Source: an uncultured Bacilli bacterium | GTDB taxonomy: Bacteria > Bacillota_I > Bacilli_A > RF39 > UBA660 | Length of the DNA stretch: 64,000 nt | Direction: 5' to 3' | Assembly: GCA_934163035.1 (NCBI GenBank) | Contig: CAKPJX010000005.1 | Span: forward strand, 1,465-65,464 | Shown here: in pieces, positions 1-64,000 of the stretch | Numbering within the stretch: the first letter of the stretch is position 1 | Layout: each line of letters starts with the position of its first letter | Translations under genes and position numbers: made by a program | The notes under the pieces: generated by a model | The model's database searches: none | Seen by the model: only the letters and a program-made list of their open reading frames with translations | Told to the model about the DNA's origin: nothing

Positions 1-1352
1 TAGACTTTAAAGTAGTATATGCATCTGCTATAAATGGAACTTGTTCTTTAAGTGATAATCTAGAAGATCAAACTCCTGGCTTTACTGAAGTACTTGATAC
101 AATACTAGAAGAGATACCAGCTCCAAAAGGAGACAAAAATGAACCATTACAATTCCAACCAGCTCTATTAGATTACAATGAATTTGTTGGTAGAATAGGT
201 ATTGGAAGAGTACATAATGGAACAATCAAGACAGGTCAAATGGTAACATGCTGTCGTCTAGATGGAAGTACAAAACAATTCCGTATTCAAAAACTATTTG
301 GTTACTATGGCTATCAAAGAGTTGAAATAGAAGAAGCTGAGGCTGGTGATATCGTTGCTATAGCAGGACTTGCCGATATATCTGTAGGAGAGACAGTTTG
401 TAACAATGATAATATCATACCACTACCTCAATTACATATAGATGAACCAACTCTTCAGATGACTTTTGGTACCAACTCATCACCATTTGTTGGAAGAGAT
501 GGCAAGATTGTAACAGCAAGAAAAATAGAAGAAAGACTTATTAAAGAAACTCAAAAAGATGTAAGTCTAAAAGTTAGCCAAGCTACTAATGAATCATTCT
601 TAGTTAGTGGTCGTGGTGAACTACACTTAGGAATTTTAATAGAAAATATGCGCCGTGAAGGTTTCGAACTAGAAGTAAGCAAACCAAGTGTTATTATAAA
701 AGAAATTGATGGTCAAAAATATGAGCCATATGAGGAATTACAAATTGAAGTTCCAGAAGAATCCGTTGGAGCAGTAATTGAACAACTAGGTAACAGGGGA
801 GCTAAAATGGAAAGTATGACTAACTTTGAAAATCAAGTTAGATTGCTATATACAATTCCATCTCGTGGACTAATTGGTTTTTCAACAGAATTCATGACCC
901 TAACAAAAGGTTATGGTATTATAAATCATACATTTAAAGAATATCAGCCATATGAAAATATTACAGTAGGTGAGAGAAAACTAGGTGTTTTAGTTTCTAT
1001 GGAAAATGGTCAATCCACCGCTTATTCAATTGGTAACTTAGAAGATCGTGGTGTAATGTTTATTGAACCAGGTACAGAGGTCTATGAAGGTATGATAATA
1101 GGTGAATGTAATAGAGATAATGACTTAGCTGTAAATGTTGTTAAAGGAAAACAATTAACAAACACTAGAGCAGCAGGATCTGATCATACAGTTGTCTTAA
1201 AGCGCCCCCGCCCAATTACTCTAGAATATGCTCTAGACTATATTAATTCTGATGAATTAGTAGAAGTAACACCACACTTTATTCGTATTAGAAAAAGAAT
1301 TTTAAATACAGAAGAAAGAAAAAAATTTGATGCTCGTAACAAAAATAACTAG
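1..1352 (+). CDS. typA: GTP-binding translational GTPase TypA/BipA, 5' truncated by the window edge (frame continues from nt 3)
   Basis: Open frame runs from nt 3 (DFKVVYASAINGT...) into the listed ORF. Contains GELHLGILIENMRREGFELEVSKP and a C-terminal region typical of TypA/BipA. Confidence 0.9.
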   Translation, partial: DFKVVYASAINGTCSLSDNLEDQTPGFTEVLDTILEEIPAPKGDKNEPLQFQPALLDYNEFVGRIGIGRVHNGTIKTGQMVTCCRLDGSTKQFRIQKLFGYYGYQRVEIEEAEAGDIVAIAGLADISVGETVCNNDNIIPLPQLHIDEPTLQMTFGTNSSPFVGRDGKIVTARKIEERLIKETQKDVSLKVSQATNESFLVSGRGELHLGILIENMRREGFELEVSKPSVIIKEIDGQKYEPYEELQIEVPEESVGAVIEQLGNRGAKMESMTNFENQVRLLYTIPSRGLIGFSTEFMTLTKGYGIINHTFKEYQPYENITVGERKLGVLVSMENGQSTAYSIGNLEDRGVMFIEPGTEVYEGMIIGECNRDNDLAVNVVKGKQLTNTRAAGSDHTVVLKRPRPITLEYALDYINSDELVEVTPHFIRIRKRILNTEERKKFDARNKNN

Positions 1353-1369
1353 AAATAGTTATTTTTTTC

Positions 1370-1398
1370 TTGGCTATTTTTAATACATTTGCTATAAT
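1370..1398 (+). promoter_or_regulatory. Sigma-A type promoter candidate for the 1426 ORF
   Basis: TTGGCT, 17 nt spacer, TATAAT preceded by TGC. Lies about 28 nt upstream of the RBS/ATG. Confidence 0.5.
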
Positions 1399-1425
1399 TA
1401 TCTTAAGAATAGAGGTGGACATATT

Positions 1426-2094
1426 ATGGTAGGACAAAATAATAATCAAGTTAATCAACAATTAACTAAGGAAGAACTTACTAAAACACAAGTCTTAAAC
1501 TTAACAGATCTTGAAAATGTAGCAAAGTATGAGAAAAAAGTTAGTAAAAAACCAGCTCTTATATTAGCTGTTATAGGTATGCTATGTATTTTTTCTGGTT
1601 TCACTTATATGGGAATAGCAAACGTCATGAATAAAAGCCCTGAAACTGGTAAGTCAGCAGTATATAGAAAAGAAGTTCCAGAAGAGAATGACAATACTAT
1701 AACGTGTAATTATAGTCAATTAGGAAATGCTGATGGAACAGACATGGTTGTTAAAATGAAACTTAACTTAGAAGATGGTAAACTACAAAATTATGAAAAA
1801 ACTATGACTGTAATGCCTACTGAAGGTAATGAAGCTGTAGGTATGCCAACAATTCAAGTATTATTACCAGCATATCAAGCCTTTGAACCAATGCTAATAC
1901 CTGGTTATACAATAAAATCATTACCAGAAAAGACTGGATTTAAGACCGAAGTAAAAATAGATTTAACTCAACTTGATGTTACATTATTAACTGCTCATCA
2001 AGCAAATGTTTCAACTAAAGTTGAATTTAGTCTAAATGATACAAAATCAATGATAATGACGAAAGCCTCAACACTTGGATATCTTTGTCAATAA
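1426..2094 (+). CDS. Hypothetical membrane-anchored protein (one TM, extracytoplasmic C-terminal domain)
   Basis: RBS AGAGGTGG before the ATG. Hydrophobic segment PALILAVIGMLCIFSGFTYMGIA. No recognisable family motif. Confidence 0.55.
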   Translation: MVGQNNNQVNQQLTKEELTKTQVLNLTDLENVAKYEKKVSKKPALILAVIGMLCIFSGFTYMGIANVMNKSPETGKSAVYRKEVPEENDNTITCNYSQLGNADGTDMVVKMKLNLEDGKLQNYEKTMTVMPTEGNEAVGMPTIQVLLPAYQAFEPMLIPGYTIKSLPEKTGFKTEVKIDLTQLDVTLLTAHQANVSTKVEFSLNDTKSMIMTKASTLGYLCQ

Positions 2095-2103
2095 ATAAAA
2101 ATA

Positions 2104-2133
2104 AGCATCAACAATAAAAGTTGATGCTTTTAT
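2104..2133. terminator. Bidirectional rho-independent terminator between convergent genes
   Basis: Hairpin AGCATCAAC / GTTGATGCT with a 7-nt loop, followed by a T run on + and an A run on the other side. Confidence 0.6.
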
Positions 2134-2157
2134 ATATAAAATAAAAACTGCATCCAA

Positions 2158-2337
2158 TTATGCAGCTTTTTGATTCTTTAATGCAGTTCTCTTTTCTCTA
2201 GTAGACATTCTAACTTTACTACCGTCATCTAATCTAACAACTTGTAAATTTAGATTTTGTCTAGCCTTGCTAGCATTTCTAGCATGAGATCTATTATTTT
2301 TAACATTACCGACTCTATTTGATACATTAACTGCCAT
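2158..2337 (-). CDS. rpmB: 50S ribosomal protein L28
   Basis: NNRSHARNASKARQNLNLQVVRL resembles the L28 core. Start moved to the internal ATG at 2337, which follows GGAGGAG. The ORF-track start at 2385 lacks an RBS. Confidence 0.85.
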   Translation of the reverse strand: MAVNVSNRVGNVKNNRSHARNASKARQNLNLQVVRLDDGSKVRMSTREKRTALKNQKAA

Positions 2338-2554
2338 GTTAACTCCTCCTTCGTCCTTTTTCTTTCTGCTTAATAACTTTAACATAAAAAAAATAGAAAG
2401 TCAAACAAAACCATAAGTTTTGTAAGTACTTTAATAGAATTATTAAAAAATAATTGTATTATATTAATAAATAGCCCCAATATTAATAAAATAGTCACTT
2501 TTATTTTTAGTTGACAATTTTTATGATAAAATAACATTAGAGGAGGTATTATTC

Positions 2555-5512
2555 ATGTATATTCCATTATTTAATAAAACAAATTATACACTTTTATCTA
2601 GCCTTTTAAAGATAGACGATTTAATTAACTATGCTAAAAAAAATAATATCTCAAGTATATCCATAACTGATACTAATATGTATGGCACTATGGAATTTAT
2701 CAAAAAATGTAAATCTGAAAATATAAAGCCAATAATAGGGCTTCATGCATTATTAGATTCATTTTCTATAGTATTATATGCTAAAAACTACAATGGTTAT
2801 AAAAGTTTAATAAAATTATCGACTATTCAAAATGAACGACAATTAACTATAAATGATTTAAAAGATAATAATTGTGACTTAATAGGAATAGTACCTTATG
2901 AGTTTTTAAGTAGTTATGATGAATTACTAACTATATATAAAGACATCTATATAGGATATAAAAATAAAAAAGAACAAAGTGAGGCTTTATCAAAAACAAA
3001 AAATATAGTTTTCTTTAGAGAAACATTATATATAAATAAAAATGATTCTAAAATCCTACCTTATTTATATAGAATAAGAGATGGTAAAACAATAAGTGAT
3101 GATATTATATATGATGTAGAAGGTCATGAATTAGTAATAGAAAATATAAATGATTTAACTGATAATGATGGCTTAGTAAATACTGAGAAAGTAGTAGCCT
3201 TATGTAATTTAGAATTTCCAAAACCAGAAAATCTACTTCCAATATATGAATGTGAAAATCCCCCTAAGTACTTATTTGAACTATGTAAAGCTGGCCTATC
3301 CAAGAGATTAAATGGAAAAATACCAGATACCTATAAAAATCGCTTAAGTTATGAATTAAAAACTATAAATGATATGGGCTTTGTAAATTATTTCCTAGTA
3401 GTATATGACTTTATAAAATATGCCAAGAAAGAAAAAATACTAGTTGGGCCTGGTAGGGGAAGTGCCGCTGGCTCCTTAGTAGCTTATTCTCTAGGTATAA
3501 CTGATATAGATCCTATTAAATATGATCTCTTATTTGAAAGATTTTTAAACCCTGAACGAAAAACTATGCCTGATATAGATACTGACTTTCCAGATAATAA
3601 AAGAGATCAAGTAATTAACTATGTTATTAATAAGTATGGCAAAAATAGGGTATGCGGAATAGTTACATTTGGAACTATGAGTGCCAAACAAGTAATTAGA
3701 GATGTATCAAGAGTTTTAAATATTCCCATATATAAAGTTGATGGCTTATGTAAATTTATTCCAGGTTTTACTAAAGACAAGCTTCAAGACTTTTATAAGA
3801 AAAATGAATCATTCAGAGTAAGGATTGATAGTGATATAACTCTAACTAAAATGTTTAATATTGCGACTAAACTAGAAGGATTTCCTAGACACACATCATC
3901 CCATGCAGCAGGAATAGTTATGTGTAAAGTTGATCTAGATGAAGTTATTCCATTAACTGTAGGTGATGATATATATTTATCAAGTTATACTATGGAATAT
4001 CTTGAAGATTTAGGTTTACTAAAAATGGACTTTTTAGGACTAAAAAATCTAACCATCATTGATAATATTTTAAATGATATAAATGATCAAACAGGAGAAA
4101 ATATTGAGTTTTCTAAAATACCATTAGATGATAAAGAAACTCTAGAAATTTTTAAGACAGCTAATACTAGCGGTATCTTTCAATTTGAATCTAGTGGCAT
4201 GAGAAATTTTCTTCGTCGCTTAAAACCATCAACATTTGAAGATATATTTGCTGCTATAGCACTTTTTAGACCAGGTCCAGCTATAAATATAGATAGTTAC
4301 ATAAAAAGAAAAAATGGTGAAGAAAAAGTAACATACCTAGATCCGACATTAGAACCAATTCTAAGAAATACTTATGGTATCTTAATTTATCAAGAACAAA
4401 TAATTCAACTTGCTAATATATATGCAAACTACTCATTAGGAGAAGCAGATATTCTAAGAAGAGCCATGAGTAAGAAAAAACTAGAATTACTAAAAAGTGA
4501 AGAAGAAAAGTTTATTACTAAAAGTATAAACAATCATCATACAAGAGAATCAGCTAAACATATTTTTGACCAAGTGTTGAGTTTTGCTGGATATGGATTT
4601 AACAGATCTCACTCAGTTGCTTACTCCATTATTGCCTATAAAATGGCTTATTTAAAAGCTCATTATAAAACAATCTTCTTTGCCAATTTATTGACCAATG
4701 CAATAGGTAGTGAAACAAAGACCTACGAATATATAATAGAAGCTAGATCAAATAAAATAGAAATAGAAAAGCCAACTATCAATGAGAGCGATACTAGATA
4801 TATAGTTAAAGATAATAAAATAATTTATCCACTATCAAATATAAAATCAATTGGAGCAGCAATCTGTCAAACTATAAAAAAAGCTAAAGAAGGTGGCTCC
4901 TTCACAGATATTTATGATTGCTTTAGTAGACTATATATTGCTGGAGTAGGTAAAAAATCAATAGAAACACTTATTCTAGCAAATGTTTTTAGAGAATTTA
5001 ATTACAATAGAAAAACCCTAATATATAATCTTGATAATTTATTTAACTATGCCTTTTTAACAAAAGATATAGATCCATCACTAGTTATAAAACCAGACAT
5101 AGAGTATCAAGAAGAATATAAAACTAATTACATTTTAGAAAAAGAAAAAGAAGTATTTGGCTTTTATCTATCAGCGCATCCAACAACTATCTATATAAAA
5201 GAAAACCCTTATTGTATAAAACTAAATGAAGTTGAAAAATATTTTTCAAAGAAAGTAGATACTCTAATTCTTATTGATAAAATGAAAATAATTAATACCA
5301 AGAAAAATGATAAAATGGCTTTTGTTACTGGTAGTGATGAAACATCTACCATGGAATATGTTCTATTCCCAAGAGTATATAATGAAAATGTAGATATAAG
5401 ATCAGGAGATGTTATTAAAGTAAGAGGAACTGTGGAAAGAAGACAGAATGAATATCAAATAGTAGTCGAAAAAATAAAGAAGTTGTCAGGAGAAGAATAT
5501 GAAGAAGAATAA
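2555..5512 (+). CDS. dnaE: DNA polymerase III alpha subunit, DnaE type
   Basis: N-terminal PHP domain, GPGRGSAAGSLVAYSLGITDIDP, PDIDTDF, HAAG, FRPGP and a C-terminal OB-like region. RBS GAGGAGG. Confidence 0.9.
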   Translation: MYIPLFNKTNYTLLSSLLKIDDLINYAKKNNISSISITDTNMYGTMEFIKKCKSENIKPIIGLHALLDSFSIVLYAKNYNGYKSLIKLSTIQNERQLTINDLKDNNCDLIGIVPYEFLSSYDELLTIYKDIYIGYKNKKEQSEALSKTKNIVFFRETLYINKNDSKILPYLYRIRDGKTISDDIIYDVEGHELVIENINDLTDNDGLVNTEKVVALCNLEFPKPENLLPIYECENPPKYLFELCKAGLSKRLNGKIPDTYKNRLSYELKTINDMGFVNYFLVVYDFIKYAKKEKILVGPGRGSAAGSLVAYSLGITDIDPIKYDLLFERFLNPERKTMPDIDTDFPDNKRDQVINYVINKYGKNRVCGIVTFGTMSAKQVIRDVSRVLNIPIYKVDGLCKFIPGFTKDKLQDFYKKNESFRVRIDSDITLTKMFNIATKLEGFPRHTSSHAAGIVMCKVDLDEVIPLTVGDDIYLSSYTMEYLEDLGLLKMDFLGLKNLTIIDNILNDINDQTGENIEFSKIPLDDKETLEIFKTANTSGIFQFESSGMRNFLRRLKPSTFEDIFAAIALFRPGPAINIDSYIKRKNGEEKVTYLDPTLEPILRNTYGILIYQEQIIQLANIYANYSLGEADILRRAMSKKKLELLKSEEEKFITKSINNHHTRESAKHIFDQVLSFAGYGFNRSHSVAYSIIAYKMAYLKAHYKTIFFANLLTNAIGSETKTYEYIIEARSNKIEIEKPTINESDTRYIVKDNKIIYPLSNIKSIGAAICQTIKKAKEGGSFTDIYDCFSRLYIAGVGKKSIETLILANVFREFNYNRKTLIYNLDNLFNYAFLTKDIDPSLVIKPDIEYQEEYKTNYILEKEKEVFGFYLSAHPTTIYIKENPYCIKLNEVEKYFSKKVDTLILIDKMKIINTKKNDKMAFVTGSDETSTMEYVLFPRVYNENVDIRSGDVIKVRGTVERRQNEYQIVVEKIKKLSGEEYEEE

Positions 5513-5993
5513 AGAGCAGGCATATAAAGTAACTTGTATAATTTTAATTATTGATCAAATATTAAAAAATATTGTAAAAACAAAGATGTCACTAAATCAA
5601 GAAATAGTATTAATAAAGAACTTTTTCTCTATCAATTACTTAAAAAATACAGGCGCGGCATTTTCTATTTTGACTAATCAAACTCTTATTTTAATAATAA
5701 TAAGTTTCATAATAATTTTTGTTTTAGATAGGTTTCTCACAAAAGAAAAGAATTTAAATAATCTTTCAGTAATATCAATCGGCTTAATCCTAGGAGGAAT
5801 TTTTGGTAACTTACTTGATAGAATACTTTATAAGGGTGTTATAGATTATCTATCTTTTAGAATCTTTTCATATAACTTTCCTGTCTTTAACTTTGCTGAT
5901 ATGGCTATAACGATAGGAACATTTTTACTACTATTTAACATGGTTAAAGAAGATATACAGAATAAAAAACTTGACAAGAAAGGTGTTAAGTAG
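5499..5993 (+). CDS. lspA: Lipoprotein signal peptidase (signal peptidase II)
   Basis: NTGAAFS, GNLLDR and FNFADMAI motifs with four hydrophobic segments. Overlaps the dnaE stop by 14 nt. Confidence 0.85.
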   Translation: MKKNKEQAYKVTCIILIIDQILKNIVKTKMSLNQEIVLIKNFFSINYLKNTGAAFSILTNQTLILIIISFIIIFVLDRFLTKEKNLNNLSVISIGLILGGIFGNLLDRILYKGVIDYLSFRIFSYNFPVFNFADMAITIGTFLLLFNMVKEDIQNKKLDKKGVK

Positions 5994-6173
5994 TAGTATA
6001 CAAACAATATAAATTAATTTGTATAAAAAGCTGTATTTTGTACAATTCACGGAAAAAAACATATCATTTCGCGTAAAAATACACTTTTTTATAAATATTC
6101 TGCTAGAATAACAACTATTGCTTTTTAGTTGAGCATTGTTAATGAACTCAACAATTAATTAGGAGGTATTATT

Positions 6174-7970
6174 ATGTCTAATGAAATTAAAACTAAAAAG
6201 GGATTACCAAGTGTAGAACAGCCATGGTTAAAATACTATGATGGTGAATTTAAAAAAGAAGATATTCCAGATATGTCAATATATCAATTTGCAAAAAAGT
6301 ATATCAAAGGAAAAGAAAATCAAACAGCTCTTGATGTAAGAATGGGAAAGAATGATTTTAAAAGAGGTATAAAGACACCTTATAAAACATTATTTGACAG
6401 AATAGAGACAAGCGCCAAATCATCTAAATTAATAGATATTAAAACAGATGAAATAGTGCCAATCATATTACCAAATATTCCAGAAGCAAGAGTTATGATG
6501 TATTCTAATAGTATATTAGGTGCGACATCATACCCAATGTCACCCTTTATAGCACCTAATCAATTAGATTCAATCATAAGAGAAAATGAAATTAAAAATT
6601 TGGTAATATTTACACCATTCTATGAAAGATATAAGAATGTTTTAGAAAATGCTAATCTTTCAAGTATAATTACAGTTGATGGCACTGAGTCACTTCCATT
6701 TATCTTAAGGAAATTAGCAAAAAGACAAGTTCCAAAGGTAACTGGTGAAAATATAATACCATGGGAAGAATATATGTCATTTTCAAAATCATTACTATCT
6801 TCACCTGAACCATATTATAGAGATGGTCATATAGCTACCATAATAGGAACTAGTGGTACAACAGGTACACCTAAAGGCGTAATGCTAACCGATAAAAACG
6901 TAAATGCTGTAGCAGTTACATACATAAATAGCAAAATACTTGAAGGAACATTTTGTGATGCACTAATTCCATCAATTTCATATGGTTTATCAATGATGCA
7001 TTATGAAACTGCTAAAGGTAATAAAACATATTTAATACCAGAATTGGTATCTGATAATATTGATAAATTATTCATGGCCTTAAAACCAGACAGTTTTGCT
7101 GGTGGACCAATACATGCAATAAATCTAGCTAGGAGTAAGAATTACCAAGAAGGTAAGGTTCCACATGTAAAAGAGTTTGCAAGTGGTGGAGCAACATTAC
7201 CAAAAGAGGTAGAAAAAGAATTAAATGGTGTATCAGAAGGTTATTCTGAAAATGGCGTATACAATCCAAGAATAGTTGTTAGACCAGGATATGGATTAAC
7301 TGAAAATGTAGCCTTAGGTAGCTATAACAAACCAGGAGCATATAGTTTTGGCAGTATAGGTATTCCTTTTCCATATGAAAATGTAGGAATATTTAAACCT
7401 GGTACTGATGAAGAATTGACATATAATGAACTTGGTGAAATATGTATAAGCGGTCCATGTGTTATGGCAGGATACTTAAATAATGAGGAAGAAACTAATG
7501 AAGTAATAAAATATCATGCTGATGGAGAAAGATGGATTCATACAAAGGATATAGGTTATATGACTCCAGATGGACATCTATACCATGTTGATAGAATAAA
7601 AAATATATTTATGAGGAGTGGATTCAATGTCCATCCATCTAAAATAACTGAGTTTATAGATTGCCTACCAGATGTTAAAGAAAGTATTGTAGTAGGTGTA
7701 GAACATCCAGATGAGCAATGTGTTCCAGTAGCTTTCATTGTTCCAGAAAATAATGGAAAGTCAATCGAAGAAATAGAAGAAAATGTAAAAAAAGAATGTT
7801 CTGAATCTTTAGAAGCATGTTCAGTACCATATGATTACGTATTTGTAGATCAAATACCAATTAACTTAGGCGGTAAAATAGATAAAAACAAAATACTACA
7901 AAAGGCTAATATAGATTTTACGAAAAACTCAAGAGTTCCAAATAAAAGCATAAATTTCAAACAAGAGTGA
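6174..7970 (+). CDS. AMP-dependent synthetase/ligase (acyl-CoA synthetase family)
   Basis: AMP-binding signature TSGTTGTPKGV, then GYGLTE and a C-terminal GGKIDK. RBS AGGAGG. Confidence 0.75.
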   Translation: MSNEIKTKKGLPSVEQPWLKYYDGEFKKEDIPDMSIYQFAKKYIKGKENQTALDVRMGKNDFKRGIKTPYKTLFDRIETSAKSSKLIDIKTDEIVPIILPNIPEARVMMYSNSILGATSYPMSPFIAPNQLDSIIRENEIKNLVIFTPFYERYKNVLENANLSSIITVDGTESLPFILRKLAKRQVPKVTGENIIPWEEYMSFSKSLLSSPEPYYRDGHIATIIGTSGTTGTPKGVMLTDKNVNAVAVTYINSKILEGTFCDALIPSISYGLSMMHYETAKGNKTYLIPELVSDNIDKLFMALKPDSFAGGPIHAINLARSKNYQEGKVPHVKEFASGGATLPKEVEKELNGVSEGYSENGVYNPRIVVRPGYGLTENVALGSYNKPGAYSFGSIGIPFPYENVGIFKPGTDEELTYNELGEICISGPCVMAGYLNNEEETNEVIKYHADGERWIHTKDIGYMTPDGHLYHVDRIKNIFMRSGFNVHPSKITEFIDCLPDVKESIVVGVEHPDEQCVPVAFIVPENNGKSIEEIEENVKKECSESLEACSVPYDYVFVDQIPINLGGKIDKNKILQKANIDFTKNSRVPNKSINFKQE

Positions 7971-7990
7971 TATATCAACTCTTGTTTTTA
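7961..7990 (+). terminator. Rho-independent terminator
   Basis: ACAAGAGT / ACTCTTGT hairpin overlapping the stop codon, followed by TTTTTA. Confidence 0.6.
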
Positions 7991-8052
7991 CTATAGAAAA
8001 TAACCATCTTTACTACTAAGAAAAATAATGATAAAATAAAAATAAATAAAGG

Positions 8053-10302
8053 TTGGTGAAAGTTGTGATTAATGTAGTTTTTTCCTCATGTTGTCTAATT
8101 TTCTTATCAATAGTAGCTGTTGTTTATTTTTCAAAAAAAAGAATGGAAAATGTAGACAATAAAATATTTACCGTTATGATTATAGTTAATTTAATAGGTA
8201 TACTAATAGATATGATTGGATATATTTCATTTGCAAAACTTTCTCACACCACTTTAATAAATAGATGTATTGCTAAAGTATATGTAATATATTTTTTAAC
8301 TTACGTATTTTGCCTATTTTTATACATATATAATCTTACTTTTAAAAATATTGCAAAAAATGTCAAAAAAATGATATCTGCTTTGTTGGTTGCATTATTA
8401 ATAATTTTCTTATTGCCGTTAAACGTTCACATTGAAGCAAAGCGAGCATTTTCTGAGGGACCATGTGCCAACTTTGCATACGCCGTAGGAATTATTCTTC
8501 TGATTTTAATGATTATCTTCTTATTTATTGGCAGGAAAAAGCTTAAATCATACATCCCCCTATTGGTATTTGTTGGTTCAACCTTATTGACAGCTATAAT
8601 TCAAAAAATATCTCCAGAACTAACTCTAATGCTGTTATCAAATACCATAGTAACATTTATAATGTACTTTACAATTGAAAATCCAGATATGAAAATGATA
8701 GAACAATTAGAATTAGCCAAGGAACAAGCAGATAAGGCCAATCGCGCTAAAACAGAATTTTTATCCAGTATGTCCCATGAAATTAGAACACCACTTAATG
8801 CTATTGTAGGTTTTAGTGATTTTATTTTAAATGCGGAAAGCCTAGATGAAGCTAAAGAAAATGCTAAGGATATTATAAATGCTTCTAACACTTTGCTTGA
8901 AATAGTTAATGGCATCTTAGATATATCAAAAATAGAATCTGGTAAACTAGAAATAATTAACTCCAAGTATAAAGCCTATGATACCTTTGAGAGCCTTGCT
9001 AAATTAATAATGCCAAAGATGCAAGAAAAGGGACTAGATTTTACTTACTATATAGCCAAAGACCTTCCGGATACTTTATATGGAGACCATGCCAATATTA
9101 AAAAAGTCGTTACTAATTTATTGAGTAATGCTGCTAAATATACAGAAAAAGGATTTGTCAGATATGAAGTAAACTGCGTAAATGATAAATATTCTACAAA
9201 ACTAATTATCTCAGTAGAAGATTCTGGAAGAGGAATAAAAAAAGATAACATAGACAAACTATTTAATAAATTTGAGCGCCTAGATGAAGATAGAAATACA
9301 ACAATAGAAGGAACCGGACTAGGTCTTGCTATTACGAAGCAGCTAGTGGAATTAATGAATGGAAAAATTGTAGTACATACAATCTATGGGAAAGGCTCAA
9401 AATTTACAATTATTTTAAATCAGGAAATAACCGAAAGTATAAAAGAAGAAAAAACATCAATTCAAAAGATTGACAATCTAGCTCTAAAAAGTCTAAAAAT
9501 ATTAATCGTAGATGATAATACCCTAAATCTAAAGGTTACAAAAAAGATATTAAATAGATTAGGCATTAACAATGTTGATTGTACAGAAAGTGGCTTTGCA
9601 TGTGTTGAAAAAATAGAATCAGGTAATAAATACGATTTAATATTACTTGATGATATGATGCCAAAAATGAATGGCAGTGAAACCTTATCTAAATTAAAAA
9701 AAATACCAGGATTTAACTCTATTGTCATAGCCCTAACAGCTAATGCTTTAACTGGAATGCGAGAAAAATATTTAAATAATGGCTTCAATGGATATTTATC
9801 AAAGCCAATTGATAAAGAAGCTCTAATTAAAGAGTTGAAGAAAACACTTATAGAATCAAATTATATTTTTACTGATACTAAAGAGTCCATAAATGACAAA
9901 GAAGAAGTAGAAGAACTTGTTGTTGATGAAAAAAGTAATGACTATGATCTTTCATATTTAAAAAAGAATAACATTGATATTGATAGATCTATAGAGTTGT
10001 TAGGAGATGTTGAAACATATAATGAGACATTAAAAGATTTTATGAGTAAACTTCAAGAACGTTTTGAAAAACTGCAGGAATATATAAAAGAATCAGACAT
10101 GCCTGATTATGCTATATCTGTTCATGGGTTAAAAAGTGACTGTAAATACTTAGGTTTTACAACATTTGCTAATATTGCTTATGAACATGAAATAAAAAGT
10201 AAAGAGAATGATTTAAATTTCGTAACTAATCACTTTCAAGAACTAGTAACAGAAAAAGATAAAATTTCAACTATTGCAGAACAATACTTGTCAAAAATAT
10301 AA
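8053..10302 (+). CDS. Hybrid sensor histidine kinase (polytopic sensor, HisKA, HATPase, receiver, HPt)
   Basis: H-box SHEIRTPLNAI, N-box NLLSNAAKYT, G1 DSGRGI, G2 GTGLGLAI, receiver ILIVDDN...LILLDDMMPKMNG, HPt HGLKSDCKYLG. Confidence 0.85.
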   Translation: MVKVVINVVFSSCCLIFLSIVAVVYFSKKRMENVDNKIFTVMIIVNLIGILIDMIGYISFAKLSHTTLINRCIAKVYVIYFLTYVFCLFLYIYNLTFKNIAKNVKKMISALLVALLIIFLLPLNVHIEAKRAFSEGPCANFAYAVGIILLILMIIFLFIGRKKLKSYIPLLVFVGSTLLTAIIQKISPELTLMLLSNTIVTFIMYFTIENPDMKMIEQLELAKEQADKANRAKTEFLSSMSHEIRTPLNAIVGFSDFILNAESLDEAKENAKDIINASNTLLEIVNGILDISKIESGKLEIINSKYKAYDTFESLAKLIMPKMQEKGLDFTYYIAKDLPDTLYGDHANIKKVVTNLLSNAAKYTEKGFVRYEVNCVNDKYSTKLIISVEDSGRGIKKDNIDKLFNKFERLDEDRNTTIEGTGLGLAITKQLVELMNGKIVVHTIYGKGSKFTIILNQEITESIKEEKTSIQKIDNLALKSLKILIVDDNTLNLKVTKKILNRLGINNVDCTESGFACVEKIESGNKYDLILLDDMMPKMNGSETLSKLKKIPGFNSIVIALTANALTGMREKYLNNGFNGYLSKPIDKEALIKELKKTLIESNYIFTDTKESINDKEEVEELVVDEKSNDYDLSYLKKNNIDIDRSIELLGDVETYNETLKDFMSKLQERFEKLQEYIKESDMPDYAISVHGLKSDCKYLGFTTFANIAYEHEIKSKENDLNFVTNHFQELVTEKDKISTIAEQYLSKI

Positions 10303-10322
10303 ATTTAATTAAGGGGGAAATT

Positions 10323-11207
10323 ATGATTATATCTGATAGCTCAAATATTAGAATAGATACTTATCTAGCTGACTACTTATCATTATCAAGAAGTAAAGTG
10401 CAAAGATTAATAAAAAATAAGTTAGTTACAGTGAATGGAAAAATTGTTAGTGCTAATTATATAGTTAAAGAAGAAGATGAAATATTAGTAAATGATGATC
10501 TAAATTATGAAATAAATATTGAACCAGAAAATATTCCTTTAGATATAGTTTATGAAGATGATGATTTATTAGTTATAAATAAGGAAAGTGGTATGGTAGT
10601 ACATCCAGCTCCAGGTCATTATGAAAAAACTCTTGTTAATGCCTTACTATATAGATTTGATTTACAAGGTGGTGAAAAAACAAGGCCTGGAATTGTTCAT
10701 AGATTAGATAAGGATACTTCAGGCTTAATGTTAGTTGCTAAAAATGAATTTACTCATGAAAAACTATCCAAAATGATAGGAAATAAAGAAGTAGAAAGAC
10801 ATTACCTAGCTATTGTTGATGGTGTTATAAAAAACACATCAGGTACAATTGATGCCCCTATAGGTAGAGATCAAAATAATAGACAAAAAATGTCAGTAAC
10901 AGATATAAACTCTAAAAATGCTATTACTCATTTTAATGTCCTTGAAAGATTTAAAAACAATACTTTAATTGAATGTATTTTAGAAACTGGTAGAACTCAT
11001 CAAATAAGGGTGCATTTAGCATACATTGGTTATCCAGTAACAAATGATCCACTATATAATAAGAAAAAATCAACTGATTTTGGTCAAATGCTACATTCTA
11101 AAAGTATAAAATTTAAGCATCCACGTACCAATAAAGAATTATATTTTGAACAAGAACCACCAAAAGAATTTCAAAGTAAGCTAAGTGAATTAAGAGAAGC
11201 AGACTAA
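10323..11207 (+). CDS. rluD: RluA-family 23S rRNA pseudouridine synthase (RluD-like) with S4 domain
   Basis: HRLDKDTSGLMLVAK and GRTHQIRVH motifs. N-terminal S4-like RIDTYL...SRSKVQRLI. Confidence 0.85.
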   Translation: MIISDSSNIRIDTYLADYLSLSRSKVQRLIKNKLVTVNGKIVSANYIVKEEDEILVNDDLNYEINIEPENIPLDIVYEDDDLLVINKESGMVVHPAPGHYEKTLVNALLYRFDLQGGEKTRPGIVHRLDKDTSGLMLVAKNEFTHEKLSKMIGNKEVERHYLAIVDGVIKNTSGTIDAPIGRDQNNRQKMSVTDINSKNAITHFNVLERFKNNTLIECILETGRTHQIRVHLAYIGYPVTNDPLYNKKKSTDFGQMLHSKSIKFKHPRTNKELYFEQEPPKEFQSKLSELREAD

Positions 11208-11226
11208 AATCTAGCTTCTTTTTTGT
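11194..11226 (+). terminator. Rho-independent terminator after rluD
   Basis: GAGAAGC / GCTTCTT hairpin overlapping the stop, followed by a T run. Confidence 0.5.
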
Positions 11227-11332
11227 CAAGTTTACAAAGAAATAGAAGTTTAATGTTTACTACAAAAAAAACTATGATAATATAAAACTATAATACAGGT
11301 AAGTAGTTATTTAAAATAATAGAGGTGTAAAA

Positions 11333-12103
11333 ATGAATAATGATATGAACAATAATACAAGTAACAACCTAGATAATAATATGAGCAATAATACAAGTAA
11401 CAATTTAGATAACAATAATACAGGTGCCAACTCAGATAATAATGTGAACAATAATCCAAGTAGCAACTCAAATAATAATATGAACAATAATACAAGTACA
11501 AACCCAGATAGTAGTATGAGCAACAATGCTAACAGCAACACAAACAATAATATGAGCAATAGTATTAATAACTTAAATCAAAATAATCAATCTCCATCTA
11601 CTACTAACAAGTCAAATAATAGTTCAATAATTAAAATAGTAGTCGTAATTGCAGTCATAGCAGTTGTATTATTAATAGGATTTAATTTATTTAAGAATAT
11701 TAGTGGAGGTGGAAATAAAATGAGTGCTAACAAATATATATCTTATCTACCAAAAGATAAGTCAGAATATGATGCAATATGTACAAAGGAAAGCGATTAT
11801 GGCGAAGATAACATGAAATTTTCTGAAGTAATAGGAATGAAAACCATGGACAGTCTAAAATACGTTTCATATACATTTATTAATGTAGTAGGCAGAAAAG
11901 ATGGAAAAGCAATAGTTGAAAATGCAGAAAGCAAAGAAAAACTAGACGAGGTTGTTAAATTCATAGAAAAAACATCACTTGGAGTAACCGGTGAATTTAA
12001 AGATGGTGAAATGGTATTTAAATATGGTAAATCAAATTATGAATTTTCAAATGCCAATGAGTCTAAAGAATACTTCCGTACACTAGGTTATACATGTGAA
12101 TAA
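11333..12103 (+). CDS. Asn-rich low-complexity protein with one TM and a C-terminal globular domain, function unknown
   Basis: About 95 N-terminal residues of N/S/T/D repeats (NNTSNNLDNN...), TM IIKIVVVIAVIAVVLLIGFNLF, then a non-repetitive 130-aa domain. RBS AGAGGTG. Confidence 0.6.
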   Translation: MNNDMNNNTSNNLDNNMSNNTSNNLDNNNTGANSDNNVNNNPSSNSNNNMNNNTSTNPDSSMSNNANSNTNNNMSNSINNLNQNNQSPSTTNKSNNSSIIKIVVVIAVIAVVLLIGFNLFKNISGGGNKMSANKYISYLPKDKSEYDAICTKESDYGEDNMKFSEVIGMKTMDSLKYVSYTFINVVGRKDGKAIVENAESKEKLDEVVKFIEKTSLGVTGEFKDGEMVFKYGKSNYEFSNANESKEYFRTLGYTCE

Positions 12104-12168
12104 TACGCCATTATAAAATACTCTAAAAAACAAATTAATAGTTAACTGTCCAACTGTAAATAATAAAG

Positions 12169-12197
12169 AAAAGACCTTTTAAATAAGTCTTTTTTTT
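12169..12197 (+). terminator. Rho-independent terminator, immediately followed by an extended -10 element (TGCTATAAT at 12198-12205)
   Basis: AAAAGAC / GTCTTTT hairpin followed by a T run. Confidence 0.5.
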
Positions 12198-12239
12198 GCT
12201 ATAATCAAAATAGTAGAGAAGAATAATGGAGGGTAAAAC

Positions 12240-14570
12240 ATGGAAAATGGTATTTTCTTTTCCTTGACTAGTTTAGTGTACAGTCTTCTTTTAGTTATAG
12301 TCTTTTTTTCTAAGGAAAGATACATTAGTCAAGAAAATAATATTTATAGAAAGATAATAGTTGTCAACTTAATAGGCTTATTAATAGACATCTTTTTAGC
12401 AACATATGCATCACGCTATTTAATTGGATTACATCCTAATCTAGCAATAATCATTCTAAAATTTAGACTAATTTATTTTGTTGCTTGGACTAGTCTTTTT
12501 TCAATGTACATAGTATCACTTTGTGCTAATGAACAAAAATTAGAACGAGATATTAGAATGAAAAAAACTAATATAGCACTACTAATTCTTATAATTTATT
12601 TTGTTATAGCAGCTATTACTATATTTATATTGCCACTTTATTCACATAAAAAATTAAATATGTTTTATACATATGGTCCAGCTACAACGGCAGTCTATAT
12701 ATTTGGTGGTATTCAATTAATTAGTTGGATAATTATAATGATTAAAAATATTAAATACGTTGTAAATAAAAAATATATCCCAATTCTATTATTCATTTTA
12801 ATTGCCGTAGTAGTAACAATAATTCAAGCTAAAAATCCGGAATTAACACTAATGATTCCTCTTCAAACATTTATTACATTTCTAATGTTCTTTACTATTG
12901 AAAATCCTGATATGAAAATGATTGAAGAATTAGAAGAAGAAAAAGATAAAGCTAATAATGCCAGTATCGCTAAAACGGAATTTTTATCTAGTGTATCTCA
13001 TGAAATTAGAAATCCTATAAATATAATATCTGGCCTAGCTGACGAGATAGCAACTTCGAATGATATGGAACATATGCGAGAAAATGCTAAAGATATATTG
13101 ATGTCATCATCATCATTAATTACTACTGTAAATGGTATCCTAGACATCTCAAAAATAGAGAAGGGTGTAGCTCAAATAGTAAACAGTCCATATGATGTTA
13201 GACAGGTTCTAGAAGAAATTGGTAAACTATCATCATTTAACTTTAAAAATAAAAATATTGAATTTTCTTATAATATAGCTAAAGATTTACCTAAAACATT
13301 ATTAGGTGACTACCTAGCTTTAAAAAAGATAATTACCAATCTTTTAAATGAGGCCTATTCAACTACCAACAATGGTTTTGTTAGATATGAGGTTAACTGC
13401 ATCAATACCAGTGAAATTTCAAAACTAATAATAACTATTGAGGATAGTGGAACTGGTCTAAAAAATGATTTATTAAACAGTATATTTAAAGGTGAGGGTA
13501 CAAAGGATGAAGAGGACATAGCTAAAGATTATCCTATCAACCTTATTAGTGCTAAAAGATTAACTGACTTAATGGGTGGAAAAATAATAGCTCAATCTGT
13601 TTATGGTAAAGGCTCTAAATATACAATTATAATTAATCAAAGAATTAAGAAAGAAGAGACTAAGGATACTTTAATTACTGATCTTACTTACTTAAAAATA
13701 CTATTAGTTGATGATAATCCACTTAATCTAAAAGTTACTGCTAGAATGCTTCAAAGATTTAAAGCGACTGATATTACCAAAGTTGAAAGTGGTTTTGAAT
13801 GTCTTGAAATAACTGAAAAAGAAAGTTATGATTTGATTTTTCTTGATGACATGATGCCTAAAATGACAGGAGTTGAAACTTTAAAGAAGCTAAGAGAAAG
13901 ACCTGATTTTAAGACCCCAGTTATAGCATTAACTGCTAATGCCATTGTAGGAATGAAAGAAAGATATTTAAAAGCTGGTTTTGATGATTATCTAGCTAAA
14001 CCATTAGAAAAGGAAGAATTAGTAAAAGTGTTAAATAATGTCTTAAATGGAGAAACTGAGAAGGATGAAAATATAACACCACCATCACCAGATGAAGTTA
14101 TCCCAGTTGAAGAAAGCGTTGAAGAAATACTAAATATCAATAATAAAAATATTGCTCCAATTGAATTTGATGATTCAACAGAAGTTCTTGATCTAGATGA
14201 AAAGCCAAACTATGACTTAAATTATTTAAAAAGAAATGGCTTTAATATAGATAGAGCCCTAGAACTATTAGAAGATGTAGAGACCTTCAATGAAACCTTA
14301 TCAGACTTTAATAATAAACTATTCAGTAGAATGAAAAAAATAGCTCAATATAAAAATGAGAATGACCTTGAAAATTATACTATTGAAGTTCATTCTCTAA
14401 AAAGTGATTGTAAATACTTAGGAATTACCTCTCTAGCAGACCTATCATATGAACATGAATTAAAAGCTAGAGAAAAAGATTTAACTTATATTATTGAACA
14501 CTATACTGAATTAGAACATGAAGTTGAAAAATATCAACCAATCATAAATAATTATCTAAATAATCTATAA
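12240..14570 (+). CDS. Hybrid sensor histidine kinase paralog with a degenerate ATP-binding domain
   Basis: Same architecture as 8053-10302: SHEIRNPINII, receiver ILLVDDN...LIFLDDMMPKMTG, HPt HSLKSDCKYLG. The N-box reads NLLNEAYSTT and the G2 position reads DYPINLIS instead of GTGLGLAI. Confidence 0.8.
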   Translation: MENGIFFSLTSLVYSLLLVIVFFSKERYISQENNIYRKIIVVNLIGLLIDIFLATYASRYLIGLHPNLAIIILKFRLIYFVAWTSLFSMYIVSLCANEQKLERDIRMKKTNIALLILIIYFVIAAITIFILPLYSHKKLNMFYTYGPATTAVYIFGGIQLISWIIIMIKNIKYVVNKKYIPILLFILIAVVVTIIQAKNPELTLMIPLQTFITFLMFFTIENPDMKMIEELEEEKDKANNASIAKTEFLSSVSHEIRNPINIISGLADEIATSNDMEHMRENAKDILMSSSSLITTVNGILDISKIEKGVAQIVNSPYDVRQVLEEIGKLSSFNFKNKNIEFSYNIAKDLPKTLLGDYLALKKIITNLLNEAYSTTNNGFVRYEVNCINTSEISKLIITIEDSGTGLKNDLLNSIFKGEGTKDEEDIAKDYPINLISAKRLTDLMGGKIIAQSVYGKGSKYTIIINQRIKKEETKDTLITDLTYLKILLVDDNPLNLKVTARMLQRFKATDITKVESGFECLEITEKESYDLIFLDDMMPKMTGVETLKKLRERPDFKTPVIALTANAIVGMKERYLKAGFDDYLAKPLEKEELVKVLNNVLNGETEKDENITPPSPDEVIPVEESVEEILNINNKNIAPIEFDDSTEVLDLDEKPNYDLNYLKRNGFNIDRALELLEDVETFNETLSDFNNKLFSRMKKIAQYKNENDLENYTIEVHSLKSDCKYLGITSLADLSYEHELKAREKDLTYIIEHYTELEHEVEKYQPIINNYLNNL

Positions 14571-15026
14571 TGTATTAATAACATAAATTGTTAATGACAA
14601 TATAGTAGCGAATAATGATAAGAGTATATAAGGATCAAGTAACTTAGTACTCTTTTCTTTTAGAATATAAGTCTCTTGATATAGAAAAAGAGCCGAAATG
14701 AATGTACCTAAACAACTGATAAAACCTAAAAAGTTATTTTTTAACCCAAAAAATACCAAAGTAAAAGATTGATTAAATAAATAGTTTACAATTAAAGCTA
14801 TTTTATATGACTTAGGAATATCTCTAAACCTGTATTTTGAAACAATACTATAAATACTAATTGCTATAAGCACATATATTATGGTCCATGCTATACCATA
14901 AAAACTTCTACCTGGAGCAAAAAATGGTAACTGAATAGTATTAAAATAATTATAATCTACAGGTATAATAAGAGAGAAAAACCATGGCAAAAGACAAATC
15001 ATAAAAACTACAAACTTATATAACAT
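14565..15026 (-). CDS. TspO/MBR-family membrane protein (tentative)
   Basis: Five hydrophobic helices, with FAPGRSFYGIAWTIIYVLIAIS resembling the TspO core. Start moved to the ATG at 15026, which follows AGAGGTGA. Confidence 0.6.
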   Translation of the reverse strand: MLYKFVVFMICLLPWFFSLIIPVDYNYFNTIQLPFFAPGRSFYGIAWTIIYVLIAISIYSIVSKYRFRDIPKSYKIALIVNYLFNQSFTLVFFGLKNNFLGFISCLGTFISALFLYQETYILKEKSTKLLDPYILLSLFATILSLTIYVINTL

Positions 15027-15095
15027 AAATATCACCTCTTTCAATATTTTATGATTTGGTATATAATAATATTAATCTTTTTAGGAGGCAAAAGA

Positions 15096-16247
15096 ATGGA
15101 CACAGATGTATTGTTAGATGATAAGAATGTTATTGTAATGAAATTGCTTCATTATTTTATAACTGAAAAGAATTATAATCCAATTATTCTACAAGGTGTT
15201 GATAATGAAATTTGGCTAGAAAATTTAAACGAGGATTATAAAGTTGTAAGAATAGTTTCCGGTTATATTCATAATGATGAGCAATTTGACTTTGATATAT
15301 TTAAAACCAAAAGAATTATTAAAAAAATAAAGAGAAAGACCTTATCTTTTAATATGAACGTTTTAAGTATTTTCTTAAATTTAGGTGATAATGTTACTAA
15401 AGACTTAACTGCTAATAAAAATGCTTTATGCATTAAAATAGATAGTGAGAAAGACTTTAGCAAAGATAATAATTTAAAAACAATTTTCCCTGATTTAACT
15501 AAAAAATTAAATTACAAGGAGGATGGAGTAGAACTATTTGCTAAAATAACAAGTGATATTAATAATCATAATAAGGAAGATGCTAAAAAAATAGAGAAGG
15601 TATTCTCAAATAAAAAACCAACTATTACGTACGCTTTAATTATAATAAATGTATTATTATATTTTATTCCTATGATATTTGGTTTTCATACTGAGCTTGT
15701 GAATAAGTACTGTATCTTTGCTCCAAGTATTAGAAATGGTGAGTATTACAGATTATTAACAGGTGCTTTTATCCATGCTAATATATTACATTTAGGTTGC
15801 AACTGTTATGCTCTATATGTTTTAGGAACTCAAGTAGAAAGTTATTTTGGTAAAATAAAGTACATAATTATTTATATTTTATCAGCCTTATCGGCATCTT
15901 TATTCTCTATGATATTTGCTAAAAATACAGCATCCATTGGGGCGAGTGGAGCGATTTTTGGAATAATGGGAGCCTTATTATGCTTTGGATATTACTACCG
16001 AGTATATTTAGGAAATGTATTAAAAAGTCAACTTATTCCATTGATAATATTTAACCTATTATTAGGATTTGCCTTAAGCGGAATTGATAACTTTGCTCAT
16101 ATAGGTGGACTTCTAGGTGGTATAGGAGCAACAATGGCTCTAGGTGTAGATGGTAAAAGTAAAAAATATGAAAGTATTAATGGGATTATAATTACTACTA
16201 TCTTTATAATATTTGAAATATATATGGCCTTTATTTATGGGGCATAA
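15096..16247 (+). CDS. Rhomboid-family intramembrane serine protease with an N-terminal cytoplasmic domain
   Basis: FIHANILHL, GASGAIFG (catalytic Ser) and AHIGGLLGG (catalytic His). Start moved to the ATG at 15096 after AGGAGG. Confidence 0.8.
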   Translation: MDTDVLLDDKNVIVMKLLHYFITEKNYNPIILQGVDNEIWLENLNEDYKVVRIVSGYIHNDEQFDFDIFKTKRIIKKIKRKTLSFNMNVLSIFLNLGDNVTKDLTANKNALCIKIDSEKDFSKDNNLKTIFPDLTKKLNYKEDGVELFAKITSDINNHNKEDAKKIEKVFSNKKPTITYALIIINVLLYFIPMIFGFHTELVNKYCIFAPSIRNGEYYRLLTGAFIHANILHLGCNCYALYVLGTQVESYFGKIKYIIIYILSALSASLFSMIFAKNTASIGASGAIFGIMGALLCFGYYYRVYLGNVLKSQLIPLIIFNLLLGFALSGIDNFAHIGGLLGGIGATMALGVDGKSKKYESINGIIITTIFIIFEIYMAFIYGA

Positions 16248-16312
16248 AAGTTATTGTAATTGAAATTAATAAATGATAAAATAAAATTATGATATTATAG
16301 TGAGGTGATGAT

Positions 16313-16564
16313 ATGCTACAAGACAAGACAAGATTATTTAGTGTTGATGATATAAATACGAAAGCAATTAAAACAATGCTTGCTGAGGTTTATGATGCTC
16401 TAGAAGAACGAGGTTATAATCCAAATAATCAAATCGTAGGATATCTAATTAGTGGTGACCCTGGATATATTTCAAGTTATAAAGGTGCTAGGAGCAAAAT
16501 TCAAGAAACTGACCGTGCCAAAATAGTCGAAATACTTCTTCATGAATTTCAAAGGCATGACTAA
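16313..16564 (+). CDS. ireB: UPF0297 / IreB-family protein (YrzL-like)
   Basis: VYDALEERGYNPNNQIVGYLISGDPGYISS is typical of the UPF0297 family. Sits directly upstream of ruvX, as in B. subtilis. Confidence 0.7.
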   Translation: MLQDKTRLFSVDDINTKAIKTMLAEVYDALEERGYNPNNQIVGYLISGDPGYISSYKGARSKIQETDRAKIVEILLHEFQRHD

Positions 16565-16980
16565 TGAAATATTTAGGATTAGATTTAGGAAGTAGAACTC
16601 TAGGTATATCAGTTAGTGATAATCTAGGAATATGTGCTACAAGTCTAAAGACAATACGCCATAATGAAGAATATGATAGCCTTTTAGAAGAAGTAAAAAG
16701 AATAGTTGATGAATTGCATATTGAGGGTATAGTCTTAGGCTTTCCTAAGAATATGAATAATACAATAGGACCAAAAGGAGAACTTAGTCTAGAGTTTAAA
16801 AGCAAACTGGAAAACATATTAGATATACCAATTTATCTTGAAGATGAACGACTAACAACCAAAAGTGCTACCGATTTACTAATAACCGCTAATGTATCAC
16901 GTAAAAAAAGAAAAAAAGTTGTTGACAGCCTAGCTGCAACTATAATATTACAAACTTTTTTAGATAGGAAAGGAAGATAA
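16564..16980 (+). CDS. ruvX: Putative pre-16S rRNA nuclease / Holliday junction resolvase-like RuvX (YqgF)
   Basis: YLGLDLGSRTLGISVSD N-terminus, DERLTT motif, 138 aa. Start overlaps the upstream stop (TAATG). Confidence 0.85.
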   Translation: MKYLGLDLGSRTLGISVSDNLGICATSLKTIRHNEEYDSLLEEVKRIVDELHIEGIVLGFPKNMNNTIGPKGELSLEFKSKLENILDIPIYLEDERLTTKSATDLLITANVSRKKRKKVVDSLAATIILQTFLDRKGR

Positions 16981-16984
16981 TAGT

Positions 16985-17293
16985 ATGGAACAAGAAAATC
17001 AAGAAATAAACAGTTCTTTTACAATGATTGATCAGAATGGAGTAGAAAAAGAATATGATGTTCTTTTCACATTTGATAGTGAAGAAACAAATAAGAGCTA
17101 TATAGCTTATACTGACAACACAAAAGATGCAGATGGAAAACTTTCTGTTTATGCTTCAACTTATGATAAAAATGGTGAAAGTACAGAACTAAAAGCCCTA
17201 GAAACTGAAAAAGAATGGAAAATAGTTGAAACAGTTCTACAATCATTACAAGAAGAAATAGCAAATAGTAAAGATGAAAATAATGAGCAATAG
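16985..17293 (+). CDS. DUF1292-family protein (YrzB-like)
   Basis: EKEYDVLFTFDSEETNKSYIAYTDN pattern, plus its position between ruvX and mltG. Confidence 0.6.
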   Translation: MEQENQEINSSFTMIDQNGVEKEYDVLFTFDSEETNKSYIAYTDNTKDADGKLSVYASTYDKNGESTELKALETEKEWKIVETVLQSLQEEIANSKDENNEQ

Positions 17294-17324
17294 CTCTTAT
17301 TTTTTAATTAAGTGAAGGAGATTT

Positions 17325-18395
17325 ATGACAAAAAAAAGAAGACCAAAGCCATTATTAATAATAATAGTAACCATCCTAATTATTATACTAACAGGCTTAA
17401 TAACATTTAATATAATGGTATCTCCAACTGATAAAAGCAGTAAAGCTGATATTGAAGTAGTAATACCAACAGGAACTAATACCAGAAATATCGGTAAAAT
17501 TTTAAAAGAAAAACATTTAATTAGAAGTGAAATCTTCTTCAAAGTCTATGTAAAATTAAACAATATAACATCCCTAAAAGCATCAACATACACTTTGAAG
17601 AAAAATATGACATTAAATGAAATAATAACTGTATTAGAAAAAGGTAATTCATATAATCCAGATGCAATAAAACTAACATTTAAAGAAGGAAAAAGAATAA
17701 CCGATTATATTTCAACAATTGCTAGTAATACTAATCATACTGAAGAAGAATTATTAGCTCAGTTTAACAATAAAGATTATATAAAAGAACTAACTAAAAA
17801 ATATTGGTTTTTAACTGAAGAGATCCTAGATCCTAATATTTACTATCCACTTGAGGGGTATCTTCATCCTGATACATATTATTTTAAGAATAAAGATGTT
17901 GATATAAAGACAATTATTGAGACTATGCTAAGTGAAACAGAGGAAATTCTATCAAAATATAAAAACACTGTTGGTCAAAACATTAACAAGTACATAATAA
18001 TGGCTTCTATGGTTGAAATAGAAGGAACAAATACTACTAACCGTAAGATGATAGCTGGTATTTTCAACAATAGATTAGCTAAAAAAATGAACCTAGGTGC
18101 GGATGCTACAACCTACTATGCCTTACAGCAGCCAATGACTTCAGACTTAACTGTTGCTGAATTTAATACTGATAGTCCATATAATACTAGATCTAGTTCA
18201 ATGGCCGGCAAAATGCCAATAGGTGCAATCTGTAATCCAAGTATATCTAGTATAGAAGCAAGCATTAATCCAACTGAAAGTGACTATCTATACTTTGTTG
18301 CTGATAAAAATGGTGAAATATTTTATACAAAAACTCTACAAGAGCATAATAAAAAAGTAAAAGAAATAAAAGAAAAAGGTGATTGGATATGGTAG
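17325..18395 (+). CDS. mltG: Endolytic murein transglycosylase MltG (YceG-like)
   Basis: N-terminal TM, LEGYLHPDTYYF, ASMVEIEG and PYNTR motifs. Confidence 0.85.
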   Translation: MTKKRRPKPLLIIIVTILIIILTGLITFNIMVSPTDKSSKADIEVVIPTGTNTRNIGKILKEKHLIRSEIFFKVYVKLNNITSLKASTYTLKKNMTLNEIITVLEKGNSYNPDAIKLTFKEGKRITDYISTIASNTNHTEEELLAQFNNKDYIKELTKKYWFLTEEILDPNIYYPLEGYLHPDTYYFKNKDVDIKTIIETMLSETEEILSKYKNTVGQNINKYIIMASMVEIEGTNTTNRKMIAGIFNNRLAKKMNLGADATTYYALQQPMTSDLTVAEFNTDSPYNTRSSSMAGKMPIGAICNPSISSIEASINPTESDYLYFVADKNGEIFYTKTLQEHNKKVKEIKEKGDWIW

Positions 18396-18985
18396 ATAAC
18401 TATGAAATTATAAGCACCATGCGTGAATATGCTGATCAAAATAATGTCCCAATAATTTTAAATGATAGTCTAGAATACATAGCTGGATATATCAAGAAAA
18501 ATAATATTAAAAACATTCTAGAAATTGGAACAGCTATCGGTTATTCAGCAATTATGATGGCTCTATCTAAAGATGATTTAACTATAACGACTATAGAACG
18601 AGATGAAAAAAGATATTTAGAAGCTATTAAAAATATCAAAAAAGCATCATTAGAAGACAGAATAACCCTTATCTATAGTGATGCTGAACAAGTTAATTTA
18701 GAAGGAACATTTGATCTAATCTTTATTGATGCATCAAAGTCTCAAAATATAAAATTCTTTGAAAAATTCTCTAAAAACTTATCATCAAAAGGAACCATTA
18801 TAACAGATAACATTAATTTCCATGGCCTAACAGAAAAAAAAGAGTCTGAAATAGAAAGCCGTAATTTAAGAGGCTTAGTACGAAAGATAAACGCCTATAT
18901 TGACTATTTAAAAACAAATTCCGATTTTCATACTGAATTTTTAAATATAGGTGATGGTCTTTCTGTAAGCATAAAAAATAATTGA
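18389..18985 (+). CDS. SAM-dependent O-methyltransferase (YrrM/TrmR-like)
   Basis: ILEIGTAIGYSAIMMA SAM-binding motif and FIDASKSQ. Start moved to the ATG at 18389. Position matches B. subtilis yrrM. Confidence 0.7.
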   Translation: MVDNYEIISTMREYADQNNVPIILNDSLEYIAGYIKKNNIKNILEIGTAIGYSAIMMALSKDDLTITTIERDEKRYLEAIKNIKKASLEDRITLIYSDAEQVNLEGTFDLIFIDASKSQNIKFFEKFSKNLSSKGTIITDNINFHGLTEKKESEIESRNLRGLVRKINAYIDYLKTNSDFHTEFLNIGDGLSVSIKNN

Positions 18986-18996
18986 AAGAAGCGTTT

Positions 18997-19863
18997 ATGA
19001 AAGTACTAATAGAACCAAAAACAAAAACAGAAATATATAAAAACAATATTGATGGCTTAATAATTTCTTTAAAAGACTATGCTGTTCAAAGTGAAGTATA
19101 TTATACTAAAGAAGAAATAAAAAAATTAAGAGAAGACAATAAAGATCTAGAAATATTTGTAAATGTTAATAAGAATTTTTTTAATCACGAAATAGAAGAC
19201 TTAAAACAAGTGCTTATCTACCTAGATGAATTAAATTTAAATGGTCTTCTTTTTTATGATCTTGCTATTTTAAAATTAAAAAAAGAGCTTAATTTAAAAA
19301 CTGACTTAGTATGGTATGGCACTTATATGGTTACTAATTATAAGACTTGTAATTACTATTATAATAAAGGTGTAAAATATGCTATCTTAAGTAAAGAAAT
19401 AACAAAAGAAGAAATTATAGAAATACTAAATAAAAGTAAAATTATCTCAATGATAGAAATAATTAGTCTTCCAACAGTAGCTTTTTCTAAAAGAAAATTA
19501 ATAACTAACTACTATAAGAACTTATCTAAACCATCTAAAGAAAAATTAACTGTTGTAGAAAAACTAACTCAAGATGAATATGAATTAAAAGAAGAACCAG
19601 CTGGTACAGGCTTTATTTCTAAGAAAATAACCAATGGTACTAGTGTTATAAAAGATTTATATGATAACAATGCTAGTTATATAATAATAAAAGAATATGG
19701 TCTTGATATAATAGATTTTAATGAATTATTAAAAGATCTAAAAAACTATTTAAAAAATGGTTGTAATGATTCATCATTTGTAGAAAAATATAAAATATTA
19801 GGTGATAATACTAATTTCTTTTATACTGAAACATTTCATCGTGTAAAGAAGATAAGTAGGTGA
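18997..19863 (+). CDS. Peptidase U32-family protein (YrrN-like)
   Basis: Size and position upstream of the second U32 gene, plus a LNGLLFYDLAIL segment. Start uncertain (TTG 18982 or ATG 18997). Confidence 0.55.
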   Translation: MKVLIEPKTKTEIYKNNIDGLIISLKDYAVQSEVYYTKEEIKKLREDNKDLEIFVNVNKNFFNHEIEDLKQVLIYLDELNLNGLLFYDLAILKLKKELNLKTDLVWYGTYMVTNYKTCNYYYNKGVKYAILSKEITKEEIIEILNKSKIISMIEIISLPTVAFSKRKLITNYYKNLSKPSKEKLTVVEKLTQDEYELKEEPAGTGFISKKITNGTSVIKDLYDNNASYIIIKEYGLDIIDFNELLKDLKNYLKNGCNDSSFVEKYKILGDNTNFFYTETFHRVKKISR

Positions 19864-19867
19864 TACT

Positions 19868-21049
19868 ATGGAAAAAATAGAATTATTAGCCCCATCAGGT
19901 GACTTAAATAGATTAAAAATAGCCATTCTCTATGGAGCAGATGCCATCTATATTGGTGGAAAAGATTTTAATCTAAGATCCAATGCCATTAACTTTACAA
20001 TAGATGAAATAAGAGAAGCTTGTACTTTTGCTCATAAATATAATAAAAAAGTCTATCTAACTTTAAATATCTTTTTTCATAATGAAGATACAGAAAATAT
20101 AGAAGAATATATAAAAGAAGTAGTCGGCTGTAAAATAGATGCCTTTATTGTAAGTGATCCTTATATAATATCTTACATAAAAGAAAACTTTCCATCAGTT
20201 GAAGTACATCTATCAACACAAAATTCAACTACTAATTATAAAGCTGTTGAATACTTTAAAAATGAAAGAGTTGATAGAGTAGTTCTAGCTAGAGAATTGT
20301 CTAAAGATGAAATAAAAGAAATAATTGATAAAACTGGAATAGATATAGAAGTATTTATACATGGTGCTATGTGTACATGCTTAAGTGGTAGATGTGCTCT
20401 TTCTAACTACATAACTAAAAGAGACGCTAATAGAGGTGGTTGTGCTCAAGTATGTCGCTTTAATTTAGAAACAAATGAAGAAAAAGATTTTACGATGGCC
20501 TCAAAAGATTTAAATATGACTACCTACATAAAAGATTTAATTGAAATAGGTGTTAAAAGTCTTAAGATAGAAGGAAGAATGCGTTCACCTTACTATATCG
20601 CAACTGTTATATCTACATACAGAAAAATAATTGATTCATACTATGATAATAGTTTAACAGAAGAAAAATTAGCCGAATATAATGAAAGACTAAAAGTAGT
20701 AGCAAATCGTGCTTCATCAACCCACTTTTTCACTAAAGAAGCAGATGAGGCTGATCAATACTTCAGTGGTCGAAATGAATTTTCTAATCAAGACTATCTA
20801 GGCTTAATAATTGATTATGATAGCACTAATAGATGTTTAGTTCTAAAAGAACGTAATTATTTTAAGGTAGGAGATAAGGTTGAAATATTTACTCCAGACT
20901 TTAAATTTTATAATTATACAGTAGAAAAAATATATGATGAAAACATGAATTCATTAGAAGTTGCTAGACATCCAGAACAAATATTAAAATTGCCATTTAA
21001 AGAAAGTCTGCCACCATATTCAATGATTAGAATGTTAGAAAGAAAATAA
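19868..21049 (+). CDS. Peptidase U32-family protein (YrrO-like)
   Basis: ELLAPSGDL...YGADAIYIGG, VHLSTQ, FIHGAMC...SGRCALS and LKIEGRMRSPYY motifs of the U32 family. Confidence 0.8.
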   Translation: MEKIELLAPSGDLNRLKIAILYGADAIYIGGKDFNLRSNAINFTIDEIREACTFAHKYNKKVYLTLNIFFHNEDTENIEEYIKEVVGCKIDAFIVSDPYIISYIKENFPSVEVHLSTQNSTTNYKAVEYFKNERVDRVVLARELSKDEIKEIIDKTGIDIEVFIHGAMCTCLSGRCALSNYITKRDANRGGCAQVCRFNLETNEEKDFTMASKDLNMTTYIKDLIEIGVKSLKIEGRMRSPYYIATVISTYRKIIDSYYDNSLTEEKLAEYNERLKVVANRASSTHFFTKEADEADQYFSGRNEFSNQDYLGLIIDYDSTNRCLVLKERNYFKVGDKVEIFTPDFKFYNYTVEKIYDENMNSLEVARHPEQILKLPFKESLPPYSMIRMLERK

Positions 21050-21117
21050 AAATAATTTATCTTGAAAAAATAAACAACATATATTAGAATAACAACTACA
21101 GGAAAAGGAGTGAAATA

Positions 21118-21438
21118 ATGGCTAAATATTATAGAGTAGGGTTATATGAAGAACCAGCTACTTCAATGAAATTAAAAGATATAAAAGAAAGTAAAAAATG
21201 TGGTGACATCATTGTACAGGATGAACAAACACATGCTAAGGAAATTATAACTAAGTTAAGATTTCCAATTTATAGTTCTAATGATAAAGTGGGTAATTCA
21301 AAAGATGAATATTATGTAAGAGACTGTGAATTAACTGATGAAAATATTGTTAGTCCAGCAGAACTAAGTAACTATGTTAATAGAATTAACAATAAACCTT
21401 GTACTGTACAAAAAGGGCCAAAAGTATATAAAAAATAA
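21118..21438 (+). CDS. Hypothetical protein
   Basis: Good RBS (AAGGAG). No recognisable motif. Confidence 0.5.
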   Translation: MAKYYRVGLYEEPATSMKLKDIKESKKCGDIIVQDEQTHAKEIITKLRFPIYSSNDKVGNSKDEYYVRDCELTDENIVSPAELSNYVNRINNKPCTVQKGPKVYKK

Positions 21439-21450
21439 AAGGAGAAAAAA

Positions 21451-21882
21451 ATGCCAACTTGCTATAAAGTAAATGTTTATAAAGTAGTAAATGATAGAAA
21501 CTGTGGTTACAAAGAAAAAAATATTTCAACAGAATATGTTAGAAATTATTTTTTATTTGCCAAAAACTATGATACAGGAGAAAACTATTGTATTTTAGAT
21601 GATACAGAAAATAGTAACTTTGAGGATACTATCCAAGATGAGTTACCTGAAATAGATGATATCTATAATTTTTATGATGAAAATTATTTTGACAAAGCTA
21701 CATGTAATGAGAGACTAGTAATGACTTCATCTGGTATAGATATAGCAGTACCAATAAAATTAATTGGTAAAAAATATATTAAAAAAACAGAATTAATAGA
21801 AAGAAATAAAGGCTTTATTGAAACAGACTTTGATGATATCTTTCATGATGCTGAAAAGCCTAGAGTATTTATAAAGAAATAG
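21451..21882 (+). CDS. Hypothetical protein
   Basis: RBS AAGGAG. N-terminus (CYKVNVYKVV) loosely resembles that of the preceding ORF (YYRVGLYEE). Confidence 0.5.
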   Translation: MPTCYKVNVYKVVNDRNCGYKEKNISTEYVRNYFLFAKNYDTGENYCILDDTENSNFEDTIQDELPEIDDIYNFYDENYFDKATCNERLVMTSSGIDIAVPIKLIGKKYIKKTELIERNKGFIETDFDDIFHDAEKPRVFIKK

Positions 21883-21896
21883 ATTGAGGTTGATGT

Positions 21897-23024
21897 ATGA
21901 ATAGTAATTTAGAAAAAGCAAGAAAAAATTTTTTGCTATATGAAGAAAGTCTAAGCAATTTTGCTACTAAGAGTAATGAAGCTATACGAATAAAAAAAGA
22001 AGAGTCTGATATTAGATCCTCATTTTCAAGAGATACTGATAGAATAATTAACTCACTTAGCTACACTAGATATTTAGATAAGACTCAAGTTTTTTCGTTT
22101 AAAGAAAATGATCATATTTCTAAAAGAATGACTCATGTTCAGCTTGTAAGTAAAATTGCTAGAACAATTGGAAGAGCTCTAAATTTAAATACAGATTTAA
22201 TAGAGGCAATAGCCCTAGGACATGATATTGGTCATACACCATTGGGACATACAGGAGAAGCTATCTTAAATGAAATATCAAAACGTGAATTAAATGAATA
22301 TTTTGCCCATAATATTCAAAGTGTTAGAGAGTTAATGATTGTTGAAAATAATGGCAAAGGGCTAAACCTTACTATTCAAGTTTTAGATGGAATTATGTGT
22401 CATAATGGCGAAATATTAAGTAGTAAATATGAACCTATTCCTAAAACAGTAGAGGAAGTTATATCTAACTATAATCTTGCTTATAAAGATTTAAAACTAG
22501 TAAATAAGATTCCACCAATGACACTAGAAGGATGTATAGTAAGAATAAGTGATATTATTGGTTATATTGGTAGAGATATTGAAGATGCTATCAATATTGG
22601 TATTTTAAAGAAAGAAGACTTACCAAAAGAAATTACTGAAGTACTAGGATCAACCAATAAAGAAATAATTAATACAATTATCTTAGATATAATAGATAAT
22701 AGTATGGATAAACCATATCTAAGATTAAGTGATAATGTTTATAATGCCATATTATTATTAAAAAAATTCAACTATCAATATATTTATAGTAAAAGTCTAA
22801 CTAAAGAAGAAATAGAATATTATCGACTAGGAATGAATAATCTGTATAGAAACTATTTATCAGACATAACTAAGCAAAATAAAGATAGTATAATTTTTAA
22901 AATATTCTTAGACTATCAAGATAAATCATATTTAAAAGAGACTTCTAATGAAAGAAAGGTAATTGACTTTATAGCAGGAATGACAGATGACTTTTTTAAA
23001 GAGGAAATAGAACGATTGAAATAA
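21897..23024 (+). CDS. HD-domain dNTP triphosphohydrolase-like protein (dGTPase family)
   Basis: FSRDTDRIINS, HVQLVS and GHDIGHTPLGHTGE motifs. Confidence 0.75.
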   Translation: MNSNLEKARKNFLLYEESLSNFATKSNEAIRIKKEESDIRSSFSRDTDRIINSLSYTRYLDKTQVFSFKENDHISKRMTHVQLVSKIARTIGRALNLNTDLIEAIALGHDIGHTPLGHTGEAILNEISKRELNEYFAHNIQSVRELMIVENNGKGLNLTIQVLDGIMCHNGEILSSKYEPIPKTVEEVISNYNLAYKDLKLVNKIPPMTLEGCIVRISDIIGYIGRDIEDAINIGILKKEDLPKEITEVLGSTNKEIINTIILDIIDNSMDKPYLRLSDNVYNAILLLKKFNYQYIYSKSLTKEEIEYYRLGMNNLYRNYLSDITKQNKDSIIFKIFLDYQDKSYLKETSNERKVIDFIAGMTDDFFKEEIERLK

Positions 23025-23039
23025 ACAGGAGAAGATACA

Positions 23040-23690
23040 ATGTATATTTTAAGTAACGATGAAAATTATATAAAAGAGTGCATAAAAAGCTATAAAATAT
23101 TAGAGTCTGATAGTGGAGAAGACCTTATTATTATAACATATGGTAGTGGAAAAGAGCATGTTATGAAATATACAAAGGATGCTGAGATTAGCCTATCAAT
23201 TATAATGAATAATCAATATATGGATTCTATCAACAATGGACAAGTATCAGCTACTAAGAGACGCTTTAGTACTTTAAAAAATATAGGTGCTATTGCAATA
23301 ACTACAGGTTTCACTTCGTTCTTTGCTAATCTCTTACCTGGTATAACTAGTAAAGAAGCTGATATATTGCTTCCAATTACTCTAGCTGGTTTTGCTAGTG
23401 GGGCGATTTTGCTTGAAAGATCTAGCAAATTAAGGAGACAAGTAGAGCAAATAAATAAAATAGAATTTATGCTAGAAGAACAAGAGACACTTAAGAATAT
23501 AACACCAACATCAAATACCCTAGATGGTTATCCAGAAGTAAGGCATTCTCTTGAAAAAGGACAAATGCCATTCAGCATAGCTGGACTAGAACAACACAAA
23601 CTTTCAAGAATTGATTTAGAACAGATAGTAAATAGTGCAAAACCCGAACAAGAAAATAAAAAGGCCTACCAATATACGAAACATCGTTAA
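23040..23690 (+). CDS. Hypothetical two-TM membrane protein (paralog of 23752-24444)
   Basis: Shares N-terminal ...GE(D/E)xI(I/V)(I/V)TYG(S/D)G... and a central pair of hydrophobic helices with the next ORF. Confidence 0.55.
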   Translation: MYILSNDENYIKECIKSYKILESDSGEDLIIITYGSGKEHVMKYTKDAEISLSIIMNNQYMDSINNGQVSATKRRFSTLKNIGAIAITTGFTSFFANLLPGITSKEADILLPITLAGFASGAILLERSSKLRRQVEQINKIEFMLEEQETLKNITPTSNTLDGYPEVRHSLEKGQMPFSIAGLEQHKLSRIDLEQIVNSAKPEQENKKAYQYTKHR

Positions 23691-23693
23691 AAC

Positions 23694-23722
23694 TTGACGA
23701 ATTAGCTAAGATATGCTATAAT
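23694..23722 (+). promoter_or_regulatory. Sigma-A type promoter candidate
   Basis: TTGACG, 17 nt spacer, TATAAT preceded by TGC. Confidence 0.55.
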
Positions 23723-23751
23723 TTATCTACTTTTCAAAGGGGGGAATAAAA

Positions 23752-24444
23752 ATGGAAGTATGGGATAAAAAGGATCCAAAGTATATAAAGGGATATAGAA
23801 TAGTTCAACTTGAAAATGGTGAGGAACAAATAGTAGTAACTTATGGTGATGGTGCAACATATAATGTTGACTATTCTAAAGAAATGGCAGAAAAATTAAC
23901 TTACAAAATGGAAACACAATTTACAACTGCTCGTTCTAAAGGAGAAGTTACGAAAACAATGAGTGAATATATGGCTTCAAAATTTATGAGTGGCTTAGGT
24001 GTTAGTGTTGGCATTATATCGACTGTTGCATATAATTTACCCGATAGTATTCGTGAAAATATATTTGATGGAAATGACAATATTCTACTATCAATTATGA
24101 CAGGAGGCTTTGTAAGTGGTATTGCACTTTATACTATAGCTAAATCAAAACAAAAAAGAGTTAATGAAGCAGAACTAATAACAGAAAGAAACAGAAATAG
24201 AGCTCTTCTTGACACTATTGATGAGGATTCACCTGTAATAATGGAATATTCATTTATTTCAGAAAATCAAGAAGAAGGACTAGACCCATTCAGTATACCA
24301 AATATGGAAAACAATGGTGTAGGCCTTGCCGATATGAGAAAAATAATAAAAGTTCAAGGACAAGTTCAATATTTAAATGATCTAGCAACAACAAGCCTTG
24401 ACGACTTAAAAAAAGCCAATAAACAACACCAAAAGCGTCGATAA
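23752..24444 (+). CDS. Hypothetical two-TM membrane protein (paralog of 23040-23690)
   Basis: See 23040-23690. RBS GGGGGG/AAAGGGG. Confidence 0.55.
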   Translation: MEVWDKKDPKYIKGYRIVQLENGEEQIVVTYGDGATYNVDYSKEMAEKLTYKMETQFTTARSKGEVTKTMSEYMASKFMSGLGVSVGIISTVAYNLPDSIRENIFDGNDNILLSIMTGGFVSGIALYTIAKSKQKRVNEAELITERNRNRALLDTIDEDSPVIMEYSFISENQEEGLDPFSIPNMENNGVGLADMRKIIKVQGQVQYLNDLATTSLDDLKKANKQHQKRR

Positions 24445-24473
24445 AAGCTTCATTACTAATAACACTTTTGATA

Positions 24474-24502
24474 TTGCTAAAATGAAAAAAATATGATATA
24501 CT
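24474..24502 (+). promoter_or_regulatory. Sigma-A type promoter candidate for greA
   Basis: TTGCTA, 17 nt spacer, TATACT with an extended TG. Confidence 0.5.
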
Positions 24503-24559
24503 TTGGCAAGTTGAGTTCATACAAGGACTCGTGATTAAACATTATAATGAGGTGATAAA

Positions 24560-25030
24560 ATGGGAAATAAAAACACTGTTTATTTGACCAAAGAAGGATT
24601 GCAAGAATTAAAAGATGAACTTGATAATCTTATCAACGTAAGAAGACCAGAAAATATTATAGCAATAAAGGAAGCTAGATCATTAGGTGATTTATCAGAA
24701 AATGCCGAATATGATGCGGCTCGTAATGAACAGGCCCAAATAGAAGCAAGAATAAAACAATTAGAGAAAATGTTAGAAAATGCTGAAATTATTTCAGAGA
24801 CATCAACTGATCAAGTAGGAATTGGAAATACAGTTTCAATTAAATATGTTGATGACGATGAAGAAGATGAATACAAAATAGTTGGTTCACAAGAAGCCAA
24901 TCCATTTGAAAGCAAAATATCAAATGAAAGCCCAATTGCTAAAGCATTACTTAATCATAAAGTTGGTGACTTAGTTACTGTTGATAGTCCAAATGGATCA
25001 TATGAAGTAGAAATAATCGAAATTAAATAA
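24560..25030 (+). CDS. greA: Transcription elongation factor GreA
   Basis: LTKEGLQELKDEL...GDLSENAEYDAARNEQ coiled-coil signature plus a C-terminal FKBP-like domain. Confidence 0.95.
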   Translation: MGNKNTVYLTKEGLQELKDELDNLINVRRPENIIAIKEARSLGDLSENAEYDAARNEQAQIEARIKQLEKMLENAEIISETSTDQVGIGNTVSIKYVDDDEEDEYKIVGSQEANPFESKISNESPIAKALLNHKVGDLVTVDSPNGSYEVEIIEIK

Positions 25031-25097
25031 AATAAATATAAAACGACAAAATATTTAATAAAGATAGTCTATATTAGTACATGTAGGAGATATATGT

Positions 25098-25742
25098 ATG
25101 AAAAAGGCTATCTTTATTTTTTTATTTATAATATTAATGTCATTTGGAATATCGATAAAAAAGCCAAATAAAAAAGTAACTGTAGTAAACACTAAAAGAA
25201 TAAAAATAGATACAGTAGAAAGTGCTAATCAGGATATTGTAGGCCATATAAAAATACCTAATACTAAAATAGATTATAACCTCGTAAAAACAACAAATAA
25301 TAAATACTATTTAAATCATAATATAAAAAAAGAAATTGATCCCCTAGGAGCTGTTTTTATAGATTATAGAAACAAACTATCAGATAGAAAAATTCTAATA
25401 TATGGTCATAATAGTAAAACAAAAATAGCCCCCTTAAAAGAATTAGGAAACTATCTTGATTACACTTATTTCAAAAATAATAATCTAATCTACTTAAAAT
25501 TAGAAAATAATAATTACATCTATAAAATATTTTCAGTAATATTAATAGATAAAGATAATTATACTTATACCAAATTGAATTATACAACTGATGAATATAT
25601 AAATCATCTAAATTGGTTACAAAACACTTCAATTCATAAAAGTAACGTAGAATTAGAACCGAATTCTCACATCATAATTATTCAAACATGTAACTACTAT
25701 CCTAAAGAATCATTTTTATTAATAAGTGCTAAAAGGAGCTAA
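25098..25742 (+). CDS. srtB: Class B sortase-like transpeptidase
   Basis: N-terminal TM, IVGHIKIPNTKIDYNLVKTTNNKYYLNHN, GAVFIDYRN, ILIYGHN (His), IIIIQTC (Cys), C-terminal SAKR. Confidence 0.75.
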   Translation: MKKAIFIFLFIILMSFGISIKKPNKKVTVVNTKRIKIDTVESANQDIVGHIKIPNTKIDYNLVKTTNNKYYLNHNIKKEIDPLGAVFIDYRNKLSDRKILIYGHNSKTKIAPLKELGNYLDYTYFKNNNLIYLKLENNNYIYKIFSVILIDKDNYTYTKLNYTTDEYINHLNWLQNTSIHKSNVELEPNSHIIIIQTCNYYPKESFLLISAKRS

Positions 25743-25743
25743 T

Positions 25744-26802
25744 ATGAAAAAGAAACTTATATTTAAAATAATAACTATAATACTTTTAATGATCTCTGTA
25801 AAAGTAAATGCTAAAAACTATTCTGATGCTACTATGAAAGAACTATCAAATCAAACATCTTGCTTAGAAGAAGAAATAATTCCAGAATTTACTAACAATA
25901 CTTTAACAGGTATCAATATAATTATTACTATTCCAAAAGATTGCGATGAAGAAGAATTAATAATAGCTCCATCTATATTAGAAGCTATTAAACAATATAG
26001 CAGAATAAACCCAGGAGATAATATAAATATTAATTTAAAAATAGATAATAAATCAAATTATAACTATAACTATATTAGTAATAGCTTTATTCTAAGTACT
26101 GAAAATTTACAAAGATTAGGTATAAAAGAAAATCTAATAGATACAAAAGCCATTGGTTTTGATAGGCAAAAGGTATATGAAATATCAACTATATATAGAA
26201 CAATTAATCTCCCTATAATTTCTCTTTATAACTACAATAATTTATTAGAAGATAAGGACTTATCAGATATAAGTTTGGACAAAAAACTTAAAGAAAAAGG
26301 TTATACCGGTATAAATGAATTAGACAATTACTATCTGGATTTTTATAATACGAAATATAATTTAAATGAAAAAGCTTTATCAGATTTAACTTATTCAACC
26401 ATAAAAGATTTATTTAAAGGAAAGGTAACTACTAATAAAGAAACAAATCCAAACATTATAAAATTATCATATGACTATTTTTATAATAAACTCTTATCAT
26501 TTAATTTTAAAGATCAAGAAGCTAGTGATTACAATAGTGAAGATTATAGTATAGGAACATATATGAGAACAAATCTGGGAAGCAATTATTTAAATGATAA
26601 ATTTATGTATATAAGATCTAATACATATAGTGAAATAGAAAAAATGTCACTTAAGTTAAATAAGGAATATACTACTTCAGCATATAATGATTATAATTAC
26701 TATATACACTTAGAATTTAAGTTAAAAAAAGAAATAGATAAAGTAGTTAATACTTTAAATGATAATGATATTATAATTCCACCAAATACAGGTATTGATT
26801 AA
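25744..26802 (+). CDS. Secreted protein of unknown function ending in PPNTGID
   Basis: Start moved to the ATG after AAGGAG. Signal peptide MKKKLIFKIITIILLMISVKVNA. The C-terminus carries a (S/P)PxTG-like motif but no hydrophobic tail. Confidence 0.6.
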   Translation: MKKKLIFKIITIILLMISVKVNAKNYSDATMKELSNQTSCLEEEIIPEFTNNTLTGINIIITIPKDCDEEELIIAPSILEAIKQYSRINPGDNININLKIDNKSNYNYNYISNSFILSTENLQRLGIKENLIDTKAIGFDRQKVYEISTIYRTINLPIISLYNYNNLLEDKDLSDISLDKKLKEKGYTGINELDNYYLDFYNTKYNLNEKALSDLTYSTIKDLFKGKVTTNKETNPNIIKLSYDYFYNKLLSFNFKDQEASDYNSEDYSIGTYMRTNLGSNYLNDKFMYIRSNTYSEIEKMSLKLNKEYTTSAYNDYNYYIHLEFKLKKEIDKVVNTLNDNDIIIPPNTGID

Positions 26803-26826
26803 ACAAGTTAAATCTTGTTTTTTTTC
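26801..26826 (+). terminator. Rho-independent terminator inside the island
   Basis: AAACAAG / CTTGTTT hairpin overlapping the stop, followed by a T run. Confidence 0.55.
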
Positions 26827-26896
26827 TATAATAATATTCCAATTTATTTTAAAATGCGTTATACTTAAAAAGAATAGAATAATAGGTGGTGAGATA

Positions 26897-28450
26897 ATGG
26901 TTATAAAAAGTCCATATTCTTTTTTAATAAAAAACTTTAGAAAAGTCCATATTGCTTTATTATTAATTAGTATATATGTATACATAAAAACCATGAGTGT
27001 ATATTCTTTTGTTAAACAATTTTTATCTTTAGGTACATATGACTATTATAGTGAATCAATATCTAAATATGTATCACCATTACTTTGTATAGCAACAGTC
27101 ATAATTATAGTTGCAACTACGACAATTCTATTACTCTTAAAGCATAAAGAAAAGCCATGGAAACTATATTTAATCCCTATAGCCAACTATGCTCTATTAT
27201 TTGTAACTTTTTTAGTTATATCAAATTTCTTTAATGCATACACTGGTCAAACAGAAACAGCAGCCGCAAGAGCAATGCGTGATTTCCTAGTTTTAACAAC
27301 ACTACCTCAATATGCTTTCTTTGTTATTTTAATAATTCGTATATTAGGAATAGATTTAAAAAAATTTAACTTTAAAGCAGACCAAGAATTTTTAGAATTA
27401 ACACCTGAAGATAAAAAAGAATTTGAAATTAATATTGAGATAGATAAAGAAAGTTATAAACGTCTTTTTAAACGTCTACTTAGAAATTTAAGTTATTTGT
27501 ATCAAGAACATAAAAAAATAGCTAATACCATCATGGTTATACTTGGAGTAGTAGTTTTATATAATAGTTATAAATTTATCTTTATAACAAATAAGACATA
27601 TAAAACAGGAGATACATTCCAAAATAGTGGCTATGAAATTACAATAAATAACTCTTACTATACAGATAAAGATTATAAAGGAGATATAGTTGATAAAAAT
27701 AAAAACTTTATAATTGTAGATGTCACTATAAAAAATAATTCTAATAAAAGAAAAATAAATTTTAATAGATTTCACATTATAAATGGAATAAAAAACTATA
27801 CACCAACTTCTAAAACTTATGAAACATATTTCCAAGATTTAGGTAATGCCTATGAGGAAAAAACTATTGCTAAACTAGAAACTTATAGAACACTTTTAAT
27901 ATATAAAGTAGATAAAGAATTATCAAAAAATAGATTTGTAATGTATTATCAAGAATTAAATGGTAACAGTAATCACTTAAGAAAAATTAAACTTAAAACT
28001 ATAGACTTATCAAAAATAAATACACAAAAAAGCAAATTATTAACTGAGAAAATAAATTTAAAGATTAATGGTGTAGAGGAAAATATTATCTTTGATAATT
28101 TAAGCTTTGTTAGTAGTACTACATATTCTAAAAAAACATGCGATGCAGGAGACTGTTATCCTAAAGATGCAGAATTTACTATTTCTCCTAAGTATAAAAT
28201 TATAAAAATGGACTTTGTATCTGACGAAACAGATGGCAAAGACATGATTGACTTTTTATCTAAATATGGTAAAATTAATTATATAGATAGTAAAGGTAAG
28301 AAAAAGGCTTTAAACATAGAGAATGCAGTAGAAAAATCATATTATGGAAAATATGTTTATATAAAAGCTCCAGAAAATATTAGTAAAGCAAAAAAAATAT
28401 ATTTAGACATAACCATTAGAAATAATAAGTACCGATACAGGCTAAAATAA
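26897..28450 (+). CDS. Polytopic membrane protein with a large extracytoplasmic C-terminal domain, function unknown
   Basis: Start moved to the ATG at 26897 after GGTGGTGAG. About 5 hydrophobic helices, then a beta-rich region (FIIVDVTIKNNSNKR...). Confidence 0.6.
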   Translation: MVIKSPYSFLIKNFRKVHIALLLISIYVYIKTMSVYSFVKQFLSLGTYDYYSESISKYVSPLLCIATVIIIVATTTILLLLKHKEKPWKLYLIPIANYALLFVTFLVISNFFNAYTGQTETAAARAMRDFLVLTTLPQYAFFVILIIRILGIDLKKFNFKADQEFLELTPEDKKEFEINIEIDKESYKRLFKRLLRNLSYLYQEHKKIANTIMVILGVVVLYNSYKFIFITNKTYKTGDTFQNSGYEITINNSYYTDKDYKGDIVDKNKNFIIVDVTIKNNSNKRKINFNRFHIINGIKNYTPTSKTYETYFQDLGNAYEEKTIAKLETYRTLLIYKVDKELSKNRFVMYYQELNGNSNHLRKIKLKTIDLSKINTQKSKLLTEKINLKINGVEENIIFDNLSFVSSTTYSKKTCDAGDCYPKDAEFTISPKYKIIKMDFVSDETDGKDMIDFLSKYGKINYIDSKGKKKALNIENAVEKSYYGKYVYIKAPENISKAKKIYLDITIRNNKYRYRLK

Positions 28451-28461
28451 GGAGAATTGAT

Positions 28462-30228
28462 ATGGATAATAATAAGTTAAAAAGAAAAATTAAATTACTA
28501 ATCACCTTAGCTATAGTAGCAGTATTTGTCTGGTTTGTTATCTTAGGACCAAAACTTAGTTTTAGATCAGATGAAAAAATGATGGAAGAAGCAGCTAAGA
28601 GATATTATGAAATAAATTCTGATAAACTTCCAACTGGTACAAGAATAAAAACTTTAACATTACAAGATTTATATAAAGGTGGTTTCCTTGAGAAAGACAT
28701 TTATCTACCATACAGTAAAGAGCCTTGTTCATTAACAGAAAGCTGGGTAAAAACAAGACAAGAAAATGGTAGTTATAAATATTATGTTTATCTACAATGC
28801 GGAGCACTAAAGTCAAATGTTGATCATACAGGACCAGTAATTATATTAAATGGTGAAGATGAGATAACAATTAATAAAGATGATAAATATGAAGAATTAG
28901 GTGTAAAGAAAGTTACTGACAATCAAGATGGAACAATTGATGTAAATAAAGTAACTATAGATTCATCAAAAGTCAATACTAATAAAAATGGTACTTATGA
29001 AGTTACTTACACAATATCAGATAGTTTTAATAATAAAACAGTAAAAACAAGAAAAGTAAACGTTATTGAAACAATATCTAATGTTGTAGATAAAAATACT
29101 AAAGGCGGAATTTATCAAGGTGAAGTTGAAAATAATTATATAATGCTATCAGGAATAAAATATAGAATTATTGGACGTGATGCAAATAGTAATATAAAAA
29201 TAGTAACTGATAGAGATATATCAAATGTTAACTATAATGGTATAGATAAATGGTTAGATTACTTTTATGATAATATGCCTAGTGAAGCAAAGAAATATAT
29301 AGTAAAGAGTAACTATTGCAATGACACAGTAAAAAAAGCAAAAGCAGATACTTATAAATCATGTGAAAGTACTAAAAACAAAAATGTATATATTTTATCA
29401 CTAAAAGAGATTAATGAAAGTACAAATGAGGATGGTTATAGTTACTTATATCCAGCAACAATAAGCTGGCTATCCAATCCATCTGGTGATAAGACAGCAC
29501 TTACAACAAGAAATTGGTTCAATGGTACTACTAGTAAATTCTATGAGTTTGATAAAAAATATAATTTTGGTGTTAGACCAGTTGTTACTATAAAAGGTGA
29601 TTCCTTAATTAAAGGTGGAAATGGTAGTGAAGATAATCCATATACCTTCAAAGAAACAAAAACAGGTAAAGCAGATGAATTATTAAATACTAGACATTCA
29701 GGAGAATATATATCATACTCAAATACAACATTTAGAATAGTTGAAATTGCTAGCGATAGTACTATTAAAGTTGTATCAACAGATGCAATTTTAGAAAATA
29801 TACAAAGTAATGGTACTAGTATCTATAATCCTAAACAAAAAAATAATATAGGATATATTATTAATCAACAAATAAACAGTAAAATAAATACTAAATATTT
29901 TGTAAATAAAGAAATAGAAGTACCAGTGTATAAAAATATATCTAGTTATAAAAAAGAAGAGAAAACTAATAAATATAAAGTAAAAGTTGCAGCTCCAAAC
30001 ATGTATGATATGTTTTCAGCAATGGATACAGGTCATGGATATTGGTTACTTAATTCTTCTCAAAATAAAGCTGTAAAAAATATTGTTTCAGATATAGGTG
30101 TTATCTATTACAGCGAAATGGAGCAAGATATTTCAAGTGGAGCAAGAATTGTAGGTTACTTAAATGCCAAATGTAAAATTGTTACAGGTAGTGGAACAGA
30201 AAATGATCCATATAGAATAACGAAATAG
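28462..30228 (+). CDS. Membrane-anchored extracellular protein: ComGC-like head, Ig-like domain, C-terminal domain ending GSGTENDPYRITK. Paralog of 52220-53437.
   Basis: N-terminal TM LLITLAIVAVFVWFVILG. LPTGTRIKTLTLQDLYKGGFLEKD...C...C resembles pilin-type head domains. DHTGPVIILNGEDEITI...YEVTYTISD is Ig-like. Confidence 0.6.
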   Translation: MDNNKLKRKIKLLITLAIVAVFVWFVILGPKLSFRSDEKMMEEAAKRYYEINSDKLPTGTRIKTLTLQDLYKGGFLEKDIYLPYSKEPCSLTESWVKTRQENGSYKYYVYLQCGALKSNVDHTGPVIILNGEDEITINKDDKYEELGVKKVTDNQDGTIDVNKVTIDSSKVNTNKNGTYEVTYTISDSFNNKTVKTRKVNVIETISNVVDKNTKGGIYQGEVENNYIMLSGIKYRIIGRDANSNIKIVTDRDISNVNYNGIDKWLDYFYDNMPSEAKKYIVKSNYCNDTVKKAKADTYKSCESTKNKNVYILSLKEINESTNEDGYSYLYPATISWLSNPSGDKTALTTRNWFNGTTSKFYEFDKKYNFGVRPVVTIKGDSLIKGGNGSEDNPYTFKETKTGKADELLNTRHSGEYISYSNTTFRIVEIASDSTIKVVSTDAILENIQSNGTSIYNPKQKNNIGYIINQQINSKINTKYFVNKEIEVPVYKNISSYKKEEKTNKYKVKVAAPNMYDMFSAMDTGHGYWLLNSSQNKAVKNIVSDIGVIYYSEMEQDISSGARIVGYLNAKCKIVTGSGTENDPYRITK

Positions 30229-30236
30229 GAGTAAAT

Positions 30237-31043
30237 ATGAAGAAAGTAAATAAGAGGAAAGGCAATAGATTAATATTAGTAATAATATTATTAAGCATTG
30301 CATTACTGGCTCTTATCTTTCTTCTTGTAAGGGGGATAAAAAATCTAATGCCCATTTACAAGAGTGAAGAAAGAACAGAAAATATCAAAAATTATAAAGT
30401 TACAGATGTTGATGCCGAAGTAGCAGCCTGGTTAAGAGTACAAGGAACAAATATTGACTATCCAGTAATTGATAATAATACTACTGTTGGAGTTAGCAGA
30501 ATAAAGCCAGATTTTACTTGGACACAAGGAGATATTAGTCCGCTACCAAATAAGTTATTCATATTAGGACATAATATAAAAAATGTATCTTCTAATCCTC
30601 TTATTACAGCAAAAGATCATACAAGATTTGAACAATTATTATCGTTCGTTTACTATGATTTCATAAAAGAAAATAAATATATTCAATATACAATAGATGG
30701 AACAGACTACTTATATAAAATATTCTCAGTTGCTTTTGTAGATGATTCTACACTAGACTATGAAAGTACCAATTATAGTAAAGAAGAAATGAAGAAATAC
30801 ATAAATCAATCAAAAAAAGATAGTTTCTTTGATTTTGATATAGATGTTAATGAAAATGATAAAATAATAAGCTTAATCACATGTACTAGATTCTTTGGAG
30901 CAACAAGAAAGTACGATTTTAAAATAGATGCTAGAATGGTAAGAAAAAAAGAAAGAGCCACTAACTATAGTGTTAAAAAGAACAAAAACTATAGTAAGAT
31001 AGAAAAAATAATGAGAGGTGAAAATGATGAACAAGAAGCATAA
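30237..31043 (+). CDS. srtB: Class B sortase-like transpeptidase (second copy)
   Basis: N-terminal TM, VAAWLRVQGTNIDYPVIDNN, FILGHNIKN (His), LITCTRF (Cys), IDARMVRK (Arg). Confidence 0.75.
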   Translation: MKKVNKRKGNRLILVIILLSIALLALIFLLVRGIKNLMPIYKSEERTENIKNYKVTDVDAEVAAWLRVQGTNIDYPVIDNNTTVGVSRIKPDFTWTQGDISPLPNKLFILGHNIKNVSSNPLITAKDHTRFEQLLSFVYYDFIKENKYIQYTIDGTDYLYKIFSVAFVDDSTLDYESTNYSKEEMKKYINQSKKDSFFDFDIDVNENDKIISLITCTRFFGATRKYDFKIDARMVRKKERATNYSVKKNKNYSKIEKIMRGENDEQEA

Positions 31044-33834
31044 GTTAAAAAGAATAAAATGGGGTGCACTTATAACTGTTAGTTGTTTAATTGGTGTTAT
31101 TCTTCTAAATACGAGTGCCAAAAGTTTAAGTAACTCAAAAGCAAAAGTAAAGAAACTGACTGAAACAAAAGCATCATGTAAAGTATATGAGAATTCTGAT
31201 TTTAATTCAAAAATCACAATATCTAAGCCAGAAAATGAAAGAAAAGTAAAAGTAGATGTTTCCATCAAGAAAAATATTGATGCCAATTTTTGGATATTCA
31301 TATCTGAAGGAGAAGATATGGGTGGACAAATTACCTTTAAAACAGAGGGCGAATTTAAAGGAAAAGATGGCTATCATGGAGATTATGACATCGAATTTCC
31401 TATAGTTGAATCCCACGTGGTAATAGTATATAAAGATGGTATAGCAGGTGCATGTGGAGAAACAGACAAAACAACAGCTAAGAATATTGCTACCGATTAT
31501 ATTAAAAATAAAAAATTTTCTGACAGTATGAAAACTACTATTAGTAATCAAGCTATTATCGCAAAAGGTGCATATCAAATAGTTGAAATGTCAGATGATG
31601 AACCAATTGAAGAGGATGATAGTGGTAACACTGAGGAAGAGGATAAAATAGCAAAAGAAATAGAAGGTATGACTTCTGAAAACGGTTCAATAGCAGGAAA
31701 TAGTGGAGGGGCAAGATTAGCCGATGATCCTAAAAACTTACCAGACGGCGATTTATTTTGCAGTTTGAATACTCCATATAAAGAAGGAATAACTAAAGGA
31801 GATGCCTATTATACAAATAATAAGTCATATTACCATAGTGAAACAACGGAAAAGAACTATTGTAAAAAAACCTGTGAAGAAACAATAACTATAAAATATG
31901 GGCCACCTGTCGCAACTAAGGCTGGAATGTGTTTTGAGTATAAAGTAAAAGTTGAAAGCAAGGTTTCTTGTAAGACTAAATGGTTAGGTGATGATGCTGG
32001 TCTTAAACCTAGAAAGAAAAAACTTTGTACTATTTATCCATCTTGTAACGGCAGTTCTACCTATGGTGATCAGGCTGGTCCTGATACTGATTTTGATAGC
32101 TGTGTTAATAAATGTGATAATGGCAAATATAGTCAGAAGTGTATTAATAAGTGTTACAAAGAAGTATATGAAAATGTAGACAATAAAAAAATATCTTATG
32201 ATAATAGCACAAATGATAATACAAGTGGCAGTCTATTAGCGACTAGAACAGCACTTTCAGATTTAGGTATAGATTTAAGTACCAAATTCTGCCAATCAGG
32301 TGCAAATGATCCAACTTATTATAAAAGCAACTATGATCAGTTAATGACAGCAATGAGAGATAAAAATAATGGTTGTGAATATAAAGAGGCAAAAGATGAA
32401 ACTATTTATTGGTCATGTTCAAGTGCTCACAGCTCAACAAATAATAGTAAGTATTGGCAAGCCTTAGGAAGATACTACTTCTTAACTGACAATAAAGCTA
32501 AGCAAACTCTACAATCAATTTCTACTAGCTGTAAAGGAGAACCACGTGGTACATACTATAGATATTACATTGATGCTGATGGCTTTAAACGTGCACTATT
32601 TAACAATGGCACCCATTGTACACAAGCGTGTTCATGGAAAAAATCAAGCAAGTCGCCTAGTGACTGTGTAGTTAGTAAAAGTAAAAGAGACAAAGAGTAT
32701 AAAGAAGCTTTGGAAACATATAAAAATTTGAAAGCAGCATGTAAGGCAGAAGCTTCATGTTCAACTACAGTAGCAAAATTTACTATAAGTGCAACAAATA
32801 AAGTGGCTAAAAATTATAAAGATGGAAAAGTTAGTGAAACAGGTGATATAACCTCCGCTTTTAATGCTAATGCACAAGGAAAAAGTATAATACATATTAC
32901 TAACGGTAATCCAATAATTGATAGCGGTGGTTGTTATGGATCATCAAGCGGAGGTTATGACTATATGACAGAATGGGCGTTCCCAGGAAGTTGGCGAAAT
33001 AACAAAAACGGTACGATATCGCAAACTAAGCCAACCGATACTAAGGGTTGGTCAAAAAGAGAAAAATATTATTGTACTTCACTTGATTCTGTAGGAGTAA
33101 ACTCTAATTGGTGGAATTGGGCTCAGTATACAAAACTAAAAGACAAGACTAATTATGAAAATTCAAGTATCAAATATAATGGTTCATCAGACAGTATTAA
33201 TTATAATATTACTGCGGAAACAAATAATTTTGGACACTTTGGATGGAATGTCACAATGAAATGCTTTTATGCAACCCCATCTGATGAAACTACAACTCCA
33301 CCATCAGAGTGTGAAGGAGAAGACGGATGTGGCACAAAAGATGAAACACCTAAGTTTGAATATGAGGCAAGAAGTGTTGATACAAAGGAAATGTTCCCAG
33401 AAGAGAGTAGAGGTAGTGGCGACGAGCAAATAATAGGATTTAACTGGACAGAAAAAGCCAATGAAAATCTTGAAGTTGATACTAGCAAAGAAGTAACAAT
33501 TGATGGAGAAAAGAAGACCCCTATTTCATATGAGATAAAGCCAGAAGCACTAAAGGAAAATATTAAAAAGCAAGCTGAGGACGGTAAAACATACAGTGAT
33601 GATAATCTAGAGTATTATGTTCAATTGAATAGAAAAGCCTTAAAAGAATTAAAGGGAATGACAATAGGAAAATTTAATGGAACATTTGAACCATATGCTG
33701 TTGGAAAAGAAGGTGTAAAACTATATACTATTCAGCGATACAAAACTAATTTGATAGACAATTATGGTGGAACTAGAAGAAGAACCAAATTATGTAATAA
33801 TTGGGATAATGATAGTTGTAGAAAATATAGCTAA
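31024..33834 (+). CDS. Large secreted Cys-rich protein, function unknown
   Basis: Signal peptide ...WGALITVSCLIGVILLNTSAKS. About 30 Cys, often as CxxxC/CxxxxxC pairs. No sorting signal. The start may be GTG 31018 or ATG 31024. Confidence 0.65.
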   Translation: MMNKKHKLKRIKWGALITVSCLIGVILLNTSAKSLSNSKAKVKKLTETKASCKVYENSDFNSKITISKPENERKVKVDVSIKKNIDANFWIFISEGEDMGGQITFKTEGEFKGKDGYHGDYDIEFPIVESHVVIVYKDGIAGACGETDKTTAKNIATDYIKNKKFSDSMKTTISNQAIIAKGAYQIVEMSDDEPIEEDDSGNTEEEDKIAKEIEGMTSENGSIAGNSGGARLADDPKNLPDGDLFCSLNTPYKEGITKGDAYYTNNKSYYHSETTEKNYCKKTCEETITIKYGPPVATKAGMCFEYKVKVESKVSCKTKWLGDDAGLKPRKKKLCTIYPSCNGSSTYGDQAGPDTDFDSCVNKCDNGKYSQKCINKCYKEVYENVDNKKISYDNSTNDNTSGSLLATRTALSDLGIDLSTKFCQSGANDPTYYKSNYDQLMTAMRDKNNGCEYKEAKDETIYWSCSSAHSSTNNSKYWQALGRYYFLTDNKAKQTLQSISTSCKGEPRGTYYRYYIDADGFKRALFNNGTHCTQACSWKKSSKSPSDCVVSKSKRDKEYKEALETYKNLKAACKAEASCSTTVAKFTISATNKVAKNYKDGKVSETGDITSAFNANAQGKSIIHITNGNPIIDSGGCYGSSSGGYDYMTEWAFPGSWRNNKNGTISQTKPTDTKGWSKREKYYCTSLDSVGVNSNWWNWAQYTKLKDKTNYENSSIKYNGSSDSINYNITAETNNFGHFGWNVTMKCFYATPSDETTTPPSECEGEDGCGTKDETPKFEYEARSVDTKEMFPEESRGSGDEQIIGFNWTEKANENLEVDTSKEVTIDGEKKTPISYEIKPEALKENIKKQAEDGKTYSDDNLEYYVQLNRKALKELKGMTIGKFNGTFEPYAVGKEGVKLYTIQRYKTNLIDNYGGTRRRTKLCNNWDNDSCRKYS

Positions 33835-33847
33835 AGGAGGTTTATAA

Positions 33848-34285
33848 ATGAATAAAGGTATATTAACAGTAGGAATAATTATTATGGCTATCACCGGGCT
33901 TGTAATGTTTAATATCATTACAAGCTGGTCACGTGGTGATGAATTAGATTATTATTTAGTTAAAGAAACAGCAGAAGCAGCCATGGAAGATGCTGTTGAC
34001 ACAACATTTTATAGGGATTCAGGACAAATTAGAATGGATTCAGAAAAGTTTGTAGAAAGCTTCCTTATACGTTTTGCTAAAGGTGTAGATAATACAAGAA
34101 ATTATGATATTAGATTTTATGATTTGAATGAGGTTCCACCTAAAGTTAGTGTAAAGGTTGACTCTGTAAACTCCTTAAGATATGACACGAATGAAACAGT
34201 ACAAATAAGTACAACCTATGATGGCATTATTGAGTCAACTAATAAACATGACCAATATGTAATCAATAGTAATAAGGAATTTTGA
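33848..34285 (+). CDS. Small protein with a prepilin-like N-terminus (MNKG + hydrophobic helix), candidate minor pilin or TadE/F-like
   Basis: MNKGILTVGIIIMAITGLVMFNII. Lies immediately upstream of the cpaB-like gene. RBS AAGGAGG. Confidence 0.4.
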   Translation: MNKGILTVGIIIMAITGLVMFNIITSWSRGDELDYYLVKETAEAAMEDAVDTTFYRDSGQIRMDSEKFVESFLIRFAKGVDNTRNYDIRFYDLNEVPPKVSVKVDSVNSLRYDTNETVQISTTYDGIIESTNKHDQYVINSNKEF

Positions 34286-34316
34286 TAATAGTAATTAATG
34301 AAAGTGAGGAATTAAA

Positions 34317-35123
34317 ATGGGGAATTTAGCAATGGGCATAAGAAAATTCTTTCAAAATAAGAATACTGTAACAGTAGTTGGTGTCGTAGTGGCTATTCTT
34401 GTATTATATATTGGCTATAATATAAGAGTAAAAAGAGCCATTAACCCAGTTACGGTTCCATATGCCAAGGAAGACATTAAGGGTGGTTCACAAATAACAT
34501 CCGATGCAATTGGAACAGTTGAGGTTCCACCTTCAATGTTAAAAGGAGATGTTCTTCTAAATCAAGGTGACATCATTGATAAATATGTAAGACCGGATGG
34601 TCTTATACCAGCTGGTAGTTTATTCTACAAGAAAGTTGTAGTTCCTGAAGAACAACTTCCAGCCAATATAATCTTGAAATATCCAGATGGCTATGTTTTA
34701 TATAATATGGCAGTTGATACTAGCACAACATATGGTAACTCAATATATCCAGAAAACTATATTGATATATATTTAAAAGCTGTTAACAGATTATCAGAGG
34801 GAGAGGCAGTAACACCAGATGCTGATAAGATTATGTTAGGAAAATTAGTTGAAAATGTAAAAGTATTAGCAGTAAAAGATGCTAGTGGACAACCAGTTTT
34901 TGCCAATCTTGATGAGCAAAGAACACCAGCAATGATAATCTTTGCAGTACCACAGGATTATTATATATTACTAAAGAAAGCTGAATATTTAAGAAGTTAT
35001 GATTCTACTTTAATACCAGTACCAACAAATGAGAGTACTAAAGAAGAGCAAGGTAAAATAACAATTTCAAGTGAAGCTTTAAAAGATTGGATTAATAAGG
35101 TTACAGTTTGGACAGATCAATAG
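34317..35123 (+). CDS. cpaB: Flp pilus assembly protein CpaB/RcpC-like (SAF domain)
   Basis: N-terminal TM. VTVPYAKEDIKGGSQITSDAIGTVEVPPSML is SAF-like. Also NMAVDTSTTYGNSIYPENYIDIYL and NVKVLAV...AMIIFAVPQDYYILLKKAE, which match the CpaB pattern. Confidence 0.6.
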   Translation: MGNLAMGIRKFFQNKNTVTVVGVVVAILVLYIGYNIRVKRAINPVTVPYAKEDIKGGSQITSDAIGTVEVPPSMLKGDVLLNQGDIIDKYVRPDGLIPAGSLFYKKVVVPEEQLPANIILKYPDGYVLYNMAVDTSTTYGNSIYPENYIDIYLKAVNRLSEGEAVTPDADKIMLGKLVENVKVLAVKDASGQPVFANLDEQRTPAMIIFAVPQDYYILLKKAEYLRSYDSTLIPVPTNESTKEEQGKITISSEALKDWINKVTVWTDQ

Positions 35124-35159
35124 AATTAAGAATAAAAGAATAATAGGGATGTGTGATAG

Positions 35160-36698
35160 ATGAATGAGAATATTTTTGACAAATTAGATTTTGGACCATT
35201 AAGAACACTATTAGATGATGATGACATCACAGATATTTCCTTCGATAATGGAGGACAAGTCTGGATTCGTTCACTATCACAAGGATCTATGAGAGTTGAG
35301 GTTCAGGGCTTAACCACTGAGTTCATTGAAAAATTAGCATTTCAATGTTCAAATGTTATGGGTACAACATTTAATAATGCTAAGCCTTTTCTAGATGCTG
35401 AATCATCAGAGTTAAGACTTAACTTTGTTCACTCTTCAATAGCAACTAATGGTATAGCCATGGTTATTCGTAAAACGCCAGCAAAAATAAGGCTAGAAAA
35501 AGATAAACTTTTAAAAGAAGAGTATTTTACACAAGATATTCATGACATTCTTATTAAATGTGTTGAAGGACATTGTAACATCATAGTAGCAGGAGAAACC
35601 GGTTCTGGTAAAACTGAGTTTGTAAAATATCTTGCTAGTCATACAAAAACAGAAGAAAAAATTATTACCATTGAGGATACATTGGAGTTGCACTTAGATA
35701 AAATATTTCCACAGCGAGATATTGTTGCTATGAAAACTAATAATGTAGCTAGCTATACAGACGTACTAGTAACTTGTATGAGACAGAATCCAAAATGGAT
35801 TCTACTATCAGAGGTTCGTAGTGCAGAAGCCGTAACAGCTGTTCGTAACTCTATATCTTCTGGACATAATATATTATCAACTATTCATGCTGACAAAGCA
35901 TCAGCTATTCCTTACCGTTTATATAGTTTGATGGAAACTGACTTAGACGTTAATCAGTTTCTTAATACAATATATAGATATGTTCAAATAGGTGTTCACA
36001 TAAGGGCATATTATAGTAAAAAATACCAAAAATTCCATCGTGAAGTTGATGAAGTTGTTGAGTTCTACGTAGATGAAAATAATAAACCACAAAGTAGAAT
36101 ATTATATCAAAAATTATTTGGAAAAGATCCAATACTAAGAAAACCAAGTGCACATCTTATTGAGTACTTAGAAAATCAAAATATTGATATTATGGCAATT
36201 ACATCAAAAATGAAAGAGGACGTTGAGGAGGCTGCAGATGAAGAAGTACAGCAAGAAGTTGCTCAAGTTACAACACAGATATCACAACCACAACAGCCAG
36301 CACCTATTCCTAATATGGGTAACACCACAAATGTAAATCAGCCACAAATAGCACCACTTAATAATACTCCGGTTATCCAACCTCTTTCTCCAACAATGGA
36401 TAATATTATTAATAATACCCCTGTTAATAATATAGCAGTCCCATTAAATCAAGCAATGAGTATTCCACAGGCACAAGTGATACCAAATGCCAATAATATT
36501 CAAATTCAAAAGCAAATACCATCTAATGCCGTAGTAGTTCCATCACCAGTAGAAAATGTTACTCAACAAATTCCTATTACTAACAACCAAGTTATTCCTT
36601 CATCAGGTGTAATACCATTACCAAGTCTTTCAACACAAGAAATACCGGAAAGAACTATTACTCAACAGGTTCCATTAAATGCAGGGCAAACAGGGTAG
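35160..36698 (+). CDS. tadA: TadA/CpaF-type secretion ATPase (T2SS-E/VirB11 superfamily) with a Q/P/N-rich C-terminal extension
   Basis: Walker A GETGSGKTE, ITIEDTLEL, Walker B ILLSEVR, His box STIHA, then about 155 low-complexity residues. Confidence 0.85.
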   Translation: MNENIFDKLDFGPLRTLLDDDDITDISFDNGGQVWIRSLSQGSMRVEVQGLTTEFIEKLAFQCSNVMGTTFNNAKPFLDAESSELRLNFVHSSIATNGIAMVIRKTPAKIRLEKDKLLKEEYFTQDIHDILIKCVEGHCNIIVAGETGSGKTEFVKYLASHTKTEEKIITIEDTLELHLDKIFPQRDIVAMKTNNVASYTDVLVTCMRQNPKWILLSEVRSAEAVTAVRNSISSGHNILSTIHADKASAIPYRLYSLMETDLDVNQFLNTIYRYVQIGVHIRAYYSKKYQKFHREVDEVVEFYVDENNKPQSRILYQKLFGKDPILRKPSAHLIEYLENQNIDIMAITSKMKEDVEEAADEEVQQEVAQVTTQISQPQQPAPIPNMGNTTNVNQPQIAPLNNTPVIQPLSPTMDNIINNTPVNNIAVPLNQAMSIPQAQVIPNANNIQIQKQIPSNAVVVPSPVENVTQQIPITNNQVIPSSGVIPLPSLSTQEIPERTITQQVPLNAGQTG

Positions 36699-36711
36699 AA
36701 AGGAGTAAAAC

Positions 36712-37614
36712 ATGTATATAGAAGAGTTATTTATAATTGCAGTCATCTTTATATTTATAGCAATGTATAGAAATTATAAAGGTCAAAATGTGGGAAAATT
36801 CATAACTACTCAAGTACAAGTCTTATATAATAAATTTGCTCCATATTCATTTAAGTTGGTCAGAGAAAAAACAAAAGAATTAGGACAAGAATATACATTA
36901 AGACAATATACAGTTCAAGTCGTTGGTATGTCGACTTTTGCGGGAGTAGTAAGTTATTTATATTTTTATAATTTAATAATATGTGCAATATATATTATAG
37001 CTGTAATTATGTTTATACCATATTTATCATTTTTAAGATGTAAAAGAATTTATAGTGAGTTCATATTTGAACAAGTCCAAGTATATACATCCAATGTTAT
37101 TATGGAATTTGCGACAACCCAATCATTCGTTAAATCTCTTGAAGGAGTAAGGAACTCTGGTGTATTAGAAGATCCAGTTAAAAGAGATGTGGATCACATG
37201 ATAGAATTAGCTTATCAAAATGGAAGTATTGATGAATCATTAGCCTATATGAGTAACCTTTATCCATATTATATTGTAAAGAATATGCATCAATTATTCT
37301 TACAAATTACTAAGGAAGGTGCCAGAAACTCTGCCGATTCACTAGAAAACATGCAACTAGACATCGATATGCTTGTTGAAAATGTATACCGAGATAGAAT
37401 AGAAAGAGCAACTTTCCATAAATCATTTATTCAATTTGGTCTGATGCTGTATTTGATGGTTATGTTAGTTCAATATTTATTAGGTAGAGAAACATATTTA
37501 ATCTTATTAGATAGATGGTATATACAAGTACTACTCCATGGTGTTTTAATAATTAATTCATATTTCCTTCTAAAAGGAGAAAAATATTATAATGAGAATG
37601 TAGGTGCGGAATAA
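36712..37614 (+). CDS. tadB: TadB-like platform protein (T2SS-F family)
   Basis: N-terminal TMs, a cytoplasmic helical domain, C-terminal TMs. Follows tadA. RBS AAGGAG. Confidence 0.55.
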   Translation: MYIEELFIIAVIFIFIAMYRNYKGQNVGKFITTQVQVLYNKFAPYSFKLVREKTKELGQEYTLRQYTVQVVGMSTFAGVVSYLYFYNLIICAIYIIAVIMFIPYLSFLRCKRIYSEFIFEQVQVYTSNVIMEFATTQSFVKSLEGVRNSGVLEDPVKRDVDHMIELAYQNGSIDESLAYMSNLYPYYIVKNMHQLFLQITKEGARNSADSLENMQLDIDMLVENVYRDRIERATFHKSFIQFGLMLYLMVMLVQYLLGRETYLILLDRWYIQVLLHGVLIINSYFLLKGEKYYNENVGAE

Positions 37615-38423
37615 TGGAAGTATTAATTGTTGGAGCTCTTTTCATGTGGATACTAATCTATAACAATACAATAGACAAAAGAAAATTTATGATTGATAAT
37701 CAAAAATATTTTGAAGCATTTAAAGAGGATGATTATGATTTTCTTGTTTATGCAAGGTATGGTGAGGATGTAGATGTAAATATACTATATTCAAGAAGAG
37801 TATTATACTCATTAATAGCCTTTATAATGGTATTAATGTTTACTCTAACCAGTGGAGATACTGCTAGTTTGTTTGATTCTCAGTTTTTTATAAACTTAGT
37901 TTTAGCTCTTGTAGTAGGAGTACTTGTATTTAAGTCATCATATATGCAATTAAAGAGATACTATAAAGTACATTTACATGAAATTGACGTTATGCTGCCA
38001 TATTTTTTAAAGAGTTTGGAAATCTTAATACAGCATTATACCGTTCCAGTTGCAATAGGTAAATCAATAGATGATGCTCCAGATATATTCAAACCAGGTT
38101 TAAGACACCTTGTAGAAAGAATAAATTCAGGTGATTCAACAATTGATCCATATATGGAGTTTGCTAATACTTACCCAGTTAGAGATTCAATGAGAATGAT
38201 GAGATTGCTTTATCGTTTGGGAATTGGTTCACAAGAGGGAAAACAAGAACGTTTGATGATGTTTTCAAGAACTGTTTCAAATTTACAAAATAAGGCACGT
38301 GAAACAAAATATAAAGAAAGACTTAATCACATGGAAAATCAGACTATGGTTATGCTAGTTGTAACTGGTGTTGGTGTTATGCTAGTTATTTTAATTTCCA
38401 TGATGATGATGTTTAGTATGTAA
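37614..38423 (+). CDS. tadC: TadC-like platform protein (T2SS-F family)
   Basis: Same topology as the previous ORF. Start overlaps the upstream stop (TAATG). Confidence 0.55.
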   Translation: MEVLIVGALFMWILIYNNTIDKRKFMIDNQKYFEAFKEDDYDFLVYARYGEDVDVNILYSRRVLYSLIAFIMVLMFTLTSGDTASLFDSQFFINLVLALVVGVLVFKSSYMQLKRYYKVHLHEIDVMLPYFLKSLEILIQHYTVPVAIGKSIDDAPDIFKPGLRHLVERINSGDSTIDPYMEFANTYPVRDSMRMMRLLYRLGIGSQEGKQERLMMFSRTVSNLQNKARETKYKERLNHMENQTMVMLVVTGVGVMLVILISMMMMFSM

Positions 38424-38437
38424 AATGAAATAAAATA

Positions 38438-38466
38438 TTGTTATTTGCTAAATAATTTGTTATACT
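38438..38466 (+). promoter_or_regulatory. Internal sigma-A type promoter candidate in front of the small pilin-like ORF
   Basis: TTGTTA, 17 nt spacer, TATACT with TGT just upstream. Confidence 0.5.
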
Positions 38467-38499
38467 AATGGTATAAAGATATGAAAGGAGATGTATTAA

Positions 38500-38667
38500 A
38501 TGAAAGCAGCAACTGGTGAATTAAACCTAACTGTTATTACATTAATTGCTATAGCAGCAGTAATTGGTTTCTTCTGGATTTTATGGCCAGGTATTAAAGA
38601 TAGTTTAAATAATCAGTGGGATAACATTTCTAGTAGCCATGAATTAATTATTCTAGATAGAAAATAG
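38500..38667 (+). CDS. 55-aa pilin-like ORF (Flp/Tad-type major pilin candidate), absent from the supplied ORF track
   Basis: AAAGGAG 9 nt before the ATG. Translation is MKAATGELNLTVITLIAIAAVIGFFWILWPGIKDSLNNQWDNISSSHELIILDRK: a short charged leader ending in Gly, followed by a hydrophobic helix of about 20 aa. Confidence 0.55.
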   Translation: MKAATGELNLTVITLIAIAAVIGFFWILWPGIKDSLNNQWDNISSSHELIILDRK

Positions 38668-38685
38668 TTAAAGAGGTGATTTTAT

Positions 38686-39153
38686 ATGCGTGATGCTCTA
38701 GGCGGATTAGTTAACATAGCAATAATTGTCGTATTTTTAGTTATAGTTAGTGGATATTTAGCATTTAATGTTAATTATACTAAGGCATTTCGTGTTAAAA
38801 ATAAAATAATCTCCACAATAGAAAATATGGAGGGGCTTCAAGATTTCAATGATCCTACAAAATCACAAGTAAAAGCATTTGAAAATTCAATCGGCTATGA
38901 TGTAAGTATACCAAAAAGTGCTAGTCTGCCAACTGTTCCTATAGGGGAAAGCAAATGGCAAGAACACAAAGAGTATGGCTGTTATATAAGGGAAGTAACT
39001 GATGAAACAGGTGCAAGCGATGCAACCCAAAAAAAGTATTATGAAGTAATAACTTTTGTTACAGTTGATATTCCAATAATAAAAAAAATTATGCCCCAAT
39101 TTCCATTTTTCCAAGTAAAGGGAGCAACTAAATCAATTAAGGTATATAATTAA
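38686..39153 (+). CDS. TadE/pseudopilin-like protein (tentative)
   Basis: MRDALGGLVNIAIIVVFLVIVSGYLAF N-terminus, meaning a leader ending in Gly plus a hydrophobic helix. Lies next to the pilin-like ORF. Confidence 0.4.
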   Translation: MRDALGGLVNIAIIVVFLVIVSGYLAFNVNYTKAFRVKNKIISTIENMEGLQDFNDPTKSQVKAFENSIGYDVSIPKSASLPTVPIGESKWQEHKEYGCYIREVTDETGASDATQKKYYEVITFVTVDIPIIKKIMPQFPFFQVKGATKSIKVYN

Positions 39154-39191
39154 AAGGGGACAGGTTAATATTTCAAGATGAGGGTGATATA

Positions 39192-40211
39192 GTGAATGTA
39201 ATAGTTGGTAATAAACAACAAAACTTACTATCAAACTTAGACATTGACATTATAAAAAGTATCACCGGCACTTATTCTGCGTCTGAATTAGTAGAGATAT
39301 TTAAAAACTTTTTCTTTAATAAAATGGTTTTAGATGTTACTGCTTTGAAGGACTATAGTAATATTAACAGCTATAAAACTTTAGCAAGTGGTATGGACCC
39401 GGATAAAATTATATGCTTTGTGCCAGAAAAAAGTCCGCTATGTACAGCTGGATTTTTCTCTGCTTTAGTGTCAACTGGAATTTATAACTTTACAACTAAT
39501 ATTGACGGCATTAAATATTTAACAAGGCATTCTAATACATTGCAAGATGTAAAACAATTTCAAAATGTTCAACCAATGATAAATAACATAAAGGAATCAA
39601 ATGAATTAAAACCAGATTTAGTAAAGGTATCAACTTCATCAAACAATACAAACAGCAGAATAATAGGAATAAAAAGCATTACTGGGGGAGCTGGAAGTAC
39701 TACATTTACATATATGTTAAAAAAGGAACTAGTAAAAAAACTTGATCCAAATGTCATTGCTGTAGAAATAGATAAGTCCGATTTCAAAGCATTTGGAGAT
39801 AGGAATATGTACTCAATTACTGATAATCAATTAAAGTCATTTTTGAGTAAAAATAGTTCATCAAAGATTATCTTAGTTGACTTAAACAATAGTAAAAATT
39901 CCTATCTATGTAATGATATAATATACTTGTTAGAGCCAAGTATAGTAAAAATAAATAAACTATTAAGATATGGACCTACAATACTGCAAAAATTAAGAAA
40001 TAAAAAAGTTGTTTTAAATAAAAGCTTGCTTACTTCACAGGATGTACTTGATTTTGAGTATGAATCAGGATTAAAAGTATTTTATAATATGCCACCATTA
40101 AATGAGAGAAAGCAAAATGATATTATTAGTGAATTTTTATCAAAAATGGGGTTAATTGGTTCAAAAGCAAAATCAAATTCAGGTCGGGTGTTTGGATTAT
40201 TTAGAAGGTAA
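39192..40211 (+). CDS. TadZ/CpaE-like ParA/MinD-family ATPase with an N-terminal receiver-like domain (tentative)
   Basis: GTG start after GAGGGTGA. IIGIKSITGGAGSTTFTYML is a deviant Walker A, and KIILVDLNNS is Walker B-like. Confidence 0.5.
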   Translation: MNVIVGNKQQNLLSNLDIDIIKSITGTYSASELVEIFKNFFFNKMVLDVTALKDYSNINSYKTLASGMDPDKIICFVPEKSPLCTAGFFSALVSTGIYNFTTNIDGIKYLTRHSNTLQDVKQFQNVQPMINNIKESNELKPDLVKVSTSSNNTNSRIIGIKSITGGAGSTTFTYMLKKELVKKLDPNVIAVEIDKSDFKAFGDRNMYSITDNQLKSFLSKNSSSKIILVDLNNSKNSYLCNDIIYLLEPSIVKINKLLRYGPTILQKLRNKKVVLNKSLLTSQDVLDFEYESGLKVFYNMPPLNERKQNDIISEFLSKMGLIGSKAKSNSGRVFGLFRR

Positions 40212-40215
40212 ATAA

Positions 40216-40244
40216 TTGACAAAACTAAAGTTATAATGTATTAT
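40216..40244 (+). promoter_or_regulatory. Sigma-A type promoter candidate at the start of the T4SS block
   Basis: TTGACA, 17 nt spacer, TATTAT with an extended TG. Confidence 0.45.
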
Positions 40245-40268
40245 GTTATTAGTGAAGGAGAGGTAAGT

Positions 40269-40619
40269 ATGTTAGATTTATTTCAAATTGGAGTAGTAGG
40301 AACAATAAGTGATAGCTGTGGTGGATTAGGTCCAGTTGTTAAAATATTAAAACTAGGTGTTTTAAGAATTGTATGTATTGTTATTCCAATCGCTCTAATC
40401 GGTTTTGCAATATTTGATTTAGGAAAAGCCATTATTGCAAGTGATGATAAAGAAGTAAAAGCTGCTCAATCAAGACTTATAAAGAGAATTATATATGGTA
40501 TAGTTATTTTCTTGGTACCATTTATAATCACATTAGTAATGAATCTTGTAGCACAAGGTGCAGATCAATCAGAGACTAATACTCAAAATTGGGCAACATG
40601 TTGGAATAGTATTCAATAA
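40269..40619 (+). CDS. VirB2/TrbC-like two-TM pilin-like protein (tentative)
   Basis: Start moved to the ATG after GAAGGAGAGG. Two TM helices are separated by the charged loop ASDDKEVKAAQSRLIKR. Paralogous to 40690-41346. Confidence 0.45.
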   Translation: MLDLFQIGVVGTISDSCGGLGPVVKILKLGVLRIVCIVIPIALIGFAIFDLGKAIIASDDKEVKAAQSRLIKRIIYGIVIFLVPFIITLVMNLVAQGADQSETNTQNWATCWNSIQ

Positions 40620-40620
40620 T

Positions 40621-40646
40621 AGCAAACGTTTGCTATTTTTTTTTTA
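40621..40646 (+). terminator. Strong rho-independent terminator directly after the first VirB2-like gene
   Basis: Palindrome AGCAAACGTTTGCT followed by ATTTTTTTTTT. Confidence 0.65.
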
Positions 40647-40689
40647 CTCTGTTATAATTAATATGATATAATGTTTTTGGAGTGATTTT

Positions 40690-41346
40690 ATGAAATGGTC
40701 AAAACTATTACCAACAATATTTTTATTAGGCTTAATACTAGCTCTACCACACAATGTAAAGGCAGAAGAGGCCAAAAAGTGTCTATATGATAATAGTTCA
40801 ACAATTACAATACATACTGATAATACGGCAGAAGTTTCAGATGGAATTATAAGTTGGAATTGGTGGAAAAAGAAAAATGGTAACAAGCTTATTTGTCCAA
40901 AGTATATTATTATGTCAAATCCAGTAGCTGTAAGAGATAGTTTAGAAGAAGCACAAAAATATTCTACTCAAAATAAAGCTAATTATTACAAGCTAGTGAG
41001 TTCAGAAATTGTTACAAAGAGTGATAACAACACTACACAAAATAATTCCGAAGGAACATCAGAGTCATATTTAGGAAAAGTAGATGATGATGACTCAGTT
41101 GCATGGTTAATAAAAAAGGTTTTAAATTATGTAAGAATAGCTGGACCAGTATTAGTCTTAATTTTAACAAGTGTTGACTATTTAAGAGCATTAATTCAAA
41201 GCGATGACGAGACAATGGCTAAAATAAATAAAAAATTAGGAACCAGATTATTATTAGTAGTTTTACTATTTCTTATACCTACACTTGTAAATGTTGTACT
41301 ATCATTAGTTGGATATGATACAGCAAATACTGAGGCATTTAAATAA
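40690..41346 (+). CDS. Secreted or membrane protein with a VirB2/TrbC-like C-terminal two-TM module (paralog of 40269-40619)
   Basis: Signal peptide ...LGLILALPHNVKA. The C-terminal ALIQSDDETMAKINKKLGTRLLLVVLLFLIPTLVNVV aligns with AIIASDDKEVKAAQSRLIKRIIYGIVIFLVPFIITLV. Confidence 0.45.
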   Translation: MKWSKLLPTIFLLGLILALPHNVKAEEAKKCLYDNSSTITIHTDNTAEVSDGIISWNWWKKKNGNKLICPKYIIMSNPVAVRDSLEEAQKYSTQNKANYYKLVSSEIVTKSDNNTTQNNSEGTSESYLGKVDDDDSVAWLIKKVLNYVRIAGPVLVLILTSVDYLRALIQSDDETMAKINKKLGTRLLLVVLLFLIPTLVNVVLSLVGYDTANTEAFK

Positions 41347-41360
41347 AAGAGGTGATATAA

Positions 41361-43451
41361 ATGACTGAATATACTAGTGCTAACACAATTACCGATATGC
41401 TTAGAAGTATTCTAAGTACTATAATAGATAGGCCAGCATTTCTTATACTTAGTTTAATGTATGAGATTTTCTTTAATGTTGCCAATGCAGAGTTATTTAA
41501 CGATTCTACTATTAGAAGATTTTATTATAAAATCCAATTAATACTTGGCGTTTTTATGATATTTAAATTGTCTATTTCAGTATTAGAAGCTATCGTAAAT
41601 CCCGAAAAGCTAACAGCAAAAAAGACAGGTACAATGTCAATAATTGCTAGAGTATTTATATCATTAGCACTATTGGCTGCATTAACCCCAATAAATATTC
41701 CAAATCCTAAGAATGAATATGAAAGAAAATTAAAAAATAACGGTTTAATCTTTGGTATTTTATATTCACTACAATATCGAATATTGCAACAGAATACGCT
41801 GGGAAGATTAGTATTAGGAGATGAATTTGTTAGCAGTGAAAGTAGCGGTCAAAACAAAAAAATAAGGGAAACAGTTTTGTCAACCTCAGATGCTGCTAAT
41901 TCCTTCTCATCAACTATCTTAAAAACGTTTATGAGAATAAACTTAGTACCAAAAAGTGAAAGACAAACAAATAATGATGGTAAGCCAGATGAACTTAACA
42001 AAAACAATTGGGTATGTAAGGACATAGACAGCACACTTATAGATACATATAGAGACGTAAATGCAGATCCACAACAATTACTTATGTTCATCAATTATGA
42101 TTGCGATACATCATCAAGTGATGGTGTAGTATCGCACCTTAAATCTAAATTAAATAAATTAGCTAGCAAGGCTGATTATGCTTTTACATATAACCCATTA
42201 GGTGGAATTGCTGCATATGTATTTGCTTTCTTATTATTAACATTTACTGTTGATGTGGCAATTAGAGCCATAAAAATTGCAATATTAAGATTAATAGCTC
42301 CGATACCAGTTATTAGTTATATGAGCCCTAACCCAAAGGATAATGGTGCTATGGGAACTTGGGCAAAATCATTAGCGACAACATATCTATCACTATTTAC
42401 TAGACTACTTATAATTTACTTAGTAATATATTTAATTCAAGACATGATTCAAAATGGTATGGCAGCAAAAACTACTGGTGGCTTGATAGGCGGCATTTCA
42501 TTTATATTGATTTGCTTTGGCTTATTCTTATTTGCCAGACAAGCTCCAAAGTTTATTCAGGATGCACTTGGAATAAAAGCCGGTAGTGGAAGCGTTGGTC
42601 TTGCACTTGCTGCATCAGGACTTGGAACAATAAGGGGTGGAGGAAAACCAAGAGATGCTTGGAGCAATATGATGGAAGCATCAAGAGCTGCACAAAGTGG
42701 TGGAAAAGATCCTGTTTCAGGAAATTCGTATAGAGCTAACTTGGGTTCATATAAAGATATGAGAGATGCAACGGTAAAGAAAGAAAAGGATAAATATGAT
42801 AAGAATTTAGCTCAAAATTATTATGAAAGAGCATTAGATATTGATGATCAGGATGGGGCAGGCTATAAAAGTCGTCGATGGTGGCAGTCAAAAGACTCTG
42901 GAGAAGCTAGAGCAAAAACTCAAACCTTTGACGCAAATAAACAACGATATAAGGCGAATTGGCAAACACATGAACGTGCAACTGGTAGAGGTGTAACAAC
43001 AAGGGCTGGATCGGAATTCCATACTAGAAGAGATCCGTATCCAACACCGACCCCATCTGGACAACAAGGAACACCACCATCTGGACCACCAAGTAGAAAT
43101 AGAGGGGATGCTGCCGATAAAAGTATTGGTATAGAAGTAAGACCAGTATATAAACATAAACCAATAAAAGTAGGTGGTAAAACTATAACTATAGGAGAAC
43201 CAGAGATGCGTCAAAACGGTGGTTCTGGATATGCTGTTGACGGATCAATACCAAGTGGACCAATACCAGGCGGACCAACACCAAGTGGACCAACACCAGC
43301 CGGACCAACACCAGCCGGACCAACACCAGGTGGACCAACACCAGCCGGACCAACACCAGCTGGACCAACACCAGGTGGACCAACACCAGATGGACCAACA
43401 CCAGGCGGACCAACACCAGGTGGACCAACACCAGGTGGACCAACAGCGTAA
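41361..43451 (+). CDS. VirB6/TrbL-like polytopic T4SS channel protein with a Pro-rich repeat tail
   Basis: At least 6 hydrophobic helices. Sits between the VirB2-like and VirB3/VirB4-like genes. The C-terminal 65 aa are GPTPx pentapeptide repeats. Confidence 0.6.
43248..43448 (+). repeat. In-frame 15-nt tandem repeat, about 13 copies (GGACCAACACCAGNN), encoding (GPTPx)n
   Basis: Directly visible: [66 protein letters not shown]. Confidence 0.9.
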
Positions 43452-43469
43452 AAAGGAGTGTGATACATA

Positions 43470-43778
43470 GTGAATTATTTAATTCCAGCAAATACAAAAA
43501 GAGGACAATTGATATTGGGACTGTTTAGACCCTTCGATTTGATTTTGGTTGGTAGTGGAATAGCTGTAACAATATTGTTACTTGCTTTATTACCACTAAG
43601 TTCAACATTTATGACAGTATTAGCACTATTACCAGGGGGGGTATGTGCTATTCTTGTTACTCCATTACCGTATTACCACAACGTATTAAATGGCATAATT
43701 GAAGTGTATTCATTTTTAACAAGTACCCAAAAATATAAATGGAAAGGTTGGTGTTATAGGGAATGGCTCAAAAAGTAG
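43470..43778 (+). CDS. PrgI-family / VirB3-like small membrane protein
   Basis: GTG start after AAGGAG. Has the [24 protein letters not shown] pattern, two TMs, and lies directly upstream of VirB4. Confidence 0.55.
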
Positions 43779-44317
43779 CAAGTACATACAAGTACACAGA
43801 AGATTGGCTTCCAGTCAAAACAATTCAAAATGGTATGATCCTTACAAAAAGTAATTATAAAGTAACAGGAGTAAAAATATCTCCTAAAAATATTTTTATT
43901 CTTGATCCAGACGTTCAAAACAATATATTAATAAGCTTAAAAAACTTTTATAATACTATTGATTTTGAATTTTGGCTAGTTGTTGCTGATAGACCAGTAG
44001 ACATATCTGTCTATATGTCAAATTTACAATTAAAATTCAATGAAGCAACATCACCAGCAATTAGAAAGCTGATTGCTCAAGACATTCAAAAAGGTGAAAA
44101 CTTTATCAATAATAACATTGTTGATACGGAATATTACTTCCTATTTAAAGATAAGAATGTGGATCTCCTACAAAAAAGAGTAAGAATGATGATCAATGGT
44201 TTAGCAAGCTGTGGTTTGAACGCGTCACAAACTAGCAATGAAGATTTGAGAGTTATTTTAGAAAATTTCTTAAATGGGGGAAATAGAACTGAATTTGGGA
44301 CGGTGATGCCAGTATGA
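43763..44317 (+). CDS. N-terminal domain of VirB4-type ATPase encoded as a separate ORF
   Basis: DWLPVKTIQNGMILTKSNYKVTGVKISPKNIFILD...ILISLKNFYNTI resembles the N-terminus of Gram-positive VirB4 (Tn916 Orf16/TcpF/PrgJ type). Its stop overlaps the next start (ATGA). Confidence 0.55.
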   Translation: MAQKVASTYKYTEDWLPVKTIQNGMILTKSNYKVTGVKISPKNIFILDPDVQNNILISLKNFYNTIDFEFWLVVADRPVDISVYMSNLQLKFNEATSPAIRKLIAQDIQKGENFINNNIVDTEYYFLFKDKNVDLLQKRVRMMINGLASCGLNASQTSNEDLRVILENFLNGGNRTEFGTVMPV

Positions 44318-46113
44318 GTACAGGGCTTATAAGTCAGTTAGCTCCTAAGGGGCTACATTTTTCTGTTAGTGATTTTGTAATAAGTGATAAATATGCAACA
44401 ATAATGACAGTTGTTTCATATCCCAAATATATCCAACCAGGATATCTTTCAAATTTAACAAATATGCCTGGTATAAAAGTTGTTGTAAAACACATCCCAG
44501 TTCCATTTCAACAAATGGCAAAGATGTTAAATAAGCAGGTTGCTGATTTAAAAGAAAAATATCATAATGAAAGAGATTTAACAGTAAGAGAAAGATTGAG
44601 GCAAGATGCCGAAAGCTTAGAGTATTTCATTTCAATGCTAGCTGGAAGTCAAGCAAGAATTTTTGACTTTCAAATGCATATTATGATTACTTCTAGTACT
44701 AAAGAGGGACTAGAACTAAAAAAGTTAAATGTCAAAAACTACTTAGATGCAATGGAGCTAAAAGCAGTATCATTAAGATTTGAGCAAGAAAAAGTTTTAA
44801 AATCAATGCTTCCAATATTTACATCAAAAGGGGCTCAAGAGTTAGAATCTAGGATTGGGACACCAATACCATCTGTTACAATATCAGCAATGTATCCATT
44901 CATCTTTGATAGCATAAAAGATCCAGGACTATCCACCTTATTGGGTGTAGACTTTTCTGGTGGTATTATCTTATTTAACCAATTTTTATATAAGATAAAA
45001 AAAGAAAATAATAGAAATAATGCCAATATGATAATTCTTGGTACTTCTGGTTCGGGAAAATCAACTGCAGCTAAATTGATGCTAAGAACACATATTAGAA
45101 ATGGTTGCCAAATTGTTATAATTGACCCAGAAGATGAGTTTAGAGAAATGACAGAAACATATGGCGGAGATACGGTAGATATAGGTAAAGGTGGAGAATT
45201 CGGTTTAATTAATCCATTAGAAATAGTTATTGATGCCGATGAAGAAGAAATAAAACAAGGCTTAGGATACACCGTTTTAACAAGAACATTACAATTTTTA
45301 AAAGCTTTTATGAAGTACTATGATCCATCCATAGAAGAAGATGTTTTAACCATGTTTAGTGAAATTGTACAAGATACATATAAGCGTTTTGGGATTGACT
45401 ATAACACTAATTTTTCAAGCTTTACATCAGCAGATTATCCAACATTTAGTGATGTTTATGCAACAATAAGAGGAAAATTAATGTCTATGACAGATCACAC
45501 ACAAGAACGTGATATCATGGAACGACTAGAATTAAAAGTAAGGCCAATCACAAAAGAATTAAAATTTTATTTTGATGGTCACACAACTATCAGTAAAGAT
45601 AGTGATTTTATGGTCTTCAATATAAAAGAATTAATGAATAGTGATTCTAATGTTAGAAATGCCTTATTCTTTAACATATTAAAATATGCTTGGGGACTAT
45701 GTCTAGATTATAGTGTTGATACAGTACTAATGGTAGATGAAGCCCATGTATTACTAGGAGACAATAATGCCCTAGGTGCTGACTTCTTAGCTCAGGTTCA
45801 AAGAAGAGCAAGAAAGTATAACACTGGAACTATTATAATAACTCAGCAGCCAAGTGATTTCTCTGCACCAGCTGTTATTACGCAGGGAAAAGCTATTTTT
45901 GATAATGCCTCATACTATTTAGTTATGGGCTTGAGAAAGCAAGCTGTAGAAGATTTAAGTTTACTTATAGATTTAAATGATAGTGAAAAAGAAAGTATTA
46001 AAAGATACTCACAAGGTGAAGCACTATTCGTCTGTGGAAATAGACGTATGAGAATAAATGTTGCTGTCACTAAAGAAGAATTGGACTCTTTCGGTATTGG
46101 AGGAGGACTATAG
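44314..46113 (+). CDS. virB4: VirB4-type T4SS ATPase (C-terminal two thirds)
   Basis: Walker A GTSGSGKST, Walker B LMVDEAHVLL, IIITQQPSDF. Confidence 0.85.
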   Translation: MSTGLISQLAPKGLHFSVSDFVISDKYATIMTVVSYPKYIQPGYLSNLTNMPGIKVVVKHIPVPFQQMAKMLNKQVADLKEKYHNERDLTVRERLRQDAESLEYFISMLAGSQARIFDFQMHIMITSSTKEGLELKKLNVKNYLDAMELKAVSLRFEQEKVLKSMLPIFTSKGAQELESRIGTPIPSVTISAMYPFIFDSIKDPGLSTLLGVDFSGGIILFNQFLYKIKKENNRNNANMIILGTSGSGKSTAAKLMLRTHIRNGCQIVIIDPEDEFREMTETYGGDTVDIGKGGEFGLINPLEIVIDADEEEIKQGLGYTVLTRTLQFLKAFMKYYDPSIEEDVLTMFSEIVQDTYKRFGIDYNTNFSSFTSADYPTFSDVYATIRGKLMSMTDHTQERDIMERLELKVRPITKELKFYFDGHTTISKDSDFMVFNIKELMNSDSNVRNALFFNILKYAWGLCLDYSVDTVLMVDEAHVLLGDNNALGADFLAQVQRRARKYNTGTIIITQQPSDFSAPAVITQGKAIFDNASYYLVMGLRKQAVEDLSLLIDLNDSEKESIKRYSQGEALFVCGNRRMRINVAVTKEELDSFGIGGGL

Positions 46114-46135
46114 AAGGTAGTTAGGTGGTGGTAGC

Positions 46136-49018
46136 ATGTCATCTTATAAAGCTAATAGGAATGATGGAAACAGCGGTGTTTCTGATAAAGAAAGAGCAGA
46201 TAAAAATAATGCAAAAAACGTCCAAGTTGCTGCTGATGTAGCCATGCAATCCGGCCACCCAGTAGTTGCAGCAGTTGGTGGTGCAGTAAAAGTTGGTGAC
46301 ATGTTAACTGGTGGTAAAGTAAGTGGAGAGCTAGGTAAAGCCGCAACCAAAATTATGGACAAAACACCTGGTGGGAAACAACTACAGAATGTTTCAAATA
46401 AATTAAGTGAATCTGGAGCAAGTGATGCTATAGGCAAAGCTGCAGCAATTCAAGGGGGAACATCAGGCACACCAACCAGTGGAGCAACCAGTAGTGCAAC
46501 AGGTACAACCTCTCCAACAGTCGGAACCAATACTGGTAAATCAGGTGCAACGGGTACCACACCAACTACTGAACAAAATCCTCTATTGCCTGCATCATCA
46601 GATGGCCAAGCAACAGACAATAATATTGCTGGAGTACCACCTGGCGTTGGCAAAAAAAGAGGTTCTAGTTTATTAGACGATGATGATGATAAACAAAAAG
46701 TTGAATTAACAGGTCAGGCAACATTAAGCAAGGTTGCTAAGATTTCTATTTTAACCTCCCTTTTTGCATCACCATTTTTGATAGTTATTTTAGTTGTAAT
46801 GACAGCTACTACCGTATTTGGTACATATAAAGACGGACTTGGTATAAATACTGTTAGTGGAGGAAAAACAGGAAACATAGATTATGTAGAAGATAGTCAA
46901 GAAGCAACAGAATTTTACGAAAGAGTAAATGAAGTAAAGGAAGAAATGCTTAGAGAAGGAAAAAGTGTTGATGCATTTAGAATAGTTGCTGTGTACCATA
47001 TTCTATCAAAATACAATGGTAAATTATCATACAAAACGATGTCAAAGCAAAAAATAGAAAAGATAGCTGATGCCATGCTAAATAATGGCATGTATGATGA
47101 GGAAACTTTCAAAAATAATTTAGTAGATGATATTATAAAATCATATGTATCAAAAACTAGTAAAGAAAGAAGAGAAGCAATAGCAGATGAAATCTTTCAA
47201 TATATAGTAGATTATTATGAATTCATAGGTGAAGAGATGGATACTTGTGTATCATCGTCTGGAAATTGTGCATATAGCATAAAAGGATTTTATTCAAAAT
47301 CAACGGGAAACATAAGTAAAAATATGAACATTTCAAACTTAAAAGTGAGACTGATGCAGTGTGGTGGCGGTTACGGACGAGGAACATGGGGAAAACCTCT
47401 TGCTGGAGAAGAATTAATTGACTTTGAAAAGTATGTCCTAGGTGTAACCTATGGTGAGATTGGTACTAGTTTTAGTGATGAAGCTATCAAAGCCCAAATA
47501 GTTGCCGTAAGAAGTTTCTCACTCAGTAGACCTGCCATGATGAATAATAGTCTAGGAAAGAAATTATCACAGGAAAATAATCAATGGATTCTTCAAATGT
47601 CATCATGTGTAGCAGATCAAGTATATTGTGATCCAGATCAAGGTTGTTCAAGAATGAATGATGGTACCCAGGGTGGTACTATTAGAAGTGGACACTCAGT
47701 TGGAACCTTTAGATCACCTGCCTTACCATCTGACAGCAAACTAAGAACCCTAGCAAAAGAAGTAGAAGGTGAAGTCCTAGTAAATAATCAAGGAAACATA
47801 ATAAGTACCTCATATATAAATACAACACAGAACTTATTTAACAAATTGGCAAAACAGGGACTAAATTATAAACAAATATTGCTACAAGTATATAATCAAG
47901 GATCAACTAATTCTGGAGCCAAAGATGTAACTAAAATGAGTTGTGGAACCACTACAGGTATATGCAGTTCTTCAACAGGAGAATATGCTAGCTGGAAACA
48001 AACAGATTCAAGATGGAAAAATGTAAGTTTGGGTAATAGAACAGTTGGTCAGATCGGTTGTCTTGCAACTTCTGTCAGTATATTAGTAGCAAAAAGTGGT
48101 GTTCCTACCGTGCTTGGTGATAATTTTAATCCAGGAACTTTTGTTCAACACTTAAGTAAAAATGGTGGCTTCGTAAATGGAAACTTTATATGGGATTCAG
48201 TAAGCAAAGTAGCCCCAGGCTTCCAATATGCAGGCCGTAAAGACTTAAGTGGATATACTGATCAACAAAAAATTAATGCAATAAGAGATTTAGTATCACA
48301 AGGATACTATGTTACAATTCAAGTAAGTAGTTCAAATCCACAACACTGGGTTGCAGTTAATGATGTAGTTGGCAATCAAGTAAATATATATGATCCAAGT
48401 GATTCAAGGACAATATACGGTCAAAGATATCCTATCTCAAGAACCAAATTAGTTAGTTACTTTAAGGCTACCAAAACTGAAAGTAGTGGAGCTAGCACTA
48501 CTACACCAACATCCTCAGCTAAAGGATTCCAGTGGCCAATTGCTAAAGAGCACAGCGGAATGGCACAACTTAATAATAATAGATTATATAAAATGGAACA
48601 TAAAGGAATTGACATAACCGCAAAGTCTGCAAGCTATAAAGGTAAAATAAACATTATTGCAAGTTATGATGGAGTAGTTGAATATGCATACAACGATATT
48701 TCACCTAAATATGATAACTACTATGGCAAAAGTGGGGCAACAGCTTCTTGGATGCATGATGGTTTTGGAAACAGTATTAAAATTAGGCACTCATATAAGG
48801 GACAGATAATTTATACATATTATGCCCATTTAACTCAAGATGTAAGAGTTAAAGCAGGAGATAGAGTCGTAGCAGGTCAAGTAATAGCAACAATGGGATC
48901 AAGTGGAAATTCAACCGGAACACACCTTCACTTTGAAACAAGGGTTGGTAGTAGTTCAAGAACTTATACAAATAAGAATAACCCACTAAATTATGTATCA
49001 CCGAATAGTTACCCATAA
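46136..49018 (+). CDS. T4SS-associated multidomain cell-wall hydrolase (SpoIID-like + Cys peptidase-like + M23 peptidase)
   Basis: N-terminal G/T/S-rich region, TM ISILTSLFASPFLIVILVVMTATTVF. SpoIID-like YVLGVTYGEIGTSFSDEAIKAQIVAVRSFSLSRP...ADQVYCDP. GCLATSVSILVAKSG...HWVAVNDV (Cys/His). M23 HKGIDI...GNSTGTHLHFE. Confidence 0.8.
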   Translation: MSSYKANRNDGNSGVSDKERADKNNAKNVQVAADVAMQSGHPVVAAVGGAVKVGDMLTGGKVSGELGKAATKIMDKTPGGKQLQNVSNKLSESGASDAIGKAAAIQGGTSGTPTSGATSSATGTTSPTVGTNTGKSGATGTTPTTEQNPLLPASSDGQATDNNIAGVPPGVGKKRGSSLLDDDDDKQKVELTGQATLSKVAKISILTSLFASPFLIVILVVMTATTVFGTYKDGLGINTVSGGKTGNIDYVEDSQEATEFYERVNEVKEEMLREGKSVDAFRIVAVYHILSKYNGKLSYKTMSKQKIEKIADAMLNNGMYDEETFKNNLVDDIIKSYVSKTSKERREAIADEIFQYIVDYYEFIGEEMDTCVSSSGNCAYSIKGFYSKSTGNISKNMNISNLKVRLMQCGGGYGRGTWGKPLAGEELIDFEKYVLGVTYGEIGTSFSDEAIKAQIVAVRSFSLSRPAMMNNSLGKKLSQENNQWILQMSSCVADQVYCDPDQGCSRMNDGTQGGTIRSGHSVGTFRSPALPSDSKLRTLAKEVEGEVLVNNQGNIISTSYINTTQNLFNKLAKQGLNYKQILLQVYNQGSTNSGAKDVTKMSCGTTTGICSSSTGEYASWKQTDSRWKNVSLGNRTVGQIGCLATSVSILVAKSGVPTVLGDNFNPGTFVQHLSKNGGFVNGNFIWDSVSKVAPGFQYAGRKDLSGYTDQQKINAIRDLVSQGYYVTIQVSSSNPQHWVAVNDVVGNQVNIYDPSDSRTIYGQRYPISRTKLVSYFKATKTESSGASTTTPTSSAKGFQWPIAKEHSGMAQLNNNRLYKMEHKGIDITAKSASYKGKINIIASYDGVVEYAYNDISPKYDNYYGKSGATASWMHDGFGNSIKIRHSYKGQIIYTYYAHLTQDVRVKAGDRVVAGQVIATMGSSGNSTGTHLHFETRVGSSSRTYTNKNNPLNYVSPNSYP

Positions 49019-49096
49019 AACAAAAAAGTAGTATTAGCCAATGCTTATATATAATACAAGGCTATATTGTGTGCACTAAACTTATAGGAGGTTATT

Positions 49097-49882
49097 ATGA
49101 ACAAGAAAACTCGTTATATAGTATTATTAGTGATATTATTAATATATTTTGCAGTTCTATTTCTAATATATGGAAAAGATCATTTGAAAAGGGAAAAAGA
49201 AGAAACTGTCATAATAATAGGTAATAGCACAATCTGGAAAAAGGAAAAACAAAAATGGTCGACAATTAAATCCTTATCTGATAAAAAAGATCTAGGATGG
49301 AAATTATATGATACCTATATAGACAATAAAAAAATTGGAAAGTATTACTTGTGGAATGATAATACTGAATGGTTTCTATTTGATAAGAAAAAAAATGCAT
49401 ATAACTACCAAGGAGAATTATTAGCATATAGATCAAACTATAAAATGCCCGTTAAGTCATTTACTACAGAAACGGTAACAGACTACACATATTTAGAAAA
49501 ATTACTATCAGATAATAATCTATCAAACACAGGTACTCCAACAGTAAGTAGTGTGACTAAAGTTGATATTGACAGTGACGGAATTGATGAAAAAATTTAT
49601 GTATTTAGTAATGTATTTAGTGATGATGAAATACTTCCAGAGAATAGTTATTCATTTGTTTTTCTTGAGAAAGAATCTAAGACATATATGATGTATAGTT
49701 ATACAGATGAATTTGTCGGTTTATCTGGTTGCCAACCGTTTGTTGATTATTTAATAGATATAGATGAAGACAACAATTACGAAATAGTTTTAAAGTGTAG
49801 TCAGTATGATGAGTTACCTCCAATAAATACACTATATAAGTTTGATAAGGGTAAATTTATTGAAATAATAAATAATCAATAG
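49097..49882 (+). CDS. Membrane-anchored extracytoplasmic protein, unknown. Its position would fit a VirB8/TcpC/PrgL-like component.
   Basis: RBS AGGAGG and N-terminal TM YIVLLVILLIYFAVLFLIYG. No motif recognised, so the VirB8-like idea rests on position only. Confidence 0.45.
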   Translation: MNKKTRYIVLLVILLIYFAVLFLIYGKDHLKREKEETVIIIGNSTIWKKEKQKWSTIKSLSDKKDLGWKLYDTYIDNKKIGKYYLWNDNTEWFLFDKKKNAYNYQGELLAYRSNYKMPVKSFTTETVTDYTYLEKLLSDNNLSNTGTPTVSSVTKVDIDSDGIDEKIYVFSNVFSDDEILPENSYSFVFLEKESKTYMMYSYTDEFVGLSGCQPFVDYLIDIDEDNNYEIVLKCSQYDELPPINTLYKFDKGKFIEIINNQ

Positions 49883-49943
49883 ATAAAATAATGACTAAAC
49901 TAAAAGATAATGTTATAATAAAAAAAGAAAGGAAGTAGTTACT

Positions 49944-52202
49944 ATGAAATTAAAGTTTCGAGCAGACTCGCATGATTTATTAATATTCGGAATCTTTTCC
50001 ATATTTCTTTTATATGTCGTTGCCTTAGCTGTTATAAATCTAAAAACTTTTGCAGCAACAGGAGAGTTATATGGACTAAATCCATTTCCAGCATTTGAAC
50101 CAGAATATATTGTAACTACAATCACTTTTTATTTTATTGCCTTGGGAGCTTTATTTGCTAGTGTTAGTTCATACTTTTTCGAAAGAGAAAAAGGCTTTGG
50201 TCTAACGACCGAAAAAAAAGACAAAGGATATTCAAGATGGGCCAAAGCAAAAGAAATTAAAGAAGAGTTAGAGCAAGTACCGATTTTACAAAAAAATTCC
50301 AAAGCAGCTGGTATTCCACTGATTTTGAATGAACAAGAAATGTGGGTTGATAATGGTGAATACCATTCATTAATTATTGGTGCCACCGGTTCCGGAAAAA
50401 CTCAAGGAGTAGTTTTTCCACAGGTTCATAGTTTATCAAAAGCAAGAGAATCTATGATAATTACCGATCCAAAAGGTGAAATATATGAAAAAACAAGTAT
50501 GATGTTAAGGGATAGGGGCTATCAAATATTATTGTTAAATTTCCGTGATCCACAAAATGGTAGTGCTTGGAATCCTCTAACAATGCCATATAGAATGTAT
50601 AAAAGTGGTAATCAGGATAAAGCAATTGAGCTATTAGATGACTTAGCCCTAAATATTCTATATGATGAGTCAAACAAAAATGCTGACCCATTCTGGGAAA
50701 AAACTTCAGCTGACTATTTTTCAGGAGTAGCACTTGGCTTATTTGAAGATGCCAAAGAAGAGGAAATAAACATTAACAGTATTTCTTTAGCTACAACAGT
50801 CGGAGAAGAAAAATTTGGTGGTTCAACATATATAAAAGAGTACTTTGATGCTAAAGATCCATCCAGTGCAGCAGCCATAAATGCCTCAAGTACGATTACA
50901 GCTCCAACTGAAACAAAAGGAAGTATTTTATCGGTTTTCAAACAAAAGGTTAAATTATTTGCCTCACGTGATAATTTAAGTGAAATGTTATCGTACAGTA
51001 GTATAGATCTAGAAAGTATTGGTGAGAAACCTACCGCTGTATTTATTGTTATTCAAGATGAAAAAAAGACGTATCATTCATTAGTTACTATTTTATTAAA
51101 GCAGATATATGAAACATTAATATCAACTGCTCAAAAGCATGGTGGAAAATTACCTGTTAGAACCAACTTTATTCTTGATGAGTTTGCTAACATGCCTCCA
51201 TTAAAAGATGTTACAACAATGATTACCGCAGCTCGTTCAAGACTTATTAGATTTACTATGATTATCCAAAACTTTGCCCAACTAGATTCTGTATACGGAA
51301 AAGAAGATGCTGAAACAATTAGAGGTAACTGTGGAAATATTATTTATCTAATTACAACAGAATTAAAGGCATTAGAGGAAATATCAAAAATGTGTGGTGA
51401 AGTAAAATCTAAAAAAGATGATAAAACCGCTTCAACACCACTAGTAACTGTATCAGATCTTCAGAGAATGAAACAATATGAAACAGTAATATTACGTATG
51501 CGTAAACAACCATTCAAGACAAAATTAACTCCAAATTATAAAATTAATTGGGGTAAAAAATATCCAGATGCCGGCTATCCAGTAAGACCAAAAAGACAAG
51601 TTCATACATTTGATATTAAAGCGTTTGTAAAAGAACAAAAAAAGAAAAAGTTAATGGAGATGATGAATTCCTCATCTAGCAGTGCTGGAGCAGGTTCTAT
51701 GCCACCACTACCTGGTGGAATTCCAAGAATGCCAAACTTTCAAAGCACACCTTCTTTTGAGCCAAGGAAACCACTTAATAGTATAGATTCAGGCACTAAC
51801 AATCGCTTACCAATTACTCCAACTTTAAATCAAGATAATTTTATACCACCAGTACATGAAGAAAGAAGCAGGCCAAACAACAGTGGTAGTGGAAGCAACA
51901 ATTTAGGATTTGATGTTGATGAGTTAGTTAAGAAAATAGATGCTAAAATAGCAGAACTTGAAGAAGAAGAAAAACGAGAAAAAGAAAAACAGGAAAAAGA
52001 AAAACAAGCCAATTTCAATATCAACAATAAGCCAACAGCTATTCCATCAACTAATATAGCAAAGAAAGAGGAACTAATACCACAGAATAATAACCTTATT
52101 CCAAATAAAAGCGAGGCTAAAGTTGGTCAACAAGAAATCAATCTTGATTTACAAGACAATGAAGAAGATGATGACTTCTTTGATGATTTCTTTGATAATT
52201 AA
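49944..52202 (+). CDS. virD4: Type IV coupling protein (VirD4/TraG family) with a long low-complexity C-terminal tail
   Basis: Two N-terminal TMs, Walker A IIGATGSGKTQG, Walker B NFILDEFANMPPL, IIQNFAQL...RGNCGN. The tail ends in NEEDDDFFDDFFDN. Confidence 0.85.
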   Translation: MKLKFRADSHDLLIFGIFSIFLLYVVALAVINLKTFAATGELYGLNPFPAFEPEYIVTTITFYFIALGALFASVSSYFFEREKGFGLTTEKKDKGYSRWAKAKEIKEELEQVPILQKNSKAAGIPLILNEQEMWVDNGEYHSLIIGATGSGKTQGVVFPQVHSLSKARESMIITDPKGEIYEKTSMMLRDRGYQILLLNFRDPQNGSAWNPLTMPYRMYKSGNQDKAIELLDDLALNILYDESNKNADPFWEKTSADYFSGVALGLFEDAKEEEININSISLATTVGEEKFGGSTYIKEYFDAKDPSSAAAINASSTITAPTETKGSILSVFKQKVKLFASRDNLSEMLSYSSIDLESIGEKPTAVFIVIQDEKKTYHSLVTILLKQIYETLISTAQKHGGKLPVRTNFILDEFANMPPLKDVTTMITAARSRLIRFTMIIQNFAQLDSVYGKEDAETIRGNCGNIIYLITTELKALEEISKMCGEVKSKKDDKTASTPLVTVSDLQRMKQYETVILRMRKQPFKTKLTPNYKINWGKKYPDAGYPVRPKRQVHTFDIKAFVKEQKKKKLMEMMNSSSSSAGAGSMPPLPGGIPRMPNFQSTPSFEPRKPLNSIDSGTNNRLPITPTLNQDNFIPPVHEERSRPNNSGSGSNNLGFDVDELVKKIDAKIAELEEEEKREKEKQEKEKQANFNINNKPTAIPSTNIAKKEELIPQNNNLIPNKSEAKVGQQEINLDLQDNEEDDDFFDDFFDN

Positions 52203-52219
52203 AAGAGGGAGGAATTTAT

Positions 52220-53437
52220 ATGAGTTTAAATTTCAATGTAGGTAAAATAAATCCTGCTAAAGAAGAGGTTGAAGAAGAAAAAAAAGAAGATAAAGATGAT
52301 GAAGAATTTGATGAAGCTCCAAGAAATAACAATGAATTAAAATTAAGGCTAATTAAGTTAGCTTCACTACTTGGAGTTGCTATAGCAGCCCTTTTAGCAG
52401 TATTATTTATTATTTCATTATTTAATAAAAAAACATATAAATATGAAGATATTGAAACAATAATGCAAAAAGCTGCTATATCTTATTTCAAAAGCTATCC
52501 AGACAGCTTACCTAAAAATGAGAAACAAACAGCCCAAATTTCAGCAGCAACATTAATAAGTACAGGTAAAATGAAAGATTTAACTGAGTATACAAAGAAG
52601 GGTGTAATCTGTGATGGAAAAGTAGAAGTTGCTAAAAGAGGCGATGAATACATATATACACCTTACCTAACTTGTGGAGACGATTATAAAACTCAAAAAC
52701 TAAGTTCCTTAATAGCCTCAAGTGAGATAGTAAAAGAAGGATATGGACTATATAAAGTAGATAATTCATACATTTACAGAGGTGAATTAGTAGATAATTA
52801 TGTTCTAATAAATGAGAGATTATGGAGAATTGTTAAATTAGATTCAAATGAAAATAGTATCCTAGTTTTAGATAATATATTTTCATCACAAGTGCCATGG
52901 GATGATAGATATAATAATGAAAGAAAATACAACGCTGGTAATAATGTATTTTCAGCAAGTAGAATTAAAGAAACTCTAAATGCACTATATAATGGTGAAA
53001 TACTTGAAAATAAAGGAGAACTATTAGACAACAATACAAAAGCACATATGGTAAGCTTTGATCTATGTACAGGAAAAAGAAACTTAGATGATACTACACA
53101 CAATAATTCAACTGAATGTGCTAGCGTTGAAAAAGATGTTAAAATAGGTTTGTTAACAGTTTCTGATTATTTATTAGCTAGTATCGATTCAAACTGTACT
53201 GCTACAAATTCCAGATCTTGTCAAAACTACAATTACTTAAATAATAAAACAGATTTCTGGTTAGCAACAGCTCAAAATAACACAACATATCAAGTTTACA
53301 CAGTTAATACAAGCGGAGTAATAAAAGAGGAATCAGCTAGTAACTATGCTAATGCCAGAGCAGTAATTCATCTAAATTCAAATACTTTAGTAAAAAGTGG
53401 AACCGGTACAGAAAAAGATCCATACGTTATAAAATAG
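52220..53437 (+). CDS. Membrane-anchored extracellular protein, shorter paralog of 28462-30228
   Basis: Acidic N-terminus, TM LASLLGVAIAALLAVLFIISLF. LPKNEKQTAQISAATLISTGKMKD...C...C head. IYRGELVDNYVLINERLWRIV. C-terminus SGTGTEKDPYVIK. Confidence 0.6.
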   Translation: MSLNFNVGKINPAKEEVEEEKKEDKDDEEFDEAPRNNNELKLRLIKLASLLGVAIAALLAVLFIISLFNKKTYKYEDIETIMQKAAISYFKSYPDSLPKNEKQTAQISAATLISTGKMKDLTEYTKKGVICDGKVEVAKRGDEYIYTPYLTCGDDYKTQKLSSLIASSEIVKEGYGLYKVDNSYIYRGELVDNYVLINERLWRIVKLDSNENSILVLDNIFSSQVPWDDRYNNERKYNAGNNVFSASRIKETLNALYNGEILENKGELLDNNTKAHMVSFDLCTGKRNLDDTTHNNSTECASVEKDVKIGLLTVSDYLLASIDSNCTATNSRSCQNYNYLNNKTDFWLATAQNNTTYQVYTVNTSGVIKEESASNYANARAVIHLNSNTLVKSGTGTEKDPYVIK

Positions 53438-53466
53438 GAGTCTATAATTATCATAGATTCTTTTTT
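53438..53466 (+). terminator. Rho-independent terminator at the right end of the island
   Basis: GAGTCTAT / ATAGATTC hairpin (one G-U pair) followed by TTTTTT. Confidence 0.55.
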
Positions 53467-53493
53467 CTCATATTAATACTATGAGGTGAAAGA

Positions 53494-53748
53494 ATGAATA
53501 AAGACTTAAACCTAATTGATATTAGAAGCAATTCCAAATATAAAGAAGGACACATTCCTAATTCAATAAATATACCAGGACACTTGCTTTTAATGAATCC
53601 AAATTCATATTTAAAAAAAGATAAAACATATTATATATACTGTCAAACAGGATATACTAGTATGGATGTAGTAAATATTTTAAACAAAAAGGGTTATAAT
53701 ACAATAAATTTAGAAGGGGGATATAATAAGTATCTCTTAACTAAATAA
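53494..53748 (+). CDS. Single-domain rhodanese-like sulfurtransferase
   Basis: IDIRSNSKYKEGHIPNSINIP and active-site loop YCQTGYTS. Confidence 0.75.
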   Translation: MNKDLNLIDIRSNSKYKEGHIPNSINIPGHLLLMNPNSYLKKDKTYYIYCQTGYTSMDVVNILNKKGYNTINLEGGYNKYLLTK

Positions 53749-53757
53749 TAATCTAAT

Positions 53758-53832
53758 CAAAATAATAGTTTATTAGTGGAGTTATAAAGAAATTTTCTTT
53801 CATGATGACCCCATTTATTAACTATTATTTTG
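53758..53832. repeat. Long imperfect inverted repeat (13-bp perfect arms, extendable to about 22 bp), probably a long-stem terminator
   Basis: CAAAATAATAGTT...AACTATTATTTTG followed by TTTTAAAAG. The loop contains a second small hairpin, AAAGAAA/TTTCTTT. Confidence 0.6.
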
Positions 53833-53938
53833 TTTTAAAAGTAAAAAATAATCAGATAATATAAATAGAAAAATACTAATAATCTAAGACTTGATTTTAA
53901 TAATCAAAGTAACTATAATTAACCTAGAGGTGAAAAAC

Positions 53939-54517
53939 TTGGATATCATAAATAATATTGTTACATATTCAACCGAAGTAATTTCAAATGGTGGCTTTTT
54001 ATTTGGTATGCTAATAATAATTTTAGAATCATTTATACCAGCATTACCTCTTTGTGTCTTCATAGCCTTAAATACCAATGCCTTTGGACTAATACCTGGA
54101 ATTTTATTATCTTGGATTTCTACATGTATAGGCTGTTATTTATCATATTTGATATTCTATCATCTATCAAATGATTTTATATATAAACATTTAAGTAAAA
54201 AAACAAAAAACAAAATAGATAAGGCTATAGTAACTTTTAGAAATATTTCACTTCCAAACTTAGTTGTAATAATAACTCTTCCATTTACACCAGCCTTTTT
54301 AGTAAATATTTTAGCCGGACTAACATCAATGGATAAGAAAAAATTTATCGCAGCTATTTTAATAGGAAAAATATTTATGGTCATATTTTGGGGCTATGTC
54401 GGCAAAAGTCTTATCGATAGTATGACAGATATAAAAACAATAATAATAATTTTAATAATGGTTTTACTAGCATATATTACATCAAAAATTGTTAGTAAAA
54501 AAGCCAATATAGAGTAG
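53939..54517 (+). CDS. TVP38/TMEM64 (DedA-related, VTT domain) membrane protein
   Basis: LESFIPALPLCVF and PFTPAFLVNILAGLT motifs. Start moved to the TTG at 53939 after AGAGGTGA. Confidence 0.65.
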   Translation: MDIINNIVTYSTEVISNGGFLFGMLIIILESFIPALPLCVFIALNTNAFGLIPGILLSWISTCIGCYLSYLIFYHLSNDFIYKHLSKKTKNKIDKAIVTFRNISLPNLVVIITLPFTPAFLVNILAGLTSMDKKKFIAAILIGKIFMVIFWGYVGKSLIDSMTDIKTIIIILIMVLLAYITSKIVSKKANIE

Positions 54518-54525
54518 GAGTATTT

Positions 54526-55605
54526 ATGGAATATATAATTATATCTTTATTAGTTTTAATATTAATATTAGTAGTAATTTCACTATTTAAAAACATTAAT
54601 GAAAGTAATATAACTGAGCGTCTTGGAAAATTAGAATTGAATATGGTAAAAGAACTAGATCAGTTTAAAGACGATTTAAACAGAAACTTAAATAAGGATT
54701 TTTCATCATTAAATGAACAATTAGAAAAAAGACTAATTTCTATAAATGAAAGAGTTAATGAACGTCTTGATCAAAATTTTGATAAAACTAATAAAACTTT
54801 CATGAATGTTATTGAAAGATTGTCTAAAATAGATGAAGCTCAAAAAAAGATTGAAAATTTATCAACTGATATAGTCAGTCTTCAAAGCATTCTAACAGAT
54901 AAAAAAGCTAGAGGTATATTTGGTGAAGTTAACTTGAATCACATTTTAACAAGTGTTTTTGGAGCCAAAAATGATAATATATATAGATTACAATATACCT
55001 TAAGTACAGGTGTAATTGCTGACTCTATTGTATTTGCTCCAGATCCTCTAGGAAAAATCGTCATAGACTCTAAATTTCCATTAGAGCACTATCAGCTTAT
55101 GGTTGATAAAGATACACCAAAAGAAATGCGTCCAACCTACGAGAAAATGTTTAAACAAGATATGAAAAAGCATATAGATGCTATTAGTAGTAAATATATA
55201 ATTCCACAAGAAACAGCTGATCAGGCAATTCTATTTTTACCAGCCGAAGCAATATTTGCTGAAGTAAACGCTTATCATCAAGATATTATTGATTATGCCT
55301 ATAAAAAAAGAGTTTGGATAACTAGTCCAACAACTCTAATATCTACACTAACTGTTATTGAAATGATCATTAAAAATATTGAACGTGATAAATATACTTC
55401 TATAATTCATGAAGAATTAAACAAATTAGGGTTGGAATTTGCAAGATATAGAGAAAGATGGGATAAACTATCTAGAAGTATTCAAACAGTTAATAAAGAT
55501 ATTGAAAATGTCTCTATAACAACTGACAAAATAACTAAAAAATTTGAAAGTATAAATAAGGTAGAAATAGCTAAGTTAGATTATAATGAAACATTAGATA
55601 ACTAA
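54526..55605 (+). CDS. rmuC: DNA recombination protein RmuC
   Basis: N-terminal TM plus coiled coil, KARGIFGEVNLNHIL, IDSKFPLE, AILFLPAEAIFAEV. Confidence 0.85.
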   Translation: MEYIIISLLVLILILVVISLFKNINESNITERLGKLELNMVKELDQFKDDLNRNLNKDFSSLNEQLEKRLISINERVNERLDQNFDKTNKTFMNVIERLSKIDEAQKKIENLSTDIVSLQSILTDKKARGIFGEVNLNHILTSVFGAKNDNIYRLQYTLSTGVIADSIVFAPDPLGKIVIDSKFPLEHYQLMVDKDTPKEMRPTYEKMFKQDMKKHIDAISSKYIIPQETADQAILFLPAEAIFAEVNAYHQDIIDYAYKKRVWITSPTTLISTLTVIEMIIKNIERDKYTSIIHEELNKLGLEFARYRERWDKLSRSIQTVNKDIENVSITTDKITKKFESINKVEIAKLDYNETLDN

Positions 55606-55610
55606 ATTTA

Positions 55611-55636
55611 AAAGTACAAATATTGTACTTTTTTTG
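55611..55636 (+). terminator. Rho-independent terminator after rmuC
   Basis: AAAGTACAA / TTGTACTTT hairpin plus a T run. Confidence 0.65.
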
Positions 55637-55682
55637 TGTCCTCTAAAGTCCTAAAGTATCAAGAAAAATCATAAATTTAATT

Positions 55683-55889
55683 ATGATAACAAGATTATTT
55701 ATAATGCTAATTGGATATATACTAATGGTAATAGGATTAACTTATATAATAATATATTTTAATTTGTTTACTTTTGGATATACTATTAAAGAATATTTAA
55801 TATTTATTTTAAAAAGCTTTGAATGCAATATTTTTATAATAGGCTTTTTAATCAACATAGTAATTATTTTTACATGGAAGGGGAAATAA
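55683..55889 (+). CDS. Small hydrophobic protein (two or three TMs), hypothetical
   Basis: ORF with hydrophobic content, and its stop abuts the next start (TAAAATG). No clear RBS. Confidence 0.35.
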   Translation: MITRLFIMLIGYILMVIGLTYIIIYFNLFTFGYTIKEYLIFILKSFECNIFIIGFLINIVIIFTWKGK

Positions 55890-55890
55890 A

Positions 55891-56535
55891 ATGACTTATA
55901 TATATGATGTATTATTAAATTTTACTGATGACTATGATAGAATAGAATTCTTTGAATGGCAAGAAAATGATTGCTACGAACACATAAAAAAAATACCACT
56001 ATTTAAAATATCCTCTAATGATATGATAAATATTTGTCAAAATAGAATAAAACTATCAAAAGAATTTATTGAAGATATTAAAGGAAAAACTATATCTTAT
56101 AAAAATAAAAAAGACATTAAATATGCCTCATTATTTACAGATCAAAATAGAGTAATAGCTCTAGAATTTGATAGTAAGGGTCAAACTATTAGCTATAGTT
56201 CATTATTAATTGATGAAGAAGAAGATATAGCAGAAGAGAGTATAGATGAAGATATAACAAAAATAGAGTATGAAAAAATCTATACATATAAAATAGATCC
56301 TTTCTTAACAAGAAAAGAAACCAAGAGAAAAAAATTTCTTCTTCAGGAGTTAGCGATGCTACATAAAGAAAAAGACCTAGATAAATTTAACTATTTATAT
56401 GAAGAAATATTTAAAAAGGATAATTTATCATTTGAAAACAGATACAAAAAAATTGTTAGTGATTTAGAAACTAACTATAATTATAAATATAATGAATTAT
56501 ATAATATTGTTTGCTTATCGTATAAAAAGGGGTAA
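55891..56535 (+). CDS. Hypothetical cytoplasmic protein
   Basis: RBS GGAAGGGG. No recognised motif. Confidence 0.5.
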   Translation: MTYIYDVLLNFTDDYDRIEFFEWQENDCYEHIKKIPLFKISSNDMINICQNRIKLSKEFIEDIKGKTISYKNKKDIKYASLFTDQNRVIALEFDSKGQTISYSSLLIDEEEDIAEESIDEDITKIEYEKIYTYKIDPFLTRKETKRKKFLLQELAMLHKEKDLDKFNYLYEEIFKKDNLSFENRYKKIVSDLETNYNYKYNELYNIVCLSYKKG

Positions 56536-56690
56536 TTACTTTATATTAATACTATAGTTAAAGTGTAATATAACTAAAATTTTGTAGAAAATAAAAAACT
56601 TTGTCTAGTTTACACCTTAAATATATTTTTTTCTTTGATAAGAGGAAATGATATGACACTATTTATAATATAGAAAGATGGTAGAAATAT

Positions 56691-58382
56691 ATGAAAAACA
56701 TAATGTTAATGATATCAAAAATTGAAATGAGAGGGGAGATCTTATTAACTAGTGTATTAATAATTAGTATACTAGGACTACTACTTTTATTAATTTTAAA
56801 TCGAAGCCAAAAACTGAAATATATAAAAAAGATGGCAAGTGTAACCCTAATTTTAACTATGCTATTTTTGCCATTTACTAATTTATTAAATGTAAAAGCT
56901 GAAAATATTACAATTAGTGTCGACAATAATACTACTAAAAGTGATGATCTAAATAGTAAAAAAGCTATCGATACGACAGGGCTAAGTGTAAGTCCTTCAA
57001 ATGATCCTTTCAAAGCTTACAAGGTATTAGATATTTATTATAATAGTGCAAGTAATGAAATCTCATACGATTTTACAAGTGCTTTTACCAATTTCAAATC
57101 AAGTACTTATGCTAATTCTAATACGAAAGATTTTTCTACATTAACTGTTAGTCAGTATCTTGCCTATGGAGAAGAAGATGCTAATCAATCTGAATTCAAC
57201 TTACTAGTATCTCAATTTGCTAAGTATGTCAAGAAAAATTCAATAACAGGGATTGATTTGACACGTCAAGGATCAAATAATGCCAAAATAGAGAATATTG
57301 AGGTTGGCTCATACTTGCTTTTGCCAACGTCTAACAATTCATACACAATGGATGGTGTAACAGCTGTCAATACTTATGGGGCTTTAATTGCTAACGTTAT
57401 ATATACAGCAGGAGATAATGGATGGTACTTAAATAATTGTGAAGTACAGTCTAAGTTAAACGAAAATATTTTACAAGGGTATATACTTAATTGTGCTGTT
57501 TCAAACATAATTGATGCCATGAAAAATTTAGGTGAAGATGGGCCTGCATTGGATGGAGCTTTTTATAAAAATAGAGATTATACATATTTATTGGTCTTTT
57601 CTGGTCAAAGTAGCTATATAGAAGATAGTTCATCATGGAACTTAGCGATAACTTTGCCTGATGGAATTAATTATGATGATATATATACTATAGACCTAAA
57701 TAATATGAAACTATATCCTATTAATAATAACAAACTTTATAATGATGATAAAGTAGCAGCTGATGTTACAAAGACAAATAAAACAATAACTATAACATCA
57801 CCAACAGCTGATATTTCAGGTCTTTCACTAGTAATCGGTGTTAAATTGAGCGATACACCAATACTAGGAACAGCGGGTAATATAATAAAATCACAGTTAA
57901 CCTTTGGCTCAGATCCATATACAGAACCAGTTGAAACAAAAACAATATCATCAGAAACAAAAATTACTACTTATGGTCTTCAAATAACAAACAAAAGCGC
58001 AACTGGAGATAATAATTTATCAGGAGCAGTATTTGGAATATATACAGATAGTGAATGCACTGATAGTAACAAAATAGGAGAGGTTACTGTAACAGATGGG
58101 GTAGGAAACTTTGCGGGTATTATAGAAGGAAATTTATATATTAAACAATTAAAGGCACCAAGTGGTTACAAACTATCTAATGATGTAGTAAAGATAACAG
58201 TTGATACAGCCTCACTAACATCTGATGGATATTTCCCATTAACCGCAACAAATGCAGCAGCAGGATTTCTTCCTACAACCGGAGGACTTGGAACAATACT
58301 TTATACTTTAATAGGTTTGATAATAATTGTCTCAGGCTCAATTGCTTTTATATCATATAGAAAAAAACAAGCTACAAATTAA
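56691..58382 (+). CDS. LPXTG-anchored surface protein with a Cna-B/SpaA-type domain (pilin- or adhesin-like)
   Basis: C-terminal LPTTGGLGTILYTLIGLIIIVSGSIAFISYRKKQ sorting signal. LSGAVFGIYTD...GNLYIKQLKAPSGYKL is typical of Cna-B/SpaA folds. The start is uncertain: a second Met at 56832 precedes a signal-peptide-like segment. Confidence 0.8.
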   Translation: MKNIMLMISKIEMRGEILLTSVLIISILGLLLLLILNRSQKLKYIKKMASVTLILTMLFLPFTNLLNVKAENITISVDNNTTKSDDLNSKKAIDTTGLSVSPSNDPFKAYKVLDIYYNSASNEISYDFTSAFTNFKSSTYANSNTKDFSTLTVSQYLAYGEEDANQSEFNLLVSQFAKYVKKNSITGIDLTRQGSNNAKIENIEVGSYLLLPTSNNSYTMDGVTAVNTYGALIANVIYTAGDNGWYLNNCEVQSKLNENILQGYILNCAVSNIIDAMKNLGEDGPALDGAFYKNRDYTYLLVFSGQSSYIEDSSSWNLAITLPDGINYDDIYTIDLNNMKLYPINNNKLYNDDKVAADVTKTNKTITITSPTADISGLSLVIGVKLSDTPILGTAGNIIKSQLTFGSDPYTEPVETKTISSETKITTYGLQITNKSATGDNNLSGAVFGIYTDSECTDSNKIGEVTVTDGVGNFAGIIEGNLYIKQLKAPSGYKLSNDVVKITVDTASLTSDGYFPLTATNAAAGFLPTTGGLGTILYTLIGLIIIVSGSIAFISYRKKQATN

Positions 58383-58392
58383 TCAATATAAG

Positions 58393-58424
58393 ACTTACTA
58401 TTATTTGTATAGTAAGTTTTTTTC
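58393..58424 (+). terminator. Rho-independent terminator
   Basis: ACTTACTA / TAGTAAGT hairpin followed by TTTTTTT. Confidence 0.65.
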
Positions 58425-58447
58425 TAATGTAAAAAAGTATAAAAAGG

Positions 58448-58476
58448 TTGTCTTAAAAATAAAACTAAGATATAAT
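58448..58476 (+). promoter_or_regulatory. Sigma-A type promoter candidate for tig
   Basis: TTGTCT, 17 nt spacer, TATAAT. Confidence 0.55.
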
Positions 58477-58498
58477 ATAAGCTGTTGGAGGGATATAA

Positions 58499-59818
58499 AT
58501 GGCAAAAAAAGAAGTAAAAGAAAAAGAAATTGAAAAAAAAGAAACTGAAACAAAGGAAAAAGTAAAAACTAATATCCATGAAATAGAAGTAAAAATTGAT
58601 GGTGATGATTGGAAAAACGCTATTGATAAAGCATTCAAAAAGGCCCAAAAAACTGTAAAAGTAGATGGTTTCCGCCCAGGAAAAGTACCAAGAGATGTTT
58701 TTGAAAAACGTTTTGGAAAAGAATCATTATATAAAGATGCAGCAGATGATGCAATACAATTAGCTTACTTAAAAGCATTAAAGGATTCAGAATTAATCCC
58801 AGTTGTAAAACCAGAAGTAGGACTAAAATCAGTAACTGAAGAAGCTGCCAAATTCATTTTTAGAATAATAACAAAGCCTGAATTAAAAATAAAAAAATAT
58901 AAGGGATTAAACATACAACCAGAAGAATGCGAAGTAACTGATGAAGAAATTAATCATGAACTACATCATTTATTAGAAAAATATGTAGAACTAGAAATAA
59001 AAGATGAAGGTAAAGTTGAAAACGGAAACATTGCTATTATAGACTTTGAAGGCTTTAAAGATGGTGTTCCATTTGAAGGTGGAAAAGGAGAAAATTATTC
59101 ATTAGAAATCGGTTCACATACTTTCATACCTGGATTTGAAGAGCAAATTATTGGCATGGCTAAAGGTGAAGAAAAAGATTTAGACATAACTTTCCCTGAA
59201 GACTATGGAGCAAAAGAATTAGCCGGGGCTAAAGTAGTATTCAAGGTAAAAGTTAATGAAATTAAAGAGAAAAAAGAACGTGAACTAGACGAAGAATTCT
59301 TTGAAGATCTTGCCATGGAAGGCGTAGATTCTGAAGAAACACTAAAAGAAGAAATAAAAAAATCAATTGAGTCTCACAAAAAAGCTGACGCAGAAAACAA
59401 GTATATTGATAAATTATTAGAAGAAATAGCAAAGAACGTAGAAGTAGACATTCCTGAAGAGATGGTTAGTGAAGAAGTTGACAGATTACTTGAAAGATTC
59501 GAAGAAAACATGAAGATGCAAGGTATCTCACTAGACTTATACTATAAATTTACTAATTCAACTGAAAAAGATCTAAAAGCACAATTAGAAAAAGAAGCTT
59601 ACTCTAATGTATTATATAGATTAATGTTAGAAGAAATTATGAATTTAGAAAAAGTAGAAGTAAGTGAAGAAGAAGCTAAAAAAGAACTAAAAGAGTTATC
59701 TGAAAAGTATAAAATGACTGAAGAAGAACTTCAAAAAGAAATTGGTGGTCTAGATATGATTCAATATGATCTAGAAATGAGAAAAACAATAGAATTACTA
59801 AAAGAGCTAAACAAATAA
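58499..59818 (+). CDS. tig: Trigger factor
   Basis: VDGFRPGKVP ribosome-binding loop, FKBP-type FIPGFEEQIIGM, helical C-terminal domain. Confidence 0.95.
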   Translation: MAKKEVKEKEIEKKETETKEKVKTNIHEIEVKIDGDDWKNAIDKAFKKAQKTVKVDGFRPGKVPRDVFEKRFGKESLYKDAADDAIQLAYLKALKDSELIPVVKPEVGLKSVTEEAAKFIFRIITKPELKIKKYKGLNIQPEECEVTDEEINHELHHLLEKYVELEIKDEGKVENGNIAIIDFEGFKDGVPFEGGKGENYSLEIGSHTFIPGFEEQIIGMAKGEEKDLDITFPEDYGAKELAGAKVVFKVKVNEIKEKKERELDEEFFEDLAMEGVDSEETLKEEIKKSIESHKKADAENKYIDKLLEEIAKNVEVDIPEEMVSEEVDRLLERFEENMKMQGISLDLYYKFTNSTEKDLKAQLEKEAYSNVLYRLMLEEIMNLEKVEVSEEEAKKELKELSEKYKMTEEELQKEIGGLDMIQYDLEMRKTIELLKELNK

Positions 59819-59831
59819 AGCTCTTTTTTTT
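59801..59831 (+). terminator. Rho-independent terminator overlapping the end of tig
   Basis: AAAGAGC / GCTCTTT hairpin followed by a T run. Confidence 0.55.
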
Positions 59832-59913
59832 AATTTTCTATTAAATTCAATTGAAAAAAATTTCTATTTATTTTATAATAAAAAGCAATATGAAAATTAA
59901 CGGGTGATTATCC

Positions 59914-62235
59914 ATGAAAAAAGAAAAAACAATTGTTTTAGTAATAGATGACATGGTTATTTTTCCAAATAATGAAGTAAGAATAGAGTATGATAACATC
60001 TTTGATAAAAACTTTGTTGATATATTGGAAAATACTGAAGATGAAAATATTTTAATAGTAAATCCATTAGATGAAGACTTTAAATCAAATGTTACATCTC
60101 TACCTGGAATCGGTATTTTAGGAAGCATAAAACTAAAAATAAATGTTCCCAATAATAAAACTCGTGTTGTAATAGAAGGCTTAAAAAGAGTTAAGATATT
60201 CAATTACACTAGTGAAGATAAATACTACAAAGCTGATTATGAGGAAATAGATCAAATATCTGGTGAGGATGAACAAATATATTCAACAATATTAATTAAA
60301 TATTTAAATAATTATATTGATAAGATTCCACACATGGGTAATGCAATTATAAGTCAATTAAGTAAAGTAAATAACCTAAGTGATTTAACTGATTTAATTG
60401 CTAGCTTTATTTCCCTAGATTATAATCGTAAAAAAAAGTACATTGAAATAATTGATCCCGTAAAAAGATCAAAGCTATTAATAGAAGATATGAAAGAGGA
60501 TTTAAAAATAGCCGAGATCGAGCAAAAAATAGAAATAGATATTGAAAAACAACTAAGTGATAGTCAAAAAGAATATTTTATAAGAGAAAAAATTAAGGCA
60601 CTACAAAAAGAACTTGGTGAAAAAAATACCAAGGAAGATGAAATTTTAAGAATTAAAAAGAAATTTTCTAAATTAAAATGTAATTCAAAAATAAAAGATA
60701 GAATAAAAAGAGAAATAGCTAGATATGAAGCATTAAACTCTAATTCACCAGAACTTGGTATAATAAGAGATTATCTTGACTGGCTCCTAAATTTACCTTG
60801 GGAAATACTAACGAAAGATAATAATGATCTAGCTAAAGTTAAAAGCATTCTGGATTCATCACACTATGGCTTGGAAAAGGTAAAGGATCGTATTTTAGAG
60901 TATCTTGCAGTTAAACAAAATACTAACAATTCTAAAAGTCCAATTATTTGTTTAGTCGGCCCTCCTGGTGTTGGTAAAACATCTCTTGCTCTAAGTATAG
61001 CTAAAAGCCTAAATCGAAAAGTAGCCAAAATTAGCGTTGGTGGTATAAACGATGAAGCAGAAATAATTGGTCATAGACGTACCTACGTAGGAGCAAGTCC
61101 TGGTCGTATAATTCAAGGTATTAGAAAAGCTGGCAGTAGAAACCCAGTCTTTATAATTGACGAGATAGATAAAATGACAAAAGATATAAAAGGTGATCCA
61201 GCAAGTTCACTACTAGAAGTTCTAGATAAAGAACAAAATGACAAATTTTCCGATCACTACATTGAAGAAGACTTTGATTTATCAAAAGTAATGTTTATCG
61301 CAACAGCAAATTATGTTGAACAAATTCCATATGAACTAAAAGATCGACTAGAGATAATTAATCTTTCCAGTTACACTGAATATGAGAAATTCTATATTGC
61401 TAAAACGCACTTAGTACCTAAAAAAATGGAAGAACATGGTCTAACCCCATTACAAGTACAAATAACAGATGAGGCTATAATGTCACTGATAAGAAATTAT
61501 ACAAGAGAAGCCGGTGTCAGAGAGTTAGAAAGAATGCTTGAAGCTGTTTTAAGAAAAATAGTAAAATCAATTCTTTTAGATAAGAACCTAGCCTTTTATA
61601 AGGTTGATGAAAAAATGCTCGAAAAGTTTCTAGGCAAGCCAAAATACTCATATACCAAAAGCCTAGAAAAGACTGAACCTGGCGTAGTAAATGGTCTAGC
61701 TTATACTATCTTTGGTGGAGATGTTCTTCAAGTAGAAGCAACCTATTATAAAGGAAAAGGCAATCTTGTTTTAACAGGATCCCTAGGAGAAGTAATGGAA
61801 GAATCATGTCAAATTGCTCTTAGCTATATAAAAGCTAATGCTAAAAAATTTGGAATTGATGAAAAAAAGTTGAGTGAAAACGACATACATATTCATTTTC
61901 CAGAAGGTGCTGTTGAAAAAGATGGCCCATCAGCAGGTATAACCATTACCACAACTCTAATAAGTCTTTTCACTAATAAAGAAGTACCTAAAGATATTGC
62001 TATGACAGGAGAAATAACACTCCGAGGTAGAATCTTACCTATAGGAGGACTAAAAGAAAAATCAATAGGTGCCAGTAGAAGTAATATAAAAACAATAATT
62101 TTACCTCTAGAAAATAAAAAAGACTTAGATGATATACCAAAAGAAGTAGTCAAAAAAATTAACTTCATCTTTGTAGAAAACTACATGGATGTTTATAATG
62201 AACTATTTAAAATAGAAAAATTAGTTTCAGTATAA
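59914..62235 (+). CDS. lon: ATP-dependent Lon protease (LonA type)
   Basis: N-terminal LON domain, Walker A GPPGVGKTS, FIIDEIDK, protease site DGPSAGIT. Confidence 0.95.
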   Translation: MKKEKTIVLVIDDMVIFPNNEVRIEYDNIFDKNFVDILENTEDENILIVNPLDEDFKSNVTSLPGIGILGSIKLKINVPNNKTRVVIEGLKRVKIFNYTSEDKYYKADYEEIDQISGEDEQIYSTILIKYLNNYIDKIPHMGNAIISQLSKVNNLSDLTDLIASFISLDYNRKKKYIEIIDPVKRSKLLIEDMKEDLKIAEIEQKIEIDIEKQLSDSQKEYFIREKIKALQKELGEKNTKEDEILRIKKKFSKLKCNSKIKDRIKREIARYEALNSNSPELGIIRDYLDWLLNLPWEILTKDNNDLAKVKSILDSSHYGLEKVKDRILEYLAVKQNTNNSKSPIICLVGPPGVGKTSLALSIAKSLNRKVAKISVGGINDEAEIIGHRRTYVGASPGRIIQGIRKAGSRNPVFIIDEIDKMTKDIKGDPASSLLEVLDKEQNDKFSDHYIEEDFDLSKVMFIATANYVEQIPYELKDRLEIINLSSYTEYEKFYIAKTHLVPKKMEEHGLTPLQVQITDEAIMSLIRNYTREAGVRELERMLEAVLRKIVKSILLDKNLAFYKVDEKMLEKFLGKPKYSYTKSLEKTEPGVVNGLAYTIFGGDVLQVEATYYKGKGNLVLTGSLGEVMEESCQIALSYIKANAKKFGIDEKKLSENDIHIHFPEGAVEKDGPSAGITITTTLISLFTNKEVPKDIAMTGEITLRGRILPIGGLKEKSIGASRSNIKTIILPLENKKDLDDIPKEVVKKINFIFVENYMDVYNELFKIEKLVSV

Positions 62236-62239
62236 TAAA

Positions 62240-62275
62240 AAGAAGAGTAATAAGAATAACAACTCTTCTTTTTTC
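62240..62275 (+). terminator. Rho-independent terminator after lon
   Basis: AAGAAGAGT / ACTCTTCTT hairpin plus TTTT. Confidence 0.65.
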
Positions 62276-62297
62276 ATATTATGAGTTAGGAGGTTAT

Positions 62298-63062
62298 ATG
62301 AAAAAAATAATATCTTTTGAAAAAAATCTGGATTTTAACTCAATGATAGGGGAAGTAAGTGCTATCTCCCTTGATCATACTTTAAAATTCACAAGTGACA
62401 ACTCCATTGAAGGAGAATTTATTATAAGTGGTAAATATAAGCTGACAGAAGCATCAATATTAGAAGAAGATTTCAATTATAACTTACCAGTAGATATTTT
62501 ATTAAATGAAAAATTAGAACTTGAAACTGCTAAAATAGATATTGATGATTTTTACTATGAAATAGAAAATGATTCAACGATTGTTTGCCATATTGATGTA
62601 AAAGTAGAAGGAGTAGAAAAAATAGAAGAAGTAAAAGAAGATGAAAAGATAGTAGAAGAAGCCACTATTATAAGTGAGCCTCAAAAAGAAATCCAAGTAA
62701 TAAATACAGATGACAGCCCAAGGGAATGTGATGGTGAAAAAGAAGAACAAGAAACATGTGAAGCAAAAATAGATACGAAAAGAGATGATAATATGGAAGA
62801 AGTTCAAACAGAAGTAGAAACAGAAGAACAAGAAGAAATGAAAAATAATCAGCAAACTGAAGAAGTTGGTTCACTATTTTCATCATTTAAAGAAAGTGAT
62901 GAGACATTTTCATCATATTCAGTATATATAATAAGAGAAAATGAAACTGTTCAGTCTCTTATAGAAAAATATAAAACAACTAAAGAAGAACTAGAAAACT
63001 ACAATGACTTATCAAATATAACAATAGGCTCAAAAATAATAATACCAACAGCCAATGAATAA
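62298..63062 (+). CDS. SpoVID-like protein (N-terminal SPOCS-like region, acidic linker, C-terminal LysM)
   Basis: ISLDHTLKF...IEGEFIISGKYKL N-terminus, E-rich middle, C-terminal LysM-like YSVYIIRENETVQSLIEKYKTTKEELENYNDLSNITIGSKIIIP. Followed by a ysxE-like gene, as in B. subtilis. Confidence 0.5.
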   Translation: MKKIISFEKNLDFNSMIGEVSAISLDHTLKFTSDNSIEGEFIISGKYKLTEASILEEDFNYNLPVDILLNEKLELETAKIDIDDFYYEIENDSTIVCHIDVKVEGVEKIEEVKEDEKIVEEATIISEPQKEIQVINTDDSPRECDGEKEEQETCEAKIDTKRDDNMEEVQTEVETEEQEEMKNNQQTEEVGSLFSSFKESDETFSSYSVYIIRENETVQSLIEKYKTTKEELENYNDLSNITIGSKIIIPTANE

Positions 63063-63948
63063 TGTAGAATTACAAAAATGTCCCATATCATACAAAAGAA
63101 ACACTAAGATAGTAAATGATGGAAATACAAAATATGTCATAAAAGTTAAAAAAAGTAACACTGAAAAAATCTATGACTATCTATCAGGCCGTAAATTCAA
63201 CAATTTTCTAGCATCAATTGATAATAATAGAAGCTATGAAGTGTATCCATATATTGCTGAAAAAGAAATAACTAAAGAAGACAAGGCTATTGATTTAGTT
63301 TATACTTTGAGCTTGCTTCATACCAAAACAACAACTTATCAAAATGTGGATTTAGATAAGGTCAAAGAAATATATGAAGAAAATCAAAGTAAATTAAATT
63401 ATTTAAATTCATACTATCATGATCTTCAAGACTACATAGAATCAAAACAATATATGGCACCAGGTGAGTATCTTCTAATTAGAAATATCAGTAGAATATA
63501 TATGCTTTTAACATTCTCAAAGTATATGCTAGAAAAATGGTACAACGAAAAGCAAAAATTAAAAAAAGAACGCAATGTCTTTCTACATAATAATATTACG
63601 CTAGATCATTTCTTAGAAAATGAAAATGCTTATTTTATAAATTGGTCCAAGTCCCATAGAGGTATCGTTGTATATGACTTTCTAAACTTTTATCAAAATG
63701 AGTATAAAAGTTTAGAAATGTCATCATTATTTGAGATCTATCAAAGTAAATATAAATATACTCAAGATGAATATTATCTATTTTTATCACTATTATCTAT
63801 ACCACCAAAAATTGAATTTACTAACTCGAATTATATAAACACTCTAAATGTTAATAATTTAATGAATTATGTTGAAGGTGTAGAAAAGTTTACCTCAAAA
63901 GAAAATGAAAAATATCAAAAAGCACATCAAGAAGAACTCAATAAGTAA
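63055..63948 (+). CDS. CotS/YsxE-like spore coat protein (kinase-like fold), tentative
   Basis: Size, position after the spoVID-like gene, and the FLHNNITLDHFL...YFINWSKS segment, which resembles the CotS-family catalytic region with substitutions. Confidence 0.4.
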   Translation: MNNVELQKCPISYKRNTKIVNDGNTKYVIKVKKSNTEKIYDYLSGRKFNNFLASIDNNRSYEVYPYIAEKEITKEDKAIDLVYTLSLLHTKTTTYQNVDLDKVKEIYEENQSKLNYLNSYYHDLQDYIESKQYMAPGEYLLIRNISRIYMLLTFSKYMLEKWYNEKQKLKKERNVFLHNNITLDHFLENENAYFINWSKSHRGIVVYDFLNFYQNEYKSLEMSSLFEIYQSKYKYTQDEYYLFLSLLSIPPKIEFTNSNYINTLNVNNLMNYVEGVEKFTSKENEKYQKAHQEELNK

Positions 63949-64000
63949 AATAATAACATTTAATCTTGTTGTAATGAAAAGTAATAATAGCAATTGATAG

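Follow-up and report, generated by a model that had tools for sequence, protein, structure and literature searches.

The 64,000-nucleotide stretch of DNA analyzed here, referred to as the window, raises the question of why genes resembling a Tad-type pilus, a Gram-positive T4SS and sortases lie together among housekeeping genes, and whether they form a mobile element or a machine that serves the host. The initial annotation had described an island, flanked by greA and a rhodanese gene, with 24 ORFs in the same orientation, and had offered two explanations, a domesticated conjugation-like machine or a decayed ICE. Its coordinates were confirmed; the ORFs are intact, lie on the plus strand and occupy about 28 kb. 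The locus consists of three parts: sortase-like enzymes with surface proteins, a divergent Tad-like module and an MPF_FATA-type Gram-positive T4SS (Table 1). The motifs that had been quoted (GETGSGKTE, GTSGSGKST, LMVDEAH, GATGSGKTQ and FILDEFANMP) were all present in the translations. The left flank contains the housekeeping genes greA, ruvX, mltG and dnaE, and the right flank the rhodanese gene, rmuC, tig and lon; in the 75-kb source contig, everything outside the locus is housekeeping up to the contig ends. The GC content of the locus (0.30–0.38) exceeds that of the flanks (0.25–0.29). No tRNA, Rfam family or flanking direct repeat was found at the locus. All sequences used came from metagenome assemblies.

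Table 1. Genes of the locus in window coordinates.
Feature	Position	Strand	Characteristics
Sortase-like enzyme 1	25098..25742	+	Class B-like; catalytic 'QTC' motif
Secreted protein, 352–358 aa	25726..26802	+	Terminus ...IIIPPNTGID without hydrophobic tail; variable part of locus
Polytopic membrane protein	26897..28450	+	Extracellular DUF4352 domain (Pfam E = 2.7e-6)
Membrane-anchored surface protein	28462..30228	+	Bacterial Ig-like domain (Pfam Bact_surface_Ig-like E = 6.4e-16)
Sortase-like enzyme 2	30237..31043	+	TLxTC-like 'LITCTRF'; Pfam Sortase E = 2.5e-7
Large cysteine-rich secreted/anchored protein	31018..33834	+	930–1124 aa in relatives
DUF5411 protein	33848..34285	+	Pfam DUF5411 E = 2.6e-43; short leader, then hydrophobic helix (MNKG|ILTVGIIIM...)
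CpaB/RcpC-like protein	34317..35123	+	SAF and RcpC domains; N-terminal TM helix
TadA/CpaF-type secretion ATPase	35160..36698	+	Walker A GETGSGKTE; Q/P/N-rich C-terminal tail
TadB-like platform protein	36712..37614	+	Remotely T2SSF-like
TadC-like platform protein	37614..38423	+	Remotely T2SSF-like
Pilin-like protein, 55 aa	38500..38667	+	N-terminus MKAATG|ELNLTVITLIAIAAVIGFFW...
155-aa protein	38686..39153	+	Class-III-signal-like N-terminus (MRDAxGG|hydrophobic), from alignment
TadZ/CpaE-like candidate	39192..40211	+	N-terminal domain and ParA/MinD-like domain
VirB2-like membrane protein 1	40269..40619	+	Two-TM hairpin
VirB2-like protein 2	40690..41346	+	Signal peptide, extracellular domain, C-terminal two-TM hairpin
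VirB6/TrbL-like polytopic channel protein	41361..43451	+	Pfam TrbL_4 E = 6e-7; C-terminal (GPTP)n repeat
VirB3/PrgI-like two-TM protein	43470..43778	+	Directly upstream of VirB4
VirB4 N-terminal domain, split off	43763..44317	+	184 aa
VirB4 ATPase, C-terminal motor part	44314..46113	+	PDB 4ag5, E = 2.6e-55
Membrane-anchored peptidoglycan hydrolase, VirB1 analogue	46136..49018	+	SpoIID/LytB-like and M23 endopeptidase
Bitopic protein, 261 aa	49097..49882	+	Position where VirB8-like proteins usually lie
VirD4-type coupling protein	49944..52202	+	Two N-terminal TM helices, Walker A/B, TraG-D_C domain
Membrane-anchored extracellular protein, 405 aa	52220..53437	+	Last gene of locus

Family and profile matches supported the T4SS genes that had been named, VirB4, VirD4, VirB6, VirB2-like and VirB3-like. 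VirB4 scored best against the Mycoplasma ICE VirB4 family, at 348 bits compared with 164 for the second-best family. The separately encoded N-terminal domain aligned to positions 98–276 of the 894 positions in the Mycoplasma ICE VirB4 model (E = 5.1e-16), was homologous to the ORF that precedes VirB4 on pBMB67 (E = 4.7e-13) and had a median identity of 75% across 77 loci. VirD4, with a median identity of 72% across 72 loci, matched Pfam T4SS-DNA_transf (E = 1.7e-56) and exceeded the cut-off of the NCBIfam CD1115 'conjugal transfer' family (305.8 bits; cut-off 250); its C-terminal tail is acidic and aromatic (...EEDDDFFDDFFDN). The VirB6-like protein also matched the pLS20_p028 and Mbov_0396 families, and a tandem repeat with a 15-nt unit spans 43211–43475. 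For the VirB3-like protein, comparison with plasmid PrgI/DUF5592 proteins gave an hhalign probability of 84.6% (E = 6.8e-6). Pfam T4SS_pilin was matched by 21 of 31 members of the first VirB2-like family (best E = 1.5e-4), which also resembled the Mbov_0395 pilin-like family (E = 1.2e-3). The second VirB2-like protein matched T4SS_pilin at E = 6.7e-3 with family-level support and is poorly conserved, a full-length homolog being present in only 7–14 of 80 loci. The wall hydrolase had been described as having three domains, but only SpoIID (Pfam E = 1.5e-8) and M23 (E = 5.5e-18) were confirmed, leaving the middle region unassigned; some species carry NlpC/P60-type hydrolase genes downstream of VirB4 that have no homolog in the window. 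The 261-aa bitopic protein, which shows about 36% identity across the 50 loci that retain it, had no family or PDB match and no similarity to the VirB8-like protein of pLS20.

The assignment of the middle module to the Tad systems is remote. Its T2SSE ATPase and CpaB-like protein were upheld, whereas the two platform proteins were recognized only remotely. The ATPase matched Pfam T2SSE (E = 4e-28), scored against PDB entries in the order FlaI (73.6 bits), CpaF (69.3) and VirB11 (56.8), and was 34% identical to the 'VirB11' of the pLS20 family. The CpaB-like protein matched TIGR03177 CpaB (E = 4.2e-7) and, weakly, RcpC (E = 2.7e-4), and shared 35% identity with the SAF protein of pBMB67; most of its close relatives carry a precomputed PF16976 match, and NCBI names one of them 'RcpC/CpaB family'. 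The platform proteins are paralogs without a direct Pfam T2SSF match. When its query alignment took in three plasmid homologs, the TadB-like protein aligned to a T2SSF-annotated Priestia plasmid protein (itself Pfam T2SSF E = 3.4e-5) with an hhalign probability of 99.2% (E = 1.3e-19). The TadC-like protein, for which the AlphaFold model was of poor quality, reached 94.5% (E = 7.6e-8) against a plasmid T2SSF-like set containing L003:29250-30077 (Pfam T2SSF E = 4.9e-8).

Three proteins of this module begin like pilins. The 55-aa protein is a candidate major subunit: its N-terminus is highly conserved across 65 loci and it has a TGxLN motif in common with a small pBMB67 protein, without the canonical Flp G/XXXXEY motif. 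The 155-aa protein is a candidate minor pilin; its earlier label, TadE-like, could not be verified, as homology to DUF4320 was undetectable. The DUF5411 protein may be a pseudopilin of this module, and on a Priestia plasmid the DUF5411 gene likewise lies directly before the SAF/CpaB gene. The proposed TadZ does contain a ParA/MinD-like domain, although its Walker A motif is a conserved degenerate form, T(E/D)HAG(A/S)TT, without the lysine; BcsQ matched weakly at the P-loop (E = 1.5e-4) and PDB profiles gave no match. ParA-like (AAA_31) genes are found in the corresponding module of pBMB67, Priestia and Mycoplasmatota plasmids. No prepilin peptidase was found in the window.

Both sortase-like enzymes contain a Sortase domain (Pfam E = 2.9e-8 for the first), as annotated. 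Their best NCBIfam match was the class B sortase TIGR03064, below its cut-off of 153.75 bits (117.6 bits for the first enzyme; E = 1.5e-18 for the second). The first enzyme belongs to a variable part of the locus and is absent from other species, L101 among them. The second belongs to a block found in both other species checked, in which a gene of similar length occupies its position (L101, weak Sortase match; L103, no Pfam match). An apparent sorting-signal tail in the +1 frame of the neighboring secreted protein was attributed to chance, since L010 and L019 do not share it. The DUF4352 protein probably starts at the ATG at 26897 rather than the TTG at 26795, the 517-aa call being found in all related contigs, and it is conserved in L101 and L103, where it follows greA. 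The Ig-like protein is a candidate adhesin that is conserved in other species, and a Priestia plasmid has an Ig-like protein upstream of DUF5411. The cysteine-rich protein had no Pfam or NCBIfam match. The last protein of the locus, which shows about 43% identity across the 61 loci that retain it, ends in a motif (...GTGTEKDPYVIK) similar to that of the Ig-like protein.

The reported absence of mobility genes was borne out. Family searches gave no relaxase or recombinase match among the locus ORFs, and neither relaxase, integrase nor att repeats were found in the window or in another 9.8 kb of its contig. Neither the window nor about 100 retrieved loci gave a match to the MobP2 and MobP3 relaxases of related plasmids. 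In 80 other species, ORFs that lie within 10 kb of VirB4 in either direction and have no window homolog were compared with Pfam; their 25 strongest families included no relaxase or integrase, and these ORFs belonged to housekeeping families. No oriT-like feature was recognized. Since relaxase, integrase and att sites are missing in cis, the locus is not self-transmissible; other parts of the genome could still contain a relaxase gene and an oriT.

In a large clade of uncultured gut Bacilli with low GC content, the locus is inherited vertically and maintained by strong purifying selection. Confirmed relatives of this VirB4 were found in at least 545 GTDB species representatives, with 80–97% identity in the best 80 of them. 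The VirB4 clade forms one cluster at 50% identity, and its next relatives are at 45%, 41% and ≤35%. Gene order was colinear in 78 of the 80 species loci. Comparison of the greA-rhodanese interval, which the initial annotation had suggested, revealed no empty site: the locus directly follows greA in all nine contigs with an identical GreA that reach past greA (a tenth stops just after it). The arrangement after greA is the same in L101 and L103, in which the CpaB-like proteins are 73% and 68% identical, and relatives retain the right flank (rhodanese, VTT and RmuC). In four genome comparisons, dN/dS was 0.017–0.06 for VirB4, 0.04–0.10 for the TadB-like protein, 0.05–0.13 for VirD4 and 0.08–0.16 for the CpaF/TadA-type ATPase, compared with 0.03–0.08 for the flanking RmuC. 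Locus genes and RmuC had similar dS values in three of the four pairs, and the fourth was saturated. For most locus proteins tested, divergence was correlated with that of RmuC (rho 0.3–0.57); the ATPase was not correlated. Because the site is fixed across species and the locus co-diverges with its flank, the term island, in the sense of DNA that is variable or foreign, does not apply. Database entries of this clade are labeled 'Tenericutes', 'Mycoplasma sp. CAG:877' or 'Bacilli bacterium'.

We conclude that the locus is very probably a conjugation-derived envelope machine, built like the transfer operons of the pLS20 and pAW63/pXO2 plasmids, that became fixed in the chromosome between greA and the rhodanese gene, in agreement with the first of the two earlier hypotheses. 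Its strong conservation, its vertical inheritance and the lack of a nearby relaxase or integrase suggest that the host has co-opted the machine for a cell-to-cell function. The missing relaxase and conservation at the level of housekeeping genes favor a host-serving, non-conjugative use, to which, as the overall explanation, we assign a probability of about 0.5. In such a machine, the hydrolase would make a local opening in the cell wall, and the Tad-like ATPase and platform would build a short filament out of the small pilin-like proteins. This filament, with the Ig-like and cysteine-rich surface proteins, could form or tighten contact with a neighboring cell. VirD4 would then pick cargo in the cytoplasm, and a channel of VirB6, VirB3, VirB4 and VirB2-like proteins would export it. 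By analogy with what has been proposed for the Patescibacteria T4SS, the machine may deliver or exchange protein or other non-self-DNA cargo in a contact-dependent manner; that the cargo is protein or something else rather than DNA is a tentative suggestion, at slightly less than even odds. The conserved adjacency of the Tad-like and T4SS modules, here and on plasmids, suggests that they are functionally coupled.

The domesticated machine might instead conjugate on behalf of its host, sending chromosomal DNA or mobilizing other elements to neighboring cells, with a relaxase encoded elsewhere, an unrecognized DNA-processing protein or none. This would parallel the chromosomal transfer described for mycoplasmas (PMC12857230), which is carried out by ICEs also without a canonical relaxase. 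The best VirB4 model, the weak matches of the VirB2-like and VirB6-like proteins to neighboring Mycoplasma ICE families, and the conjugal CD1115 assignment and TraG-D_C domain of VirD4 all fit such transfer, as does the finding that the characterized close relatives of the locus proteins, including the closest plasmid homologs, act in DNA conjugation. However, coupling-protein genes usually adjoin relaxase genes in conjugative systems (PMC12102498), and the searches around VirB4 in 80 species and along the 75-kb contig found no relaxase, nor was an oriT recognized; we thus regard host-encoded conjugation as possible but rather unlikely. Location on mobile elements of all homologs with known function, together with the elevated GC content, might also indicate an ordinary ICE, with a relaxase, an integrase and att sites located beyond the window, or the remnant of an ICE in decay. 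This is largely refuted and very improbable, given the same site in every informative identical-GreA contig and both other species, the housekeeping flanks, the lack of bracketing repeats and tRNA, and a VirB4 only about 28% identical to those of plasmids. Intact ORFs, dN/dS of 0.02–0.16 and dS values close to those of the flanking gene contradict decay in particular. Relaxase-less T4SS loci are conventionally read as protein secretion or degradation (PMC4027160), and degradation is excluded here.

If the modules were independent neighbors, a Tad pilus that attaches the cell to its host or to mucus would simply lie next to a separate T4SS. Order-wide conserved Tad clusters without a T4SS do occur in TANB77, another uncultured gut clade (PMC11680825), and a promoter-like site lies between the modules at 40216–40244, although such matches were no commoner than in shuffled sequence. 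Independence is nevertheless improbable, as the pairing recurs on unrelated plasmid families and gene order is maintained in 78 of 80 species. Still less probable is competence-like uptake, in which the filament and T4SS would import DNA in the manner of the Helicobacter ComB T4SS and archaeal Ced. Tad-like competence pili import DNA in Micrococcus. The clade seems to have reduced genomes, with a length of 1.52 Mb for one complete MAG chromosome; the Ced-system ATPase CedD was a weak VirB4 match (E = 7e-12), and relaxase-less chromosomal T4SSs that import DNA exist (PMC9905601, PMC13395361). On the other hand, the locus has no ComEC- or ComEA-like gene and contains a well-conserved VirD4. VirD4 recruits cytoplasmic cargo for export, and ComB and Ced are not known to have this coupling protein.

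The layout had not been recognized from characterized elements, yet the same modules, with most core genes homologous, are present on plasmids of the pLS20 and pAW63/pXO2/pBMB67 families and on Priestia and Mycoplasmatota plasmids. On their Tad side, these plasmids carry genes for an adhesin or surface protein, DUF5411, SAF/CpaB, a ParA-like protein, a CpaF-type ATPase (called "VirB11" in the plasmid papers), two T2SSF-like proteins and small pilin-like proteins, adjoined by VirD4, VirB6, PrgI, a split VirB4 and a hydrolase on the T4SS side; in pLS20 both modules lie within one transfer operon. Most core window proteins showed pairwise or profile homology to plasmid proteins, and tblastn against the plasmid operons gave E values of 1e-19 (CpaB-like), 3e-40 (ATPase), 1e-7 (TadB-like), 4.5e-5 (TadC-like), 5e-13 (VirB4 N-terminal part), 3e-80 (VirB4) and 7e-64 (VirD4). 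Thus the plasmid-type combination of Tad and T4SS modules was already known; here it is chromosomal and vertically inherited in at least 545 species representatives, as judged by VirB4. Its nearest conceptual parallel is the chromosomal T4SS that Patescibacteria carry without a relaxase (PMC12102498, PMC12857230).

The locus consists of 24 consecutive plus-strand ORFs (25098-53437) lying between greA and a rhodanese gene, and every motif quoted in the initial annotation was found in the window translations. Its left flank is ordinary chromosome (dnaE, lspA, rluD, ruvX, mltG and U32 peptidases), and its right flank carries rmuC, tig, lon and sporulation genes. Beyond the window the source contig continues for another 9.8 kb of housekeeping genes. 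No tRNA gene was found in the window, and an Rfam scan of the window returned no family match.

Features of the locus and its flanks. E values in the fifth column are pairwise comparisons with the pBMB67/pLS20 counterparts; dN/dS ranges are from codon-level comparisons of the window species with four species.
Feature	Position	Strand	Match or role	E vs plasmid counterparts	dN/dS
greA	24560-25030		Left border of locus		
Sortase domain protein 1	25098-25742	+	Pfam Sortase, above cut-off		
Sortase domain protein 2	30237-31043	+	Pfam Sortase, above cut-off		
DUF5411 protein	33848-34285	+	Pfam		
CpaB/RcpC/SAF-like protein	34317-35123	+	TIGR03177 E 4.2e-7, RcpC E 2.7e-4	1e-19	
T2SSE-family ATPase (putative TadA/CpaF clade)	35160-36698	+	Pfam T2SSE E 4e-28	3e-40	0.08-0.16
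TadB-like protein	36712-37614	+		1e-7	0.04-0.10
TadC-like protein	37614-38423	+		4.5e-5	
TrbL/VirB6-like protein	41361-43451	+	TrbL_4, 29.6 bits (cut-off 27)		
VirB4, N-terminal part				5e-13	
VirB4	44314-46113	+	Thermoanaerobacter VirB4 domain, PDB 4ag5, E 2.6e-55	3e-80	0.017-0.06
SpoIID + M23 wall hydrolase	46136-49018	+	Pfam domains		
VirD4	49944-52202	+	T4SS-DNA_transf E 1.7e-56	7e-64	0.05-0.13
Rhodanese gene	53494-53748		Right border of locus		
RmuC (flank)					0.03-0.08

In the T4SS half, VirB4 matched the curated models of the Mycoplasma ICE VirB4 (E 8e-104) and of the CD1110 family (E 6e-48), and VirD4 scored 305.8 bits against the NCBI CD1115 conjugal coupling-protein family, above the cut-off of 250. 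VirB4 is split into a 184-aa ORF, corresponding to its N-terminal part, and a 599-aa ORF; a separate ORF also precedes VirB4 on pBMB67, where it is homologous (E 4.7e-13), and on pLS20. At the family level, 21 of 31 members of the two VirB2-like proteins matched Pfam T4SS_pilin, and a 102-aa protein was found to be PrgI/VirB3-like (hhalign 84.6%, E 6.8e-6). The 261-aa protein in the VirB8 position showed no family or PDB-profile similarity, and hhalign comparison with the VirB8-like protein of pLS20 was negative.

Two of these proteins have unusual C-termini. The C-terminus of the VirB6-like protein is encoded by about 16 tandem copies of a 15-nt unit for (G/A)GPTP (43211-43475). This coding repeat is the only real repeat in the window and its GC maximum (0.38); the length of the tail differs between species, with only 7 of 74 homologs falling within 20% of the length of the window protein. 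VirD4 has a long low-complexity C-terminal extension (52100-52202) with an acidic/aromatic end, ...NEEDDDFFDDFFDN, which we take to resemble the TraD tail of the F plasmid. The TraD tail binds the relaxosome protein TraM, and by analogy the VirD4 tail could be a docking site for a cargo or adaptor.

Our assignment of the preceding genes to a Tad-like module draws partly on remote, transitive homology. Scores of the CpaB-like protein against CpaB/RcpC models were below the cut-offs in the window protein, and PF16976 was precomputed for most relatives. Among solved structures the ATPase groups with FlaI (73.6 bits) and CpaF (69.3 bits) and not with VirB11 (56.8 bits), whereas the NCBIfam models were ambiguous, the VirB11 (122 bits) and TadA-family (108 bits) scores both lying below cut-off. 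The ATPase also has a Q/P/N-rich C-terminal tail of ~160 aa (residues about 350-512). At about 400-490 aa, its homologs on pLS20 and pBMB67 are shorter, and the matches to them stop near residue 310-325; tail length differs between species, and by our criterion only 19 of 58 homologs were full length.

The TadB-like and TadC-like proteins are paralogs of each other (hhalign 93%), and none of 38 clade members, scanned singly, gave a direct Pfam T2SSF match. The profile of the TadB-like protein, built from an alignment that included three plasmid homologs, matched a Priestia protein annotated by PGAP as T2SSF (hhalign 99.2%, E 1.3e-19); that protein itself reached E 3.4e-5 and 24.2 bits against Pfam T2SSF, for which the cut-off is 25.2. 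The TadC-like protein matched by profile a plasmid set (94.5%, E 7.6e-8) that includes a Mycoplasmatota-plasmid protein above the T2SSF cut-off. Identification of the pair as putative TadB/TadC platform proteins is thus by remote match only, through plasmid intermediates. AlphaFold2 modeling of the TadC-like protein from a 26-sequence alignment (76-92% identity) gave a mean pLDDT of 64, and a Foldseek search of the PDB with this model returned only meaningless helical matches (E > 0.1). Profile searches of PDB sequences with the TadB-like, TadC-like, TadZ-like and 261-aa families gave no match.

The 55-aa ORF (MKAATG/ELNLTVITLIAIAAV...), the 155-aa ORF (MRDAxGG/...) and the DUF5411 protein (MNKG/...) have a prepilin-like shape in common: a hydrophobic helix is preceded by a short, charged leader with Gly as its last residue. 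The Flp G/XXXXEY motif is absent from all three; the 55-aa protein has Glu at +1 and no EY, a likeness to class III signals in shape only. The 155-aa and DUF5411 proteins had no detectable TadE or DUF4320 homology, and hhalign comparison of the 155-aa family with DUF4320 was negative. No window ORF and no gene called on the contig matched a prepilin peptidase (TadV/CpaA, A24 family), and LspA (A8) is the only signal peptidase there. The 339-aa TadZ candidate has a two-domain layout with a conserved lysine-less Walker A, T(E/D)HAG(A/S)TT; it matched BcsQ weakly at the P-loop and nothing in the PDB.

Promoter and terminator scans of this AT-rich DNA gave counts equal to those of shuffled sequence. 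The best sigma-70-like match of the locus, TTGACA-17-TATTAT (40216-40244), falls between the TadZ-like gene and the first VirB2-like gene, which are 57 nt apart, and is a possible internal promoter of the T4SS half, such matches being no commoner than in shuffled sequence.

The start of the locus encodes surface proteins. The best NCBIfam model for both sortase-like proteins was class B TIGR03064, with scores of 117.6 and 66.9 bits that were below the cut-off of 153.75. A DUF4352 domain is present in one locus membrane protein and a bacterial Ig-like surface domain in another. None of the locus proteins carries a complete sorting signal; an LPNTG protein is encoded in strain variants, and an LPTTG protein 3 kb downstream of the locus. 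The latter (56691-58382, plus strand) has a SpaA domain, resembles major pilins of the SpaH/EbpB family and carries the LPTTG signal in complete form; it is a possible substrate of the sortase-like enzymes, for which the locus itself encodes no obvious one.

A secreted protein of 352-358 aa (25726-26802) stops exactly at ...IIIPPNTGID without a hydrophobic tail, and its C-terminal PPNTGI(D/E) is conserved. A hydrophobic stretch followed by KKNR in the +1 frame of the adjoining intergenic region (26803-26896) resembled the end of a frameshifted LPXTG-type signal; we rejected it as chance because it is absent from the same-species strain variants L010 and L019. After this PPNTG protein some same-species strains have two extra genes (L010 12447-17266; L019 2869-7653), encoding an 870-aa VWA-domain protein and a 682-aa Flg_new-repeat protein with an LPNTG sorting signal, which makes the start of the locus a variable adhesin cassette. 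Three surface proteins have a common motif at the extreme C-terminus (...GSGTENDPYRITK, ...GTGTEKDPYVIK and ...GDGSITSPYIIE, at window positions 30190-30228 and 53399-53437 and at about 15020-15056 of L010), which suggests a common C-terminal domain or signal.

The initial annotation had not recognised this gene layout from characterised elements. We found, however, that pLS20- and pBMB67-type plasmids carry the same Tad-plus-T4SS composite. In tblastn searches of the window proteins against 72,556 plasmids, the best VirB4 matches were on Bacillus thuringiensis plasmids of the pAW63/pXO2/pBMB67 family, with another top match on a Mycoplasmatota plasmid, and the best ATPase matches were on pLS20-family plasmids. 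The T4SS part of pBMB67 reads MobP3 relaxase, VirD4, TrbL, PrgI, an unnamed ORF and VirB4; further along are an S-layer protein, a large and a small protein, SAF, an AAA ATPase and a T2SS/T4P/T4SS-family ATPase, followed by two membrane proteins, a small protein and DUF4320. On the pLS20-like plasmids the ATPase is preceded by a thioester adhesin and a small TM protein and followed by two TM proteins, a DUF4320-like protein and two 47-aa proteins; then come VirD4, VirB6, DUF5592, an unnamed ORF and VirB4, and after VirB4 another ORF, a hydrolase and a MobP2 relaxase. On a Priestia plasmid the genes for an Ig-like protein, DUF5411, SAF, a ParA-like protein, CpaF/VirB11 and T2SSF follow the order of the window; BLASTP between the Priestia and window DUF5411 proteins found nothing, even though both match the Pfam model.

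The plasmids that share the composite belong to the pLS20 family of Bacillus subtilis and the pAW63/pXO2/pBT9727/pBMB67 family of the Bacillus cereus group, together with unnamed plasmids of Priestia koreensis (NZ_CP061869) and a Mycoplasmatota bacterium (CP074574). Common to locus and plasmids are, on the Tad side, an adhesin or Ig-like protein, DUF5411 or a small TM protein, SAF/CpaB, a ParA-like protein, CpaF/'VirB11', two T2SSF-like proteins and pilin-like proteins, and on the T4SS side VirD4, VirB6, a PrgI-like protein, a split VirB4 and a wall hydrolase; most core proteins are homologous, either pairwise or by profile (PMC8557374; PMC1196294). Identity between locus and plasmid proteins is only 23-35%, however, and the arrangements differ: VirD4 is at the end of the T4SS block in the locus and at its start on the plasmids, the ParA-like gene follows the pilin-like genes only in the locus, and the hydrolase is of the SpoIID/M23 type in the locus and a lytic transglycosylase/NlpC-P60 protein on the plasmids. 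Moreover, the plasmids have MobP2 or MobP3 relaxases, oriT, and genes for partition and regulation, and both pLS20 and pAW63 are self-transmissible, whereas the locus is chromosomal, species-wide and without a relaxase.

The initial annotation had reported no relaxase, integrase or flanking direct repeats, and this was borne out throughout the window. Relaxase and recombinase families were not matched by any locus ORF, the locus is not bracketed by direct repeats, and the MobP2 and MobP3 relaxases of the related plasmids, used as queries, found nothing in the window or in about 100 fetched homologous loci. In the 80 best VirB4 relatives among GTDB species representatives (80 loci), 53 representative ORFs had no homolog in the window, and these matched 35 Pfam families. 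The 25 strongest were of housekeeping types (TrpS, SpoVAD, NAPRTase, P-type ATPase, RelA/SpoT and NlpC/P60 hydrolases) and included no relaxase or integrase; a single IS605 TnpB was present among the ORFs. Of the hallmarks of a conjugative element, namely a linked MOB relaxase, an integrase, att repeats, a tRNA site and variable presence, none was found at the locus.

An identical GreA was found at ten places. One of these contigs stops just after greA, and in all nine that reach past it (9/9) the locus follows directly, the only variation among same-species loci being the extra VWA and LPNTG-anchored Flg_new genes. The left border is again greA in two further species (CpaB-like proteins 73% and 68% identical), where loss or replacement is confined to sortase 1 and the PPNTG protein. 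Scanning one genome per species, we confirmed relatives of the window VirB4 in at least 545 GTDB species; the best 80 are 80-97% identical and come from metagenome-assembled genomes of uncultured gut Bacilli of humans, ruminants, rabbits, mice and chickens. Of the 80 loci, 78 are colinear from the CpaB-like gene through to RmuC, and the rhodanese, VTT and RmuC flank is kept in every locus whose contig extends that far. Within 1.8 billion representatives at 50% identity the clade forms one full-length VirB4 cluster, and identity drops to 45%, 41% and at most 35% for the nearest relatives outside it. The VirB4s of plasmids are about 28% identical. All of the sequences are metagenome assemblies, and chimerism is unlikely because the same arrangement recurs in many independent ones.

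The dN/dS values of the four locus genes compared (VirB4, TadB-like, VirD4 and ATPase) ranged from 0.017 to 0.16. In three of four species pairs dS of the locus was similar to that of the flanking RmuC (e.g. 0.6-0.94 vs 0.65 and 1.1-1.5 vs 1.24), the fourth pair being saturated, and divergence of most locus proteins correlated with that of RmuC (rho 0.3-0.57), the ATPase being an exception (rho -0.23). GC is locally raised in the locus region, probably reflecting the composition of conserved, Gly/Pro-rich coding sequence; as dS of locus and flank are equal, it is not evidence of recent transfer. On these data the locus is an ancient acquisition that the chromosome has passed down ever since and that selection has kept intact; neither a recent ICE nor a remnant in decay is compatible with this. 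The earlier description of an island is contradicted by its occurrence at the same site in all nine same-species contigs and the two further species, with flank-like dS, and the earlier working hypothesis of a decayed ICE by its intact, vertically inherited and constrained genes.

Labels of the relatives include Bacilli, Tenericutes, Mycoplasma sp. CAG:877, Candidatus Onthousia and Candidatus Faecimonas. Sporulation-type genes flank the locus at 62298-63948 (SpoVID-like, YsxE-like and YunB, with a sigma factor beside them), and a related locus contains SpoVAD (L008, 20323-22101). Such genes are unexpected under the labels 'Tenericutes' and 'Mycoplasma sp.' and suggest a walled, possibly spore-forming, genome-reduced Bacilli lineage.

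We propose that surface proteins, Ig-like and Cys-rich, would make the contact together with the sortase-like enzymes, and that the CpaF-type ATPase and the TadB-/TadC-like platform would polymerise, and perhaps retract, a short filament of small pilin-like proteins. The CpaF motor of Caulobacter is reportedly bifunctional (PMC6920026). The SpoIID/M23 hydrolase would open the wall, VirD4 would choose a cytoplasmic cargo, and a channel of VirB4, VirB3-like, VirB6 and VirB2-like proteins would export it.

Our main reading is that this cargo is protein or something else other than self-DNA, to which we assign a probability of about 0.45. Self-transfer is disfavoured because the relaxase is missing in cis and conservation is at the housekeeping level, and by the usual logic of the field the same two features point to a co-opted function (PMC4027160), for which the best precedent is the chromosomal T4SS of Patescibacteria, usually without a relaxase (PMC12102498; PMC12857230). 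The T4SS of the Streptococcus suis 89K island has been reported to export a protein effector (PMC12857230), so a protein cargo is possible for such machines. Transfer of chromosomal DNA by a host-encoded machine would accord with the Mycoplasma ICE family being the best VirB4 model; we consider it possible, if doubtful. That the Tad-like genes and the T4SS are two independent systems that happen to be neighbours seems improbable to us, and a machine for DNA uptake slightly more so, since the conserved VirD4 favours export. A true or decayed ICE is very improbable given the ancient capture, vertical inheritance and selection keeping the locus intact. Beyond export of a protein or other cargo, we considered the broader proposal that the locus is a lineage-defining, possibly essential cell-to-cell machine of genome-reduced gut Bacilli, taken over by its host independently of and in addition to the Patescibacteria case, with a retractile Tad-like filament as the contact or wall-spanning element of the T4SS and an epibiotic or dependent lifestyle. 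We regard this proposal as unlikely. If it were true, the filament would be a functional equivalent of the conjugative pilus that Gram-positive T4SSs are said to lack, and the machine would obtain macromolecules from, or deliver them to, neighbouring bacteria or host cells.

Among known systems, the chromosomal T4SS of Patescibacteria (e.g. Southlakia epibionticum) resembles the locus in being monoderm, MPF_FATA-related and chromosomal in genome-reduced uncultured hosts, widely conserved, with VirB2-like pilin genes and usually without a relaxase. The locus likewise is chromosomal, clade-wide and vertically inherited, with VirB2-like genes and no relaxase, as in a domesticated T4SS of this type. 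The Patescibacteria system has been read as co-opted for a non-conjugative function (PMC12102498; PMC12857230). It differs in belonging to another phylum; Tad is not mentioned in its description, type IV pili form a separate gene cluster, and its essentiality was shown by Tn-seq (PMC12102498), whereas the window locus is known from sequence alone. If the locus is co-opted, it offers a second natural experiment on the repurposing of conjugation machines.

The T4SS of Mycoplasma ICEs (Mbov_0395/0396/0397 families) supplied the best-scoring curated VirB4 model, at a score below cut-off (348 vs 590 bits), and database naming relates the host lineage to Mollicutes. Mycoplasma ICEs have a DDE recombinase and inverted-repeat ends and occur in multiple copies. 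They share with the locus the local order of pilin-like, polytopic TM and VirB4 genes and have no canonical relaxase (PMC12857230). Unlike the locus, they are mobile and work in cells that have no wall, and neither a Tad-like module nor a hydrolase or sortases have been reported with them. The S. suis 89K T4SS is of the Gram-positive VirB1/3/4/6/8/D4 type, but it is part of a mobile pathogenicity island of one pathogen lineage, is not fixed in a clade and has no described Tad-like module.

As in the Tad/Flp (type IVc) pili of Caulobacter (Cpa), Aggregatibacter (Tad) and Bifidobacterium breve (Tad), one locus encodes a CpaF/TadA-type ATPase together with a CpaB-like protein, a pair of TadB/TadC-like proteins, small pilin-like proteins and a ParA-like candidate for TadZ/CpaE. 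In contrast to these systems, the locus is joined to a T4SS, lacks the G/XXXXEY motif, has no TadV/CpaA peptidase in the window, and encodes platform proteins too divergent for direct T2SSF detection. The Tad cluster of the gut clade TANB77 is similarly kept across a whole uncultured clade (PMC11680825). The locus is not that cluster, in which gene sizes differ, TadBC is fused, seven pilin-like genes are present and there is no T4SS (PMC11680825).

The papers on pLS20 and pAW63 speak only of a "VirB11 homolog" (PMC8557374; PMC1196294), and a 2025 review states that Gram-positive T4SSs "universally lack VirB11 homologs", listing among its open questions how cargo passes the thick wall and whether Gram-positive T4SSs evolved beyond conjugation (PMC12857230). 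The reading of the plasmid pairing as a whole Tad-like module is under-appreciated; because the related pLS20 is genetically tractable, the role of such a module in a Gram-positive T4SS is testable now. We found no published description of a pLS20-type Tad-plus-T4SS operon fixed across hundreds of gut Bacilli species, nor of this locus in literature on RF39 with a T4SS, pilus or secretion system. The locus, conserved at the housekeeping level in hundreds of gut species, offers a concrete molecular entry point into how an abundant, uncultured gut lineage lives and into its possible dependence on partners. Already known were the gene layout, from plasmids, the relaxase-less chromosomal T4SS, from Patescibacteria, and the clade-wide Tad cluster, from TANB77 (PMC11680825); to these the locus adds a complete Tad-like filament module, beyond a stray ATPase, stably paired with a Gram-positive T4SS both on plasmids and as a relaxase-less, host-fixed system.

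Follow-up and report, generated by a model that had tools for sequence, protein, structure and literature searches.

The window, the whole 64,000-nt stretch of DNA that we analysed, comes from an uncultured gut bacterium. At one chromosomal site, between greA and dedA/rmuC, it carries a block of about 28 kb that comprises sortases and surface proteins, a set of Tad-like genes and a type IV secretion system (T4SS) with VirD4; all of the genes described here lie on the + strand. The locus is chromosomally fixed and lineage-wide, a point absent from an earlier note on this DNA. The tightly packed run that leads into the Tad-like genes opens with a gene for a 214-aa sortase-domain protein (25098..25742; Pfam Sortase 2.9e-08), which is present in some related loci only. 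Three secreted or surface proteins, assigned from Pfam matches and C-termini, follow at 25726..30228: one of 358 aa with a PPNTGID end, one of 551 aa (DUF4352) and one of 588 aa (Ig-like domain), the last two conserved in 69-72 of 80 loci. A class B-like sortase of 268 aa (30237..31043; Pfam Sortase 2.5e-07; TIGR03064 SrtB 1.5e-18, below cut-off) is found in 74 of the 80. The adjoining secreted, Cys-rich protein of 938 aa and 30 Cys (31018..33834) gave no family match and is fast-evolving, with a median identity of 30% across loci. Its position is occupied by a thioester adhesin in pLS20 and pLM80 and by a large surface protein in pBMB67 and a Parageobacillus plasmid, and by analogy it is a candidate adhesin.

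Downstream, between 33848 and 40211, recomputation of the coordinates recovered all eight + strand ORFs listed in the earlier note. They are as tightly packed as it described, with intergenic gaps of 13-76 nt and a 1-nt overlap between tadB and tadC (gaaTAATGgaa). Since these genes are collinear across 80 species-level genomes, with median identities of 44-78%, they are real genes and not chance ORFs. The reading of the set as Tad-related type-IV-filament genes in a monoderm host, with a CpaB/RcpC-like member and a non-canonical order, is supported by the analyses below. The eight genes form a divergent Tad-type pilus-assembly module and not a canonical Tad/Flp system: the ATPase belongs to a distinct Firmicute clade, there is no Flp motif in the 55-aa pilin candidate, and a prepilin peptidase is absent from the vicinity.

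The ATPase (512 aa; 35160..36698) belongs to the T2SSE superfamily of secretion ATPases (Pfam T2SSE 4e-28). Its core spans residues 1 to about 340 and is followed by a hypervariable low-complexity tail, and the motifs that the earlier note had called unambiguous were all four located: Walker A (GETGSGKT, 145-152), Asp box (169-174), Walker B (213-220) and His box (240-244). Against PDB sequences it scored 74 bits with FlaI, 71 with CpaF and 56-58 with VirB11, while its best NCBIfam score was to VirB11 (TIGR02788, 122 bits, below cut-off). In a neighbour-joining tree the protein fell, with 98% bootstrap, in a Firmicute conjugation-associated clade with plasmid ATPases, including the 'VirB11' proteins of pLS20, pXO2, pLM80 and pBMB67. 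The protein groups with neither CpaF nor VirB11 but in this third clade, whose placement relative to those two the tree does not settle. The earlier note had set VirB11 against TadA/CpaF as the possible affinities of the ATPase; the grouping with VirB11 that would have spoken against its reading was not found, nor was the grouping with CpaF, and the position outside the CpaF clade counts against a Tad filament. The nearest relatives are the pLS20-type ATPases (35-37% identity; hhalign E 8e-36), which form a sister clade with 86% bootstrap. These results bear on an alternative in which the module energises the T4SS and builds no pilus: the ATPase would be a VirB11-type third ATPase, and the polytopic, CpaB-like and small TM proteins would be parts of the translocon or wall channel. 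We consider this unlikely. The NCBIfam score is in its favour, as is the fact that the plasmid homologues are annotated or discussed as VirB11 (PMC8557374, PMC9673590), whereas the PDB scores slightly favour FlaI and CpaF and the ATPase clade is separate from VirB11.

Two polytopic proteins are encoded next. The TadB-like platform protein (300 aa; 36712..37614), with a T2SS-F-type cytoplasmic helical domain, has no direct Pfam match and was recognised through profiles. An alignment of its diverse family matched by hhalign, at 99.2% (E 1.6e-19), a plasmid protein positive for Pfam T2SSF; the match to canonical TadB was 90.2% (E 1.5e-6) and that to pLS20 p38 was 97.4%. The top PDB match of its AF2 model (pLDDT 81.8) in Foldseek was the EpsF/GspF cytoplasmic domain, with a probability of 0.90 but an E value of 0.97, a weakness that counts against a Tad filament. 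The protein in the TadC position (269 aa; 37614..38423), likewise with no Pfam match, was assigned from its position, hhalign and TM layout, which is that of the TadB-like protein. In hhalign, the second membrane protein of the plasmid modules of Gram-positives matched it at 97.8%; the TadB family reached 67.7% (E 5e-5) and canonical TadB just 12%. It is probably a paralogue of the TadB-like protein that has diverged, with weaker support than the latter, and its weak homology to T2SSF also counts against a Tad filament. The expectation that both proteins would match T2SS-F is therefore upheld for the 300-aa protein, through profiles only, and the 269-aa protein is linked just weakly. Known VirB11 ATPases function without GspF/TadB-type partners; that a TadB homologue follows the ATPase here argues against a module that only energises the T4SS.

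The 268-aa protein encoded upstream of the ATPase (34317..35123) has an N-terminal TM helix followed by SAF and RcpC beta-clip domains, and proved, as the earlier note had proposed, to be CpaB/RcpC-like. The single sequence matched Pfam SAF (1.1e-3, residues 46-92), Pfam RcpC (2.7e-4, residues 124-214) and TIGR03177 (4e-7), all below cut-offs; among 14 relatives tested, RcpC was matched in all 14 and SAF in 11. By hhalign it matched the CpaB of the Parageobacillus plasmid, which passes the Pfam cut-off, at 99.6%, and a 73%-identical relative bears the NCBI name 'RcpC/CpaB family pilus assembly protein'. Relatives of this gene occur in at least 292 species genomes. CpaB/SAF genes stand beside TadZ-TadA on 364 Bacillaceae plasmids, so that the puzzle made earlier of a CpaB protein in a monoderm was overstated. 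RcpC is described as a TM-anchored dodecameric ring, with a pore of about 5 nm, which may screen the filament off from peptidoglycan (PMC12307814).

The last gene of the module (39192..40211, GTG start) encodes a 339-aa protein with an N-terminal alpha/beta receiver-like domain, a linker and a ParA/MinD-like domain. Sequence matches were weak (AAA_31 0.035, BcsQ 1.5e-4), and no PDB or plasmid-TadZ profile was matched. Its AF2 model (pLDDT 80.5) was matched by Foldseek to ParA (3ea0, 2.7e-5), to MinD, BcsQ and FlhG, and, across both domains, to the two-domain protein 3fkq of E. rectale (5.8e-4); the protein is thus predicted to adopt a TadZ-like two-domain fold. The P-loop of the ParA/MinD-like domain is degenerate (ITGGAGSTT, with no Lys), which counts against a Tad filament, whereas the company of CpaB and TadZ-like proteins around the ATPase is a combination typical of Tad machines and argues against a T4SS energiser that makes no pilus.

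The remaining three proteins share a conserved short charged leader, a Gly and then a hydrophobic helix of about 20 residues. The first, of 145 aa (33848..34285; Pfam DUF5411 2.6e-43), has a single N-terminal TM helix at 5-23 (MNKG followed by xLTVGII). It is weakly similar to pLS20 gene 36 (tblastn 1e-3; hhalign 68.6%), and the protein in the equivalent position of the Parageobacillus plasmid weakly matches DUF5411; it could be a minor-pilin-like or anchor component. The second (55 aa; 38500..38667; TM at 10-28) is a pilin candidate by its size, position and N-terminal helix. Its N-terminus is invariant in an alignment of 70 orthologues (MKAATG followed by ELNLTVIT..AI.A.I.FFW); neither Flp_Fap nor another family was matched, there is no G/XXXXEY motif, and the label 'Flp-type' given to it is not supported. 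No profile linked it to the small plasmid proteins, and the small proteins of pLS20-type plasmids have no class III signal whatever, which counts against a Tad filament. The third (155 aa; 38686..39153; TM at 4-22), whose conserved N-terminus reads M(R/K)DAxGG before the hydrophobic helix, is a candidate minor pilin. It gave no TadE or DUF4320 link, and that neither it nor the 145-aa protein can be tied to TadE/TadF again counts against a Tad filament; the names 'tadE-like' and 'pseudopilin-like' had been drawn from N-terminal hydrophobic helices and are not borne out. We found no A24 prepilin peptidase in the window, nor at a distance of up to 10 kb from the CpaB-like gene in any of the 80 loci. 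A machine without a pilus would sit well with pilin and pseudopilin assignments that are candidates only, with the lack of a peptidase nearby and with the constant company of the T4SS; an A24-like peptidase in the module of one relative speaks against it.

Canonical Tad/Flp (type IVc) systems, such as tad of Aggregatibacter, cpa of Caulobacter and rcp/tad of Pseudomonas, and among Gram-positives those of Bifidobacterium and Eubacterium rectale, share with the module an ATPase, two platform proteins of a single T2SSF domain each, CpaB/RcpC, a TadZ-type ParA/MinD protein, and a tiny pilin with larger minor pilins. The module has no secretin, as expected in a monoderm. It differs from them in an ATPase outside the CpaF clade, a pilin with neither Flp motif nor Pfam match, the absence of a TadV peptidase from the locus, its gene order and an obligate link to a T4SS.

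Five nt past the stop codon at 40211, as the earlier note had stated, begins a sigma-70-type promoter-like site (TTGACA-17-TATTAT; 40216..40244), followed by an RBS. As a class, such matches were not enriched (132 found against 127 expected from shuffles). Of 67 related genomes, at least 80% preserve the -35 box TTGACAAA and the RBS AAGGAGAGG, so this site is very probably a real promoter. With a conserved promoter of its own, the T4SS block could be regulated separately from the module. For the first T4SS gene, the ATG at 40269 is a more likely start than 40236 and the most likely one; from there it encodes a 116-aa protein with two TM helices, VirB2/pilin-like (NCBIfam Mbov_0395 pilin-like 8e-4, weak), and with it stands a 218-aa membrane protein whose C-terminus weakly resembles T4SS_pilin (Pfam 0.0067; the pair at 40269..41346). 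A VirB6/TrbL-like channel protein of 696 aa, with GPTP repeats in its C-terminal tail, follows (41361..43451; Pfam TrbL_4 6e-07; NCBIfam pLS20_p028 and Mbov_0396 families, below cut-off). Next come a 102-aa 2-TM protein and a VirB4-type ATPase in two pieces, an N-terminal one of 184 aa and one of 599 aa with the ATPase (43470..46113; NCBIfam VirB4_plasma, Mbov_0397, 5e-16 and 8e-104, respectively), a split conserved in other species. A 960-aa cell-wall hydrolase (Pfam SpoIID and M23) and a 261-aa membrane-anchored protein (46136..49882), in an order also conserved in other species, precede a 752-aa VirD4-type coupling protein and a 405-aa membrane-anchored extracellular protein (49944..53437). 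VirD4 scored 305.8 bits with NCBIfam conju_CD1115 (cut-off 250) and 1.7e-56 with Pfam T4SS-DNA_transf, and is conserved at about 77%. The 405-aa gene marks the right end of the locus, beyond which lie housekeeping genes, a border that is the same in other species; a gene for RmuC lies just downstream.

The linkage of the module to the T4SS, which the earlier note had suspected to be functional, is not chance: their adjacency is unbroken in every locus among the 80 that reaches that far, the distances of TadB and VirB4-N co-vary (Mantel rho 0.66), and conjugation clusters on unrelated plasmids of Bacillaceae contain homologous modules. What we observe is gene content, homologies, folds and this linkage, which is conserved on the chromosome and on conjugative plasmids. 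The Parageobacillus plasmid (NZ_CP063416), with a similar module in pBMB67, carries DUF5411-like, CpaB (SAF and RcpC), ParA-like, T2SSE ATPase, TadB (T2SSF), TadC-like, small hydrophobic pilin-like, DUF4320 and A24-peptidase-like genes, placed between VirD4 and TrbL/VirB4. Apart from the DUF4320 and A24-like genes, this is also the component set of the chromosomal module, likewise with a large surface protein upstream and adjoining VirB6/VirB4/hydrolase genes, and hhalign to this plasmid type gave 99.4-99.6% for CpaB, 99.6-99.7% for the ATPase, 99.7% for TadB and 97.8% for TadC. In contrast to the plasmid order cpaB-tadZ-tadA-tadB-tadC-pilin-DUF4320-(A24), the chromosomal TadZ-like gene comes last, and its product is much diverged, with no sequence link to plasmid TadZ and an extra N-terminal domain. 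The chromosomal locus also lacks the DUF4320 and A24-like genes, and the plasmid has a MobQ relaxase, for which no counterpart was found at the locus. Genes 36-41 of pLS20, like those of pXO2/pAW63 and pLM80, represent a reduced version within conjugation operons, in the same layout of adhesin, small TM protein, ATPase, two polytopic proteins, TM proteins of about 120 and 47 aa, and T4SS; they have no CpaB or TadZ-like gene and are plasmid-borne with a relaxase. In the literature they figure as VirB11 and proteins whose function is not known, and a pilus has not been suggested for them (PMC8557374, PMC11730352). The absence of any reported filament from the literature on pLS20-type plasmids counts against a Tad filament.

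In gut Gram-positives, Tad pili serve colonisation, as in Bifidobacterium breve. A stand-alone adhesion pilus of the Bifidobacterium/Eubacterium kind, sharing neighbourhood and origin with the T4SS but not cooperating with it, would account for a module that shares its orientation and close packing with the sortase and surface genes rather than with the T4SS genes, for the separate T4SS promoter, and for a chromosomal, lineage-wide locus like that of a housekeeping surface organelle. It is set against by the never-broken adjacency and the co-variation of Tad and T4SS proteins, by nearest ATPase, TadB, TadC and CpaB relatives that all lie in plasmid conjugation clusters, and by the Parageobacillus module between VirD4 and VirB6/VirB4. 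We rate this explanation slightly below that of an energiser lacking a pilus; in our reading the module is no free-standing adhesion pilus but one part of a three-part, co-inherited apparatus.

The explanation that we favour, and hold to be probable, is that 33848-40211 encodes divergent, Tad-related machinery for assembling a type IV filament and that this module serves the T4SS by providing contact or a path through the wall; its most likely role is that of a wall-crossing contact filament. We infer filament formation, pilin processing, a CpaB ring and cooperation with the T4SS. The hexameric-type secretion ATPase would power a membrane platform of the TadB-like and TadC-like proteins, which would pull the 55-aa pilin-like protein out of the membrane for polymerisation into a short filament or pseudopilus, to which the N-terminally anchored 145-aa and 155-aa proteins may be added. 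The membrane-anchored CpaB/RcpC-like protein would ring the filament and, in a monoderm, guide it through the wall zone and not to a secretin, while the TadZ-like ParA/MinD protein, with its degenerate P-loop, would position or scaffold the machine. Together with the sortases and surface proteins and the Gram-positive T4SS (VirB4, VirB6, wall hydrolase, VirD4), the module would most likely establish or steady the contact with a partner cell, or clear a way through the wall, much as type IV pili do for R64-type conjugation. Type IV filaments aid conjugation-type transfer or join cells in the R64 thin pilus, the PAPI-1 pilus and Sulfolobus Ups and Ced (PMC12102498, PMC12857230). There, too, a filament machine and a conjugation-type DNA transfer system are encoded together or cooperate, but those are T4b/T4a or archaeal pili of diderms and archaea, whereas this module is Tad-related and belongs to monoderm Bacillota. 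Since the module is always inherited with a conjugation-type secretion system, our results suggest a pilus-like part, after all, in some of the 'mating' machines of Gram-positives.

Patescibacteria likewise have a chromosomal T4SS, mostly without a relaxase, for which co-option to a non-conjugative role has been proposed (PMC12102498, PMC12857230). Theirs, too, is of the monoderm type (VirB4, VirB6, hydrolase, VirD4, VirB2-like pilins) and fixed on the chromosome of a reduced-genome lineage; they belong to another phylum, and no Tad-like module fused to the T4SS locus has been reported among their T4P genes. We found no relaxase or integrase between greA and dedA/rmuC, and VirD4 is nevertheless present and conserved, as would fit a system with a filament that catches DNA or a partner cell and a T4SS that carries DNA into cells of the lineage or from one of them to another. 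RmuC just downstream and the precedents of ComB, Ced/Ups and the Tad-competence system of Micrococcus, in which Flp pili drive transformation of M. luteus (PMC4322843), also fit DNA uptake or exchange. We regard this as the least likely of the explanations: no ComEA/ComEC or other DNA-binding or competence protein is encoded in the window, a relaxase could be encoded at another site of the genome or belong to a type that goes unrecognised, and the plasmid relatives clearly serve export-type conjugation.

An earlier note, made by inspecting the sequence, had called the eight plus-strand genes at 33848-40211 a Tad/Flp pilus gene set. We find that these genes are a real, conserved, Tad-related module; on several defining features it departs from a canonical Tad/Flp system. 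The eight ORFs lie where they had been placed and are tightly packed, with intergenic gaps of 13-76 nt, and the TadB-like and TadC-like genes do overlap by 1 nt, the stop codon of the former and the start codon of the latter sharing one base (TAATG). Chance ORFs were ruled out, since the Tad-like genes are conserved in 80 genomes. A promoter-like element, TTGACA-17-TATTAT, begins 5 nt past the last stop codon of the module, as had also been noted. As a class, such matches are no commoner in the window (132) than in shuffled sequence (127). Of 67 related genomes, at least 80% conserve the -35 box of this site (TTGACAAA) and the RBS behind it (AAGGAGAGG), and because of this conservation the element is very probably a real promoter. 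[quoted passage not shown]

The protein in the TadA position (512 aa) belongs to the T2SSE superfamily (Pfam T2SSE, 4e-28) and carries the ATPase motifs previously read in it: a Walker A motif GETGSGKT (residues 145-152), an Asp box, a Walker B motif WILLSEVR and a His box STIHA. The NCBIfam models for VirB11, TadA-type conjugal ATPase, TrbB and FlaI all scored below cut-off (122 bits against 250 for the VirB11 model TIGR02788, 98.5 against 304 for TrbB), and comparison with solved structures in the PDB gave 74 bits for FlaI, 71 for CpaF, 67 for archaeal GspE and 56-58 for VirB11. A neighbor-joining tree (309 columns, 200 bootstraps) was built with reference CpaF, VirB11/TrwD/TrbB and GspE sequences from annotated plasmids. 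In this tree the protein falls within a 98%-supported clade consisting only of Firmicute conjugation-associated ATPases, namely pLS20 gene 37 and homologues from pDSYZ, pXO2, pLM80, pBMB67 and a Parageobacillus plasmid. The clade is distinct from both the CpaF clade (86%) and the VirB11 clade (70%), with the branching order of the three supported at 14%. The proposed placement of the ATPase in the TadA/CpaF clade was therefore not borne out, as it lies outside the CpaF clade. Neither does it group with VirB11/TrbB: the family cut-offs were missed, the tree separates it from VirB11/TrwD/TrbB and, unlike VirB11, it has GspF/TadB-type partners, with the TadB/TadC homologues encoded directly 3′. 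A plain VirB11 is ruled out by the presence of the TadB/TadC, CpaB and TadZ-like partners. A related reading, in which the protein acts as a VirB11-like energiser and no filament is made, has in its favor the VirB11 annotation of the plasmid homologues and the constant company of a T4SS, and against it these same partners; we regard it as unlikely. As a separate observation, residues ~340-512 (window ~36180-36698) form a hypervariable, low-complexity C-terminal tail, acidic or P/Q/N-rich, which ranges from ~30 to 290 residues across species (total protein 362-624 aa) and resembles nothing in CpaF or VirB11.

Direct Pfam and NCBIfam searches gave no match for the TadB-like (300 aa), TadC-like (269 aa), 55-aa or 155-aa proteins. 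The TadB-like protein has only 233 relatives detectable by phmmer among 1.84 billion representatives, and Pfam T2SSF matched only one of 20 distant relatives. Shallow family alignments (at least 64% identical) gave no hhalign signal between TadB and TadC; a diverse alignment was needed for this comparison. Using such an alignment, the TadB-like protein matched a Parageobacillus plasmid protein that passes Pfam T2SSF (99.2%, E 1.6e-19), p38 of pLS20 (97.4%) and canonical TadB (90.2%, E 1.5e-6). The best PDB match of its AF2 model (pLDDT 81.8) was the cytoplasmic domain of EpsF/GspF, with a probability of 0.90 but an E-value of 0.97. For the TadC-like protein the score was 97.8% to the second membrane protein encoded in the plasmid modules, falling to 67.7% for the TadB family and to 12% for canonical TadB. 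Against the plasmid groups, hhalign gave 99.7% for the TadB-like and 97.8% for the TadC-like protein. Judging from these profiles the 269-aa protein is probably a TadC. Of the suggestion that both polytopic proteins are of the T2SS-F type, the part concerning the 300-aa protein stood through profiles only, and the part concerning the 269-aa protein is weak. PDB profile searches with the TadB, TadC, CpaB and TadZ family alignments returned nothing meaningful.

The CpaB-like identity of the 268-aa protein was upheld. A transmembrane (TM) anchor (residues 18-36), a SAF domain (46-92) and an RcpC domain (124-214) occur in the expected order; the window sequence itself scores below the cut-offs, and among 14 relatives RcpC was matched in all and SAF in 11. 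PF16976 is precomputed in many relatives, and NCBI names one of them RcpC/CpaB. Relatives of the gene occur in at least 292 species-representative gut genomes, nearly all of them MAGs of uncultured bacteria that carry the label Bacilli, Tenericutes, Mollicutes or 'Mycoplasma sp. CAG:877', which we take to be probably members of the GTDB order RF39. For the 339-aa TadZ-like protein, the AF2 model (pLDDT 80.5) has an N-terminal alpha/beta domain followed by a ParA/MinD-like domain. Foldseek matched it to ParA (3ea0, 2.7e-5), to MinD, BcsQ and FlhG, and, over both domains, to the two-domain Eubacterium rectale protein 3fkq (5.8e-4), presumably the published TadZ structure; the TM-scores of these structural matches are low, at 0.3-0.46. 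The P-loop is degenerate (ITGGAGSTT), there is almost no sequence signal, and hhalign of the family against plasmid TadZ showed no link. Thus the fold and the two-domain architecture fit TadZ/CpaE as had been proposed, but a link at the sequence level is missing.

Three small proteins of the module (55, 155 and 145 aa) each have a short charged leader ending in Gly followed by a conserved hydrophobic helix. The 145-aa protein is a member of Pfam DUF5411 (2.6e-43), and neither family nor profile searches matched it to TadE or DUF4320. The invariant N-terminus of the 55-aa protein is MKAATG/ELNLTV, with Glu at +1 and no EY. This protein had been called pilin-like in a Tad/Flp-type set; Pfam Flp_Fap matched neither it nor nine orthologues, and the G/XXXXEY motif is absent. 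Likewise, family and profile searches tied the 155-aa protein, described as TadE-like, to neither TadE nor DUF4320. Comparison of the 55-aa and 155-aa profiles with the plasmid small proteins, DUF4320 and the pLS20 p40/p41 groups produced no link. Among window ORFs of at least 100 aa Pfam found no Peptidase_A24 (TadV). The A24-like protein encoded on the Parageobacillus plasmid, used as a tblastn query, had no match in the window or, across the 80 loci, at distances of up to 10 kb from the CpaB-like gene.

In annotated collections, the ATPase and the CpaB-like protein have all their closest homologues on Gram-positive plasmids. On the Parageobacillus plasmid, the module sits between MobQ/VirD4 and TrbL/VirB4/lysozyme and encodes, in order, an SLH protein, a large surface protein, a protein resembling DUF5411, CpaB (RcpC, 8e-11), a ParA-like protein, the ATPase, the T2SSF protein, a TadC-like protein, an 81-aa protein, DUF4320 and an A24-like peptidase (22 bits, below cut-off). 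The gene set of pBMB67 is similar, whereas pLS20, pXO2 and pLM80 carry, inside conjugation operons, a reduced module of an adhesin, a small TM protein, the ATPase, two polytopic proteins and proteins of ~120 and ~47 aa. In the literature on these homologues the ATPase is named VirB11 and the remaining genes are unknown (PMC8557374, PMC9673590); a 2025 T4SS review mentions neither Tad nor CpaB. The genes at 33848-40211 share with the pLS20/pXO2/pBMB67 type the ATPase clade, the TadB/TadC-like homologues and an adjoining T4SS, and the module is one of a poorly characterised family that accompanies Firmicute T4SS. In the relevant region of pLS20 itself (8311-12199), genes 38 and 39, which the literature lists as unknown, encode homologues of the TadB/TadC-type platform proteins (hhalign 97.4%, p38), and weak relationships connect gene 36 to DUF5411 and the gene 40 group to DUF4320; the 'VirB11' region of this plasmid therefore looks like a reduced Tad-like module. 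In the literature searched, coverage of which was incomplete, we found no account of a Tad-like module from either Gram-positive conjugation systems or RF39, and the version at one chromosomal site, with no relaxase found in the locus, appears to be undescribed there.

The window is chromosomal, encoding BipA, DnaE, LspA, MltG/YceG, a U32 peptidase, GreA, trigger factor and Lon. Its G+C content is 26-33%, identical proteins were found in human gut metagenomes, and no near-identical DNA was found in plasmids or phages. Wherever the contig extends far enough, the 80 species genomes keep the same locus order: HD – GreA – (sortase/358 aa) – 551 aa – 588 aa – SrtB – Cys-rich on the left; DUF5411 – CpaB – ATPase – TadB – TadC – pilin – 155 aa – TadZ in the middle; and 116 aa – 218 aa – VirB6 – 102 aa – VirB4N – VirB4 in the T4SS part. 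The left neighbor is greA in 55 of the 80 loci. On the right, two further species have the neighbors seen in the window (hydrolase – ~260 aa – VirD4 – ~410 aa – (rhodanese) – DedA – RmuC … trigger factor – Lon), and VirD4 homologues ~77% identical were found on contigs as long as 1.1 Mb. By its gene types (pLS20_p028, CD1115 and Mbov_0397) the T4SS belongs with those of pLS20 and Mycoplasma ICEs, with a VirB4 of the Mbov_0397 type (8e-104) in two ORFs and a VirD4 of the CD1115 family above cut-off. Pfam and NCBIfam searches, which do not cover a novel relaxase type, detected no relaxase or integrase between greA (24560) and dedA/rmuC (53891-55605), and the window has no tRNA. With neither enzyme found and a constant insertion site, the locus does not resemble an ICE or conjugative plasmid; a recently integrated ICE is ruled out by the conserved borders on both sides, the lack of a detected integrase or relaxase, and the lack of a tRNA in the window. 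The ~28-kb block at 25098-53437, made up of the sortase and surface-protein genes, the Tad-like module and the T4SS with VirD4, occupies the same greA–dedA/rmuC site in other species and looks like a domesticated conjugation-type apparatus and not a mobile element.

Vertical descent was assessed by Mantel tests, as correlating identity to the window with that of GreA proved too crude. Distances of TadB and VirB4-N co-vary (rho 0.66); those of the flanking GreA and the locus proteins correlate positively but modestly (0.19-0.36), and not significantly for the ATPase. Set beside this co-variation and the shared gene order, a stand-alone adhesion pilus seems quite improbable to us. A device for DNA uptake or exchange we consider very unlikely. 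The model that we favor is a filament serving the T4SS. The ATPase, with TadB/TadC, would polymerise the 55-aa pilin candidate; the CpaB-like protein, TM-anchored like RcpC, may assemble into a ring-shaped conduit on the model of the RcpC dodecamer, for which a role in shielding the filament from peptidoglycan has been proposed (PMC12307814). Positioning of the machine would fall to the TadZ-like protein, and the filament could give the adjacent T4SS cell contact or passage through the wall.

Textbook and recent accounts describe Gram-positive conjugation as proceeding without a pilus and leave mating-pair formation largely unexplained (PMC11730352, PMC10221548). This locus and its plasmid relatives show that a Tad-related module for filament assembly, partly filed as 'VirB11 plus unknowns', is present in a large class of Firmicute T4SS loci; it offers a concrete candidate for a contact or wall-crossing device, testable in tractable models such as pLS20 and pBMB67-like plasmids. 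It would also be a natural case of a CpaB/RcpC ring without a secretin, bearing on the role of RcpC beyond docking to RcpA. The single chromosomal site, the failure to find a relaxase and the breadth of CpaB-like relatives across gut species hint that this group, which has no cultured members, carries an organelle derived from a conjugation system, with a role specific to the lineage. We speculate, tentatively and with the balance tilted against it, that an entire order of uncultured small-genome gut Bacilli domesticated a conjugation machine, a Tad-like filament and sortase-dependent surface proteins as a permanent chromosomal organelle. This organelle would be used for obligate interaction between cells (such as exchanging DNA or nutrients with neighbors, or an epibiont-like life), parallel to the essential T4SS of Patescibacteria, and by extension the 'VirB11' regions of the pLS20 and pXO2 type would encode the long-missing Gram-positive mating filament.

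Several further features of the locus and its surroundings were observed. The VirB4-type ATPase (43763-46113) is divided between two ORFs that overlap by 4 nt, one for the N-terminal part (184 aa) and one for the ATPase part (599 aa); this split (TraC-like plus AAA_10/DUF87) is conserved in other species and so does not mark a pseudogene. Tandem GPTP(A/G)GPTP repeats at the end of the VirB6-like protein (window ~43190-43451) account for a local rise in G+C (0.38) and for long spurious ORFs on the opposite strand. Encoded immediately before the module, a secreted protein of 938 aa (31018-33834) has 30 cysteines and no family match; it is fast-evolving (median 30% identity between species) and occupies the position of the adhesin gene in the plasmid relatives. 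A 358-aa secreted protein (25726-26802), in the same operon as two sortase genes (25098 and 30237), ends in IIPPNTGID, a sortase-type (S/P)PxTG-like motif at the very C-terminus, followed by neither a hydrophobic anchor nor a charged tail. A C-terminal motif, G(S/T)GTExDPYxIxK, is common to two extracellular proteins with membrane anchors, one encoded upstream of the Tad-like genes (28462-30228) and the other at the right end of the locus (52220-53437); for the latter (405 aa), tblastn also gave weak matches (~25% identity) at other places in 13 related loci. Among housekeeping genes ~3 kb downstream of the locus lies a classical LPXTG surface protein with a SpaA fold (56691-58382; LPTTG, TM and charged tail), and two hybrid histidine kinase/response-receiver proteins of 749 aa (8053-10302) and 776 aa (12240-14570) are encoded ~10-15 kb upstream, in a housekeeping region.

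Follow-up and report, generated by a model that had tools for sequence, protein, structure and literature searches.

A 55-codon open reading frame (ORF) at positions 38500-38667 on the forward strand of the window, the 64-kb stretch of DNA analysed here, is a real and strongly conserved gene. Its product is most likely a subunit of the type IV filament kind, though with a non-canonical signal; it is encoded in a chromosomal array that combines a Tad-like module with a T4SS, and it belongs to no described pilin family. We consider it probable that it forms the major subunit of a divergent Tad-like pilus of the type IV filament superfamily. The first-pass annotation had put it forward as a candidate major pilin, and this reading is supported by a conserved frame, position and promoter, by pilin-like evolution, and by the lack of any better candidate in the locus. 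The reality of the gene, its pattern of conservation, the conservation of its promoter, the synteny of the locus, and an N-terminal motif shared with a neighbouring protein are direct observations.

A conserved small gene with its own promoter

The gene and the signals ahead of it are made up of the following parts.

38438-38443, + strand: TTGTTA, the -35 element of a sigma-70-type promoter, with a 17-nt spacer to the -10
38458-38466, + strand: extended -10 element TGtTATACT (TG at 38458-38459, TATACT at 38461-38466)
38484-38490, + strand: ribosome-binding site AAAGGAG, 9 nt before the ATG of the 55-codon ORF
38500-38517, + strand: leader MKAATG (codons 1-6)
38521-38586, + strand: hydrophobic helix (residues 8-29)
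Residues 31-55, + strand: variable tail

The ATG lies 76 nt beyond the stop codon of a 269-codon ORF (38423), and the next ORF downstream, of 155 codons, starts at 38686. The translation is exactly MKAATGELNLTVITLIAIAAVIGFFWILWPGIKDSLNNQWDNISSSHELIILDRK, in agreement with the first-pass annotation, which had also described the ORF as unlisted; it is indeed absent from the ORF track supplied with the window, but public gene callers do predict it, always naming the product 'hypothetical protein'. There is only one hydrophobic segment in the protein, with a mean Kyte-Doolittle hydropathy of up to 2.66 over residues 8-29, and MKAATG stands ahead of it, just as expected from the earlier description of a short basic leader ending in Gly followed by a hydrophobic helix of about 20 residues.

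A search of 5.8 billion proteins recovered homologues in 1092 clusters (90% identity), and 499 clusters at 50% identity came from searching cluster representatives with a profile (E<=1e-3); relatives are encoded in at least 157 GTDB species genomes. The carriers bear titles such as 'uncultured Bacilli', 'Mycoplasma sp. CAG:877', 'Candidatus Faecimonas intestinavium' and 'uncultured Tenericutes/Mollicutes', and we take them to be the reduced-genome gut group usually called RF39. A tblastn search of plasmids with the N-terminal consensus found no member of the family, and a plasmid or phage origin was rejected after megablast of positions 33800-40700 against plasmid and phage collections returned no match.

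Among 77 distinct DNA sequences (pS about 0.52), pN/pS is 0.107 over codons 1-30 and 0.54 over codons 31-44; the frame is therefore kept, with strong purifying selection over the first 30 codons. The pattern M-K-x-A-[TS]-G-E-[LM]-N-[LM]-T-V-[IV]-T, with a W-P further along, shows little or no variation down to an overall identity of 38%, and G6, E7, T11 and T14 do not vary at all over that range. The C-terminus of the relatives is hypervariable in both sequence and length, and in distant relatives of 70-105 residues it consists of a Ser/Thr/Gly/Cys-rich domain of 30-50 residues. An invariant N-terminal helix followed by a hypervariable C-terminus is a selection pattern that would suit a pilin.

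Both AAAGGAG and the TTGTTA-17-TATACT promoter described by the first-pass annotation are present in the DNA. A promoter match in a single sequence, taken alone, is not above chance in this 29% GC DNA, where 8 kb hold 53 promoter-like sites against 49.7 +/- 6.6 in shuffled sequences, and it is phylogenetic footprinting, not the single match, that upholds the call. In 77 of 82 related loci the pattern TTGNNN-N14-16-TGnTAnnnT ends 30-55 nt ahead of the start codon, and when upstream regions of related loci are aligned a -35 TTGNNN and an extended -10 TGnTATAAT stand out at fixed spacing amid otherwise variable sequence. The ribosome-binding site is conserved in this alignment as GAAAGGA(G/T).

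The surrounding array and its candidate assembly machinery

The gene sits among the following features, all of them on the same strand.

33848-34285, + strand: DUF5411 protein, possibly a further pilin-like subunit (Pfam DUF5411, E 2.6e-43)
34317-35123, + strand: CpaB/RcpC-like protein with a SAF domain (sub-threshold RcpC, SAF and TIGR03177)
35160-36698, + strand: CpaF/TadA/VirB11-type secretion ATPase (Pfam T2SSE, E 4e-28)
36712-37614, + strand: TadB-like polytopic membrane protein of 300 residues, putative platform (homology to a Priestia T2SSF-family protein)
37614-38423, + strand: second polytopic membrane protein, 269 residues, in the TadC position (hhalign to a Priestia gene)
38686-39153, + strand: candidate minor pilin of 155 residues (N-terminus MRDALGG, then 20 hydrophobic residues)
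39192-40211, + strand: ParA/MinD-like protein in the TadZ/CpaE position (AAA_31 and BcsQ, weak matches only)
40236-53437, + strand: co-directional Mycoplasma-ICE-type T4SS (profile matches)

The minimal definition of the type IV filament superfamily is an ATPase, an IM platform and a pilin (PMC6668835), and an adjoining ATPase of the PilB/GspE/CpaF family is present here. It scores 98.6 bits against Pfam T2SSE (cut-off 24.9), and its best NCBIfam matches, all below their cut-offs, are VirB11, TadA-family and FlaI. The sub-threshold matches of the CpaB/RcpC-like protein are to RcpC (E 2.7e-4), SAF, and TIGR03177 pilus_cpaB (E 4e-7). The position of the ParA/MinD-like gene is conserved in related loci, and also in L086, L090, L092 and L093. 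A 938-residue protein encoded upstream was considered as a giant minor pilin and the idea was dropped because a distant orthologue bears an ordinary Sec signal peptide.

The two membrane proteins differ in how well they can be assigned. The 300-residue protein has no direct Pfam match, and a platform role for it is reasonable because of its homology to a plasmid-encoded 'type II secretion system F family protein' of Priestia koreensis (tblastn E 3e-3; hhalign of the 300-residue family, probability 97.2%, E 3e-11), which itself scores 24.2 bits against PF00482 (cut-off 25.2, E 3.4e-5). The 269-residue protein matches, with an hhalign probability of 97.2%, the gene that follows the T2SSF gene in Priestia; it has no Pfam, PDB or Foldseek match, the pLDDT of its AF2 model is no higher than 64, and no Foldseek match to that model fell below E 0.7. 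Its 'tadC-like' label thus comes only from synteny and from homology to an unannotated Priestia protein, and its putative assignment as a platform rests on synteny. Profiles of the two proteins found no match in the PDB, and paralogy between them was not detected (hhalign probability 4%).

The order CpaB-like protein, ATPase, 300- and 269-residue membrane proteins, 55-codon gene, one or more proteins of 145-170 residues, and ParA-like protein is kept in 80-88 of 88 fetched loci, including that of a relative only about 42% identical, which carries two tandem paralogues of the 55-residue type and two 169-residue genes. The first-pass annotation had suggested a search for homologous small ORFs beside tadC-like genes, and the 55-codon gene does keep its place in all related loci. 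A better pilin gene in the locus would have counted against it; no other was found for the Tad-like machine, the two VirB2-like ORFs belonging to the T4SS.

Between about 25.1 and 53.4 kb every gene points in the same direction. The array is flanked by housekeeping genes, with an HD-domain gene and greA upstream and a VTT-domain gene, rmuC, trigger factor and lon downstream, where our reading of one more sequence suggests a rhodanese-like ORF as well; greA is again found upstream in both loci whose flanks extend far enough. One distant locus has thioredoxin/PedC-like and CPBP (Rce1-like) genes adjoining its gene of the 55-residue type on the opposite strand, and these are absent from the window and from RF39-type loci. 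We found no paper on the Tad-like or T4SS locus of RF39-type genomes.

The adjacent T4SS, which begins 1.6 kb downstream of the 55-codon gene, is complete and of the Gram-positive type. It includes two VirB2-like ORFs (40236-40619 and 40690-41346) with weak matches to T4SS_pilin and to the Mbov_0395 'pilin-like conjugal transfer protein', a TrbL/VirB6-like ORF, a VirB4 split into ORFs of 184 and 599 residues (43763-44317 and 44314-46113), a SpoIID/M23 hydrolase, VirD4, and a 405-residue protein. Its best matches are to Mycoplasma ICE families, with 348 bits for VirB4 and weaker scores for the TrbL-like and VirB2-like proteins, all below cut-offs. In every genome examined the pilus-like module is joined to a T4SS with VirB4 and VirD4.

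The N-terminal signal and tests of pilin-family membership

The first-pass annotation had predicted that the protein would belong neither to the Flp pilins nor to the canonical pilins with a G/FTLxE motif, and the profile searches and the motifs agree. Flp_Fap (PF04964) gave no match at E<=1 to the window protein or to any of 27 diverse family members. Gly6 is followed by E-L-N-L-T-V, with an invariant Thr at +5 and Val at +6 where the Flp motif G/xxxxEY has Glu and Tyr; where the type IV pilin rule calls for a hydrophobic residue at +1 and Glu at +5, the family has an invariant Glu and an invariant Thr. Glu at +1 without Glu at +5, as originally described, thus holds across the family. Position -2 of the predicted cleavage site is Thr or Ser, which are not charged.

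Sub-threshold matches were seen to two models: Pilin_N (PF07790) in 3 of 27 members, with a best E of 0.0077, and the class III signal peptide model TIGR04205 in 2 of 27 (best E 0.083); neither model matched the window protein. The remaining pilin families gave no match at E<=1 to the protein and 26 relatives; the VirB2/TrbC-type pilin profile did not match the 55-residue protein, which has no two-helix hairpin; and no Pfam family, NCBIfam family or PDB entry matched it. It can be classed neither with the Flp pilins nor with the canonical type IV pilins. Searches of PDB sequences with family profiles matched no solved pilin, returning transmembrane-helix noise and a weak match to ATP synthase subunit b only (E 0.02; NCBIfam E 0.018). 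None of the candidate subunits has a significant match, in sequence or in fold, to a known pilin. The C-terminal part of subunit b is cytoplasmic, whereas the Cys-rich C-termini of the longer relatives, which we take as a sign of extracellular location, suggest an external C-terminus; we therefore read the match as compositional.

No A24-type (GxGD) prepilin peptidase was found in the 64-kb window by Pfam scans and a motif scan, nor at a distance of up to 10 kb from the gene in 88 loci (1.58 Mb in total), a candidate on the Priestia plasmid aside. That candidate, ORF L089:169-687, has the motif SPGDTKMF without Pfam or PDB support and is a lead only. Because the family tests failed and no prepilin peptidase was found, we can only infer cleavage after Gly6 and filament formation. 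In every feature readable from sequence and context, the 55-residue protein would work like a type IV pilin.

The N-terminus of the 155-residue neighbour is similar in design. Its M1, R2, D3, A4, G6 and G7 are invariant in 37 homologues, and the start M-[KR]-x-A-x-G is common to both proteins. In the six-frame translation of the 64-kb window, [KRQ][AED][AS]xG[EG] occurs only twice, at the N-termini of these two ORFs, and the pairing recurs in distant loci, where MKEATGE in proteins of the 55-residue type accompanies MRE[AS][IV]GG in the neighbours. Alignment of the two families by hhalign is in register but not significant (E 0.11), and we do not accept homology of the two N-termini on this basis. 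In the AF2 model of the 155-residue protein (pLDDT 72.7) the N-terminal helix is 46 residues long and is accompanied by another helix and a sheet of four to five strands, a helix-plus-sheet 'lollipop' that would correspond to the general layout of type IV pilins. Foldseek gave no match below E 0.48, with the pilin chains 6qvf and 8uhf appearing only at E>1, and the fold was not counted as evidence of pilin homology. Since neither Foldseek nor hhalign gave a significant result, the argument stays at the level of the motif, where the shared start lends weight to the view that both proteins have one unusual processing signal in common.

Orthologues of the DUF5411 protein start with MNK-[G/A/S]-MLTVGII. 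Archaeal class III signals have, as a rule, a charged residue followed by Gly or Ala and then a hydrophobic stretch, and the MNK-[G/A] start appears to fit this rule.

Proposed assembly, rival readings and known systems

From these features we infer the membrane topology, cleavage, polymerisation and function of the 55-residue protein as follows. Transcription would start at the gene's own extended -10 promoter inside the long co-directional array, with translation from the strong ribosome-binding site, a combination that suits a subunit needed in large excess. The product would be inserted in the membrane through its 22-residue hydrophobic segment with the N-terminus inside and the C-terminus outside, an orientation argued for by the Ser/Thr/Gly/Cys-rich C-termini of relatives and by the charges flanking the single segment. 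A peptidase encoded elsewhere in the genome would remove the leader MKAATG after the invariant Gly6, leaving a mature peptide that begins Glu-Leu-Asn-Leu-Thr, which the CpaF-like ATPase and the two putative platform proteins, whose genes lie immediately upstream, would lift from the membrane and polymerise. Minor, priming subunits could be supplied by the 155-residue protein, which has the same type of leader, and possibly by the DUF5411 protein. The invariant N-terminal helices would form the filament core and the short variable C-terminus would be exposed. The module is joined to a T4SS in every genome examined, and for this reason the most likely role of the filament is to establish or stabilise the contacts between cells on which the adjoining T4SS depends.

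A bolder version of this proposal is improbable. It would make the family a new class of type IV filament subunits, with a leader M-K-x-A-T-G/E-L-N that is cut by a protease other than A24, perhaps a rhomboid such as that at 15051-16247 or an enzyme of the locus itself. The subunit would be part of a hybrid Tad-like/T4SS organelle that is vertically inherited, without a relaxase in the window, and that serves small-genome gut Bacilli for contact-dependent exchange of DNA or other cargo with cells nearby, not for the spread of a mobile element.

Among the alternatives to a pilin, the one to which we give an appreciable, though still small, chance is an unprocessed bitopic membrane protein that belongs to the Tad-like/T4SS machine in a structural or regulatory role, such as an assembly factor or a stator-like component, and does not polymerise. 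In its favour, none of the genomes showed a prepilin peptidase near the locus, Glu+5 and any pilin-family match are missing, and the protein resembles, weakly, nothing but the membrane anchor of ATP synthase subunit b. A machine part should be conserved over its whole length, yet the C-terminus is hypervariable and has gained Cys-rich domains; the gene has its own strong, conserved promoter inside the array; the two tandem paralogues in some loci are typical of pilins and unusual for a stoichiometric part; and the same N-terminal motif is carried by the 155-residue neighbour with its helix-plus-sheet model. The probability that the ORF arose by chance in AT-rich intergenic DNA is negligible: it is short and its promoter match in one sequence is not above chance, but pN/pS of 0.107 over codons 1-30 (pS 0.53) in 77 distinct sequences and the conserved ribosome-binding site and promoter argue otherwise, and the more than 1000 homologue clusters together with purifying selection refute it.

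Two further readings are unlikely, and each of them strongly so. The product could be a secreted bacteriocin- or pheromone-like peptide with a short Gly-ended leader, exported by the neighbouring ATPase and membrane proteins, which would suit its small size, the Cys-rich C-terminal domains of distant relatives, and the one distant locus with thioredoxin/PedC-like and CPBP genes. Those two genes are on the opposite strand and lacking from the window and RF39-type loci, however, no ABC or peptidase-C39 exporter is present, and the leader is only six residues long, while conservation is highest in the membrane-spanning helix of 22 residues that comes after it. As a small, hydrophobic protein encoded 1.6 kb upstream of T4SS genes, it could also be the conjugative (VirB2-type) pilin of that system; VirB2-type pilins have two hydrophobic helices, whereas this protein has one, the locus already contains two ORFs with weak T4SS_pilin/Mbov_0395 matches, and the gene is placed within the ATPase-platform-ParA block and not the T4SS block.

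If the protein is a filament subunit, as we favour, the rules for class III signals would widen to include Glu at +1, no Glu at +5 and a six-residue leader in a Tad-like system, and the missing subunit would be supplied for DUF5411-type machines already noticed in Clostridia. The family comprises hundreds of sequence clusters and is present in at least 157 species of an abundant, uncultured, reduced-genome gut lineage. Its members are named 'hypothetical protein' and match no Pfam or NCBIfam model. Standard pipelines for finding pili depend on recognising a pilin and will therefore overlook the system altogether. The constant link to a VirB4/VirD4 T4SS raises the question of how these gut bacteria, which are auxotrophic, make contact with other cells and how DNA or other cargo is exchanged, and the variable C-terminus, being exposed, would also act as a surface antigen that differs between strains.

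One of the close comparisons is with the Flp pilins of Tad (type IVc) pili, such as Flp1 of Aggregatibacter actinomycetemcomitans, PilA of Caulobacter crescentus, and Flp of Bifidobacterium breve. Like these, the subunit is very small (50-90 residues), has little beyond one hydrophobic helix, and has Gly at -1; as in Tad loci, genes for a CpaF/TadA-type ATPase, two separate putative platform proteins, a CpaB-like protein and a ParA-like protein of the TadZ/CpaE type adjoin, and larger pseudopilin-like genes share the leader motif. In Gram-positive Tad loci, such as the B. breve system, the peptidase can be encoded elsewhere. Unlike Flp pilins, the 55-residue protein has no Flp_Fap match and no G/xxxxEY, has Glu at +1 and Thr at +5, and has a leader of six residues; its gene follows the platform genes and is not at the head of the operon, and the pseudopilin-like neighbours are not TadE/TadF, one being DUF5411 and the other an unnamed family.

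The short leader, the small residue at -1 and the lack of a requirement for Glu+5 recall archaeal type IV pilins with class III signal peptides (Pilin_N), as do the sub-threshold Pilin_N and TIGR04205 matches of a few family members and the MNK-[G/A] start of the DUF5411 neighbour. The matches are far below thresholds, however, the -2 residue is an uncharged Thr or Ser, the host is bacterial, and no FlaK/PibD-type peptidase was found nearby. Tad systems have themselves been proposed to derive from archaeal Epd-type pili (PMC6668835).

An operon of DUF5411, CpaF and PilC/GspF-like genes has been predicted in Roseburia, Ruminococcus and Eubacterium (Miller et al. 2022, PMC9523054) and was described as an uncharacterised secretion or pilus system whose remaining genes do not resemble pilus genes and in which no pilin was identified (PMC9523054). 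The same core is found on the Priestia koreensis plasmid NZ_CP061869: DUF5411, SAF/CpaB-like and ParA-like proteins, a CpaF/VirB11 ATPase, and two platform genes, which are followed by a DUF4320-like gene of 128 residues; no homologue of the 55-residue family was found there or in any plasmid searched. Unlike the locus in the window, these Clostridia and Priestia loci are not reported to be joined to a T4SS.

On the T4SS side, the best matches of the adjacent system, below cut-offs, are to the Mycoplasma ICE families Mbov_0395 (pilin-like), Mbov_0396 and Mbov_0397 (VirB4); to our knowledge, Mycoplasma ICEs carry no CpaF/platform/pilin module. The thin pilus of the IncI1 plasmid R64, a type IVb pilus built with PilS and PilV, is encoded beside a conjugative T4SS and stabilises mating pairs in liquid. 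It differs in its type IVb pilin of about 200 residues with the canonical Glu+5, in the dedicated peptidase PilU of its operon, and in its location on a Gram-negative plasmid, whereas the array described here is chromosomal and no relaxase or integrase was found in the 64-kb window. As in R64, a type IV filament module would here be physically, and presumably functionally, coupled to a VirB4/VirD4 system.

Chromosomal setting of the array and its split VirB4 gene

The co-directional array of Tad-like genes and adjacent type IV secretion system (T4SS) genes (25098-53437) includes a VirD4 coupling protein, and we found no relaxase, integrase or recombinase within the 64-kb window. Its neighbours are housekeeping genes, with greA on one side and a rhodanese-like ORF on the other, and its GC content (0.31-0.33) is only slightly higher than that of the flanks (0.27-0.28). 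The array looks like a fixed chromosomal organelle and not a mobile element.

Within the T4SS portion, VirB4 is divided:
43763-46113, VirB4, encoded by a 184-aa ORF and a 599-aa ORF that overlap

The two ORFs align to residues 98-276 and 297-891, respectively, of Mbov_0397, the VirB4 family of the Mycoplasma integrative and conjugative element (ICE). On comparison with related genomes, the split is not an assembly error, because VirB4 is likewise present there in two pieces (181 and 596 aa). The neighbouring TrbL/VirB6-like protein ends in a run of GPTP(A/G/S) repeats (43190-43451), and on the opposite strand these repeats give rise to long but spurious ORFs.

A split candidate sorting signal and two proteins at the array ends

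Several features lie towards the ends of the array:
25098-25742, sortase gene
25726-26802, 358-aa ORF with C-terminal end ...IIIPPNTGID
28462-30228, 588-aa protein
30237-31043, sortase gene
52220-53437, 405-aa protein

The ORF following the 358-aa ORF overlaps it in a different frame and begins KQVKSCFFSIIIFQFILKCVILKKNR. Taken together, the end of the 358-aa ORF and KQVKSCFFSIIIFQFILKCVILKKNR (26770-26900) look like an LPXTG-type sorting signal broken by a one-base frame change; the parts run in the order PPNTG, hydrophobic stretch, basic tail. The presence of a good ribosome-binding site and an ATG at 26897 suggests that this is the true start of the downstream gene. Both sortase genes are near the split candidate signal.

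The 588-aa and 405-aa proteins are located at opposite ends of the array and have features in common. In both, an 'AA..Y(Y/F)....LP' segment comes after an N-terminal membrane anchor, and the C-terminal end reads ...G(S/T)GTE(N/K)DPY.I(T)K. A search for family matches found none for either protein. A distantly related locus, L086, encodes a homologue (L086:13791-14951) within its T4SS block.

A motif of the candidate pilin, and candidate processing and redox genes

In the 55-aa candidate major pilin, residues 39-44 (38620-38631) form a motif, Q-W-x-N-[IV]-S, that is near-invariant among short members of the RF39 type; the longer relatives with Cys-rich sequences lack it. An N-x-S sequon lies inside this motif, and might be a modification site.

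Candidate protease and redox genes are as follows:
15051-16247, rhomboid intramembrane protease gene (Pfam E 5.7e-34)
L086:525-1682, thioredoxin/PedC-like gene and CPBP (Rce1-like) intramembrane protease gene, adjoining the array on the opposite strand
L089:169-687, 172-aa polytopic ORF annotated as hypothetical, Priestia koreensis plasmid NZ_CP061869

The rhomboid gene lies among housekeeping genes 22 kb upstream of the candidate pilin ORF, and it and LspA (5499-5993) are the only intramembrane proteases seen in the window. If the genome is without an A24 prepilin peptidase, the rhomboid would be a speculative candidate for leader removal. At L086, where the pilins have Cys-rich C-termini, the thioredoxin/PedC-like and CPBP genes may be tied to disulfide formation, or else may be unrelated. 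The related DUF5411/CpaF/T2SSF locus is headed by its DUF5411 gene, and the Priestia ORF lies roughly 4.5 kb upstream of that gene. This ORF has no match among Pfam and PDB sequences, and contains a motif, SPGDTKMF, that recalls the GxGD motif found in prepilin peptidases.
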